Part shown: positions 1 to 64,000 of the stretch, piece by piece
Numbering within the stretch: position 1 is the first letter of the stretch
Layout: the number at the start of each line of letters is the position of its first letter
Source: Torpedo marmorata
Lineage: Eukaryota
Direction of reading: 5' to 3'
Assembly: GCA_977017645.1 (NCBI GenBank)
Contig: OZ360257.1
Location: 14,260,001-14,324,000 of the forward strand
DNA length: 64,000 nucleotides
Notes under the pieces: model-generated
Told to the model about the DNA's origin: nothing
Databases searched by the model: none
The model's input: only the letters and a program-made list of their open reading frames with translations
Made by a program: the position numbers and the translations under genes

Positions 1-662
1 TAATACACCCTCAAGGTTGTTGCCCTAGTTGACGCGCTGGTCAAGAAGGTGTATGGTGGGTTGGACTTCATTCGTCGGATAAAAGCCGAGAGGAAATGTT
101 GTAGACCCATAAACCTCTGGTGAGACCACACTTGGAATATTGCGTTCAGTTCCTGTCGCTTTGTTACTACAAGTATGTAGATGCATTAGAGAGAGTGCAG
201 ATATTTATCAGTATATTTTATTGACTGGATTGGAGACCATGTCATATGGAGCAAGGTTGACAGAGATAGAGCTTTTCTCTGTGGATGACAGGTGAATTAA
301 TAGAGGTATATAAGGTTATGAGGGGGCTTAGAAAGTTTGGACATTCAGCAACTGTTTCCTGGGGCGACAATAGTTAATACCGGAGGACAGCTTATTAACG
401 TGAGTAAAGGAAACTTTAAGGCAAATGTGGAAGGTACGTTTTTAAACAGATAGTGGTTGGTCCCTCGAAATCATTGCCTGTGGTGGCGGAGATTGCTACA
501 ATAGGGACATTCTAATGTCTCCAAGATAGGAACAGGGTGGAAGAAATATATAGCGTTATAGGTGTGCGCTTGGGAAATAATATTGTTGTGGAATGGTTTT
601 ACGTAAATTGGTACAAAGTCGTGTACTGAAGGTTCTGCAGTGTGTTGTATATTTTACGTTCT
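1..662 (+). mobile_element. CR1-type LINE 3' fragment (degenerate RT C-terminus and 3' tail)
   Basis: Contains 'ctggtgagaccacacttggaatattgcgttcagttc' (LVRPHLEYCVQF motif of CR1 ORF2) and a tgttct-type tail near 640-662. Confidence 0.85.
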
Positions 663-782
663 GTGCACCTTCCAGAGACCCAATTTTCATTTGAAGGTCC
701 CTTTGTGGTCATGCACGTACAGTGATTTTTGTTTACTTTGTTCGAGGTTATTCATTTTGTTATGTTAGAAAATAAACTGGTG

Positions 783-1915
783 TCATTCCTTGCAGTTGTT
801 TGCCTTGGTCAGAAGAGTCACTGGACATTTTACCAGATTCTTCAGACCCTCTCTGAATTTTCTCTGGGACAGTGCAACAAGGAAGTGTTTTAAATTTTAA
901 ATGTAGCATAATGAACGGGAACAGGCACTTCCGGCCCACGAGCCCGTCCCACCAAAATACCACAATTAACTTTCAACCTCCTTACGTTTTTTTTATTTGA
1001 GAGGAAACCGGAGGGCACGGAGGAAACACACGTAGACATGGGGAGAATGTACAAACTCCTTACAGTAGCGACTGAAATGAACCCGGGTCGCTGGCGCTGA
1101 AATAGCGTTGCTCTAACCGCTATTGTTAACAATGGGATTGGGCAAAAACTCGAAAACATCAGCATATAACCCGACAATCCCGCAATGGTGAAGGTATCAT
1201 TGCAGCTTCCTTCCAAAAACTGCGTATCAGTAAATTGCACGCATATGAAAGCCATCCTGAAGAGAATAAACGTGCTGGAAATGACCAGCAGCAACATTAT
1301 GGGTTTCCTGCGGTTCCCCATCTCTGCGACACTGCGGTTCCCATTGGTGTTCTTTCTTCGGAGTTTGCTCCTCGCTCGGATAGACAGTATAATGCGGCTG
1401 ATGGTCAGGGAATGTGGCGCCCAGATAAAGACATAAAGAGCAAATGAGTTAAAGACTTTTTACTGCCAGAGAATAACTGCTCAAATTCATAAGGTGTAAA
1501 AGCATGATATTATATTGCAGGATAATTCAACGTTATCAATGACTTCCGAGGTTAGTGAATAAAATGGTGTTTTCTCCAAATGGTGAGGAAAATTCGCTAC
1601 AGATGTATTTTTTTCAGTGCAATATTTGGTCGTAGCGCTTTGTGACAAATAGCAAAAAATCGATCGAACATGAAAGCCACAGTTAGTCACATCGAACCGT
1701 CAATGGAAATAAATAACATGGTCAGAATAGCTCTACAGAGAGAAGTCTGATTGAAGTCTGAATGTGGATAATACCGATTGTTAATCTCATATAAAATCAA
1801 TTCATATACAGTTTCACAACTGCTCAGTCAGCTTCTGCCATTCCCAGCAACCACTGAGTGATGCATTTTGAGAGGCCGTAAATTACATGGAACAGAATGA
1901 CGATTGGCAGCAAAA
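783..1915 (-). pseudogene. Degenerate GPR139-like GPCR paralogue B (exon-2 equivalent), interrupted by a SINE in TM7
   Basis: Minus-strand pieces: IVILF..GLSKCITQWLLGMAEAD; VAFMFDRFFAIC..KYCTEK; SLTISRIIL..EMGNRRKPIMLLLVISSTFIL; SGYMLMFSSFCP [SINE] LVALSQRKFREGLKNLVKCP. These are colinear with the intact receptor but contain stops and frameshifts. Confidence 0.85.
890..1125 (-). mobile_element. tRNA-derived V-SINE/HE1-like SINE inserted in pseudogene B
   Basis: Minus strand has a tRNA-like head (cagcgccagcgacccgggttcatt) and the V-domain 'tctacgtgtgtttcctccgtgccctccggtttcctc'. Also present at ~12552-12780 and ~25415-25645. Confidence 0.75.
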
Positions 1916-1924
1916 TAGTTTCAA

Positions 1925-3310
1925 AACATATAACATAGAACATGGAACATGACAGCACAGTACTGGCTATTCGGCCTTCAATGTTGTGCCGATTTGTATA
2001 TTCCTACCAAGAAAATACTGAAACCTTCCAAACTTTTAATCCTCTAATTTTCGTTCATCCATGTGCCTGTCTACGAGTCTCTTAAATACCCAAAATGATT
2101 CAGCCCCCACCACCAACCTGGCAAAGCATTTCCGGCTCCTCCATCTCTGTGTGAATAATGTACCCCTGATATCTCCCCTCAACCCTCCTCCCTTCACTTT
2201 GTGCATACATCCCCTGGTGTTTGCTATTCCCTCCCTGCGAAAAGGCGCTTGCTGTCTTCCCTATCTACTGTCTATATTCTTGTAGACTTTGATTAAGTCA
2301 CCTCTCATCCTTCTTCACTGTAAACAAAAAAGTCCCTGCTCTACTAACCTTGCCTTGGAAGACATTTTCCAATCCAGGCAATACACTGGTAAATCTCCTC
2401 CGCACCCTCTCCACAGTTTCCACATCCTTCCTATAACGATGGGGCCATAACTGAATAAAATACTATAAGTATGGTCTAACCAGAGGTGTGTAGAGTTGCA
2501 ACATGACCTCTATACTATTGAACTCAATCTCCCTATTATTGAAACCCAGCATCCCTAGGCCTTCTTAACTATCCTATCAACCTGCGCGGAAACATTGAGA
2601 GATCTATGGATTTGAACTTCAAGTTCCCTCTGTTCCTCCACACTCTTAAGTATCCGACCATTAATGCTGTATTCATCAAGGTTTGACCTTCCAAAATGCT
2701 TCACAAACTTATCCGGATTGAACTAGATCTGCCACTTTTGCGCCCATCTCTGCATTGAAATCTACGACAAACTTCAACACTAACTGCAGCTCCTCCAACC
2801 ATTATATCATCTGCAAACCTACTGACACACCCTTCCGCTCTTCATCTCGGTCATTTATAAAATGCACAAAGAGCAGGGGTTCTAGAATATATCCCTGCGG
2901 AACTCCACTAGTCACTGATGTTCAGACAGAATACTTTCTGTTCCGTCCTCTGCTTTCTACAGGCAAGCCAATTTTTTATCCACACAGCTGAGATTCCGTG
3001 GATAGAATGCCTGATGTCTTTCTGACCGAGTCTTTCATGGGGAACCATGTCAAACGCCTCACTGAAATCCATATGTACCTTGTCTAAAGGCACACCTTCC
3101 TCAATATATTTTGTTATCTCCTCAGCAAATGCAATGAGGCTCATGAGGCACGACCAGCCCCTCACAAAGCCATGCTTATGTCTCTCATACGACTGTACTT
3201 CTCCAAATGCTCATAAATCGTGTCCTTAACAATCCTCTCCGATAGTTTTCACACCACTGACGTAAGCCTCACCTGTCCGTAATTCTCAGGATACTCTCTA
3301 TTACCCTTTT
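1925..3310 (-). mobile_element. CR1-type LINE RT fragment with (tgttcta)-like 3' tail
   Basis: The ORF track gives MDFSEAFDMVPHERL (CR1 RT 'DFSKAFDKVPH' motif). The tail 'catataacatagaacatggaacat' is at ~1928-1950. Confidence 0.9.
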
Positions 3311-3624
3311 TAGAGATTTACATTAATAATGTTCTCTGATCTGAAGGCAGAACAGCAGACACTTCGTGATTTGCTGAAATTATATTATTATTGAACCACG
3401 TTTCTCTGCTAGTTTTAAGAGTGTGGCTTAAGCGCGATGAGACTGCATGTTTGCTCTACTTAGACTTGTGCGTATTTACTTTAGTAACGTTGATGTCGTA
3501 TGGAAGCCGAGATCAGATTCATCTCTTCTGAAAAGAGGGTCAAACGTGACCTTGCTGAGCTGAACTTCAAGCATGGCCCTGAGGCAAAGTATCGCCCCGA
3601 AAACTCCACTAACGCTGCCACCCG

Positions 3625-3626
<2 letters not shown>

Positions 3627-3667
<41 letters not shown>

Positions 3668-3703
3668 CACAAACACACACATACAGAAACACACACACAC
3701 ACA
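3627..3703. repeat. (CA)n microsatellite
   Basis: Directly visible. Equivalents lie at the N-gap 15291-15527, ~40468-40601 and ~53300-53440. Confidence 0.95.
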
Positions 3704-3704
3704 C

Positions 3705-4087
3705 GCTGTTCAATCCGCTGAGTGCCCCCAATTGTTTCACGTTTTGGCACTGTGTAAGAAAGGTTTCCACACGCAAAGGAAAACCTCCATTCAGGCGGGG
3801 GTGGGGGGCGTTTAAAAGTGCTTCGGAGTAAGTACATGGGGAGGGTTACAGGCACGATCTTCACACAGTGAGTAGTGGGTGCATGGGATTCACTGCTAGC
3901 AACTGTTTTAGAGGCAGGTACATTTGGACATTTTAAGAGACGAGTATATTGGTACATGTAACAGAATAAAAATGAGCGTTATACAGGACGGCAATTCTCG
4001 GAATTCTTGGAAGCGGAGATTATCAGGTTGGCATAACACTGTGGCCCAAATGGCCTATACTACGTTGAAGATTTCTATATTCTATAT
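3705..4087 (+). mobile_element. CR1 LINE 3' end fragment
   Basis: Contains 'ttcacacagtgagtagtgggtgcatgggattcactgc' (FTQRVVGAWNSLP-like) and ends in 'ttctatattctat'. Repeated in each unit. Confidence 0.7.
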
Positions 4088-4184
4088 TCAATTATCCATC
4101 ATGAACTATTACCTTCTGTTACGAGGCAAACATTGAATCCAAATTTCCAAATTGCCTTTGATCCCTTCATCTGTGGACCAGTGC

Positions 4185-4408
4185 ATTATTTCGACATACA
4201 GCACCGTAACAGGCCTTTCTGGCCCTCTGTCTGTGCCGCTCAAATAACCCAATAAACTACGTTATAAGGGTGGGAGGAAACAGGATCACCCGGAGGAAAC
4301 CCACGCAGACATATGGAGAACGGACAAACTCCTCACAGACAGGGCCGGGTTCGAACCCGGGACACTGGCCCTGTAAATGTGTTGCACTAACTGCTACGCT
4401 AACCGTGC
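4185..4408 (-). mobile_element. V-SINE/HE1-like SINE
   Basis: Minus strand reads gcacggttagcgtagc...cccgggttcgaacccgg (tRNA A/B-box-like) followed by 'tgtctgcgtgggtttcctccgggtgatcctgtttcctcccacc'. Copies at ~16000-16223, 28425-28650, 41085-41310 and 53920-54145. Confidence 0.85.
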
Positions 4409-5578
4409 AAGCCCATTATCTGGATAACTGACAGGGTCGTAACGAAAATTGTGTCAACTTCATCAACTGCAGTACTCTCATCGATACATTGAGCTGTTCC
4501 TCGAAACAAACACAAAATTAGTTGTATATAATCGACCAACAAAAAAGCTATGCTAACCCCCCTTAATCAATCCCCTTCTCTCCAACTGCGGATTCATCCT
4601 GGACCTCGGAATTATTTTCAATTTCCTTTCCAAATTCTGTTCCTGTCGTTGTCTTTGATTTAAGGTATTTTCTTCATGATCTTGCTGCACATTATACTTG
4701 GTGGATGTTACAAATCAGACGACGAAACATGCGCAATTCCTCCAAATAAATATGGATAATTTTCGTTCCTAGGATGGTATTGCAGCCTGCTTTTGATCGA
4801 GATTTACAACTGCCTGGAGCACCGGGAGGCTCCATGTAGCTGCTGCTTGTACTTGGAACACACAGGCTGCTCTGATCCTGCTGTCTCAAGTCCTTTAGCT
4901 GGAGGTAATTCGAGGAAACAAAAGCCACCAGACTGTTTCTTAAATTTAACGTGAGCGGCGGAAAATCTCTTTGAAATAAAGCAATGTAGCGCACATACCT
5001 TCCTTATATTGGATCGGCATGCGGTGACCTTTTCTGAGTGGTTGACTTCCATTAAAAGTTATTTCGCCACGTGCAAAGCTAAACCATTAGCTATTTTCCA
5101 TTAATTCCCTCAACTTTATGTCACCACATTTTGATGCAGTATATTAAAAATCGAAATGCAACACGAACACTTGGGAGTTGTTTCTATAAATTTGGGAAAT
5201 TACGTCAGCAAAAGCAACGCGTTTATTCAATGGACAAGAGCATTGCGCCGGTTGGAGAAGCTGTGCATTAAAATGTATTATATATATTATGTAAATAAAT
5301 ATCATATGTCTATATGTGTGTTATGTCTGGTTGTGGGTCTGCATGTTTTGCACCTAGGACCAGAGAACGCTGTTTCTTCGGGTTGTACTTGTACAATCAG
5401 ATGACAATATACTTGACTTGAAAATTCGAGTAAGAAAAAAAGTTTTAGCAGATGTTACATGGCTTACGATGTACACCAACTATTCAAAGAAAAGGATTGT
5501 TATTTTTTTCGTTCTCTAAAATTACTGGTCGCTCCATGATTGGAGAGATGAAATGCAGTTGCGCCATTTAGTTTAATG

Positions 5579-5952
5579 CAGTGGTTTTCAAACTTTTTCT
5601 TCACACTCACACACCACATTAAGTAATCCCTATGCCATAGTTGCTCTGTGATTAGTGAGGGATTATATAAAGTGGTATGTGAGTGGAAATAATAAGTTTG
5701 AAAACCACTGTTTTAATCGTACCTCGTTGACTCGTTGTGTGCACGGTTTAATAACTCCAAAGGAAATGGGCCAATGATAATTTTTATTAAGCAAAATATT
5801 TCAGTAACAATTAGGTCTCGAGCAGTGGTTATCAACCTTTTTTCCCCACTCACATAACAACTTAAGTAACCCTTACTAATCACAGAGAACCTATGGCATA
5901 GGGATTACTTAAGGTGGTATATAAGTGTAAAGAAAATGTTTGAAAAACACTG
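5579..5952. mobile_element. Non-autonomous hAT-like MITE made of two palindromic halves
   Basis: TIR CAGTGGTTTTCAAAC...GTTTGAAAACCACTG brackets 5579-5710, and a slightly degenerate version brackets 5823-5952. Flanks gtttaatg/gcttcatg resemble an 8-bp TSD. Confidence 0.8.
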
Positions 5953-6384
5953 GCTTCATGGAATTCACAGCAATGCCTGACTTATAAATTAAGTAATCCT
6001 GACACATGATGACACAAGAACACAAAATGATTGTCATTAGTCGCAGATTTTCATTGGAGTAAATAGATTAAATCAAGTCATAACTGCGGATGTCGATCAG
6101 GAACACGAATCATCCCAAACAAAATATATCCACATAGCGTTATTATAGTGACGTTGTGTATTTATAGATTCATGAAAGAACCAACAAACCCTAGAACTTG
6201 TGATGATTTGCCTGTTCCTTGGTATTGTTTAAATTCACACTGTTGGATTCTTGAAAAATACTATATCATTTTGCCTTTGGTTTGGAAATATAATTGTTCT
6301 GAAATCCACACAAAAATCTGATCAAATAATTCGGATGAAAAATAGCAAATTGAAATTGATTTTCCGAATTCTCCAACAAATTGT

Positions 6385-6740
6385 TCATGTTAAGATTGAA
6401 TAACGTATGATTATGGAGCCTAGTGGAAGCAGCACAAGTTTCAAGAATGAACCTGTTCCGTTTTTGCTGATTCCGGAACAGTTATGCTGGCATGGAGAGT
6501 TCTGCTCGTCCTCCCACTGTTCATAGTGATGGTTAAGGAAATTAGAACCCATTGATGGGAATTCTGCTGTTGAGCAGACGTCCGGGGTAATAAAATAGAT
6601 CATACCGAATACGAGAGAGACAACGTCATAAAGGTAATTGAGTCAAGAGCAGCACGCAACAGAAACAGTGGCTTCCTTACTGATGTGTTTGTAGAATTAT
6701 ATCTGACTTCATCGCATCCCCGAGAAGAACAAATCAGATA
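6385..6740 (-). pseudogene. Possible SV2/SVOP-like MFS transporter relic (truncated copy)
   Basis: RKPLFLL..FMTLSLSYS..ITPDV..LVLLPLGSII. The 3' part is missing in units 1-2. See the longer copy at 32115-32690. Confidence 0.25.
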
Positions 6741-6859
6741 TTAAACGTGATGAAGGGTTCTGACCCGAAACGTCGATGTTTCTTTTCTCCACGAATGATG
6801 CTCGACTTACTGAGTTCCTCCAGCATATTTCTTTGCTTCAAATGCCTGTTTAAAAAGAC

Positions 6860-7310
6860 AATATCTTCGATCCCCCTCAAAAGTAACTTTAAACTCGTGT
6901 CCACTTACTTTTGTTAACCCTGGCATTAGAAATAGGTTTTGAACATCTTCCCTATCGGAGACTCTAATCATCTTACTTATATTTCCCAGCTCGTTCCTAA
7001 ACCTGCTGTGCTCCAGGGAAAATAGGCCCCTTCCTACTAAGCACCTTCCACAGCTCGTCCTCCTTTCCAGGCAACATCCTGGTGAATTTCCTCTGCAACA
7101 ACTCCGGTCCAATCACATAAATAGTGTGGCGACCAGAACTGCAAACAATACTTCAAGTACAGTCTGAACAGTGTTTGTGAAATTCGAGATCCTGTATATT
7201 ATCCTCGAACTAGGAAGGCACCATCACTCTAAAAACCGTGTTGCTGAATTCAGGCAACTATGAATTCAGACCCCCATGTCTCTCTGTTCATCACGTTTCC
7301 TTCCTGATGG
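6860..7310 (-). mobile_element. Degenerate CR1 LINE fragment
   Basis: Minus-strand 'cagactgtacttgaagtattgtttgcagttctggtcgccacac' (RPHLEYCVQFWSPH-like). Repeated in each unit. Confidence 0.7.
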
Positions 7311-7677
7311 AACATTTAGTGCATGTGCCGTGCACTATTTGCAGTTGTCAGTATTAAATTCCACCTGGCAACGCCCTGCCCACGTTTTCACCTGATCTAT
7401 ATCCTGCCGAAATAGAAGATTCAAGTTTATTTTATTTTTATGCTATAATACAGAACATTAAATATGACACGACCTGTGTTTGGGATACTGCCGTTTTAAA
7501 AATTGAATAAGAAAAGAATTTGCAAATGCTTGACCCGATGACGTTCGATTCTGCTCTCCAGCGGAATTTCCTTAAAAGATCTGGCACAGACGACCAGGCC
7601 TGCTGAGATATCTATGCGTTTTCTGTATTTGTCCCAAGATAGTGAAATTATGTCTCCTTTGTTCCGTACCAACTGAA

Positions 7678-7925
7678 CTCTCTCTCTATCTCTCCCTCTC
7701 CCCCTCTCTCTGTCTCTGTCTGTCTGACTCTCTCTCGATCTCTTGCACACTCTCTCTCTCTCTGTGTCTCTCTCTCTCTCGCTGAATCACTCTCCCACTC
7801 TCTCTGTCTCTCTCTCTCTCGCTCCCTCTCTCTCTCCATTTCGCTCTCTCTCTCTCTCTCCATTTCGCTCTCTCTCTCTCTCTCCACTTCGTTATCTCTC
7901 TCGTACTCTCACTTTCTCTCCTTCT
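7678..7925. repeat. Compound (CT)n/(GA)n microsatellite downstream of the receptor gene
   Basis: Directly visible. Equivalents at ~19130-19210, 33628-33835, 46463-46670 and 59122-59330. Confidence 0.95.
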
Positions 7926-9399
7926 CTGTAACTCTGCACTTTTTAGTTGTGTCTCACTCCTTCTTCTATGTATGAGATGCCAACTGGTATGTTGTAAAAA
8001 AAACAAATCAAAAAAACACTCTCATGAGGTCATCGTACATGCGATAACCAACCTGAACTCAAATTTGAAATATTGATTAACCTGGGGAAAATGTGATTCA
8101 TGCAGTACGTCGTTGAACGTTTCATTTAATTGTTTGGACATTTACAATATCCAGTTATCCAGTAGTCGCCTAATTTGCGGATGGCCTCCATTTAGCAGTA
8201 CAGGAGGACACGTCCCGAATTGCCGGTATGGGAATGGTGTGTGTGGTTGGCTTTGTTTGCGGGGCTTACGTTACAGGGAATTATTAATAAAAAGGACGAG
8301 ATTCGACATTGTAAGCGGACGGAGGAACAGGGCCATGATATCTGATTCATTTTGGCTGCGTCATAGGTTTTAAAAACCGTACAAGGGCAATAAATGGATA
8401 TTTTGCCACATTCTTCACCTCATCCCGGAATCTCCTCTGTGTCATTGCATAAACACAAGTGTTTGTACAGCAGCTCAAATACATCAGCAGAATCGCGATT
8501 CTAATTACCAGAAGCAGTGACTTCGGGGCGTCGATCGAAAAGCTTAATGTGAGATGGAAGTATTGGTCAATTATCGTAACCGGTGTCAACAACGCTATGA
8601 AGGTACCAGAAATGGCGAAGAGCAATATAATGGACGTTCTCCGTTTCGTCATCTCGTGATCAAATACCTGACCGTCCCCACGGCTCTTCAAAGCCTTCCG
8701 AGCTCTGCTGACAAGTAAAATGTGTCGGACGGTGAGAGAATTCAACAGCAACATCAGCGGCAGCGGCACCAGTGGTACCATAAGTTTAGACAACCATCTG
8801 TAAGTCTGCCATGCTGGTGAAGAAATATATCGTGTTATAGTACGGCAGCCCCATTGGACATCATCCGCAATGTAATGGGGTTCATACCGGAAATAAGCTG
8901 GAATGTGCATCAAAAAGCTCAGCACACACACAGTCGTAAGAACTACCGTGGCGTTTCTTTAGGTACAATATTTTGTTTTGAATTGCTGGCAACAAATGGC
9001 AATGAAGCGGTCCACTGTGAACGATACCGTGGCCCAGACAGAAAATTGCACGCTGGATTTCTGTATGAAGTCTGTAAGACGACAAGTGGAGGTATGTGCC
9101 AGGAATGAATGAGGAAAATGATAGCCTAAGACGAATATCACTGTAACGTTAAACACACAGACCATTGTGTCTGCAACTGCCATGGTTACCATGTAACGAG
9201 TCACTCCTTTGGAGAGGCCGGACATTCCCCGGGACAGGACCACAATCGAGAGCAGGTTACCTGTAACAAGATGGAAAACCAGGAAATTACCAGAAAAACA
9301 AGCCAACATCTTTAACGTGATTTTTACAATGGAATCTTTGGGAATAACCTAATCGAAACATTTGTATGTTCCTGTAAATTATGCAGTTGCCAACATTAC

Positions 9400-9990
9400 A
9401 TTGGCACTACGGAATGGAAAGAGTAACAACGCTTTCACTACCTCAGAAGCTGAGGAATTTCGGCATGCCCCCGTTGACCCTGTCCGTTGTGTGCAGATGA
9501 ACAATAGAAAGTGTCCGGTACGGGTGCATCACAGATTGGAGTGGAAACTGCTGAGCTCGGAGTCTCAAGAAACCACGGAGTGTAATGAACGCAATTCAGT
9601 GTTATCAATAATCCAATCCCCCGTCCATCGACTTCGTCCATATCTCCCGCCGTCTCCCGGATAAATAATCACTATACATGTTAAAGAATCTGTTCCACCC
9701 CTCCCGCAGTCTCTCCTTCTCCCTGCCGCCGGGCAGAAGAAGCACGAGTTTGGAAGAAACGCACCCAACCAGATTCAAGGGCACTTACATTCCTGCTGGC
9801 AGGCTCTTGAATAGCCCTCTCACGAGGAAAAGGTAATGACTTGCATAGACTAACAGCGCTCCTGTCTTTAACACGTCATGCTGTACTTTATTGTAACACT
9901 ATCACCTGTTCTATTTTTATTCTTGCGCTGCCTGCCGTATTTTATGTGGCTTGATTTTCCTGGATAGCAGGCAAAATAATGCCTTTTCAC
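9400..9990 (+). mobile_element. Rex1/Babar-like LINE 3' fragment in the receptor intron
   Basis: Degenerate match to the PSIDSV..SR..IIKDPSHP..LPSGRR..RTNRFK.SF.PA..RLLN C-terminus. Present in every receptor intron. Confidence 0.6.
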
Positions 9991-10185
9991 TTTTCCCCGG
10001 ACACGTGACCATATACAGTTCAAATCATGGCGTTCAGTTATGGTTGCCTCCTTATAGGAAATATCTGGATGCTGTGGAGAGTGTGCTAAGGTGTTGCCTG
10101 GATTGCAGAATCTATCATATGATGGAAGTGTCTAACTTCAACAACTTCAGGTCAAACGATTTTTAAAATCCTGGCAGAGCGACGA

Positions 10186-10413
10186 NNNNNNNNNNNNNNN
10201 NNNNNNNNNNNNNNNNNNNNNNNNNNNNNNNNNNNNNNNNNNNNNNNNNNNNNNNNNNNNNNNNNNNNNNNNNNNNNNNNNNNNNNNNNNNNNNNNNNNN
10301 NNNNNNNNNNNNNNNNNNNNNNNNNNNNNNNNNNNNNNNNNNNNNNNNNNNNNNNNNNNNNNNNNNNNNNNNNNNNNNNNNNNNNNNNNNNNNNNNNNNN
10401 NNNNNNNNNNNNN
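10186..10413. other. Assembly gap (Ns) at the position of the intronic (TG)n/(CA)n microsatellite
   Basis: Run of n. The homologous position in other units holds TG/CA repeats. Confidence 0.95.
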
Positions 10414-10613
10414 TGATACTCATCCGGAATATGGACTACCAGAAAACCCTCGGCGGAAATCGCAGCAAAATCACTTACCAGGAATGCCGACAATTGCAAG
10501 AATGGGATAGAAGATCTCCGTGGCTTCCATTCGTGGCATCTTTTGAGGATAAGAGCGGTTTCTCCACATCACATGTGAATATGTGAAAAAGAAGAGTTTC
10601 ACTGTGAAGCCTA

Positions 10614-10800
10614 ATTTATAGGACAGCTGTTCTCCTGGGACATTAAATTACATAACACCTCCACATACTCGATTTAACAAAGACTATCAGTTCATTCTAA
10701 GTTAATGACCTGAGATCGCTCCGCCCAGAGTAACTAACACGAGTTATCGTAATAAACAAGGTTCAGGTGCGAGCTCGCTGCATCACCTGCCGTGGAACCG
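10614..10800 (-). promoter_or_regulatory. Putative core promoter of the receptor gene: TATAAAT, GC box GGGCGG, E-boxes
   Basis: TATAAAT at 10614-10620, ~75 nt upstream of the ATG, and GGGCGG at 10721-10726. Both are conserved in all five copies. Confidence 0.5.
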
Positions 10801-11039
10801 TGACACTGCAGTGTCGCGTTCATCTATCTCCATTTGCTTCGCTTTAACCTCGTCCCTGGGGTGACTTGTTCGCGATTCTCTCCGTTGTTTGTTCCCAATG
10901 ATCCTGATTATCACATATATTTTCCTTTTCATTATTATACACCTGAAAATAACTTTGTTCCCATGAGTTTTCAAACGTTCATCAGTCGTCTGACCTGAGG
11001 ATTTGTTTTCACTCGTCGACTGCCATGCTGGACTGACTG

Positions 11040-11280
11040 AAGTTTTATTTAAAATATACAGACACTTAGCTCATGACGCACGTGCTGCCAAATTACATCC
11101 AATGAACATGCCAACTCCATACTTATTTTCGTGAGTGGGAAGAAACCAGAGTACCCGGGGAAACAGAGCAGTTCACGAGGGAGAGCAATAAAACTCCTTC
11201 CAGGGCAGCGCTGTATTTGAACCCGCGACGCTGACGCTGTAAATGCATTCCGCCGAACTGTGACGTGAACCGTCCCGCTT
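11040..11280 (-). mobile_element. Old tRNA-derived SINE (V-SINE-like)
   Basis: Minus-strand 'tacagcgtcagcgtcgcgggttcaaatac..' and 'ccccgggtactctggtttcttcccac'. Copies at ~22900-23120, 37510-37745, 50345-50580 and 63005-63240. Confidence 0.6.
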
Positions 11281-11439
11281 GAAATGCTGGGTTAATTTTT
11301 GTTGCAAACGCCACACAGATCCGAGGAGTGTTTGGATCGCCTGTGGTATTTGGGGTAATGCATCAACGCTGAGGGTTGGTTCGAAGGCATCAAGTCCAAT
11401 CAGAGAATTTCTTTCTGTGCTCTATTTTCTTTGCATTTG

Positions 11440-12322
11440 CTAATCATACAACGGTTCACAGTGTTGTCGGGAGTGCAGAAGGCTGTCGTGGGTTATCACG
11501 GGATATAGACAGGATGCGGAGTTGGGCAGAGAAGTGGCAGATTGAGTTGAATACGGTTAAGTGTAGTGCACTTTGAAGGTCGAATCGAAAGCGGAGTGCG
11601 TGTTAATGGCAGAATTTCTAACAGTTTGGAGGAACTGAGAGATCTTGGGGTCCATGTTAATACACCCCTTAAGGTTGCTGCGCTAGTTGACGCGCTGGTC
11701 AAGAAGGTGTATGGTGGGTTGGCCTTCATTCGTCGGATAAAAGCCGAGAGGAAATGTTGCAGACCCATAAACCTCTGGTGAGACCACACTTGGAATATTA
11801 CGTTCAGTTCTGGTCGCTTTGTTTCTGCACGTATGTAGATGCATTAGAGAGGGTGCAGATATTTATCAGGATATTCTATTGCCTGGATTGGAGACCAAGT
11901 CATGTGGAGCAAGGTTGACAGAGATAGAGAATTTCTCTGTGGATGACAGGTGAATAAACAGAGGTAGATAAGGTTATGAGGCGGCTTCGTAAGTTTGGAC
12001 ATTCAGCACCTGATTCCTGGGGCGACAATCGTTAATCCCGGAGGACAGCTAATTAAGGTGAGTAAAGGAAACTTTAAGGCATATGTGGAAGGTAAGTTTT
12101 TAAACAGATAGTGGTTGGTCCCTCGAAATCATTGCCTGAGGTGGTGGTGGAGGTTGCTACCAGAGGGACATTCCAATGTCTCCACGATAGGAACAGGGTG
12201 TAAGAAAGATATAGCGTTATAGGTGTGCGCTTGGGAAATTATATTGTTGTGGAATGGGTTTACGTAAATTGGCACCACGTCGTGTACTGAAGGGACTGCA
12301 GTGTGTTGTATATTTCATGTTC
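11440..12322 (+). mobile_element. CR1 LINE 3' fragment
   Basis: RDIDRMRSWAEKWQIELNTVKC, EELRDLGVHV and RPHLEY motifs. Confidence 0.85.
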
Positions 12323-12443
12323 TGTGCACCTTCCAGAGACCCAATTTTCATTTGAAGGTTACTTTGTGATCATGCACGTACAGTGATTTTTCTTTACTTT
12401 GTTCGAGGTTATTCATTTTGTTATGTGAGAAAATAAACTGGTG

Positions 12444-13582
12444 TCATTCCTTGCAGTTGTTTGCCTTGGTAAGAAGAGTCACTGGACATTTTACCAGATT
12501 CTTCAGACCCTCTCTGAATTTTCCCTGGGACAGTGCAACAATGAAGTGGTTTTAATGTAGCATAAGGAACGGGAACAGGCACTTCCGGCCCACGAGCCCG
12601 TCCCACCAAAATACCACAATTAATTTTCAACCTCCTTACGTTTTTTATTTGGGACGAAAAAGGAGGGCACGTGCGAAACACACGTAGACATGGGGAGAAC
12701 GTACAAGCTCCTTCCAGTGGCGCCGGAAATGAACCCGGGTCGCTGGCGCTGAAATAGCGCTGTTCTAACCGCTATTGTTAACAGTGGGATTGGGCAAGAA
12801 ATCGAAAACATCAGCATATAACCCGACAATCCCGCAATGGTGAAGGTATCATTGCAGCTTCCTTCCAAAAACTGCGTATCAGTAAATTGCACGCATATGA
12901 AAGCCATCCTGAAGAGAATAACCGTGCTGGAAATGACCAGCAGCAACATTATCAGTTTCCTGCGGTTCCCGATCCCTGCGACACTGCGGTTCCCATTGGT
13001 GTTCTTTCTTCGAAGTTCGCTCCTCGCTCGGTTAGCCAGTATAATGCGGCTGATGGTCAGGGAATGTGGCGCCAAGATAAAGACATAAAGAGTAAATGAG
13101 TTAAAGACTGTTTCCTGCCAGAGAATAACTGCTCAAATTCATAAGGTGTAAAAGCATGATATTACATTGCAGGATAATTCGACTTCATAAATTATTTCAC
13201 GAGATGAGTAAATAAAATGGTGTTTTCTCCAAATGTTGAGGAAAATTCCACCGCACTTTCGCTACGGATGAATTATTTTCAGTGCAATATTTTGCTCGTA
13301 GTGGTTTGTGACAAATATCAAAAAAATCGATCGAACATGAAAGCCACAGTCAGTCACATTGAACCGTCAATGGAAATAAATAACATGGTCAGAATAACTC
13401 TGCAGAGAGAAGTCTGATTGAAGTCTGAATGTGGAAAATACCGATCGTTAATCTCATATAAAATCAATTCATCTACAGTTTCACAACCACTCAGTCAGCT
13501 TCTGCCATGCCCAGCAACCACTGAGTGATGCATTTGGAAAGGCCGTAAATTACATTGAACAGAATGACGATTGGCAGCAAAG
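12444..13582 (-). pseudogene. GPR139-like paralogue B pseudogene, unit 2 copy (SINE in TM7)
   Basis: ORF 12620-13075 reads SLTISRIILANRARSELRRK..GNRRKLIMLLLVISST and is homologous to 783-1915. Confidence 0.85.
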
Positions 13583-13591
13583 TTGTTTCAA

Positions 13592-14980
13592 AACATAGAA
13601 CGTAGAACATGGAACATGACAGCACAGTACAGGCTATTCGGCCTTCAATGTTGTGCCGATCTGTATATTCCTACCAAGAAAATACTGAAACCTTCCAACC
13701 TCTTAATCCTCTAATTTTCGTTCATCCATGTGCCTGTCTACGAGTCTCTTAAATACCCAAAATGTTTCAGCCCCCACCACCAACCTGGCAAGGCATTGCC
13801 GGCACCTCCATCTCTGTGTGAATAATTTACCTCTGATATCTCCCCTCATCATTCCTCCCTTCACTTTGTGCATACGTCCCCTGGTGTTTGCCATTCCTTC
13901 CCTGCGAAAAAGGCGCTTGCTGTCTACCCTATCTATTGTAGATATTCTTGTAGACTTTGATTAAGTCACCTCTCATCCTTCTTCGCTCCAAACAAAAAAG
14001 TCCTTGCTCTTCTAACCTTGCCTCGGAAGACATTTTCCAATCCAGGCAATACACTGGTAAATCTCCTCCGCACCCTCTCCACAGTTTCCACATCCTTACT
14101 ATAACGATGTGGCCATAACTGAATAAAATACTATAAGTATGGTCTAACCAGAGGTGTGTAGAGTTGCAACATGACCTCTACACTATTGAACGCAATCCCC
14201 CTATTATTGAAACCCAGCATCCCTTGGCCTTCTTAACTATCCTATCAACCTGCGCGGAAACATTGAGAGATCTATGGATTTGAACTTCCAGCTCCCTCTG
14301 TTCCTCCACACTCTTACGTATCCGACCATTAATGCTGTATTCAGCAAGGTTTGACCTTCCAAAATGCTTCACAAACTTATCCGGATTGAGGTCGATCCGC
14401 CACTGTTGCGCCCATCTCTGCATTTCAATCTACGACAAATTTCAACACTAACTGCAGCTCCTCCAACATTTACATCATCTGCAAACCTACTGACACACCC
14501 TTCCGCTCTTCATCTCGGTCATTTATAAAAAGCACAAAGAGCAGGGGTTCTAGAATATATCCCTGCGGAACTCCACTAGTCACGGATGTTCAGACAAAAT
14601 ACTTTCTGTTCCGTCCTCTGCTTTCTACAGACAAGCCAATTTTTTATCCACACAGCCAAGATTCCGTGGATAGAATGCCTGATTTATTTCTGACCGAGTC
14701 TTTCATGGGGAACCTTGTCAAACGCCTCACTGAAATCCATATGTACCTGCTCTACCGTCACACTTTCCTATTTATATTTTGTTATCTCCTCAGAAAATGC
14801 AATGTGGCTCATGAGGCACGACCATCCCCTCACAAAGCCATGTTGATGTCCCTCAGACGACTGTAACTCTCCAAATGCTCATAAATACTGTCCTTAAGAA
14901 TCCTCTCCAATAGTTTGCACACCACTGACGTAAGACTCACCTGTCTGTAATTCTTAGGATTTTCTCTATTACCCTTTTTA
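13592..14980 (-). mobile_element. CR1 LINE RT fragment
   Basis: Copy of 1925-3310, with WAQQWRIDLNPDK and EEQRELEVQIH motifs. Confidence 0.88.
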
Positions 14981-15290
14981 GAGATTTAGATTAATAATGT
15001 TCTCTGATCTGAAGGCAGAACAGCAGACACTTCGTGATTTGCTGCAATTATATTATTATTGAACCACGTTTCTCTGGTAGTTTTAAGAGAGTGGCATTAG
15101 CGCGATGAGACTGCATGTTTGCTCTACTTAGACTTGTGCGCATTTACTTTAATAACGTTGATGTCATATGGGAGCCGAGATCAGATCCATCTCTCCTGAA
15201 AAGAAGGTCAAACCTCACCTTGCTGAGCTGAACTTCAAGCATGGCCCTGAGGAAAATTATCGTCCCGAAAACTCCACTATCGCTGCCACC

Positions 15291-15527
15291 NNNNNNNNNN
15301 NNNNNNNNNNNNNNNNNNNNNNNNNNNNNNNNNNNNNNNNNNNNNNNNNNNNNNNNNNNNNNNNNNNNNNNNNNNNNNNNNNNNNNNNNNNNNNNNNNNN
15401 NNNNNNNNNNNNNNNNNNNNNNNNNNNNNNNNNNNNNNNNNNNNNNNNNNNNNNNNNNNNNNNNNNNNNNNNNNNNNNNNNNNNNNNNNNNNNNNNNNNN
15501 NNNNNNNNNNNNNNNNNNNNNNNNNNN
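15291..15527. other. Assembly gap (Ns) at a (CA)n microsatellite
   Basis: Run of n between flanks that match those of the CA repeat at 3627-3703. Confidence 0.95.
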
Positions 15528-17393
15528 CGCTGAGTGCCCCCAATTGTTTCACGTTTTGGCAGTGTGGAAGAAAGGTTTCCACACGCAAAGGAAAACCTCC
15601 ATTCGGGCGGGGGTGGGGGGCGTTTAAAAGTGCTTCGCTGTAAGTACATGGGGAGGGTTAAAGGCACGATCTTCACTCAGAGAGTAATTGGTGCATGGGA
15701 TTCACTGCTGGCAACTGTTTTAGAGGCAGGTACATTAGGATATTTTAAGAGACTAGTATATTTGCACATGTAACAGAGTGAAAATGAGCGTTATACAGGA
15801 CGGAAATTCTCGGAATTCCTGGAAGCGGAGATTATCAGGTTGGCATAACACTGTGGCCCAAATGGCCTATACCACGTTGAAGATTTCTATATTCTATATT
15901 CAATTTTCCATCATGAACTATTACCTTCTGTTACGAGGCAAATATTGAATAGAAATTTCCAAATTGCCTTTGATCCCTTCATCTGTGGACCAGTGCATTA
16001 TTTCGACATACAACACCGTAACAGGCCTTTCTGGCCCTCGGTCTGTGCCGCTCATATAACCCAATAAAGCTACGTTTTGAAAGGTTTGAGGAAACCGGAT
16101 CGCCCGGAGGAAACCCACGCAGACACATGGAGAACGGACAAACTCCTCACAGACAGGGGCCGGGTTCGAACCCGAGACACTGGCCCTGTAAATGTGTTGC
16201 ACCTACCGCTCCGCTAACCGTGCAAGCTCATTATCTGCAAATTTGACAGGGTCGTACCGAAATTCGTGTCACCTTCAGCAACTGCAGTACTCTCATCGAT
16301 ATATTGAGCTGTTCTTCGAAACAAACACAAAATTTGTTGTATATAATCTGCCAACAAAAAAGCTATGCTAACTCTCCTTAATCAATCCCCTTCTCTCCAA
16401 CTGCGGATTCATCCTGGACATCAGAATTATTTTCAATTTTCTTTCCAAATGCTCTTCCTATTGTTGCCTTTGATTTAAGGTATTTCTTTCAAGATCTCTC
16501 TGCACATTATACTTGGTGGAAGTTAAAAATCAGACGACGAAACATGCCCAATTCCTCCAAATATATATGGATAATTTTCGTTCCTAGGATGGTATTGCAG
16601 CCTGGTTTGGATCGAGATCTATAACTGCCTGGAGCACTGGGAAGCTCCATGTAGCTGCTGCTTGTACTTGGAACACCCAGGATGCTCCGATCCTGCTGTC
16701 TCAACTCCTTTAGCTGGAGGTAATTCGAGGAAACAAAAGCAACCAGACTCTTTCTTAAATTTAACGTGAGCGGCGGAAAATCTCTTTCAAATAAAGCAAC
16801 GTAGCGCACATACCTTCCTTGTATTGGATCGGCATGCGGGGATCTTTTCTGAGTGGTTGACTTACATTGAAAATTATTTCGCCACGTGCAAAGCTAAACC
16901 ATTAGCTATTTTCCATTAATTCCCTCAATTTTATGTCACCACATTTTGATGCAGTATATTAAAAATCGAAATGCAACACGAACACTTGGGAATTGTTTCT
17001 ATCAATTTGGGAAATTACGTCAGCAAAAGCAACGCGTTTATTCAATGGACAAGAGCATTGCGCCGGTTGGAGAAGCTGTGCATTAAAATGTATTATATAT
17101 ATGACGTAAATATATATTATTTGTCTGTATGTGTGTTATGTCTGGTTGTATGTCTGCATGCTTTGCACCTACACCAGAGAACGCTGTTTCTTCGGGTTGT
17201 ACTTGTACAATCAGATGACAAAAAACTTGACTTGAAAACTCGAGTAAGAAAAAAAGCTTTAAGCAGATGTTACATGGCTTACGATGTACACGAACTATTC
17301 TAAGAATAGGATTGTTATTTTTTTCGTTATCTAAAATTACTGGTCGCTCCATGATTGGAGATATGAAATGCAGTTGCGCCATTTAGTTTAATG

Positions 17394-17764
17394 CAGTGGT
17401 TTTCAAACTTTTTCTTCACACTCACACACCACATTAAGTAATCCCTATGTCATAGTTGCTCTGTGATTAGTGAGGGATTATATAAGGTGGTATGTGAGTG
17501 GAAATAATAAGTTTGAAAACCACTGTTTTAATCGTACCTCGTTGACTCTCGTGAACGGTTTAATAACTCCAATGGAAATGGGCCAATGACAATTTTTATT
17601 AAGCAAAATATTTCAGTAACAATTAGGTCTCGAGCAGTGGTTCTCAAACTTTTTCCCCCACTCACATACCAACTTAAGCAACCCTTACTAATCACAGATC
17701 TCCTATGGCACAGGGATTACTTAAGGTGGTATGTGAGTGGAAAGAAAAAGTTTGAAAACCACTG
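17394..17764. mobile_element. hAT-like double-palindrome MITE
   Basis: Termini CAGTGGTTTTCAAAC / GTTTGAAAACCACTG, with a near-perfect 8-bp TSD gtttaatg/gcttaatg. Confidence 0.82.
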
Positions 17765-19631
17765 GCTTAATGGAATTCACAGCAATGCCTGACTTATAAA
17801 TAAAGTATGCCTGACACATAATGACACATGAACACAAAATGATTGTCATTAGTCGCAGATTTTCATTGGAGCAAATAGATTAAATCAAGTCATAACTGCT
17901 GATGTCGATCAGGAAAACGAATAATTCCAAACAAAATATATCCACATCGCATTATTATAGTGGCGATGTGTATTTATAGATTCGTGAAACAACCAACAAA
18001 CCCTGGAACTTGTGATGATTTGACTGTTCCTTAGTATTGTTTAAATTCACGCGGTTGGAATCTTGAAAAATACTATATCATTTTGCCTTTGGGTTGGAAA
18101 CATAATTGTTCTGAAATTCACACAAAAATCAGATCCAATAATTCGGATGAAAAATAGCAAATTGAAATTGATTTTCCGAATTTTCCTACAAATTGTTCAT
18201 GTTTAGATTGACCCACATATGATTATGGAGCCAAGTGGAAGCAGCACAAGTTTCAAGTATTAACCTGTTCCGTTTTTGCTGATTCAGGAACAGTTATGCT
18301 GGATTGGAGAGTTCTGCTCGTCATCCCACTGTTCATAGTGATGTTTAAGGAAATTAGAACTCATTGTCTGGAATTCCTCTGTTGAGCATACGTCCGGGGT
18401 AATAACATAGATCATCACCGAATACGAGAGAGACAACGTCATAAAGGTAATTGAGTCAAGAGCAGCACCCAACAGAAACAGTGGCTTCCTTACTGATGTG
18501 TTTGGAGAATTATATCTGACTTCACCGCATCCCCGAGAAGAGCAAATCAAATATTAAACGTGATGAAGGGTTCAGACCCGAAACGTCGATGTTTCTTTTC
18601 TCCACGAATGATTCTCGACCTACTGAGTTCCTCCAGCATATTTCTTTGCTTCAAATGCCTGTTTAAAAACACAGCTCTCAGATCCCCCTCAAAATTCACC
18701 TTAAACTCGTGTCCACTTACTTTTGTTTACCCTGGCATTAGAAATAGATTTTGAACATCTTCCCTATCGGTGACTCTCATCATCTTACTTATATTTCCCA
18801 GCTCATTCCTAAACCTGCTGTGCTCCATGGAAAATAGGCCCCTTCCTATTAAGCACCTTCCACAGCTCGTCCTCCTTTCCAGGCAACATCCTGGTGAATT
18901 TCCACTGCAACAACTCCGGTCCAATCACATAAATAGTGTGGCGGCCAGAACTGCAAACAACACTTCAAGTACAGTCTGAACAGTGTTTGTGAAATTCGAG
19001 ATCCTGTTTATTATCCTCGAACAAGGAAGGCACCATCACCCTAACAAACGTGTTTCTGCTTTCAGGCAACTATGAATTCAGACCCCCATGTCCCTCTGTT
19101 CATCACGTTTCCTTCCTGATGGATTCTTCCTCGCTCCCCCTCTCTCTCCATTTCGCTCTCTCTCTCTCTCCATTTCGTTATCTCTCTCGTACTCTCACTT
19201 TCTCTCCTTCTCTGTAACTCTGCACTTTTTAGTTGTGTCTCACTCCTTCTTCTATGTATGAGATGCCAACTGGTATGTTGTAAAAAAAACAAATCAAAAA
19301 ACACTCTCATGAGGTCATCGTACATGCGACAACCAACCTGAACTCAAATTTGAAATATTGATTAACCTGGGAAAAATGTGATTCATGCAGTACGTCGTTG
19401 AACGTTTCATTTAATTGTTTGGACATTTACAATATCCAGTTATCCAGTAGTCGCCTAATTTGCGGATGGCCTCCATTTAGCAGTACAGGAGGACACGTCC
19501 CGAATTGCTGGTGTGGGAATGGTGTGTGTGGTTGGCTTTGTTTACGGGGCTTACGTTACAGGGAATTATAAAGAAAAAGGACGAGATTCGACATTGGAAG
19601 CGGACGGAGGAACAGGGCCATGATCTCTGAT

Positions 19632-22229
19632 TCATTGTGGCTGCGTCATAGGTTTTAAAAACCGTACAAGGGCAATAAATGGATATTTTGCCACTATCTT
19701 CACCTCATCCCGGAATCTCCTCTGTGTCAACGCATAAACACAAGTGTTTGTGCAGCAGCTCAAATACATCAGCAGAATCGCGATTCTAATTGCCAGAAGC
19801 AGTGACTTCGGGGCCTCGATCAAAAAACTTGCGGTGAGATGGAAATATTGGTCAATTATCGTAACCGGTGTCCACAACGCAATGAAGGTACCAGAAATGG
19901 CGAAGAGCAATATAATGGACGTTCTCCGGTTCGTCATCTCGGGATCAAATACCTGACCGTCCCCACGGCGCTTCAAAGCCTTCCGAGCTCTGCTGACAAG
20001 TAAAATGTGTCGGATGGTGAGAGAATTCAACAGCAACATCAGCGGCAGCGGCACCAGTGGTACCATAAGTTTAGACAACCATCTGTAAGTCTGCCATGCT
20101 GGTGAAGAAATGTATTGTGTTATAGTTCGGCAGCCCCATTGGACATTACCCACAATGTAAAGGGGTTCATACCGGAAATAAGCTGGAATGTGCATCACAA
20201 AGGTCAGCAGACCCACAGTTGTGAGAACTACCGTGGCGTTTCTTTCGGTACAATATTTTGTTTTGAATTGTTGGCAACAAATGGCAATGAAACGGTCCAC
20301 TGTGAACGATACCGTGGCCCAGACAGAGAATTGCACGCTAAATATCTGTATGAAGGCTGTAAGGCGACAAGTGGTGGTGTGTGCCCAGAATGAACTCTGA
20401 AAATGATGGCGGAAGACGAATGTCACTGTAACGTTAAACACACAGACCATTGTGTCTGCAACTGCCATGGTTACCATGTAACGAATCACTCCTTTGGAGA
20501 GGCCGCACATTCCCCGGGACAGGACGACAATCGAGAGCAGGTTACCTGTAACAAGATGGAAAACCAGGAAACTACCAGAAAAACAAGCCAACATCTTTAA
20601 CGTGATTTTCACAATAGAATCTTTGGGATTAACCTAATCGAAACATTTGTATGCTCCTCTAAATTATGCGGTTGCCAACATTACATTGGCACTACGGAAT
20701 GGAAAGAGCAAAAACGCTTTCACTTCCTCAGAAGCGGAGGAATTTCGGCATGCCCCCGTTGACCCTGTCCGTTGGGTGCAGATGAACAATAGAAAGTGTC
20801 CGGTGCGGGTGCATCACAGATTGGTGTGGAAACTGCTGAGCTCGGAGTCTCAAGTAACCACTGAGTGTAATGATCGCAATCAGTGTTATCAATAATCCAA
20901 TCCTCCGTCCATCGACTTCGTCCATATCTCCCGCCGTCACCCGGATAAATAATCACTGTACATGTTCAAGAATCTGTTCCACCCCTACCGCAGTCTCTCC
21001 TTCTCCCTGCCGCCGAGCACAAGAAGCACGAGATTGGACAAAACGCACCCAACCAGATTCAAGGGCACTTGCATTCCTGCTGGCAGGCTTTTGAATAGAC
21101 CTCTCATGAGTAAAACGTAATGACTTGCATAGATTAACAGCGCTCCTGTCTTGAAAACGTCATTCTGTACTTTATTGTAACACTATCACCTGTACTATTT
21201 TTATCCATGCGCTGCCTGCTGTATTTTATGTGGCTTGACTTGCCTGGATAGCAGGCAAAATAACGATTTTTCACCTTTACCCGGATACGTGACGATAAAC
21301 AGTTCAAATCGTTGCGTTCAGTTAAGGTTGCCTCCTTATAGGAAATATCTGGATGCTCTGGAGAGTGTGAAAAGGTGTTGCCTGGATTGCAGAACCTGTC
21401 ATATGAAGGAAGGTTGACAGAGCTGGGGCTTTTCTCTACTGCGATGAAGGGGACGAGGTGAATTATTGGGGGTAGACAACATCATGAGGGGTTTAGATGG
21501 GGTGGACAGGAGACACCAACATGCTGTATCATGAAAGAACGTAGGCATTCCTTATGTTGTCGTCGCAATGATCAAATGAGCTGGTGTCTCTGGTACAGCA
21601 GGTTACGTGCTGGTGATATATGCGCAGGGCTTTCTTAAGACAGGCCTGGTTAAACTCAACGACTGTGACTGGAAGTGTCTCGGGGTGGGCTTGTTCACTG
21701 ACCAGGTCATGCAGCTCCGCACGTGCCTGTTTGTAATTGGTGTCGGAAGAGGATAAACGCGGGTGAGAATAACTGATGAGAAACTTCGGGGTACATTGAA
21801 GAGTTTTCATTTGATCGATATCTGCTCTCCGCCACTGGAGGAAGATTTCGATAGAACACCAACGTCCGTGCACCAACCGATATTAACAGGAAAGCAAACA
21901 ATGTGACCTATCACTTTGCCAGAATCCATGTCCCAGTCCAGCCTGTGAATGGTTAAAACCCCTCGTCGGATCGCAGCGTTCTTTGTGTTTTCTGTTGGAC
22001 AGGACTCGCAGCAGAAAACAACTGAGATTTGTCGCAACTGTCTCTGATATAGCAGCATTGCCCAGAGGTCTTCGGTTTTATTTTTCAGTGACTGGACATT
22101 GTCTAACTTCAACAACGTCAGGTCAATAGATTCTTTAAATCGACGACGGCTGAACAACTTTCTGTGTGTGTGTGTGTGTGGGGGGGGGGGTTGTGGTGTG
22201 TGTGTATACCTGTATATACATAGACACAC

Positions 22230-22267
<38 letters not shown>

Positions 22268-22383
22268 GATACTCATCCGGAGTACGGACAACCAGAAAAC
22301 ACGCGGTCGAGATCGCAGCAAAATCACTTACCAGGAATGCCGACAATTGCAAGAATGGGATAGAAGATCTCCGTGGCGTCCAT
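19632..22383 (-). CDS. GPR139/GPR142-like class A orphan GPCR, copy A2 (intact, ~321 aa); join of exons 22332-22383 and 19632-20545
   Basis: Exon 1 is MDATEIFYPILAIVGIP-G|gtaagt. Exon 2 reads GNLLSIVVLSRGMCGLSK..MAVAD..C..SVWATVSFTVDRF..KYCTE..NSLTIRHIL..LWTP..SCCTNTCVY: 7 TM segments and no stops. Confidence 0.9.
21535..22130 (-). mobile_element. LINE (Rex1/Babar-like) apurinic endonuclease fragment in the intron
   Basis: NVQSLKNKTEDL..LLYQRQLR..CCES..TIHRLD..SGK..VCF.VN.GWC matches the N-terminal APE domain motifs. Confidence 0.75.
22163..22265. repeat. (TG)n..G-run..(CA)n microsatellite in the intron
   Basis: Directly visible. (TG)n equivalents at ~36760-36875, 49591-49710 and 62251-62372. 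Confidence 0.9.
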
Positions 22384-22466
22384 TCGTGGTATCTTTTGAG
22401 GATAAAAGCGTTTTCTCCACAGCACATATGAATATGTGAAAACGAAGAGTTTCACTGTGAAGCCTA

Positions 22467-22650
22467 ATTTATAGGACAGCCGTTCTACTGGGACATTAAA
22501 TTACATAACACCTCCACATACTCGATTTAACAAACAGTATCAGTTCATTCTAAGTTTATGATCTGAGATCGCTCCGCCCAGAGTAACTAACACCAGTTAT
22601 CGTAATAAACAAGGTTCAGGTGCGAGCTCGCTGCATCACCTGACGTGGAA
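22467..22650 (-). promoter_or_regulatory. Putative promoter of A2 (TATA, GC box, TGACGTGG)
   Basis: TATAAAT at 22467-22473, GGGCGG at 22574-22579, and TGACGTGG at 22641-22648. Confidence 0.5.
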
Positions 22651-23279
22651 CCGTGACACTGGAGTGTCGCCTTCATCTATTTCCATTTGCTTCGCTTTAA
22701 CTTCGTCCCTGGGGGTACTTGTTCGCAATTCTCTCTGTTCTTTGTTCCCAATGATCCTGATTATCACACATATTTTCCTTTTCATTATTATACACCTGAA
22801 AATAACTTTGTTCCCATGAGTTTTCAAAGGTTCATCAGTCGGTCTGACCTGATGATTTGTTTTCACTCGTCAACTGCCATGCTGGCTTGACTGAACTTTT
22901 ATTTAAACTATACAGACGCCCGTGCTGCTAAATGACATCCACTGAACATGCCAACCCCATACTGTTTTCGTGAGTGGGAAGAAACCAGAGTACCCGGGGA
23001 AACCGAGCAGTTCACGAGGGAAAGCAATAAAACTCCTTCCAGGGCAGCGCTGTATTTGAACCCGCGTCGCTGACGCTGTAAATGCATTCCGCCGAACTGT
23101 GACGTTAACCGTCCCGCTTGAAATGCTGGGTTAATTTATGTTGCAAACGCCACACAGATCCGATGAGTGTTTGGATCGCCTGTGGTATTTGGGGTAATGC
23201 ATCAACGCTGAGGGTTGGTTCGAAGGCATCAAGTCCAATCAGAGAATTTCTTTCAGTGCTCTATTTTCTTTGCATTTGC

Positions 23280-25180
23280 TAATCATACAACGGTTCACAT
23301 TGTTATCGGGAGTGCAGAAGGCTATCGTGGGTTATCACGGGATATAGACAGGATGCGGAGTTGGGCAGAGAAGTGGCAGATTGAGTTCAATACGGTTAAG
23401 TGTAGTGCACTTTGAAGGTCGAATCGAAAGCGGAGTGCGTGTTAATGGCAGAATTTCTAGCAGTTTGGAGGAACTGAGAGATCTTTGGGTCCATGTTAAT
23501 ACACCCCTTAAGGTTGCTGCGCTAGTTGACGCGCTGGTCAAGAAGGTGTATGGTGGGTTGGACTTCATTCGTCGGATAAAAGCCGAGAGGAAATGTTGCA
23601 GACCCATAAACCTCTGGTGAGACCACACTTGGAATATTGCGTTCAGTTCTGTTCGCTTTGTTACTGCAAGTATGTAGATGCATTAGAGAGGGTGCAGATA
23701 TTTATCAGGATATCTTATTGCCTTGATTGGAGACCATGTCATATGGAGCAAGGTTGACAGAGATAGAGCTTTTCTCTGTGGATGACAGGTGAATAAACAG
23801 AGGTATATAAGGTTATGAGGAGGCTTATAAAGTTTGGACATTCAGCACCTTTTTCCTGGGGCGACAATAGTTTTTTTTTTTTTTTTTTGAATATTTTATT
23901 TAAAATTTTAAATCACAAAATACATTGTATAAATCGCAAAATTATCAAAATACATGTGATATATTTTCTCCCTCCCAACCACCCTCCCCACCCTAACCCC
24001 CCCATACTCATCTATAAAATAAAATAAAATAAAGTAAGAAAAGAAAAAGAAAAACTAAGGAGAATGTCAACCTAGAATAAAAATAACTATAAACTAAAAT
24101 TTTGTGGAAATTAGGTTCACCAGCCTGATCCAATGTTCAGAGATCTTCAAATTTTTATTTTTAAGCCGACCAATTTTATATATGGGCTCCATATTTTCGA
24201 AAAGAAATGATATTTGTGACGTAAATTATAAGTAATTTTTTCAAGTGGTATACAAGAACGAAGTTCTGCGTGCCACCTTTCTAAACCTAAATCTACATCA
24301 GATTTCCAAGTGATAGCAATACATTTCTTAGCAACCGCTAAAGCAATTCTCAAAAACTCAATTTGATACATATTTAAATTCATCATAATACTAATTCTTT
24401 TAATATCACCAAATAAAAATATCATCGGATTCATTGGAAGTATATTTCTTAATACTTTGTCTAAAAATTCCTTAACTTTAAACCAAAAATCCTGAATCTT
24501 TGGACAAAACCAAGTAGAATGTACACCCTCAAGGTTGCTGCGCGAGTTGACGCGCTGGTCAAGAAGGTGTATGGTGGGTTGGACTTCATTCGTCGGATAA
24601 AAGCCGAGAGGAAATGTTGCAGACCCATAAACCTCTGGTGAGACCACACTTGGAATATTGCGTTCAGTTCTGTTCGCTTTGTTACTGTAAGTATGTAGAT
24701 GCATTAGAGAGGGTGCAAATATTTATCAGGATATTTTATTGCCTGCATTGGAGACCATGTCATATGGAGCAAGGTTGACAGAGATAGAGCTTTTCTCTGT
24801 GGATGACAGGTGAATAAACAGAGGTATATAAGGTTATGAGGGGGCTTAGAAAGTTTGGACATTCAGCACCTGTTTCCTGGGGCGACAATAGTTAATACCG
24901 GAGGACAGCTTATTAAGGTGAGTAAAGGAAACTTTAAGGCAAATGTGGGAGTTACGTTTTTAAACAGATAGTGGTTGGTCCCTCGAAATCATTGCCTGTG
25001 GTGGCGGAGATTGCTACAATAGGGACATTCTAATGTCTCCAAGATAGGAACAGGGTGTAAGAAATATACAGCGTTATAGGTGTGCGCTTGGGAAATTATA
25101 TTGTTGTGGAATGGGTTCAGGTAAATTGGCACAAAGTCGTGTACTGAAGGTTCTGCACTGTGTTGTATATTTTACGTTCT
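23280..25180 (+). mobile_element. CR1 LINE 3' fragment, internally duplicated and split by an L1 insertion
   Basis: Same CR1 as 11440-12322. The segment 23500-23870 is repeated at 24522-24891. Confidence 0.8.
23871..24521 (-). mobile_element. 5'-truncated L1-clade LINE (ORF2 C-terminus, 3' UTR, poly(A))
   Basis: Poly(T) at 23871-23888 with an adjacent AATAAA on the minus strand. Open frame H.TWFCPKIQDFW..IFLFGD..AKKCIAITWK..LEKITY..FSKIWSPY. Found only in this unit. Confidence 0.88.
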
Positions 25181-25300
25181 GTGCACCATCCAGAGACCCT
25201 ATTTTCATTTGAAGGTTACTTTGTGGTCATGCACGTACAGTGATTTTTGTTTACTTTGTTCGAGGTTATTCATTTTGTTATGTGAGAAAATAAACTGGTG

Positions 25301-26450
25301 TCATTCCTTGCAGTTGTTTGCCTTGGTAAGAAGAGTCACTGGACATTTTACCAGATTCTTCAGACCCTCTCTGAATTTCCTCTGGGACAGTGCAACAAGG
25401 AAGTGGTTGAAATTTTAAATCTAGCATTGGGAACGGGAACAGGCACTTCCGGCCCACGAGCCCGTCCCACCAAAATACCACAATTAACTTTCAACCTCCT
25501 TACGGTTTTTTTTATTTGGGAGGAAACCGGAGGGCACGGAGGAAACACTCGTAGACATGGGGAGAACGTACAAGCTCTTTCCAGTAGCGCCGGAAATGAA
25601 CCCGGGTCGCTGGCGCTTTAATAGCGTTGCTCTAACCGCTGTTGTTAACAATGGGATTGGGCAAGAAATCGAAAACTTCAGCATATAACCCGACAATCCC
25701 GTAATGGTGAAGGTATCATTGCAGCTTCCTTCCAAAATATGCGCAACAGTAAATTGCACGCATATGAAAGCCATCCTGAAGAGAATAAACGTGCTGGAAA
25801 TGACCAGCAGCAACATTATCGGTTTCCTGCGGTTCCCCATCTCTGCGACACTGCGGATCCCATTGGTGTTCTTTCTTCGGAGTTTGCTCCTCGCTCGGAT
25901 AGCCAGTATAATGCGGCTGATGGTCAGGGAATGTGGCGCCAAGATAAAGACATAAAGAGCAAATGAGTTAAATACTTTTTACTGCCAGAGAATAACTGCT
26001 CAAATTCATAAGGTGTAAAAGCATGATATTACATTGCAGGATAATTCAACGTTATCAATTACTTCCCGAGGTTAATAAATAAAATGGTGTTTTTACCAAA
26101 ATGTTGAGGAACATTCCACCGCGATTTCGCTACAGATGAATTATTTTCAGTGCAATATGTTGCTCGTAGCGTTTGGTGACAAATAGCAAAAAATCGATCG
26201 AACATGAAAGCCACAGTTAGTCACATCGAACAGTCAATGGAAATAAATAACATGGTCAGAATAACTCTACAGAGAGAAGTCTGATTGAAGTCTGAATGTG
26301 GAAAATACCGATCGTCAATCTCATATAAAATCAATTCATATACAGTTTCACAACCACTCAGTCAGCTTCTGCCATTCGCAGCAACCACTGAGTGATGCAT
26401 TTTGAGAGGCCGTAAATTACATGGAACAGAATGACGAATGGCAGCAAAGT
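25301..26450 (-). pseudogene. GPR139-like paralogue B pseudogene, unit 3 copy
   Basis: ORF 25484-25942 reads SLTISRIILAIRARSKLRRK..EMGNRRKPIMLLLVISSTFIL and is homologous to 783-1915. Confidence 0.85.
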
Positions 26451-26457
26451 AGTTTCA

Positions 26458-27845
26458 AAACATAGAACATAGAACATGGAACATAACAGCACAGTACAGG
26501 CTATTCGGCCTTCAATGTTGTGCCGATCTGTATATTCCTACCAAGAAAATACTGAAACCTTCCAAACATATAATCCTCTAATTTTCGTTCATCCATGTGC
26601 CTGTCTACGAGTCTCTTAAATACCCAAAATGATTCAGCCCCCACCACCAACCTGGCAAAGCATTGCCGGGTCCTCCATCTCTGTGTGAATAATTTACCTC
26701 TGATATCTCCCCTCAACCTTCCTCCCTTCACTTTGTGCATACGTCCCCTGGTGTTTGCTATTCCCTCCCTGCGAAAAGGCGCTTGCTGTCTTCCCTATCT
26801 ACTGTCTATATTCTTGTAGACTTTGATTAAGTCACCTCTCATCCTTCTTCACTCCAAACAAAAAAGTCCCTGCTCTACTAACCTTGTCTCGGAAGACATT
26901 TTACAATCCAGGCAATACACTGGTAAATCTCCTCCGCACCCTCTCCACAGTTTCCACATCCTTCCTATAACAATGTGGCCAGAACTGAATAAAATACTAT
27001 AAGTATGGTCTAACCAGAGGTGTGTAGAGTTGCAACATGACCTCTATACTATTGAACTCAATCTCCCTATAATTGAAACCCAGCATCCCTAGGCCTTCTT
27101 AACTATCCTATCAACCTGCGCGGAAACATTGAGAGATCTATGGATTTGAACTTCAAGGTCCCTCTGTTCCTCCACACTCTTCAGTATCCGACCATTAATG
27201 CTGTATTCATCAAGGTGTGACCTTCCAAAATGATTCACAAACTTATCCGGATTGAAGTCGATCTGCCACTTTTGCGCCCATCTCTGCATTGTAATATACG
27301 ACAAACTTCAACACTAGCTGCAGCTCCTCCAACCATTATATCATTTGCAGACCTACTGACACACCCTTCCGCTCTTCATCTCGGTCATTTATAAAATGCA
27401 CAAAGAGCAGGGGTTCTAGAAAATATCCCTGCGGAACTCCACTGGTCACTGACTTCCAGACAGAATACTTTCTGTGCCGTCCTCTGCTTTCTACAGGCAA
27501 GCCAATTTATTATCCACACAGCTGAGATTCCGTGGATAGAATGCCTGATGTCTTTCTGACCGAGTCTTTCATGGGGAACCTTGTCAAACCCCTCACTGAA
27601 ATCCATATGTACCTTGTCTAAAGTCACACTTTCCTCAATATATTTTGTTCTCTCCTCAGAAAATGCAATGAGGCTCATGAAGCACGACCATCCCCTCACA
27701 AAGCCATGCTTATGTCTCTCAGACGACTGTACCTCTCCAAATGCTCATAAATCGTGTCCTTAAGAATCCTCTCCGATAGTTTTCACACCACTGACGTAGG
27801 CCTCACCTGTCTGTAATTCTCAGGATACTCTCTATTACCCTTTTT
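26458..27845 (-). mobile_element. CR1 LINE RT fragment
   Basis: MDFSEGFDKVPHERL and WAQKWQIDFNPDK motifs. Confidence 0.88.
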
Positions 27846-29819
27846 AGAGATTTAGATTAATAATGTTCTCTGATCTGAAGTCAGAACAGCAGACACTTCG
27901 TGATTTGCTGAAATTACAAAAACACACACATACAGAAACACACACACGCTGTTCAATCCGCTGAGTCCCCCCAATAGTTTGACGTTTTGGCACTGTGGAA
28001 GAAAGGTTTCCACACGCAAAGGAAAACCCCCATTCAGCCAGGGGGGGGTGGCGTTTAAATGTGCTTCGGATAAGTACATGGCGAGGGTTAGAGGCACAAT
28101 CTTCACACAGAGAGTAATGGGTGCATGGAATTCACTGCTGGCAACTGCTTTAGAGGCAGGTACAATAGGATATTTTTAGAGACGAGTATATTGGTGCATG
28201 GAACAGCGAGAAAATGAGCGTTATACAGGACGGAAATTCTCGGAATTCTTGGAAGCGGAGATTATCAGGTTGGCATAAAACTATGGCCCAAATGGCCTAT
28301 ACTGCGTTGAAGATTTCTATATTCTATATTCAATTTTCCATCATGAACTATTACCTTCTGTTACGAGGCAAACATTGAATCCGAATTTCCAAATTACCTT
28401 TGATCCCTTGAACTGTGACCAGTGCATTATTTAGACATACAGCACTGTAACAGGCCTTTCTGGCCCACAGTCTGTGCCGCTCAAATAACCCAATAAAGAT
28501 ACGTTTTAAAGGGTGGGAGGAAACCGGATCACCCGGAGGAAACCCACGCAGACACATGGAGAACGGACAAACTCCTCACAGACAGGGCCTGGTTCGAACC
28601 CGGGACACTGGCCCTGTAAATGTGTTGCACTAACCGCTACGCTAACCGTGCAAGCCCATTGTCTGGATATTTGACAGGGTCGTACCGAAATTCGTGTCAA
28701 CTTCATCAACTGCAGTACTCTCATCGATACATTGAGCTGTTCCTCGAAACAAACATAAAATTGGTTGTATATAATCTGCCAACAACAAAGCTATGCTAAC
28801 TCTCCTTAATCAATCCCCTTCTCTCCAACTGTGTATTCATCCTGGATCTCGGAAATATTTTCAGTTTTCTTTGCAAATGCTGTTCTTGTTGTTACCTTTG
28901 ATTTATGGTATTTCTTTCATGATCTTGCTGCACATTATACTTGGTGGAAGTTAAAAAGCAGACGACGGATCATGCCCAATTCCTCCAAATAATTATGGAT
29001 CATTTTCGTTGCTAGGATGGTATTGCAGCTGGTTTTGATCGAGATCTGCAAGTGACTGGAGAACTGGGAAGCTCCATGTAGCTGTTGCTTGTACTTGGAA
29101 CACACAGGCTGCTCTGATCCTGCTGTCTCAAATCCTTTAGCTGGAGGTAATTCGAGGAAACAAAAGCCACCAGACTGTTTCTTGAATTTAACGTGAGCGG
29201 CGGAAAATCTCTTTGAAATAAAGCAACGTAGCGCACATACCTTCCTTATATTGGATCGGCATGCGGGGATCTTTTCTGAGTGGTTGATTTCCATTAAAAA
29301 TTATTTCGCCACGTGCAGAGCTAAACCATTAGCTATTTTCCATTAATTCCCTCAATTTTATGTCACCACATTTTGATGCAGTATAGTAAAAATCGAAATG
29401 CAACACGAATACTTGGGAGTTGTTTCTATAAATGTGGGAACTTACGTCAGCAAAAGCAACGCGTTTATTCAATGGACAAGAGCATTGCGCCGGTTGGAGA
29501 AGCTGTGCCTTAAAATGTATTATATGTATGACGTAAATATGTATTATTTGTCTGTATGTGTGTTATGTCTGGTTGTATGTCTGCATGTTTTGCACCTACA
29601 CGAGAGAACGCAGTTTCTTCGGGTTGTACTTGTACAATCAGGTGACAAAAAACTTGACTTGAAAACTCGAGTATGAAAAGACGTTTTAGCAGATGTTACA
29701 TTGCTTACGATGTACACGAACTATTCTAAGAATAGGATTGTTATTCTTTTCGTTCTCTAACATTACTGGTCGCTCCATGATTGGACAGATGAGATGCAGT
29801 TGCGCCATTTATTTTAATG

Positions 29820-30193
29820 CAGTGGTTTTCAAACTTTTTCTTCACACTCACACACCACATTAAGTAATCCCTATGCCACAGTTGCTCTGTGATTAGTAAG
29901 GGATTATTTAAGGTGGTATGTGAGTGGAAATAAAAAGTTTGAAAACCACTGTTTTAATCATACCTCGTTGACTCGTTATGTGCACGGCTTCATAACTCCA
30001 AAGGAAATGGGCCAATGACAATTTTTATTAAGCAAAATATTTCAGTAACAATTAGGTCTGGAGCAGTGGTTCTCAATCTTTTTTCCCCACTCACATACCA
30101 ATTTAAGTAACCCTTACTAATCACAGAGCACCGATACCACAGTGATTATTTAGGGTGGTATGTTAGTGGAAAGAAAAAGTTTGAAAACCACTG
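29820..30193. mobile_element. hAT-like double-palindrome MITE
   Basis: Copy of 5579-5952. Confidence 0.8.
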
Positions 30194-30832
30194 GCTTCAT
30201 GGAATTCACAGCAATCCCTGACTTATAAATAAAGTAAACCTGACACATAATGACACACGAACACGAAATTATTGTCATTAGTCGCAGATTTTCATTGGAG
30301 CAAACAGATTAAATAAAGTCATAACTGCTGATGTCGATCAGGAAGACGAATCATTCCAAACAAAATATATCCACATCGCATTATTATAGTGACGATGTGT
30401 ATTTATAGATTCGTGAAGGAACCAACAAACCCGAGACCTTGTGATGATTTGCCTGTTCCTTAGTATTGTTTAAATTCACACTGTTGGAATCTTGAAAAGT
30501 ACTATATCATTTTGCCTTTGGGTTAGAAATATAATTGTTCTGAAATCCACACAAAAATCAAATCAAATAATTCGGATGAAAAATAGCAAATTGAAATTGA
30601 TTTTCCGAATTCTCCCACAAATTGTTCACATTATTTCTTTGGGCTTCTTAAATTTGTCAACAGCTATCGACGTTTGTGCCAATAAATTGGCGATTTAACT
30701 TGCATAACAACGTAGAACTACTGCAAATAATATTTTCAGCATTATGAACCCTGCCTTTGGAAGGGAAAATCTTGAAAATCAGAATTTGGGTCTTATTCTT
30801 TTTCAAAATAACTTACTCGATCTTCTTCGCTG

Positions 30833-31085
30833 AGCGGCACAGTTAGCGTAGGGGTTAGCGCAACCCTGTTACAGCGCCAGCGATTGGGACTGGGGATCGA
30901 ATCCCACGCTGACTGTGAGGAGTTTTTACGTTCTCCCCGTGTCTGCGTGGGTTTTCCCAACGGACTCCGGTTTGCTCCCACCCTTCAAATGTACTGGGTG
31001 TGTAGGTCAATTGGGTGTGATTAGGTGGCATGGGCCTGTGGACCGAAAGGGGTTGTTATCGTGCTGTACGTCTAAATTAAAAAAT
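30833..31085 (+). mobile_element. V-SINE/HE1-like SINE
   Basis: ggcacagttagcgtag..ttacagcgccagcga..gatcgaatccc and 'ccccgtgtctgcgtgggttttcc..tccggtttgctcccacc'. Copies at ~43492-43745 and ~56328-56580. Confidence 0.85.
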
Positions 31086-32114
31086 AACCATCTAAATTTA
31101 AATTTAAAAGTTACAGCATGCTACTTAGATATTGTCGGTCGTTCTCACAGTGTTGTTGATCAGCACCTGCATTATGCATGTGCTTGCAGCCAACGCGATG
31201 GCGCCGTGTGTAAGGAGCACGGTGTTCAGTACTTCCGTTACCGGGCATTGAGGGGCCGAGACCTGAGGGGAAGCCTCAATCACCAGTTGGGGGAGCATCG
31301 GCCAGGTGGCAAACGTGCTTAAAAGAGAACGACTTTAACAATGTAGAGTGATGCCTATCTATGGATATGACACAAATGCCGCGATAAGACTGAAGGGTTT
31401 TATTTTGTAAATTATTTTATTGGTAATAATGTTTATTTTTGATAAAAGTATTTGAAAATTCCACAGAGCGCCCATTGGTTCGTTCAAATGTATAGCGTAC
31501 CGCTCCATGGCGACTTTGCTCGATTTAAAAAAAAACCTTGTCAGTTTTTCAGTTAGATAAAAGATAAATGAAAACATCCCTGGATATTAGTGCAATACAC
31601 AATAGTGCTGGAGTAATTCAGGATGTATATAACTTTCCTTCCAATGGACGTTTCATGGGATGCTGAGTTTATTCTGTACTTTTGTGTATTGCACTACAAT
31701 CACAGCATCGGCAGAATTCTGTAGAATTCCCTGCGTGTTAATTGTTATGCAAGATTCAGCAGAGTTCTAATTTTAACATGATACCTCAAGTATCAGATCA
31801 GCTCCCAAAGCCTTAGACTGACATTTCTGACATAGAAACAGCGCTTGTCCACGAGACATAGCACTACTCCGAAGGGTTCCAATGCCCGGTCCTAATGCCG
31901 GCTGACACGTACAGGCTTTAAAATGGCCGATAAAGGGTCCGACTGTATTTGTAAGTAAAATCATGTACCCTCGGGGTCTGTCACCAAGACAGTGACGCCT
32001 CGGCTCGGCAGCGGCCACGACGAGTTTCGGACCCCGGGAGAGTAGGAAGTTAGAAACCGTACCCGAGGGAAGCCCTTTCAGGCTCTACTGTTCTATGTTC
32101 TGTATTGTTATGTA

Positions 32115-32690
32115 ATGGGAGTGTCGGAAGATATTCACAGGTGATACCAAATTGAACAAGGGTTCCAGATATTGGCAAGGCGATCTTAGGACTCAAAGGA
32201 CTGTAAACATTGATTATATCTGCTGAATAATTTCACTTTTCGATATTGACGGCCGGGATAAGTATCGGCTCACCTCACCACTCAAACCAACAGCGTTTGG
32301 ACCAGAGATGATCAATAAAAGGCCGATGTGCTCAATCATGTTAAGATTGAACACACATATGATTATGGAGCCTAGTGGAAGCAGCACAGGTTTCAAGTAT
32401 TAACTTGTTAGGTTTTTGCTGATTCAGGAACTGTTATGCTGGAATGGAGATTTCTGCTCGTCCTCCCACAGTTCATAGTGACGGTTAAGGAAATTAGAAC
32501 CCATTGATGGGAATTCAGCTGTTGAGCAGACGTCCGGGGTAATAAAATAGATCATCACCGAATACGTGAGAGACAACTTCATAAAGGTAATTGAGTCAAG
32601 TGCAGCACCCAACAGAAATAGTGGCTTCCTTACTGATGTGTTTGGAGAATTATATCTGACTTCACCGCATCCCCGAGAAGAGCAAATCAG
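32115..32690 (-). pseudogene. Possible SV2/SVOP-like (MFS) transporter relic, C-terminal half
   Basis: Ordered motifs FMKLSLTYSVMIYFITPDV / LLPLGSIIICVFNLNMIEHIGLLLIISG / SKSEII / IWN..ITCEYLPT, with stops and frameshifts. Copies at ~44949-45524 and ~57608-58183. Confidence 0.35.
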
Positions 32691-34267
32691 ATATTAAACG
32701 TGATGAAGGTTTCTGACCCGAAACGTCGATGTATCGTATCTCCACGAATGATGCTCGACCTACTGAGTTCCTCCAGCATATTTCTTTGCTTCATATGCCT
32801 GTTTAAAAAGACAATCTCCTAGATTCCCCTTAAAACTCACCTTAAACTCGTGTCCACTTACTTTTGTTAATCCTGGCATTAGAAATAGGTTTTGAACATC
32901 TTCCCTATCGGTGACTCTCATCATCTTACTTATATTTCCCAGCTCGTTCCTAAACCCGCTGTGCTCCAGGGAAAATTGGCCCCTTCCTATTAAGCACCTT
33001 CCACAGCTCGTCCTCCTTTCCAGGCAACATCCTGGTGAATTTTCTGCAACAACGCCGGTCCAATCACATAAATAGTGTGGCGACCAGAACTGCAAACTAT
33101 ACTTCAAGTACAGTCTGAACAGTGTTTGTGAAATTCGAGATCCTATATATTATCCTCGAACTAGGAAGGCACCATCACCCTAAAAAACGTGTTGCTGCTT
33201 TGAGGCAACTATGAATTCAGACCCCCATGTCCCTCTGTTCATCACGTTTCCTTCCTGATGGAACATTTAGTGCATATGCCGTGCATTATTTGCAGTTGTC
33301 AGCATAAAATTCCAGCTGGCAACGCACAGCCCAAGTTTTCACCTGATCTATATCCTGCCGAAATTGAAGATTCAATTTTATTTTATTGTTATGCTATAAT
33401 ACAGAACATTAAATATGACACGACCTGTGTTTGGGATACTTCCTTTTTAAAAATTGAATAAGAAAAGAATTTGCAAATGCTTGACCCGATGACGTTCGAT
33501 TCTGCTCTCCAGCGGAATTCCCTTAAAAGATCTGGCACAGACGACCAGGCCTGCTGAGAAATCTCTGCGTTTTCTGTATTTGTCCCAAGATAGTGAAATT
33601 ATGTCTCCTTTGTTCAGTACCAACTGAACTCTCTCTCTATCTCTCCCTCTCCCCTCTCTCTGTCTCTGTCTGTCTGACTCTCTCTCGATCTCTAACACGC
33701 TCTGTCTCTCTCTGTCTCTCTCTCTCTCTCGCTGAATCACTCTCCCACTCTCTCTGTCTCTCTCTCTCGCTCCCTCTCTCTCTCCATTTCGCTCTCTCTC
33801 TCTCTCCATTTCGTTATCTCTCTCGTACTCTCACTTTATCTACTTCTCTGTAACTCTGCACTTTTTAGTTGCGTCTCACTCCTTCTTCGATGTATGAGAT
33901 GCCAACTGGTATGTTGTAAAAAAATCAAATGAAAAAACACTCTCGTGAGGTCTTCGTACATGCAACAAAAAACCTGAATTCAAATTTGAAATATTGATTA
34001 ACCTGGGCAAAATGTGATTCATGCAGTACGTCGTTGAACGTTTCATTCAATTGTTTGGACATTTACAATGGCCAGATATCCAGTAGTCGCCTAATTTGCG
34101 GATGGCCTCCATTTAGCAGTACAGGAGGACACGTCCCGAAATGTTGGTGTGGGAATGGTGTGTGTGGTTGGCTTTTTTTACGGGGCTTATGTTACAGGGA
34201 ATTATTAATAAAAAGGACGAGATTCGACATTGGAAGCGAACTGAGGAACAGGGCCATGATCTCTGAT

Positions 34268-36774
34268 TCATTGTGGCTGCGTCATTGGTTTTAAAAACCG
34301 TACAAGGGCAATAAATGGATGTTTTGCCACCTTCTTCAACTCCTCCCGGAATCTCCTCTGTGTCATTGCATAAACACAAGTGTTTGTACAGCAGCTCAAA
34401 TACATCAGCAGAATCGCGATTCTAATTGCCAGAAGCAGTGACTTCGGGGCGTCGATCGAAAAACTTGAGGTGAGATGGAAGTATTGGTCAATTATCGTAA
34501 CCGGTGTCCACAACGCTATGAAGGTACCAGAAATGGTGAAGAGCAATATAATGGACGTTCTCCGTTTCGTCATCTCGTGATCAAATACCTGACCGTCCCC
34601 ACGGCTCTTCAAAGCCTTCCGAGCTCTGCTGACAAGTAAAATGTGTCGGACGGTGAGAGAATTCAACAGCAACATCAGCAGCAGCGGCACCAGTGGTACC
34701 ATAAGTTTAGACAACCATCTGTAAGTCTGCCATGCTGGTGAAGAAATATATCGTGTTATAGTACGGCAGCCCCATTGGACATCACCCGCAATGTAATGGG
34801 GTTGATACCGGAAATAAGCTGGAATGTGCATCAAAAAGCTCAGCACACACACAGTCGTAAGAACTACCGTGGCGTTTATTTCGGTACAATATTTTGTTTT
34901 GAATTGCTGGCAACAAATGGCAATGAAGCGGTCCACTGTGAACGATACCGTGGCCCAGACAGAAAATTGCACGCTGGATTTCTGTATGAAGTCTGTAAGA
35001 CGACAAGTGGAGGTATGTGCCAGGAATGAATGAGGAAAATGATAGCCGAAGACGAATATCACTGTAACGTTAAACACACAGACCATTGTGTCTGCAACTG
35101 CCATGGTTACCATGTAACGAGTCACTCCTTTGGAGAGGCCGCGCATTCCCCGTGACAGGACCACAATCGAGAGCAGGTTACCTGTAACAAGATGGAAAAC
35201 CAGGAAATTACCAGAAAAACAAGTCAACATCTTTAACGTGATTTTTACAATGGAATCTTTGGGAATAACCTAATCGAAACATTTGTCTGTTCCTGTAAAT
35301 TATGCAGTTGCCAACATTACATTGGCACTACGGAATGGAAAGAGCAACAACGCTTTCACTACCTCAGAAGCTGAGGAATTTCGGCATGCCCCCGTTGACC
35401 CTGTCCGTTGTGTGCAGATGAACAATAGAAAGTGTCCGGTACGGGTGCATCACAGATTGGAGTGGAAACTGCTGAGCTCGGAGTCTCAAGAAACCACGGA
35501 GAGTAATGAACGCAATTCAGTGTTATCAATAATCCAATCCCCCGTCCATCGACTTCGTCCATATCTCCCGCCGTCTCCCGGATAAATAATCCCTGCCGCC
35601 GGCCAGAAGAAGCACGAGTTTGGAAGAATAGCACCCAACCAGATTCAAGGGCACATGCATTCCTGCTGGCAGGCTGTTGAATAGACCTCTCATGAGTAAA
35701 AGGTAATGACTTGCATAGCTTAACAGCACTCCTGTCTTTAGCACGTCATGTTGTACTTTATTGTAACACTATCATCTGTACTATTTCTATCCTTGCGCTG
35801 CCTGCTGTATTTTATATGGCTTGATTTGCCTGGATAGCAGGCAAAATAACGCCTTTTCACTTTTCCCCGGATACGTGACGATAAACAGTTCAAATCTATG
35901 CGTTCAGTTATGGTTGCCTCCTTATAGGAAATATATGGATGCTCTGGAGAGTGTGCAAAGGTGTTGCCTGGATTGCAGAACCTATCATATGAAGGAAGGT
36001 CGACAGAGCTAGGGCTTTTCTCTGCAGCGATGAAGGGGAAGAGGTGAATTATTGGGGGTAGACAACATCATGAGGGGTTTAGATGGGGTGAACAGCAAAC
36101 AACAACATGCTGTATCATGAAGGAACGTAGGCATTCCTTATGTTGTTGTCGCAAAGTTCAAATGAGCTGGTGTCTCTGGTACAGCAGGTTACGTGCTGGT
36201 GATATTTGCGCAGGGCTTTCTTAAGACAGGCCTGATGAAAGTCAACGACTGTGACTGGAAGTGTCTCGGGGTGGGCCTGTTTACTGACCAGGTCATGCAG
36301 CTCCGCAAGTGCCTGTTTGTAATTGGTGTCGGGAAGGAGATAAACTCGGGTGAGAATAACTGATGAGAAACCTCGGGGAACATTGAAGAGTTTTCATTTG
36401 ATCGATATCTGCTCTCCGCCACTGGAGGAAGATTTCGATAGAACACCAACGTCCGTGCACCATCCGATATTAACAGGAAAGCAAACACTGTGCCCTGTCA
36501 CTTTGCCAGAATCCATGTCCCAGTCCAGCCTGTGAATGGTTAAAACCTCTGGTCGGATCACAGCGTTATTTGTGTTTTCTGTTAGCCAGGATTCGCAGCA
36601 GCAAATAACTGAGATTTGTCTCAACTGTCTCTGATATAGCAGCATTGCCCAGAGGTCTTCGGTTTTATTTTTTAGTGACTGGACATTGTCTAACTTCAAC
36701 AACCTCAGGTCAAAAGATTCTTTAAATACTGGCAGAGCGACGACGGCTGAACAACTTTCTGTGAGTGTATGTGT

Positions 36775-36821
<47 letters not shown>

Positions 36822-37005
36822 CGTGTGTGTGTGTGTGTGTGGGTGTGTATACCTTTATATACACACGCACGCACAAACGGGATACTCATCCGTAATACGG
36901 ACAACCAGAAAACACTCGGCGGAGATCGCAGCAAAATCACTTACCAGGAATGCCGACAATTGCAATAATGTGATAGAAGATATCCGTGGCTTTCATTCGT
37001 GGCAT
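34268..37005 (-). CDS. GPR139/GPR142-like class A orphan GPCR, copy A3 (intact, ~324 aa); join of exons 36945-37005 and 34268-35181
   Basis: Exon 1 is MPRMKATDIFYHIIAIVGIP-G|gtaagt with acceptor gttacag|. Exon 2 is an open 914-nt frame with DRF, LWTP and NTCVY motifs. Confidence 0.9.
36115..36720 (-). mobile_element. LINE endonuclease fragment in the intron
   Basis: NVQSLKNK..CCESWLT..IHRLD..SGK motifs. Copies at ~48947-49550 and ~61606-62210. Confidence 0.75.
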
Positions 37006-38190
37006 CGTTTGAGGATAATGCGGTTTCTCTACAGCACATGTGAATATGTGAAAACGAAGAGTTTCACTGTGAAGCCTAATTTATAGGACAGCCGTTCTCC
37101 TGGGACACTAACTTGCATAACACCTCCACATACTCGATTTAACAAAGACTATCAGTTCATTCTAACTTAATGACCTGAGATCACTCCGCCCAGAGTAACT
37201 AACACTAGTTATTGTAATAAACAAGGTTCAGGTGCGAGCTCGCTGCATCACCTGACGTGGAACCGTGACACTGGAGTGTCGCGTTCATCTATCTCCATTT
37301 GCTTCGCTTTAACCTCGTCCCTGGGGTACGTGTTCGCAATTCTCTCCTTTGTTTGTTCCCAATGATCCTGATTATCACACATATTTTCCTTTTTATCATT
37401 ATACACCTGAAAATAACTTTATTCCAATGAGTTTTCAAAAGTTCATCAGTCGGTCTGACCAGATGGTTTGTTTTCACACGTCGACTGCCATGCTAGCTTG
37501 ACTGAAGATTTATTTAAAATATACAGACACTTAGCGCATGACGCCCGTGCTGCCAAATTACATCCAATGAACATGCCAATTCCATACTTTTTTTCGTGAG
37601 TGGGAAGAAACCAGAGTACCCTGGGAAACCGAGCAGTTCACGAGGGAAAGCAATAAAACTCCTTCCAGGGCAGCGCTGTATTTGAACCCGCGTCGCTGAC
37701 GCTTTGAATGTGTTGCGCTGAACTGTGACGTGAACCGTCCCCCTTGAAATCCTGATTTAATTTTTGTTGCAAACGCCACACAGATCCGAGGAGTGTTTGG
37801 ATCGCCTGTGGTGTTTGGGGTAATGCATCAACGCTGAGGGTTGGTTCGAAGGCATCAAGTCCAATCAGAGAATTTCTTTCTGTGCTCTATTTTCTTTGCA
37901 TTTGCTAATGATACAACGGTTCACAGTGTTGTCGGGAGTGCAGAAGGCTGTCGTGGGTTATAACGGGATATAGACAGGATGCGGAGTTGGGCAGAGGAGT
38001 GGCAAATTGAGTTCAATACGGTAAAGTGTAGTGCACTTTGGAGGCCGAATCGAAGGCGGAGTGCGTGTTAATGACAGTATTTCTTACAGTTTGGAGGAAC
38101 TGAGAGATCTTGGGGTCCATGTTAATACACCCCTCAAGGTTGCTGCGCGAGTTGACGCGCTGGTAAAGAGGGTGTATGGTGGGTTGGCCT

Positions 38191-38752
38191 CCTCGCTCGG
38201 ATAGCCAGTATAATGCGGCTGATGGTCAGGGAATGTGGCGCCAAGATAAAGACATAAAGTGCAAATGAGTTAAAGACTTTTTACTGCCAGAGAATAACTG
38301 CTCAAATTCATAAGGTGTAAAAGCATGATATTACATTGCAGGATAATTCAACGTTATCAATTACTTCCCGAGGTTAATAAATAAAATGGTGTTTTTTCCC
38401 AAATGTTGAGGAAAATTCCACCGCGCTTTCGCTACAGATGAATTATTTTCAGTGCAATATTTTGCTTGTAGCGTTTGGTGACAAATAGCAAAAAATCGAT
38501 CGAACATGAAAGCCACAGTTAGTCACATTGAACCGTCAATGGAAATAAATAACATGGTCAGAATAACTCTACAGAGAGAAGTCTGATTGAAGTGTGAATG
38601 TGGAAAATACCGATCGTTAATCTCATATAAAATCAATTCATATACAGTTTCACAACTTCTCAGTCAGCTTCTGCCATTCCCAGCAACCACTGAGTGATGC
38701 ATTTTGAGAGGCCGTAAATTACATGGAACAGAATGACGTTTGGCAGCAAAGT
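38191..38752 (-). pseudogene. Paralogue B pseudogene, 3'-deleted (TM1-TM5 only)
   Basis: The junction gggttggcct|cctcgctcgg fuses CR1 directly to the ICL3 sequence. Confidence 0.8.
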
Positions 38753-38759
38753 AGTTTCA

Positions 38760-40145
38760 AAACATATAACATAGAACATGGAACATGACAGCACAGTACA
38801 GGCTATTCGGCCTTCAATGTTGTGCCGATCTGTATATTCCTACCAAGAAAATACTGAAACCTTCCAAACTTTTAATCCTCTAATTTTCGTTCATCCACGT
38901 GCCTGTCTACGAGTCTCTTAAATACCCAAAGTGATTCAGCCCCCACCACCAACCTGGCAAAGCATTGCCGGCTCCTCCATCTCTGTGTGAATAATTTACC
39001 TCTGATATCTCCCCTCAACCTTTCTCCCTTCACTTTGTGCAAACGTCCCCTGGTGTTTGCTATTCCCTCCCTGCGAAAAGGCGCTTGCTGTCTTCCCTAT
39101 CTACTGTCTATATTCTTGTAGACTTTGATTAAGTCACCTCTCATCCTTCTTCACTCTAAACAAAAAAGTCCCTGCTCTACTAACCTTGCCTCGGAAGACA
39201 TTTTCCAATCCAGGCAATACACTGGTAAATCTCCTCCGCACCCTCTCCACAGTTTCCACATCCTTCCTATAACGATGTGGCCATAACTGAATACAATACT
39301 ATAAGTATGGTCTAACCAGAGGTGTGTAGAGTTGCAACATGACATCTATACTATTGAACTCAATCTCCCTATTATTGAAACCCAGCATCCCTAGGCCTTC
39401 TTAACTATCCTATCAACCTGCGCGGAAACATTGAGAGATCTATGGATTTTAACTTCAAGGTACCTCTGTTCCTCCACACTCCTAAGTATCCGACCATTAA
39501 TGCTGTATTCATCAAGGTTTGACCTTCCAAAATGCTTCACAAACTTATCCGGATTGAAGTCGATCTGCCACTTTTGCGCTCATCTCTGCATTGTAATCTA
39601 CGACAAACTTCAACACTAACTGCAGCTCCTCCAACCATTATATCATCTGCAAACCTACTGACACACCCTTCCGCTCTTCATCTCGGTCATTAATAAAATG
39701 CACAAAGAGCAGGGGTTCTAGAAAAAATCCTTGCGGAACTCCACTGGTCACTGACTTCCAGACAGAATACTTTCTGTGCCGTCCTCTGCTTTCTACAGGC
39801 AAGCCAATTTTTTATCCACACAGCTGAGATTCCGTGGATAGAATGCCTGATGTCTTTCTGACCGAGTCTTTCATGGGGAACCTTGTCAAACGCCTTACTG
39901 AAATCCATATGTACCTTGTCTAAAGCACATTTTTCTCAATATATTTTGTTATCTCCTCAGAAAATGCAACGAGGCTCATGAAGCACGACCATCCCCTCAC
40001 AAAGCCATGCTTATGTCTCTCAGACGACTGTACTTCTCCAAATGCTCATAAATCGTGTCCTAAAGAATCCTCTCCGATAGTTTTCACACCAGTGACGTAA
40101 GCCTCACCTGTCGGTTATTCTCAGGATACTCTCTATTACCCTTTT
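38760..40145 (-). mobile_element. CR1 LINE RT fragment
   Basis: MDFSKAFDKVPHERL motif. Confidence 0.9.
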
Positions 40146-40464
40146 TAGAGATTGAGATTAATAATGTTCTCTGATCTGAAGGCAGAACAGCAGACACTTC
40201 GTGATTTGCTGCAATTATATTATTATTGAACCACGTTTCTCTGGTAGTTTTAAGAGTGTGGCATAAGCGCGATGAGACTTCATGTTTGCTCTACTTAGAC
40301 TTGTGCGCATTTACTTTAATAACGTTGATGTCATATGGAAGCCGAGATCAGATCCATCTCTTCTGAAAAGAGGGTCAAACTTGACCTTACTGAGCTGAAC
40401 TTCAAGCATGGCCCTGAGGCAAAGTATCGTCCCGAAAACTCCACTATCGCTGCCACCCGCCCCC

Positions 40465-40505
<41 letters not shown>

Positions 40506-42478
40506 AAACACACACAAAACACAAACACACACATACAGAAACACAAACACAAACACACACAAAACATAAACACATACATACAGAAACACACACACACACA
40601 CGCTGTTCAATCCGCTGAGTCCCCCCAATAGTTTGACTTTCTGGCACTGTGGAAGAAAGGTTTCCACACGCAAAGGAAAACCTCCATTCAGCCGGGGTGG
40701 GGGGGGGGGGCGTTTAAAAGTGCTTCGGATAAGTAGATGGGGAGGGTTAGAGGCACAATCTTCACACAGAGAGTAATGGGTGCATGGAATTCACTGCTGG
40801 CAACTGTTTTAGAGGCAGGTGCAATAGGATATCTTTAGAGACGAGCATATTGGTGCATGGAACAGAGAGAAAATGAGCGTTATACAGGACGGAAATTCTC
40901 GGAATTCTTGGAAGCGGAGATTATCAGGTTGGCATAAAACTATGGCTCAAATGGCCTATACTACGTTGAAGATTTCTATATTCTATATTCAATATTCCAT
41001 CATGAACTATTACCTTCTGTTACGAGGCAAACATTGAATCCGAATTTCCAAATTGCCTTTGATCCCTTGAACTGTGGACCAGTGCATTATTTAGACATAC
41101 AGCACTGTAACAGGCCTTTCCGGCCCACAGTCTGTGCCGCTCAAATAACCCAATAAAGATACGTTTTAAAGGGTGGGAGGAAACCGGATCACCCGGAGGA
41201 AACCCACGCAAACACATGGAGAACGAACAAACTCCTCACAGAGAGGGCCGGGTTCGAACCCGGGACACTGGCCCTGTAAATGTGTTGCACTAACCGCTAC
41301 GCTAACCGTGCAAGCCCATTGTCTGGATATTTGACAGGGTCGTACCGAAATTCGTGTCAACTTCATGAACTGCAGTACTCTCATCGATACATTGAGCTGT
41401 TCCTCGAAACAAACATAAAATTGGTTGTATATAATCTGCCAACAACAAAGCTATGCTATCTCCCCTTAATCAATCCCCTTCTCTCCAACTGCGGATTCAT
41501 CCTGGAACTCGGAATTATTTTCAATTTTCTTTGCAAATGCTGTTCTTGTTGTTACCTTTGATTTATAGTATTTCTTTCATGATCTTGTTGCACATTATAC
41601 TTGGTGGAAGTTAAAAATCAGACGACGAATAATGCCCAATTCCTCCAAATAATTATGGATCATTTTCGTTGCTAGGATGGTATTGCAGCCTGGTTTTGTT
41701 CGAGATCTACAACTGTCTGGAGAACTGGGAAGCTCCATGTAGCTGCTGCTTGTACTTGGAACACACAGGCTGCTCTGATCCTGCTGTCTCAAATCCTTTA
41801 GCTGGAGGTAATTCGAGGAAACAAAAGCCACCAGACTGTTTCTTGAATTTAACGTGAGCGGCGGAAAATCTCTTTGAAATAAAGCAATGTAGCGCACATA
41901 CCTTCCTTATATTGGATCGGCATGCGGGGATCTTTTCTGAGTGGTTGACTTCCATTAAAAATTATTTCGCCACGTGCAGAGCTAAACCATTAGCTATTTT
42001 CCATTAATTCCCTCAATTTTATGTCACCACATTTTGATGCAGTATATAAAAATCGAAATGCAACACGAATACTTGGGAGTTGTTTCTATAAATTTGGGAA
42101 CTTACGTCAGCAAAAGCAACGCGTTTATTCAATGGACAAGAGCATTGCGCCGGTTGGAGAAGCTGTGCCTTAAAATGTATTATATGTATGACGTAAATAT
42201 GTATTATTTGTCTGTATGTGTGTTATGTCTGGTTGTATGTCTGCATGTTTTGCACCTACACCAGAGAACGCAGTTTCTTCGGGTTGTACTTGTACAATCA
42301 GATGACAAAAAACTTGACTTGAAAACTCGAGTATGAAAAGAAGTTTTAGCAGATGTTACATGGCTTACGATGTACACCAAGTATTCTAAGAATAGGATTG
42401 TTATTTTTTTCGTTCTCTAAAATTACTGGTCGCTCCATGATTGGACAGATTAGATGCAGTTGCGCCATTAGTTTAATG

Positions 42479-42852
42479 CAGAGGTTTTCAAACTTTTTCT
42501 TCACACTCACACACCACATTAAGTAATCCCTATGCCACAGTTGCTCTGTGATTAGTAAGGGATTATTTAAGGTGGTATGTGAGTGGAAATAAAAAGTTTG
42601 AAAACCACTGTTTTAATCATACCTCGTTGACTCGTTATGTGCACGGCTTCATAACTCCAAAGGAAATGGGCCAATGACAATTTTTATTAAGCAAAATATT
42701 TCAGTAACAATTAGGTCTGGAGCAGTGGTTCTCAATCTTTTTTCCCCACTCACATACCAATTTAAGTAACCCTTACTAATCACAGAGCACCGATACCACA
42801 GTGATTATTTAAGGTGGTATGTTAGTGGAAAGAAAAAGTTTGAAAACCACTG
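42479..42852. mobile_element. hAT-like double-palindrome MITE
   Basis: Copy of 5579-5952. Confidence 0.78.
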
Positions 42853-44220
42853 GCTTCATGGAATTCACAGCAATCCCTGACTTATAAATAAAGTAAACCT
42901 GACACATAATGACACATGAACACGAAATTATTGTCATTAGTCGCAGATTTGCATTGGAGCAAACAGTTTAAATAAAGTCATAACTGCTGATGTCGATCAG
43001 GAAGACGAATCATTCCAAACAAAATATATCCACATCGCATTATTATAGTGACGATGTGTATTTATAGATTCGTGAAGGAACCAACAAACCCGAGACCTTG
43101 TGATGATTTGCCTGTTCCTTAGTATTGTTTAAATTCACACTGTTGGAATCTTGAAAAATACTATATCATTTTGCCTTTGGGTTAGAAATATAATTGTTCT
43201 GAAATCCACACAAAAATCAGATCAAATAATTCGGATGAAAAATAGCAAATTGAAATTGATTTTCCGAATTCTCCCACAAATTGTTCACATTATTTATTTG
43301 GGCTTCTTAAATTTGTCAACAGCTATCGACGTTTGTGCCAATAAATTGGCGATTTAACTTGCATAACAACGTAGAACTACTGCAAATAATATTTTCAGCA
43401 TTATGAACCCTGCCTTTGGAAGGGAAAATCTTGAAAATCAGAATTTGTGTCTTATTCTTTTTCAAAATAACTTACTCGATCTTCTTCGCTGAGCGGCACA
43501 GTTAGCGTAGCGGTTAGCGCAACCTTGTTACAGCGCCAGCGATTGGGACTGGTAATCGAATCCCACGCTGACTGTGAGGAATTTTTACGTTCTCACCGTG
43601 TCTGCGTGGGTTTTCCCAACGGACTCCGGTTTGCTCCCACCCTTCAAACGTACTGGGTGTGTAGGTCAATTGGGTGTGATTAGGTGGCATGGGCTTGTGG
43701 ACCGAAAGGGGTTGTTATCGTGCTGTACGTCTACATTAAAAAATAATCATCTAAATTTAAATTTAAAAGTTAAAGCATGCTACTTAGATATTGTCGGTCG
43801 TTCTCACAGTGTAGTTGATCAGCACCTGCATTATGAATGTGCTTGCAGCCAACACGATGGCGCCGTGTGGAAGGAGCACGGTGTTCAGTACTTCCGTTAC
43901 CGGGCATTGAGGGGCCGAGACCGGAGGGGAAGCCTCAATCACCAGTTGGGGGAGCATCGGCCTGGTGGCAAACGAGCTTAAAAGAGAACGACTTTAACAA
44001 TGTAGAGTGATGCCTATCTATGGATACGACACAAATGCCGCGATAAGACTGAAGGGTTTTATTTTGTAAATTATTCTATTGGTAATAATGTTTATTTTTG
44101 ATTAAAGTATTTGAAAATTCCACAGAGCGCACATTGGTTCGTTCAAATGTATGGCGTACCGCTCCATGGCGACTTTGCTCGATTTAAAAAAAAACCTTGT
44201 CAGTTTTGCAGTTAGATAAA

Positions 44221-44585
44221 AGATAAATGAAAACATCCCTGGATATTAGTGCAATACACAATAGTGCTGGAGTAATTCAGGATGTATATAACTTTCCTTC
44301 CAATGGACGTTTCATGGGATGCTGAGTTTATTCTGTACTTTTGTGTATTGCACTACAATCACAGCATCGGCAGAATTCTGTAGAATTCCCTGCGTGTTAA
44401 TTGTTATGCAAGATAAATGAAAACATCCCTGGATATTAGTGCAATACACAATAGTGCTGGAGTAATTCAGGATGTATATAACTTTCCTTCCAATGGACGT
44501 TGCATGATATGCTGAGTTTATTCTGCACTACAATCACAGCATCCGCAGAATTCTGTAGAATTCCCTGCGTATTAATTGTGATGCA
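44221..44585. repeat. ~190-bp tandem duplication unique to unit 4
   Basis: 'agataaatgaaaacatccctggatattagtgc' starts at both 44221 and 44411. Confidence 0.92.
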
Positions 44586-47099
44586 AGATTCAGCAGAGTT
44601 CTAATTTTAACATGATACCTCAAGTATCAGACCGGCTCCCAAAGCCTTAGACTGACATGACTGACATAGAAACAGCGCTTGTCCACGAGACATAGCACTA
44701 CTCCGAAGGGTTCCAATGCCCGGTCCTAATGCCGGCTGACACGTACAGGCTTTAAAATGGCCGATAAAGGGTCCGACTGTATTTGTAAGTAAAATCATGT
44801 ACCCTCGGGGTCTGTCACCAAGACAGTGACGCCTCGGCTCGGCAGCGGCCACGACGAGTTTCGGACCCCGGGAGAGTAGGAAGTTAGAAACCGTACCCGA
44901 TGGAAGCCCTTTCAGGCTCTACTGTTCTATGTTCTGTATTGTTATGTAATGGGAGTGTCGGAAGATATTCACAGGTGATACCAAATTGAACAAGGGTTCC
45001 AGATATTGGCAAGGCGATCTTAGGACTCAAAGGACTGTAAACATTGATTATATCTGCTGAATAATTTCACTTTTCGATATTGACGGCCGGGATAAGTATC
45101 GGCTCACCTCACCACTCAAACCAACAGCGTTTGGACCAGAGATGATCAATAAAAGGCCGATGTGCTCAATCATGTTAAGATTGAACACACATATGATTAT
45201 GGAGCCTAGTGGAAGCAGCACAAGTTTCAAGTATTAACTTGTTAGGTTTTTGCTGATTCAGGAACTGTTATGCTGGAATGGAGATTTCTGCTCGTCCTCC
45301 CACAGTTCATAGTGACGGTTAAGGAAATTAGAACCCATTGATGGGAATTCAGCTGTTGAGCAGACGTCCGGGGTAATAAAATAGATCATCACCGAATACG
45401 TGAGAGACAACTTCATAAAGGTAATTGAGTCAAGTGCAGCACCCAACAGAAATAGTGGCTTCCTTACTGATGTGTTTGGAGAATTATATCTGACTTCACC
45501 GCATCCCCGAGAAGAGCAAATCAGATATTAAACGTGATGAAGGTTTCTGACCCGAAACGTCGATGTATCGTATCTCCACGAATGATGCTCGACCTACTGA
45601 GTTCCTCCAGCATATTTCTTTGCTTCATATGCCTGTTTAAAAAGACAATCTCCTAGATTCCCCTTAAAACTCACCTTAAACTCGTGTCCACTTACTTTTG
45701 TTAACCCTGGCATTAGAAATAGGTTTTGAACATCTTCCCTATCGGTGACTCTCATCATCTTACTTATATTTCCCAGCTCGTTCCTAAACCCGCTGTGCTC
45801 CAGGGAAAATTGGCCCCTTCCTATTAAGCACCTTCCACAGCTCGTCCTCCTTTCCAGGCAACATCCTGGTGAATTTTCTGCAACAACGCCGGTCCAATCA
45901 CATAAATAGTGTGGCGACCAGAACTGCAAACAACACTTCAAGTACAGTCTGAACAGTGTTTGTGAAATTCGAGATCCTATATATTATCCTCGAACTAGGA
46001 AGGCACCATCACCCTAAAAAACGTGTTGCTGCTTTCAGGCAACTATGAATTCAGACCCCCATGTCCCTCTGTTCATCACGTTTCCTTCCTGATGGAACAT
46101 TTAGTGCATATGCCGTGCATTATTTGCAGTTGTCAGTATAAAATTGCAGCTGGCAACGCACAGCCCAAGTTTTCACCTGATCTATATCCTGCCGAAATTG
46201 AAGATTCAATTTTATTTTATTGTTATGCTATAATACAGAACATTAAATATGACACGACCTGTGTTTGGGATACTTCCTTTTTAAAAATTGAATAAGAAAA
46301 GAATTTGCAAATGCTTGACCCGATGACGTTCGATTCTGCTCTCCAGCGGAATTCCCTTAAAAGATCTGGCACAGACGACCAGGCCTGCTGAGAAATCTCT
46401 GCGTTTTCTGTATTTGTCCCAAGATAGTGAAATTATGTCTCCTTTGTTCAGTACCAACTGAACTCTCTCTCTATCTCTCCCTCTCCCCTCTCTCTGTCTC
46501 TGTCTGTCTGACTCTCTCTCGATCTCTAACACACTCTCTCTCTCTCTGTCTCTCTCTCTCTCGCTGAATCACTCTCCCACTCTCTCTGTCTCTCTCTCTC
46601 GCTCCCTCTCTCTCTCCATTTCGCTCTCTCTCTCTCTCCATTTCGTTATCTCTCTCGTACTCTCACTTTATCTACTTCTCTGTAACTCTGCACTTTTTAG
46701 TTGCGTCTCACTCCTTCTTCGATGTATGAGATGCCAACTGGTATGTTGTAAAAAAATCAAATCAAAAAACACTCTCGTGAGGTCTTCGTACATGCAACAA
46801 AAAACCTGAATTCAAATTTGAAATATTGATTAACCTGGGCAAAATGTGATTCATGCAGTACGTCGTTGAACGTTTCATTCAATTGTTTGGACATTTACAA
46901 TGGCCAGATATCCAGTAGTCGCCTAATTTGCGGATGGCCTCCATTTAGCAGTACAGGAGGACACGTCCCGAAATGTTGGTGTGGGAATGGTGTGTGTGGT
47001 TGGCTTTTTTTACGGGGCTTATGTTACAGGGAATTATTAATAAAAAGGACGAGATTCGACATTGGAAGCGAACTGAGGAACAGGGCCATGATCTCTGAT

Positions 47100-49606
47100 T
47101 CATTGTGGCTGCGTCATTGGTTTTAAAAACCGTACAAGGGCAATAAATGGATGTTTTGCCACCTTCTTCACCTCCTCCCGGAATCTCCTCTGTGTCATTG
47201 CATAAACACAAGTGTTTGTACAGCAGCTCAAATACATCAGCAGAATCGCGATTCTAATTGCCAGAAGCAGTGACTTCGGGGCGTCGATGGAAAAACTTGA
47301 GGTGAGATGGAAGTATTGGTCAATTATCGTAACCGGTGTCCACAACGCTATGAAGGTACCAGAAATGGCGAAGAGCAATATAATGGACGTTCTCCGTTTC
47401 GTCATCTCGTGATCAAATACCTGACCGTCCCCACGGCTCTTCAAAGCCTTCCGAGCTCTGCTGACAAGTAAAATGTGTCGGACGGTGAGAGAATTCAACA
47501 GCAACATCAGCAGCAGCGGCACCAGTGGTACCATAAGTTTAGACAACCATCTGTAAGTCTGCCATGCTGGTGAAGAAATATATCGTGTTATAGTACGGCA
47601 GCCCCATTGGACATCACCCGCAATGTAATGGGGTTGATACCGGAAATAAGCTGGAATGTGCATCAAAAAGCTCAGCACACACACAGTCGTAAGAACTACT
47701 GTGGCGTTTATTTCGGTACAATATTTTGTTTTGAATTGCTGGCAACAAATGGCAATGAAGCGGTCCACTGTGAACGATACCGTGGCCCAGACAGAAAATT
47801 GCACGCTGGATTTCTGTATGAAGTCTGTAAGACGACAAGTGGAGGTATGTGCCAGGAATGAATGAGGAAAATGATAGCCTAAGACGAATATCACTGTAAC
47901 GTTAAACACACAGACCATTGTGTCTGCAACTGCCATGGTTACCATGTAACGAGTCACTCCTTTGGAGAGGCCGCGCATTCCCCGTGACAGGACCACAATC
48001 GAGAGCAGGTTACCTGTAACAAGATGGAAAACCAGGAAATTACCAGAAAAACAAGTCAACATCTTTAACGTGATTTTTACAATGGAATCTTTGGGAATAA
48101 CCTAATCGAAACATTTGTCTGTTCCTGTAAATTATGCAGTTGCCAACATTACATTGGCACTACGGAATGGAAAGAGCAACAACGCTTTCACTACCTCAGA
48201 AGCTGAGGAATTTCGGCATGCCCCCGTTGACCCTGTCCGTTGTGTGCAGATGAACAATAGAAAGTGTCCGGTACGGGTGCATCACAGATTGGAGTGGAAA
48301 CTGCTGAGCTCGGAGTCTCAAGAAACCACGGAGAGTAATGAACGCAATTCAGTGTTATCAATAATCCAATCCCCCGTCCATCGACTTCGTCCATATCTCC
48401 CGCCGTCTCCCGGATAAATAATCCCTGCCGCCGGGCAGAAGAAGCACGAGTTTGGAAGAATAGCACCCAACCAGATTCAAGGGCACATGCATTCCTGCTG
48501 GCAGGCTGTTGAATAGACCTCTCATGAGTAAAAGGTAATGACTTGCATAGCTTAACAGCACTCCTGTCTTTAGCACGTCATGTTGTACTTTATTGTAACA
48601 CTATCATCTGTACTATTTCTATCCTTGCGCTGCCTGCTGTATTTTATATGGCTTGATTTGCCTGGATAGCAGGCAAAATAACGCCTTTTCACTTTTCCCC
48701 GGATACGTGACGATAAACAGTTCAAATCTATGCGTTCAGTTATGGTTGCCTCCTTATAGGAAATATATGGATGCTCTGGAGAGTGTGCAAAGGTGTTGCC
48801 TGGATTGCAGAACCTATCATATGAAGGAAGGTCGACAGAGCTAGGGCTTTTCTCTGCAGCGATGAAGGGGAAGAGGTGAATTATTGGGGGTAGACAACAT
48901 CATGAGGGGTTTAGATGGGGTGAACAGCAAACAACAACATGCTGTATCATGAAGGAACGTAGGCATTCCTTATGTTGTTGTCGCAAAGTTCAAATGAGCT
49001 GGTGTCTCTGGTACAGCAGGTTACGTGCTGGTGATATTTGCGCAGGGCTTTCTTAAGACAGGCCTGATGAAAGTCAACGACTGTGACTGGAAGTGTCTCG
49101 GGGTGGGCCTGTTTACTGACCAGGTCATGCAGCTCCGCAAGTGCCTGTTTGTAATTGGTGTCGGGAAGGAGATAAACTCGGGTGAGAATAACTGATGAGA
49201 AACCTCGGGGAACATTGAAGAGTTTTCATTTGATCGATATCTGCTCTCCGCCACTGGAGGAAGATTTCGATAGAACACCAACGTCCGTGCACCATCCGAT
49301 ATTAACAGGAAAGCAAACACTGTGCCCTCTCACTTTGCCAGAATCCATGTCCCAGTCCAGCCTGTGAATGGTTAAAACCTCTGGTCGGATCACAGCGTTA
49401 TTTGTGTTTTCTGTTAGCCAGGATTCGCAGCAGCAAACAACTGAGATTTGTCTCAACTGTCTCTGATATAGCAGCATTGCCCAGAGGTCTTCGGTTTTAT
49501 TTTTTAGTGACTGGACATTGTCTAACTTCAACAACCTCAGGTCAAAAGATTCTTTAAATACTGGCAGAGCGACGACGGCTGAACAACTTTCTGTGAGTGT
49601 ATGTGT

Positions 49607-49681
<75 letters not shown>

Positions 49682-49841
49682 TGTATACCTTTATATACAC
49701 ACGCACGCACAAACGGGATACTCATCCGTAATACGGACAACCAGAAAACACTCGGCGGAGATCGCAGCAAAATCACTTACCAGGAATGCCGACAATTGCA
49801 ATAATGTGATAGAAGATATCCGTGGCTTTCATTCGTGGCAT
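47100..49841 (-). CDS. GPR139/GPR142-like class A orphan GPCR, copy A4 (intact, ~324 aa); join of exons 49781-49841 and 47100-48013
   Basis: Same exon structure and splice sites as A3, with an open frame. Confidence 0.9.
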
Positions 49842-51026
49842 CGTTTGAGGATAATGCGGTTTCTCTACAGCACAGGTGAATATGTGAAAACGAAGAGTTT
49901 CACTGTGAAGCCTAATTTATAGGACAGCCGTTCTCCTGGGACACTAACTTGCATAACACCTCCACATACTCGATTTAACAAAGACTATCAGTTCATTCTA
50001 ACTTAATGACCTGAGATCACTCCGCCCAGAGTAACTAACACTAGTTATTGTAATAAACAAGGTTCAGGTGCGAGCTCGCTGCATCACCTGACGTGGAACC
50101 GTGACACTGGAGTGTCGCGTTCATCTATCTCCATTTGCTTCGCTTTAACCTCGTCCCTGGGGTACGTGTTCGCAATTCTCTCCTTTGTTTGTTCCCAATG
50201 ATCCTGATTATCACACATATTTTCCTTTTTATCATTATACACCTGAAAATAACTTTATTCCAATGAGTTTTCAAAAGTTCATCAGTCGGTCTGACCAGAT
50301 GGTTTGTTTTCACACGTCGACTGCCATGCTAGCTTGACTGAAGATTTATTTAAAATATACAGACACTTAGCGCATGACGCCCGTGCTGCCAAATTACATC
50401 CAATGAACATGCCAATTCCATACTTTTTTTCGTGAGTGGGAAGAAACCAGAGTACCCTGGGAAACCGAGCAGTTCACGAGGGAAAGCAATAAAACTCCTT
50501 CCAGGGCAGCGCTGTATTTGAACCCGCGTCGCTGACGCTGTGAATGTGTTGCGCTGAACTGTGACGTGAACCGTCCCCCTTGAAATCCTGATTTAATTTT
50601 TGTTGCAAACGCCACACAGATCCGAGGAGTGTTTGGATCGCCTGTGGTGTTTGGGGTAATGCATCAACGCTGAGGGTTGGTTCGAAGGCATCAAGTCCAA
50701 TCAGAGAATTTCTTTCTGTGCTCTATTTTCTTTGCATTTGCTAATGATACAACGGTTCACAGTGTTGTCGGGAGTGCAGAAGGCTGTCGTGGGTTATAAC
50801 GGGATATAGACAGGATGCGGAGTTGGGCAGAGGAGTGGCAAATTGAGTTCAATACGGTAAAGTGTAGTGCACTTTGGAGGCCGAATCGAAGGCGGAGTGC
50901 GTGTTAATGACAGTATTTCTTACAGTTTGGAGGAACTGAGAGATCTTGGGGTCCATGTTAATACACCCCTCAAGGTTGCTGCGCGAGTTGACGCGCTGGT
51001 AAAGAGGGTGTATGGTGGGTTGGCCT

Positions 51027-51588
51027 CCTCGCTCGGATAGCCAGTATAATGCGGCTGATGGTCAGGGAATGTGGCGCCAAGATAAAGACATAAAGAGCAA
51101 ATGAGTTAAAGACTTTTTACTGCCAGAGAATAACTGCTCAAATTCATAAGGTGTAAAAGCATGATATTACATTGCAGGATAATTCAACGTTATCAATTAC
51201 TTCCCGAGGTTAATAAATAAAATGGTGTTTTTTGCCAAATGTTGAGGAAAATTCCACCGCGCTTTCGCTACAGATGAATTATTTTCAGTGCAATATTTTG
51301 CTTGTAGCGTTTGGTGACAAATAGCAAAAAATCGATCGAACATGAAAGCCACAGTTAGTCACATTGAACCGTCAATGGAAATAAATAACATGGTCAGAAT
51401 AACTCTACAGAGAGAAGTCTGATTGAAGTGTGAATGTGGAAAATACCGATCGTTAATCTCATATAAATTCAATTCATATACAGTTTCACAACTTCTCAGT
51501 CAGCTTCTGCCATTCCCAGCAACCACTGAGTGATGCATTTTGAGAGGCCGTAAATTACATGGAACAGAATGACGTTTGGCAGCAAAGT
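51027..51588 (-). pseudogene. Paralogue B pseudogene, 3'-deleted
   Basis: Same fusion junction as at 38191. Confidence 0.8.
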
Positions 51589-51595
51589 AGTTTCA

Positions 51596-52983
51596 AAACA
51601 TATAACATAGAACATGGAACATGACAGCACAGTACAGGCTATTCGGCCTTCAATGTTGTGCCGATCTGTATATTCCTACCAAGAAAATACTGAAACCTTC
51701 CAAACTTTTAATCCTCTAATTTTCGTTCATCCACGTGCCTGTCTACGAGTCTCTTAAATACCCAAAGTGATTCAGCCCCCACCACCAACCTGGCAAAGCA
51801 TTGCCGGCTCCTCCATCTATTTGTGAATAATTTACCTCTGATATCTCCCCTCAACCTTCCTCCCTTCACTTTGTGCAAACGTCCCCTGGTGTTTGCTATT
51901 CCCTCCCTGCGAAAAGGCGCTTGCTGTCTTCCCTATCTACTGTCTATATTCTTGTAGACTTTGATTAAGTCACCTCTCATCCTTCTTCACTCTAAACAAA
52001 AAAGTCCCTGCTCTACTAACCTTGCCTCGGAAGACATTTTCCAATCCAGGCAATACACTGGTAAATCTCCTCCGCACCCTCCCCACAGTTTCCACATCCT
52101 TCCTATAACGATGTGGCCATAACTGAATACAATACTATAAGTATGGTCTAACCAGAGGTGTGTAGAGTTGCAACATGACATCTATACTATTGAACTCAAT
52201 CTCCCTATTATTGAAACCCAGCATCCCTAGGCCTTCTTAACTATCCTATCAACCTGCGCGGAAACATTGAGAGATCTATGGATTTTAACTTCAAGGTACC
52301 TCTGTTCCTCCACACTCCTAAGTATCCGACCATTAATGCTGTATTCATCAAGGTTTGACCTTCCAGAATGCTTCACAAACTTATCCGGATTGAAGTCGAT
52401 CTGCCACTTTTGCGCTCATCTCTGCATTGTAATCTACGACAAACTTCAACACTAACTGCAGCTCCTCCAACCATTATATCATCTGCAAACCTACTGACAC
52501 ACCCTTCCGCTCTTCATCTCGGTCATTAATAAAATGCACAAAGAGCAGGGGTTCTAGAAAAAATCCTTGCGGAACTCCACTGGTCACTGACTTCCAGACA
52601 GAATACTTTCTGTGCCGTCCTCTGCTTTCTACAGGCAAGCCAATTTTTTATCCACACAGCTGAGATTCCGTGGATAGAATGCCTGATGTCTTTCTGACCG
52701 AGTCTTTCATGGGGAACCTTGTCAAACGCCTTACTGAAATCCATATGTACCTTGTCTAAAGCACATTTTTCTCAATATATTTTGTTATCTCCTCAGAAAA
52801 TGCAAAGAGGCTCATGAAGCACGACCATCCCCTCACAAAGCCATGCTTATGTCTCTCAGACGACTGTACTTCTCCAAATGCTCATAAATCGTGTCCTAAA
52901 GAATCCTCTCCCATAGTTTTCACACCAGTGACGTAAGCCTCACCTGTCGGTTATTCTCAGGATACTCTCTATTACCCTTTTTA
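51596..52983 (-). mobile_element. CR1 LINE RT fragment
   Basis: MDFSKAFDKVPHERL motif. Confidence 0.9.
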
Positions 52984-53297
52984 GAGATTGAGATTAATAA
53001 TGTTCTCTGATCTGAAGGCAGAACAGCAGACACTTCGTGATTTGCTGCAATTATATTATTATTGAACCACGTTTCTCTGGTAGTTTTAAGAGTGTGGCAT
53101 AAGCGCGATGAGACTTCATGTTTGCTCTACTTAGACTTGTGCGCATTTACTTTAATAACGTTGATGTCATATGGAAGCCGAGATCAGATCCATCTCTTCT
53201 GAAAAGAGGGTCAAACTTGACCTTACTGAGCTGAACTTCAAGCATGGCCCTGAGGCAAAGTATCGTCCCGAAAACTCCACTATCGCTGCCACCCGCC

Positions 53298-53344
<47 letters not shown>

Positions 53345-55314
53345 AAACACACACAAAACACAAACACACACATACAGAAACACAAACACAAACACACACA
53401 AAACATAAACACATACATACAGAAACACACACACACACACGCTGTTCAATCCGCTGAGTCCCCCCAATAGTTTGACTTTCTGGCACTGTGGAAGAAAGGT
53501 TTCCACACGCAAAGGAAAACCTCCATTCAGCCGGGGTGGGGGGGGCGTTTAAAAGTGCTTCGGATAAGTAGATGGGGAGGGTTAGAGGCACAATCTTCAC
53601 ACAGAGAGTAATGGGTGCATGGAATTCACTGCTGGCAACTGTTTTAGAGGCAGGTGCAATAGGATATCTTTAGAGACGAGCATATTGGTGCATGGAACAG
53701 AGAGAAAATGAGCGTTATACAGGACGGAAATTCTCGGAATTCTTGGAAGCGGAGATTATCAGGTTGGCATAAAACTATGGCTCAAATGGCCTATACTACG
53801 TTGAAGATTTCTATATTCTATATTCAATATTCCATCATGAACTATTACCTTCTGTTACGAGGCAAACATTGAATCCGAATTTCCAAATTGCCTTTGATCC
53901 CTTGAACTGTGGACCAGTGCATTATTTAGACATACAGCACTGTAACAGGCCTTTCTGGCCCACAGTCTGTGCCGCTCAAATAACCCAATAAAGATACGTT
54001 TTAAAGGGTGGGAGGAAACCGGATCACCCGGAGGAAACCCACGCAAACACATGGAGAACGAACAAACTCCTCACAGACAGGGCCGGGTTCGAACCCGGGA
54101 CACTGGCCCTGTAAATGTGTTGCACTAACCGCTACGCTAACCGTGCAAGCCCATTGTCTGGATATTTGACAGGGTCGTACCGAAATTCGTGTCAACTTCA
54201 TGAACTGCAGTACTCTCATCGATACATTGAGCTGTTCCTCGAAACAAACATAAAATTGGTTGTATATAATCTGCCAACAACAAAGCTATGCTATCTCCCC
54301 TTAATCAATCCCCTTCTCTCCAACTGCGGATTCATCCTGGAACTCGGAATTATTTTCAATTTTCTTTGCAAATGCTGTTCTTGTTGTTACCTTTGATTTA
54401 TAGTATTTCTTTCATGATCTTGTTGCACATTATACTTGGTGGAAGTTAAAAATCAGACGACGAATAATGCCCAATTCCTCCAAATAATTATGGATCATTT
54501 TCGTTGCTAGGATGGTATTGCAGCCTGGTTTTGTTCGAGATCTACAACTGTCTGGAGAACTGGGAAGCTCCATGTAGCTGCTGCTTGTACTTGGAACACA
54601 CAGGCTGCTCTGATCCTGCTGTCTCAAATCCTTTAGCTGGAGGTAATTCGAGGAAACAAAAGCCACCAGACTGTTTCTTGAATTTAACGTGAGCGGCGGA
54701 AAATCTCTTTGAAATAAAGCAATGTAGCGCACATACCTTCCTTATATTGGATCGGCATGCGGGGATCTTTTCTGAGTGGTTGACTTCCATTAAAAATTAT
54801 TTCGCCACGTGCAGAGCTAAACCATTAGCTATTTTCCATTAATTCCCTCAATTTTATGTCACCACATTTTGATGCAGTATATTAAAAATCGAAATGCAAC
54901 ACGAATACTTGGGAGTTGTTTCTATAAATTTGGGAACTTACGTCAGCAAAAGCAACGCGTTTATTCAATGGACAAGAGCATTGCGCCGGTTGGAGAAGCT
55001 GTGCCTTAAAATGTATTATATGTATGACGTAAATATGTATTATTTGTCTGTATGTGTGTTATGTCTGGTTGTATGTCTGCATGTTTTGCACCTACACCAG
55101 AGAACGCAGTTTCTTCGGGTTGTACTTGTACAATCAGATGACAAAAAACTTGACTTGAAAACTCGAGTATGAAAAGAAGTTTTAGCAGATGTTACATGGC
55201 TTACGATGTACACCAAGTATTCTAAGAATAGGATTGTTATTTTTTTCGTTCTCTAAAATTACTGTTCGCTCCATGATTGGACAGATTAGATGCAGTTGCG
55301 CCATTAGTTTAATG

Positions 55315-55688
55315 CAGAGGTTTTCAAACTTTTTCTTCACACTCACACACCACATTAAGTTATCCCTTTGCCATAGTTGCTCTGTGATTAGTAAGGGATT
55401 ATTTAAGGTGGTATGTGAGTGGAAATAAAAAGTTTCAAAACCACTGTTTTAATCATACCTCGTTGACTCGTTATGTGCACGGCTTCATCACTCCAAAGGA
55501 AATGGGCCAATGACAATTTTTATTAAGCAAAATATTTCAGTAACAATTAGGTCTGGAGCAGTGGTTCTCAATCTTTTTTCCCCACTCACATACCAATTTA
55601 AGTAACCCTTACTAATCACAGAGCACCGATGCCACAGTGATTATTTAAGGTGGTATGTTAGTGGAAAGAAAAAGTTTGAAAACCACTG
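55315..55688. mobile_element. hAT-like double-palindrome MITE
   Basis: Copy of 5579-5952. Confidence 0.78.
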
Positions 55689-58600
55689 GCTTCATGGAAT
55701 TCACAGCAATGCCTGACTTATAAATAAAGTAAACCTGACACATAATGACACATGAACACGAAATTATTGTCATTAGTCGCAGATTTTCATTGGAGCAAAC
55801 AGATTAAATAAAGTCATAACTGCTGATGTCGATCAGGAAGACGAATCATTCCAAACAAAATATATCCACATCGCATTATTATAGTGACGATGTGTATTTA
55901 TAGATTCGTGAAGGAACCAACAAACCCGAGACCTTGTGATGATTTGCCTGTTCCTTAGTATTGTTTAAATTCACACTGTTGGAATCTTAAAAAGTACTAT
56001 ATCATTTTGCCTTTGGGTTAGAAATATAATTGTTCTGAAATCCACACAAAAATCAGATCAAATAATTCGGATGAAAAATAGCAAATTGAAATTGATTTTC
56101 CGAATTCTCCCACAAATTGTTCACATTATTTCTTTGGGCTTCTTAAATTTGTCAACAGCTATCGACGTTTGTGCCAATAAATTGGCGATTTAACTTGCAT
56201 AACAACGTAGAACTACTGCAAATAATATTTTCAGCATTATGAACCCTGCCTTTGGAAGGGAAAATCTTGAAAATCAGAATTTGTGTCTTATTCTTTTTCA
56301 AAATAACTTACTCGATCTTCTTCGCTGAGCGGCACAGTTAGCGTAGCGGTTATGCAACCCTGTTACAGCGCCAGCGATTGGGACTGGGGATCGAATCCCA
56401 CGCTGACTGTGAGGAGTTTTTACGTTCTCCCCGTGTCTGCGTGGGTTTTCCCAACGGACTCCGGTTTGCTCCCACCCTTCAAACGTACTGGGTGTATAGG
56501 TCAATTGGGTGTGATTAGGTGGCATGGGCTTGTGGACCGAAAGTGGTTGTTATCGTGCTGTACGTCTACATTAAAAAATAATCATCTAAATTTAAATTTA
56601 AAAGTTAAAGCATGCTACTTAGATATTGTCGGTCGTTCTCACAGTGTAGGTGATCAGCACCTGCATTATGCATGTGCTTGCAGCCAACGCGATGGCGCCG
56701 TGTGGAAGGAGCACGGTGTTCAGTACTTCCGTTACCGGGCATTGAGGGGCCGGGACCGGAGGGGAAGCCTCAATCACCAGTTGGGGGAGCATCGGCCAGG
56801 TGGCAAACGTGCTTAAAAGAGAACGACTTTAACAATGTAGAGTGATGCCTATCTATGGATATGACACAAATGCCGCGATAAGACTGAAGGGTTTTATTTT
56901 ATAAATTATTTTATTGGTAATAATGTTTAGTTTTGATAAAAGTATTTGAAAATTCCACAGAGCGCCCATTGGTTCGTTCAAATGTATGGCGTACCGCTCA
57001 ATGGCGACTTTGCTCGATTTAAAAAAAACCTTGTCAGTTTTGCAGTTAGATAAAAGATAAATGAAAACATCCCTGGATATTAGTGCAATACACAATAGTG
57101 CTGGAGTAATTCAGGATGTATATATCTTTCCTTCCAATGGACGTTGCATGAGATGCTGAGTTTATTCTGTACCTTTGTGTATTGCACTGCAATCACAGCA
57201 TCGGCAGAATTATGTAGAATTCCCTGCGTATTAATTGTGATGCAAGACTCAGCAGAGTTCTAATTTTAACATGATACCTCAAGTATCAGACCGGCTTTCA
57301 AAGCCTTAGACTGACATGACTGATATAGAAACAGCGCTTGTCCACGAGACATAGCACTACTCCGAAGGGTTCCAATGCCCGGTCCTAATGCCGGCTGACA
57401 CGTACAGGATTTAAAATGGACGATAAAGGGTCCGACTGTATTTGTAAGTAAAATCATGTACCCTCGGGGTCTGTCACCAAGACAGTGACGCCTCGGCTCG
57501 GCAGCGGCCACGACGAGTTTCGGACCCCGGGAGAGTAGGAAGTTAGAAACCGTACCCGAGGGAAGCCCTTTCAGGCTCTACTGTTCTATGTTCTGTATTG
57601 TTATGTAATGGGAGTGTCGGAAGATATTCACAGGTGATACCAAATTGAACAAGGGTTCCAGATATTGGCAAGGCGATCTTAGGACTCAAAGGACTGTAAA
57701 CATTGATTATATCGGCTGAATAATTTCACTTTTCGATATTGACGGCCGGGATACGTATCGGCTCACCTCACCACTCAAACCAACAGCGTTTGGACCAGAG
57801 ATGATCAATAAAAGGCCGATGTGCTCAATCATGTTAAGATTGAACACACATATGATTATGGAGCCTAGTGGAAGCAGCACAAGTTTCAAGTATTAACTTG
57901 TTAGGTTTTTGCTGATTCAGGAACTGTTATGCTGGAATGGAGATTTCTGCTCGTCCTCCCACAGTTCATAGTGACGGTTAAGGAAATTAGAACCCATTGA
58001 TGGGAATTCAGCTGTTGAGCAGACGTCCGGGGTAATAAAATAGATCATCACCGAATACGTGAGAGACAACTTCATAAAGGTAATTGAGTCAAGTGCAGCA
58101 CCCAACAGAAATAGTGGCTTCCTTACTGATGTGTTTGGAGAATTATATCTGACTTCACCGCATCCCCGAGAAGAGCAAATCAGATATTAAACGTGATGAA
58201 GGTTTCTGACCCGAAACGTCGATGTATCGTATCTCCACGAATGATGCTCGACCTACTGAGTTCCTCCAGCATATTTCTTTGCTTCATATGCCTGTTTAAA
58301 AAGACAATCTCCTAGATTCCCCTTAAAACTCACCTTAAACTCGTGTCCACTTACTTTTGTTAACCCTGGCATTAGAAATAGGTTTTGAACATCTTCCCTA
58401 TCGGTGACTCTCATCATCTTACTTATATTTCCCAGCTCGTTCCTAAACCCGCTGTGCTCCAGGGAAAATTGGCCCCTTCCTATTAAGCACCTTCCACAGC
58501 TCGTCCTCCTTTCCAGGCAACATCCTGGTGAATTTTCTGCAACAACGCCGGTCCAATCACATAAATAGTGTGGCGACCAGAACTGCAAACTATACTTCAA

Positions 58601-59758
58601 GTACAGTCTGAACAGTGTTTGTGAAATTCGAGATCCTATATATTATCCTCGAACTAGGAAGGCACCATCACCCTAAAAAACGTGTTGCTGCTTTCAGGCA
58701 ACTATGAATTCAGACCCCCATGTCCCTCTGTTCATCACGTGTCCTTCCTGATGGAACATTTAGTGCATATGCCGTGCATTATTTGCAGTTGTCAGTATAA
58801 AATTGCAGCTGGCAACGCACAGCCCAAGTTTTCACCTGATCTATATCCTGCCGAAATTGAAGATTCAATTTTATTTTATTGTTATGCTATAATACAGAAC
58901 ATTAAATATGACACGACCTGTGTTTGGGATACTTCCTTTTTAAAAATTGAATAAGAAAAGAATTTGCAAATGCTTGACCCGATGACGTTCGATTCTGCTC
59001 TCCAGCGGAATTCCCTTAAAAGATCTGGCACAGACGACCAGGCCTGCTGAGAAATCTCTGCGTTTTCTGTATTTGTCCCAAGATAGTGAAATTATGTCTC
59101 CTTTGTTCAGTACCAACTGAACTCTCTCTCTATCTCTCCCTCTCCCCTCTCTCTGTCTCTGTCTGTCTGACTCTCTCTCGATCTCTAACACACTCTCTCT
59201 CTCTCTGTCTCTCTCTCTCTCGCTGAATCACTCTCCCACTCTCTCTGTCTCTCTCTCTCGCTCCCTCTCTCTCTCCATTTCGCTCTCTCTCTCTCTCCAT
59301 TTCGTTATCTCTCTCGTACTCTCACTTTATCTACTTCTCTGTAACTCTGCACTTTTTAGTTGCGTCTCACTCCTTCTTCGATGTATGAGATGCCAACTGG
59401 TATGTTGTAAAAAAATCAAATCAAAAAACACTCTCGTGAGGTCTTCGTACATGCAACAAAAAACCTGAATTCAAATTTGAAATATTGATTAACCTGGGCA
59501 AAATGTGATTCATGCAGTACGTCGTTGAACGTTTCATTCAATTGTTTGGACATTTACAATGGCCAGATATCCAGTAGTCGCCTAATTTGCGGATGGCCTC
59601 CATTTAGCAGTACAGGAGGACACGTCCCGAAATGTTGGTGTGGGAATGGTGTGTGTGGTTGGCTTTTTTTACGGGGCTTATGTTACAGGGAATTATTAAT
59701 AAAAAGGACGAGATTCGACATTGGAAGCGAACTGAGGAACAGGGCCATGATCTCTGAT

Positions 59759-62265
59759 TCATTGTGGCTGCGTCATTGGTTTTAAAAACCGTACAAGGGC
59801 AATAAATGGATGTTTTGCCACCTTCTTCACCTCCTCCCGGAATCTCCTCTGTGTCATTGCATAAACACAAGTGTTTGTACAGCAGCTCAAATACATCAGC
59901 AGAATCGCGATTCTAATTGCCAGAAGCAGTGACTTCGGGGCGTCGATGGAAAAACTTGAGGTGAGATGGAAGTATTGGTCAATTATCGTAACCGGTGTCC
60001 ACAACGCTATGAAGGTACCAGAAATGGCGAAGAGCAATATAATGGACGTTCTCCGTTTCGTCATCTCGTGATCAAATACCTGACCGTCCCCACGGCTCTT
60101 CAAAGCCTTCCGAGCTCTGCTGACAAGTAAAATGTGTCGGACGGTGAGAGAATTCAACAGCAACATCAGCAGCAGCGGCACCAGTGGTACCATAAGTTTA
60201 GACAACCATCTGTAAGTCTGCCATGCTGGTGAAGAAATATATCGTGTTATAGTACGGCAGCCCCATTGGACATCACCCGCAATGTAATGGGGTTGATACC
60301 GGAAATAAGCTGGAATGTGCATCAAAAAGCTCAGCACACACACAGTCGTAAGAACTACCGTGGCGTTTATTTCGGTACAATATTTTGTTTTGAATTGCTG
60401 GCAACAAATGGCAATGAAGCGGTCCACTGTGAACGATACCGTGGCCCAGACAGAAAATTGCACGCTGGATTTCTGTATGAAGTCTGTAAGACGACAAGTG
60501 GAGGTATGTGCCAGGAATGAATGAGGAAAATGATAGCCTAAGACGAATATCACTGTAACGTTAAACACACAGACCATTGTGTCTGCAACTGCCATGGTTA
60601 CCATGTAACGAGTCACTCCTTTGGAGAGGCCGCGCATTCCCCGTGACAGGACCACAATCGAGAGCAGGTTACCTGTAACAAGATGGAAAACCAGGAAATT
60701 ACCAGAAAAACAAGTCAACATCTTTAACGTGATTTTTACAATGGAATCTTTGGGAATAACCTAATCGAAACATTTGTCTGTTCCTGTAAATTATGCAGTT
60801 GCCAACATTACATTGGCACTACAGAATGGAAAGAGCAACAACGCTTTCACTACCTCAGAAGCTGAGGAATTTCGGCATGCCCCCGTTGACCCTGTCCGTT
60901 GTGTGCAGATGAACAATAGAAAGTGTCCGGTACGGGTGCATCACAGATTGGAGTGGAAACTGCTGAGCTCGGAGTCTCAAGAAACCACGGAGAGTAATGA
61001 ACGCAATTCAGTGTTATCAATAATCCAATCCCCCGTCCATCGACTTCGTCCATATCTCCCGCCGTCTCCCGGATAAATAATCCCTGCCGCCGGGCAGAAG
61101 AAGCACGAGTTTGGAAGAATAGCACCCAACCAGATTCAAGGGCACATGCATTCCTGCTGGCAGGCTGTTGAATAGACCTCTCATGAGTAAAAGGTAATGA
61201 CTTGCATAGCTTAACAGCACTCCTGTCTTTAGCACGTCATGTTGTACTTTATTGTAACACTATCATCTGTACTATTTCTATCCTTGCGCTGCCTGCTGTA
61301 TTTTATATGGCTTGATTTGCCTGGATAGCAGGCAAAATAACGCCTTTTCACTTTTCCCCGGATACGTGACGATAAACAGTTCAAATCTATGCGTTCAGTT
61401 ATGGTTGCCTCCTTATAGGAAATATATGGATGCTCTGGAGAGTGTGCAAAGGTGTTGCCTGGATTGCAGAACCTATCATATGAAGGAAGGTCGACAGAGC
61501 TAGGGCTTTTCTCTGCAGCGATGAAGGGGAAGAGGTGAATTATTGGGGGTAGACAACATCATGAGGGGTTTAGATGTGGTGAACAGCAAACAACAACATG
61601 CTGTATCATGAAGGAACGTAGGCATTCCTTATGTTGTTGTCGCAAAGTTCAAATGAGTTGGTGTCTCTGGTACAGCAGGTTACGTGCTGGTGATATTTGC
61701 GCAGGGCTTTCTTAAGACAGGCCTGATGAAAGTCAACGACTGTGACTGGAAGTGTCTCGGGGTGGGCCTGTTTACTGACCAGGTCATGCAGCTCCGCAAG
61801 TGCCCGTTTGTAATTGGTGTCGGGAAGGAGATAAACTCGGGTGAGAATAACTGATGAGAAACCTCGGGGAACATTGAAGAGTTTTCATTTGATCGATATC
61901 TGCTCTCCGCCACTGGAGGAAGATTTCGATAGAACACCAACGTCCGTGCACCATCCGATATTAACAGGAAAGCAAACACTGTGCCCTGTCACTTTGCCAG
62001 AATCCATGTCCCAGTCCAGCCTGTGAATGGTTAAAACCTCTGGTCGGATCACAGCGTTATTTGTGTTTTCTGTTAGCCAGGATTCGCAGCAGCAAACAAC
62101 TGAGATTTGTCTCAACTGTCTCTGATATAGCAGCATTGCCCAGAGGTCTTCGGTTTTATTTTTTAGTGACTGGACATTGTCTAACTTCAACAACCTCAGG
62201 TCAAAAGATTCTTTAAATACTGGCAGAGCGACGACGGCTGAACAACTTTCTGTGAGTGTATGTGT

Positions 62266-62342
<77 letters not shown>

Positions 62343-62502
62343 TGTATACCTTTATATACATACGCACGCACAAACGGGATACTCATCCGTAATACGGACA
62401 ACCAGAAAACACTCGGCGGAGATCGCAGCAAAATCACTTACCAGGAATGCCGACAATTGCAATAATGTGATAGAAGATATCCGTGGCTTTCATTCGTGGC
62501 AT
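59759..62502 (-). CDS. GPR139/GPR142-like class A orphan GPCR, copy A5 (intact, ~324 aa); join of exons 62442-62502 and 59759-60672
   Basis: Same structure as A3/A4. The translation is identical to A4. Confidence 0.9.
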
Positions 62503-63687
62503 CGTTTGAGGATAATGCGGTTTCTCTACAGCACATGTGAATATGTGAAAACGAAGAGTTTCACTGTGAAGCCTAATTTATAGGAGAGTCGTTCTCCTGG
62601 GACACTAACTTGCATAACACCTCCACATACTCGATTTAACAAAGACTATCAGTTCATTCTAACTTAATGACCTGAGATCACTCCGCCCAGAGTAACTAAC
62701 ACTAGTTATTGTAATAAACAAGGTTCAGGTGCGAGCTCGCTGCATCACCTGACGTGGAACCGTGACACTGGAGTGTCGCGTTCATCTATCTCCATTTGCT
62801 TCGCTTTAACCTCGTCCCTGGGGTACGTGTTCGCAATTCTCTCCTTTGTTTGTTCCCAATGATCCTGATTATCACACATATTTTCCTTTTTATCATTATA
62901 CACCTGAAAATAACTTTATTCCAATGAGTTTTCAAAAGTTCATCAGTCGGTCTGACCAGATGGTTTGTTTTCACACGTCGACTGCCATGCTAGCTTGACT
63001 GAAGATTTATTTAAAATATACAGACACTTAGCGCATGACGCCCGTGCTGCCAAATTACATCCAATGAACATGCCAATTCCATACTTTTTTTCGTGAGTGG
63101 GAAGAAACCAGAGTACCCTGGGAAACCGAGCAGTTCACGAGGGAAAGCAATAAAACTCCTTCCAGGGCAGCGCTGTATTTGAACCCGCGTCGCTGACGCT
63201 GTGAATGTGTTGCGCTGAACTGTGACGTGAACCGTCCCCCTTGAAATCCTGATTTAATTTTTGTTGCAAACGCCACACAGATCCGAGGAGTGTTTGGATC
63301 GCCTGTGGTGTTTGGGGTAATGCATCAACGCTGAGGGTTGGTTCGAAGGCATCAAGTCCAATCAGAGAATTTCTTTCTGTGCTCTATTTTCTTTGCATTT
63401 GCTAATGATACAACGGTTCACAGTGTTGTCGGGAGTGCAGAAGGCTGTCGTGGGTTATAACGGGATATAGACAGGATGCGGAGTTGGGCAGAGGAGTGGC
63501 AAATTGAGTTCAATACGGTAAAGTGTAGTGCACTTTGGAGGCCGAATCGAAGGCGGAGTGCGTGTTAATGACAGTATTTCTTACAGTTTGGAGGAACTGA
63601 GAGATCTTGGGGTCCATGTTAATACACCCCTCAAGGTTGCTGCGCGAGTTGACGCGCTGGTAAAGAGGGTGTATGGTGGGTTGGCCT

Positions 63688-64000
63688 CCTCGCTCGGATA
63701 GCCAGTATAATGCGGCTGATGGTCAGGGAATGTGGCGCCAAGATAAAGACATAAAGAGCAAATGAGTTAAAGACTTTTTACTGCCAGAAAATAACTGCTC
63801 AAATTCATAAGGTGTAAAAGCATGATATTACATTGCAGGATAATTCAACGTTATCAATTACTTCCCGAGGTTAATAAATAAAATGGTGTTTTTTCCCAAA
63901 TGTTGAGGAAAATTCCACCGCGCTTTCGCTACAGATGAATTATTTTCAGTGCAATATTTTGCTTGTAGCGTTTGGTGACAAATAGCAAAAAATCGATCGA
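63688..64000 (-). pseudogene. Paralogue B pseudogene, 3'-deleted, cut by the window edge (start of a sixth unit)
   Basis: Same fusion junction as at 38191 and 51027. Confidence 0.75.

What the first reader, a model, noticed from the sequence alone, without database searches (positions are those of the whole stretch)
8347..62502. Actively amplifying tandem cluster of orphan GPR139/GPR142-like receptors: candidate lineage-specific chemosensory family
Seen: five same-strand copies (4 intact, 1 nonsense) plus six relics of another paralogue within 64 kb. The proteins have a very short N-terminus, DRF, N at 5.58 and NTxxY instead of NPxxY. Known: mammalian GPR139 and GPR142 are single-copy receptors activated by aromatic amino acids (L-Trp, L-Phe). 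Tandem birth-and-death clusters are typical of OR/TAAR/V1R/MRGPR-type sensory receptors, and cartilaginous fishes have few classical ORs. Inference: this may be part of an uncharacterised amino-acid/peptide-sensing (olfactory, gut or immune) receptor repertoire. Function cannot be read from sequence.
Basis: partly seen in the sequence, partly recalled or inferred. Interest (0 to 1): 0.75.

Follow-up and report, generated by a model that had tools for sequence, protein, structure and literature searches.

The report
Expanded shark-and-ray orphan receptor family
This stretch of ray DNA holds five recently duplicated copies of an orphan cell-surface receptor from a large, fast-changing family in sharks and rays, which may be an overlooked set of chemical sensors, although where the receptors are made and what they detect is unknown.

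Summary
The array is real. It has five two-exon class A GPCR genes on the minus strand: three intact, one that has lost its first ATG but keeps Met4, and one with a nonsense codon. They lie in 11-15 kb tandem units. The six relics are one long-dead paralogue copied along with the unit. The nearest named protein is from the electric ray Narcine (79%). The genes nest in a clade whose named members are all sharks and rays (595 hits; 28 of the top 120 from one shark; support 95/90), beside two conserved, apparently single-copy vertebrate clades. Human GPR139 is the closest solved receptor, but these are not its orthologues (23% identity; 1 of 6 Trp/Phe-pocket residues kept), so aromatic amino-acid sensing is unsupported. 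Signalling motifs are near-invariant family-wide. Pocket positions are not conserved, unlike in the single-copy sisters. This fits a diversified ligand-sensing repertoire, sensory or immune. Locally, protein change is close to neutral (omega about 0.8), so this array's growth may be drift. I found no expression data and no paper on the expansion. The olfactory reading is untested.

The parts
59759..60672 (-). Copy A5 exon 2 (mid-TM1 to stop), intact
   Evidence: Pfam 7tm_1 E 7.7e-23
62442..62502 (-). Copy A5 exon 1 (ATG, short N-terminus, first half of TM1)
   Evidence: N-terminal HMM hit E 6e-5; canonical donor
62577..62582 (-). TATAAA 80 nt upstream of the A5 ATG; the same box lies upstream of all five copies (candidate core promoter)
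   Evidence: the copies share ancestry, so this is one observation; background 0.375 per kb
47100..48013 (-). Copy A4 exon 2, intact, protein identical to A5
49781..49841 (-). Copy A4 exon 1
34268..35181 (-). Copy A3 exon 2, intact, 3 residues from A5
36945..37005 (-). Copy A3 exon 1
19632..20545 (-). Copy A2 exon 2, open; whole protein 88% identical to A5, with changes clustered at TM2-ECL1-TM3
22332..22392 (-). Copy A2 exon 1; codon 1 is ATA, Met4 in frame
8347..9260 (-). Copy A1 exon 2; pseudogene, TAA at codon 121 (8959-8961); mosaic of A2-like and A5-like sequence
10479..10539 (-). Copy A1 exon 1; its intron spans an N gap
786..1970 (-). Relic B1: dead exon 2 of another subfamily of the same family, with an insertion in TM7
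   Evidence: tblastn
12456..13649 (-). Relic B2, same lesions
25304..26517 (-). Relic B3, same lesions
38188..38819 (-). Relic B4, 3' part removed by the deletion shared with B5 and B6
51024..51655 (-). Relic B5, truncated
63685..64000 (-). Relic B6, truncated and cut by the window edge
1..64000 (.). Head-to-tail tandem array of units carrying gene A, relic B and repeat fragments; stop-to-stop spacings 11285, 14636, 12832 and 12659 bp; it runs off both window ends
   Evidence: self-BLAST; unit alignment

Best explanation
The window is one recently amplified local array of a large family of orphan rhodopsin-class receptors in sharks and rays, related to but distinct from GPR139/GPR142. Shown: each gene has two exons and encodes a 7TM protein of about 324 residues with a very short N-terminus, the TM3 and ECL2 cysteines and near-invariant activation motifs (N1.50, D2.50, DRF, P5.50, N5.58, F6.44, NTxxY). 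Also shown: pocket-facing positions vary freely between paralogues, and the family forms species-specific clusters with pseudogenes and mosaic copies. Inferred: the array grows by unequal crossing-over of a whole unit, carrying a dead paralogue along, with sequence exchange between copies. Inferred: the family works as a repertoire in which different members detect different water-soluble ligands and signal through one common G-protein route, as OR/TAAR/FPR/MRGPR repertoires do. The A3-A5 pocket is polar and net basic (K3.33, R5.39, K5.43, R7.36 against D3.29, D6.55), which points to an anionic or zwitterionic small molecule or peptide rather than Trp/Phe. A2 differs at 2.64, 3.29 and 3.33 and probably has another specificity. 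The cell type (external chemosensory versus immune or barrier) is not determined.
For: 595 of 1919 candidates matched at E<=1e-3; 119 of the 120 listed carry elasmobranch names (20 species), with 28 from Heterodontus and 23 from Heptranchias (my count). 121 of 124 representatives examined from the 50%-identity library had their best named match in this clade. Clade support is 95/90 in the careful tree of 57 rows, and species-specific subclades appear in the 155-row tree. Core motifs are 89-100% conserved. Pocket entropy is 2.53 against 1.40 bits for other TM sites (p 2e-7). Tree-aware pocket versus control site rates are 1.22 vs 0.97 in the family, but 0.14 vs 0.49 (p 0.0007) and 0.31 vs 0.70 (p 0.007) in the two single-copy sister clades. 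The model has 7 helices, pLDDT 89, and its best fold match is GPR139. A2 vs A5: 18 of 63 differences fall in one 95-nt stretch at TM2-ECL1-TM3 (p 0.0004), and no stop or frameshift is seen where about 4.4 were expected (P about 0.012). A1 is mosaic.
Against: There are no expression or ligand data. Against the stricter extracellular-half control the pocket excess is not significant (p 0.066 family-wide; p 0.80 in the 50 closest members), so loss of pocket conservation is shown but positive selection is not. A2 vs A5 omega is about 0.7-0.8 and cannot be told from neutrality (p 0.22; p 0.47). Coding divergence (6.5%) matches the flanks (6.7%). A3-A5 carry changes at conserved sites (C34R, P222H). 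The open-frame test is biased because intact copies were chosen, and the clustering could be a conversion tract. Pocket numbering in TM5 and TM7 comes from sequence offsets and may be off by one. True GPR139/GPR142 sequences are absent from the trees.
Confidence: 0.55

Rival explanations
1. Narrow form 1: an external chemosensory family in nose, taste buds or skin, expressed sparsely in sensory cells.
For: The genomic behaviour matches olfactory families. Cartilaginous fishes average only 43.8 complete olfactory receptor genes despite having many olfactory neurons (PMC10869828). Feature look-alikes include a nematode Srw-type cluster, and 2 of 57 members hit Pfam Srw.
Against: Catshark olfactory neurons are microvillous, Go/TRPC2-positive and V2R-dominated, and most class A olfactory genes are not expressed there (PMC10116579). 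No GPCR was among the 50 most abundant and specific genes of the catshark brain-plus-olfactory library (PMC11979771), though V2Rs were missing from that list too, so this says little.
Confidence: 0.27
2. Narrow form 2: an immune or barrier-tissue sensing family (leukocytes, gut, gill, skin, somatosensory neurons) for microbial or damage-derived peptides and metabolites, filling an MRGPR/FPR-like role.
For: The same birth-and-death signature. MAS1-related receptors are reported missing from cartilaginous fishes (PMC8455134). The polar, basic pocket suits peptides. The relative GPR142 acts in gut and pancreas (PMC7318219).
Against: No expression data. The best structural relatives are not chemoattractant receptors.
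Confidence: 0.28
3. Receptors for endogenous neuropeptides or hormones, multiplied for dosage or regulatory subfunction, with one or a few ligands.
For: GPR139's invertebrate relatives are MIP/sex-peptide, proctolin and FMRFamide receptors (PMC12208981). The conserved pockets of sister clades S and T imply fixed ligands.
Against: A shared ligand predicts a conserved pocket, and the family's pocket positions carry about 2-3 bits of entropy each.
Confidence: 0.15
4. The local array, and perhaps much of the recent copy growth, is neutral segmental amplification under relaxed selection, possibly inflated by a haplotype mis-assembly, while older family members carry whatever function there is.
For: Omega about 0.8, not different from 1. 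A4 and A5 encode one protein, one of five copies is dead and one has lost its ATG. A dead paralogue was amplified equally. There are two N gaps in the array.
Against: The frame is kept open against about 4.4 expected lesions. The related Narcine and Rhinoraja subfamily members keep long frames. Each of units 3-5 has private substitutions (95, 26 and 40 of 10582 columns) and indels, so at least two are true paralogues. This reading is compatible with the best explanation at family level.
Confidence: 0.3

Closest known systems
GPR139 (human, PDB 7VUG/9M42) and GPR142
   Same: Best hit by sequence (E 1.9e-12), family profile (90.8 vs 63.2 bits for the next receptor) and fold. Two-exon gene (PMC7318219). 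N5.58 and no Pro at 7.50 (alignment).
   Different: 23% identity, whereas zebrafish and human GPR139 share 70%. 1 of 6 pocket residues kept. Cys3.25 is present here and absent from GPR139 in the alignment. Many copies rather than one.
Single-copy GPR139-like clades of non-mammalian vertebrates (here S: amphibians and sturgeon; T: sharks, bony fish, coelacanth, amphibians, reptiles); possibly the GPR210A/B orphans of Rinne et al. 2019 (PMC6504862)
   Same: They group with the expanded clade (97/95), have the same short N-terminus and TM1 start, and also hit GPR139 best.
   Different: About 29-32% identical to the window protein. Apparently single-copy, with conserved pockets. Sharks keep their own T gene. 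The match to GPR210A/B could not be made from identifiers.
Vertebrate sensory and immune GPCR repertoires (OR, TAAR, V1R/ORA, T2R, FPR, MRGPR)
   Same: Tandem clusters, lineage-specific birth and death, pseudogenes, short N-terminus, variable pocket (the general features of these families are from my own knowledge).
   Different: 0 of 57 members matched an olfactory, vomeronasal or taste Pfam model. The origin is separate. Sensory expression is unshown.
Nematode srw chemoreceptors
   Same: A peptide-receptor-derived class A branch that expanded (PMC3963977). Weak Pfam and feature likeness.
   Different: Only 2 of 57 members hit Srw and the window protein does not. That paper does not mention GPR139. 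Any likeness in role would be convergent.

Membership tests
Class A (rhodopsin-like) GPCR | 7tm_1 domain, seven helices, N1.50/D2.50/R3.50/P5.50/Y7.53 | tested here: met
   (57 of 57 members)
GPR139 orthologue | About 70% or more identity to human GPR139 across vertebrates | tested here: not met
   23%; benchmark from PMC7318219
GPR139 orthologue | Trp/Phe pocket E108, F109, H187, W241, R244, N271 | tested here: not met
   Window A5 has Q, K, S, W, V, I at these places, read from the alignment; 1 of 6
GPR139 orthologue | Two-exon gene | tested here: met
   the intron position in GPR139 itself was not checked
GPR139/GPR142 | Activation by L-Trp/L-Phe | not testable with these tools
   needs a cell assay
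GPR142 orthologue | Sequence orthology to GPR142 | not tested
   No named true GPR142 sequence was obtained
GPR139/142-related group (broad) | GPR139 is the closest characterised receptor | tested here: met
   the PDB holds only receptors with solved structures
GPR139/142-related group (broad) | One clade with GPR139/GPR142 in a tree | not tested
   The trees lack true GPR139/GPR142
GPR210A/B (PMC6504862) | Orthology to the named coelacanth and fish Ensembl proteins | tested here: inconclusive
   Identifiers not found in the supplement; the window clade is separate from S and T
OR/TAAR/V1R/V2R/T2R | Match to the family's Pfam model or best hit among those receptors | tested here: not met
   0 of 57. 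TAARs have no model apart from 7tm_1, but no TAAR was among the listed PDB hits
Nematode Srw | Pfam 7TM_GPCR_Srw match | tested here: not met
   Window protein none; 2 of 57 relatives
Chemosensory repertoire (functional class) | Multigene tandem clusters with lineage-specific gain and loss | tested here: met
Chemosensory repertoire (functional class) | Pocket diversified while the signalling core is conserved | tested here: inconclusive
   Core conserved and pocket constraint absent; excess over the strict control p 0.066
Chemosensory repertoire (functional class) | Sparse expression in sensory cells and activation by external chemicals | not testable with these tools
   Catshark atlas supplement unreadable; no such data in the papers seen

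The most novel reading that the evidence does not exclude
Sharks and rays have independently built a further chemoreceptor family from the GPR139/peptide-receptor branch. It would number tens of genes per genome or more, comparable to their known olfactory repertoire, and be expressed sparsely in olfactory or other chemosensory cells. It has been missed because annotation labels every member 'probable GPR139'. This window would be a snapshot of its turnover.
Probability: 0.25. Interest if true: 0.9.

Novelty: new variant of a known kind. Interest (0 to 1): 0.62.

Why it matters
Cartilaginous fishes have many olfactory neurons but the smallest known olfactory receptor repertoire among vertebrate groups (mean 43.8 genes, PMC10869828), and are described as poor in GPCRs (PMC8455134). 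At least 28 distinct members come from one shark in a partial list, so this family changes that count whatever its tissue. If it is olfactory, it is a new vertebrate chemoreceptor family and helps explain that mismatch. If it is immune, it may be the elasmobranch counterpart of MRGPR/FPR sensing. Existing tissue RNA-seq can decide between these at low cost. The single window adds little beyond a well-resolved example: two protein types and near-neutral local evolution.

Tried and rejected
(1) An intronless gene starting at the Met upstream of exon 2: rejected. That stretch is a polypyrimidine tract and splice acceptor, and a true exon 1 lies about 1.8 kb upstream (1.2 kb in A1, across a gap). 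Two Narcine database models seem to have such mis-called starts. (2) Six independent gene deaths: rejected, because the lesions are shared. (3) GPR139 orthology and a Trp/Phe ligand: rejected. (4) Positive selection on the local copies: not shown. (5) Obtaining named true GPR139/GPR142 sequences for the tree failed. (6) Expression data: the catshark atlas supplement was too large to read. Supplement searches of PMC8455134 (file 19 cut), PMC10115646 (one file unreadable) and PMC12318234 gave no GPR139 row; one line naming a human GPR142 orthogroup appeared. (7) Rfam: 0 matches in 64 kb. (8) Searches 11, 12 and 52 required only some of the terms and listed 30 of 2718, 30 of 3184 and 25 of 96 papers, so they are weak evidence of absence. 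(9) No complex prediction was run, and the prokaryotic, phage and plasmid collections were not searched. Viral and metagenome contigs stayed unchecked.
Full report
Observation. Self-comparison shows the whole window is a head-to-tail array of units 11-15 kb long and about 91-99% identical. Each unit carries one receptor gene on the minus strand. The long open frames match Pfam 7tm_1 (3 of 3 copies tested, E 1e-19 to 8e-23). An HMM built from the N-termini of 48 of the 120 listed homologues found five exon-1 candidates at E 8e-7 to 6e-5, and the next hit scored E 3.8. All five have canonical donors and acceptors in phase 1. The spliced models are 324 codons long. A3, A4 and A5 are intact; A4 and A5 encode one protein and A3 differs at 3 residues. 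A2 has ATA at codon 1 and Met4 in frame. A1 has TAA at codon 121. A TATAAA lies 80-81 nt upstream of each start, and an AATAAA lies within 620-910 nt downstream of each stop. DRF, N5.58 and NTxxY are present in 5 of 5 copies. Six relics of another subfamily are present. They share stops, a deletion and, in the three full-length ones, an insertion in TM7, so one dead gene was copied with the unit.

History of the array. Units 3-5 have 95, 26 and 40 private substitutions in 10582 aligned columns, plus indels. They are recent but distinct. One could still be an allelic haplotype mis-assembled in tandem, which only reads can settle, and two N gaps lie in units 1-2. A1 is mosaic: 6 of the 9 informative sites up to nt 100 follow A2, and 45 of the 49 from nt 122 to 877 follow A5 (my count). 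Unequal crossing-over and conversion are the inferred mechanism.

Relatives. 595 of 1919 candidates matched at E<=1e-3, and 120 were listed. Of these, 119 carry elasmobranch names from 20 species and 1 is unnamed. The best is Narcine bancroftii at 79%, so the window is probably from an electric ray (inference). Heterodontus supplies 28 of the 120 rows, on 11 different scaffolds, and Heptranchias 23 (my counts; these are 90%-identity clusters, so lower bounds). In the 50%-identity library, 89 proteins matched at E<=1e-30. 121 of the 124 representatives I examined had their best named match in this clade; many are fragments. No holocephalan name appeared, but 475 hits were not listed. Outside elasmobranchs the nearest relatives are two conserved clades with apparently one gene per species: S (amphibians, sturgeon) and T (sharks, bony fishes, coelacanth, amphibians, reptiles). 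A 155-row FastTree (named proteins only, 13 of the 120 rows left out) shows species-specific subclades in Mustelus, Heptranchias, Pristiophorus, Narcine and the carpet sharks. A careful IQ-TREE on 57 of those rows gives the expanded clade 95/90, S and T 100/100 each, and all three together 97/95. The order among the three is unresolved, and the two invertebrate rows are long branches. True GPR139 and GPR142 could not be included.

Relation to GPR139. Human GPR139 is the best PDB hit for the window protein (50.5 bits, only just ahead of the PrRP receptor at 47.8). It is the best hit for the 57-sequence profile by a wide margin (90.8 vs 63.2 bits), for one S and two T members and for the AlphaFold model (pLDDT 89, seven helices). 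Identity is 23%, whereas zebrafish and human GPR139 share 70% (PMC7318219, passages). Of the six residues that review names as the Trp/Phe site (E108, F109, H187, W241, R244, N271), the window protein keeps only the Trp; I read Q, K, S, W, V, I from the alignment. The family is therefore GPR139-related but not orthologous, and the aromatic amino-acid ligand should not be carried over.

Selection. In 123 family members the activation motifs are 89-100% conserved, while 23 pocket positions average 2.53 bits of entropy against 1.40 for 155 other TM sites (p 2e-7). Against a stricter control of 36 non-pocket sites in the extracellular halves of the helices, tree-aware median rates are 1.22 vs 0.97 (p 0.066) in the family and 0.91 vs 0.88 (p 0.80) in its 50 closest members. 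In S they are 0.14 vs 0.49 (p 0.0007, 23 sequences) and in T 0.31 vs 0.70 (p 0.007, 53 sequences). The pocket conservation seen in the single-copy genes is thus absent from the expanded family, but positive selection is not demonstrated. Locally, A2 and A5 differ by 44 nonsynonymous and 19 synonymous changes. Omega is 0.7-0.8 and not different from 1, and coding divergence (6.5%) equals flank divergence (6.7%). Two results argue against pure decay. No stop or frameshift separates A2 from A5 where about 4.4 were expected (P about 0.012, with selection bias). And 18 of the 63 differences cluster in 95 nt at TM2-ECL1-TM3 (p 0.0004), which may reflect selection or a conversion tract. The window copies deviate at 6-7 of 81 conserved columns, within the family range (median 4.9%, upper quartile 8.6%).

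Mechanism. Most likely (0.55) the family is a repertoire of receptors for different water-soluble ligands sharing one G-protein output. The gene anatomy, the fold, the conserved core, the unconserved pocket and the turnover are shown. Ligand class, coupling and cell type are inferred. The polar, net-basic pocket of A3-A5 suggests an anionic or zwitterionic ligand; positions were numbered by sequence offset, and the numbering scheme and pocket list are from my own knowledge. I split that reading about evenly between external chemosensation (0.27) and immune or barrier sensing (0.28). Fixed endogenous ligands get 0.15. Neutral growth of this particular array (0.3) is compatible with any of these.

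Literature. Ten searches were run. The strict ones returned 4 papers (gpr139 + shark), 1 (receptor 139 + shark), 0 (gpr139 + chondrichth), 6 (gpr142 + shark), 12 (gpr139 + gpr142 + expansion + phylogen) and 6 (gpr210). By their listings none describes this expansion. The library lacks most subscription journals, and RefSeq already annotates many members as 'probable GPR139'. I read passages only of PMC7318219, PMC6504862 (three unnamed-ligand sets near GPR139/142 in coelacanth and fishes, two called GPR210A/B, no sharks, supplement searched), PMC11979771 (no GPR139 mention), PMC10869828, PMC12208981, PMC3963977, PMC10620051, bioRxiv 10.1101/2025.06.08.657570 (batoid tandem-cluster survey; no GPR139 in the passages found), PMC10116579 and PMC8455134 (supplements searched). 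For PMC10115646 and PMC12318234 I searched supplements only. The unseen supplements of the catshark atlas and of the batoid tandem-cluster preprint could contain expression data or a listing of these clusters, and so bear on both function and novelty.

Verdict. The genomic pattern is of a known kind, a birth-and-death GPCR repertoire, but the family belongs to none of the described vertebrate chemoreceptor families and I found no description of it. Novelty: new variant of a known kind. Interest 0.62, carried by the family and its cheap testability rather than by this one array. The olfactory-family reading has probability 0.25 and would merit 0.9.

Noticed in passing
proteins P0223, P0290-P0407: A conserved, apparently single-copy GPR139-like gene (clade T) occurs in sharks, bony fishes, coelacanth, amphibians and reptiles, with no mammal or bird among the 120 listed hits. 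Two gene models are annotated as TMEM183A isoforms, suggesting it lies next to or within that gene.
   Followed up: partly
proteins P0213, P0437-P0456: A second conserved GPR139-like gene (clade S) in amphibians and sturgeon has N2.50 in place of D and a strongly conserved pocket; it is an orphan with a probably fixed ligand.
   Followed up: partly
window 24147-24722 (-): A 191-codon open frame present in one unit only; it resembles the C-terminal end of an L1/Tx1-type retrotransposon ORF2 (recalled likeness; no Pfam match).
   Followed up: partly
window 2908-3210, 27385-27744, 39834-39926, 52670-52762 (-): Decayed LINE reverse-transcriptase fragments copied with the unit (weak RVT_1 match, E 0.004, for the first). 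One database model of the receptor family has such LINE sequence fused to its N-terminus (P0120).
   Followed up: partly
window 44220-44589: A local duplication of about 175-195 bp found in unit 4 only; a marker for checking the assembly with reads.
   Followed up: no
window 11739-13020 versus 63686-63700: Units 3-5 lack 1.3 kb that is present in the unit 1-2 interval, cutting relic B; the junction has only about 2 bp of microhomology.
   Followed up: partly
A2 codons 62-67 versus P0001: At the top of TM2, A2 shares residues with Narcine P0001 (62, 65, 66, 67) while A5 matches other Narcine paralogues at 67, which may reflect old variants shuffled between copies or convergence.
   Followed up: partly
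window 5573-5952 and its copies (17388-17771, 29814-30193, 42473-42852, 55309-55688): A roughly 380-bp element with inverted ends of about 135 bp (72-79% alike), MITE-like, one per unit.
   Followed up: no
window 10186-10413 and 15291-15527: Two N gaps, both at positions where other units have (CA)n microsatellites.
   Followed up: no
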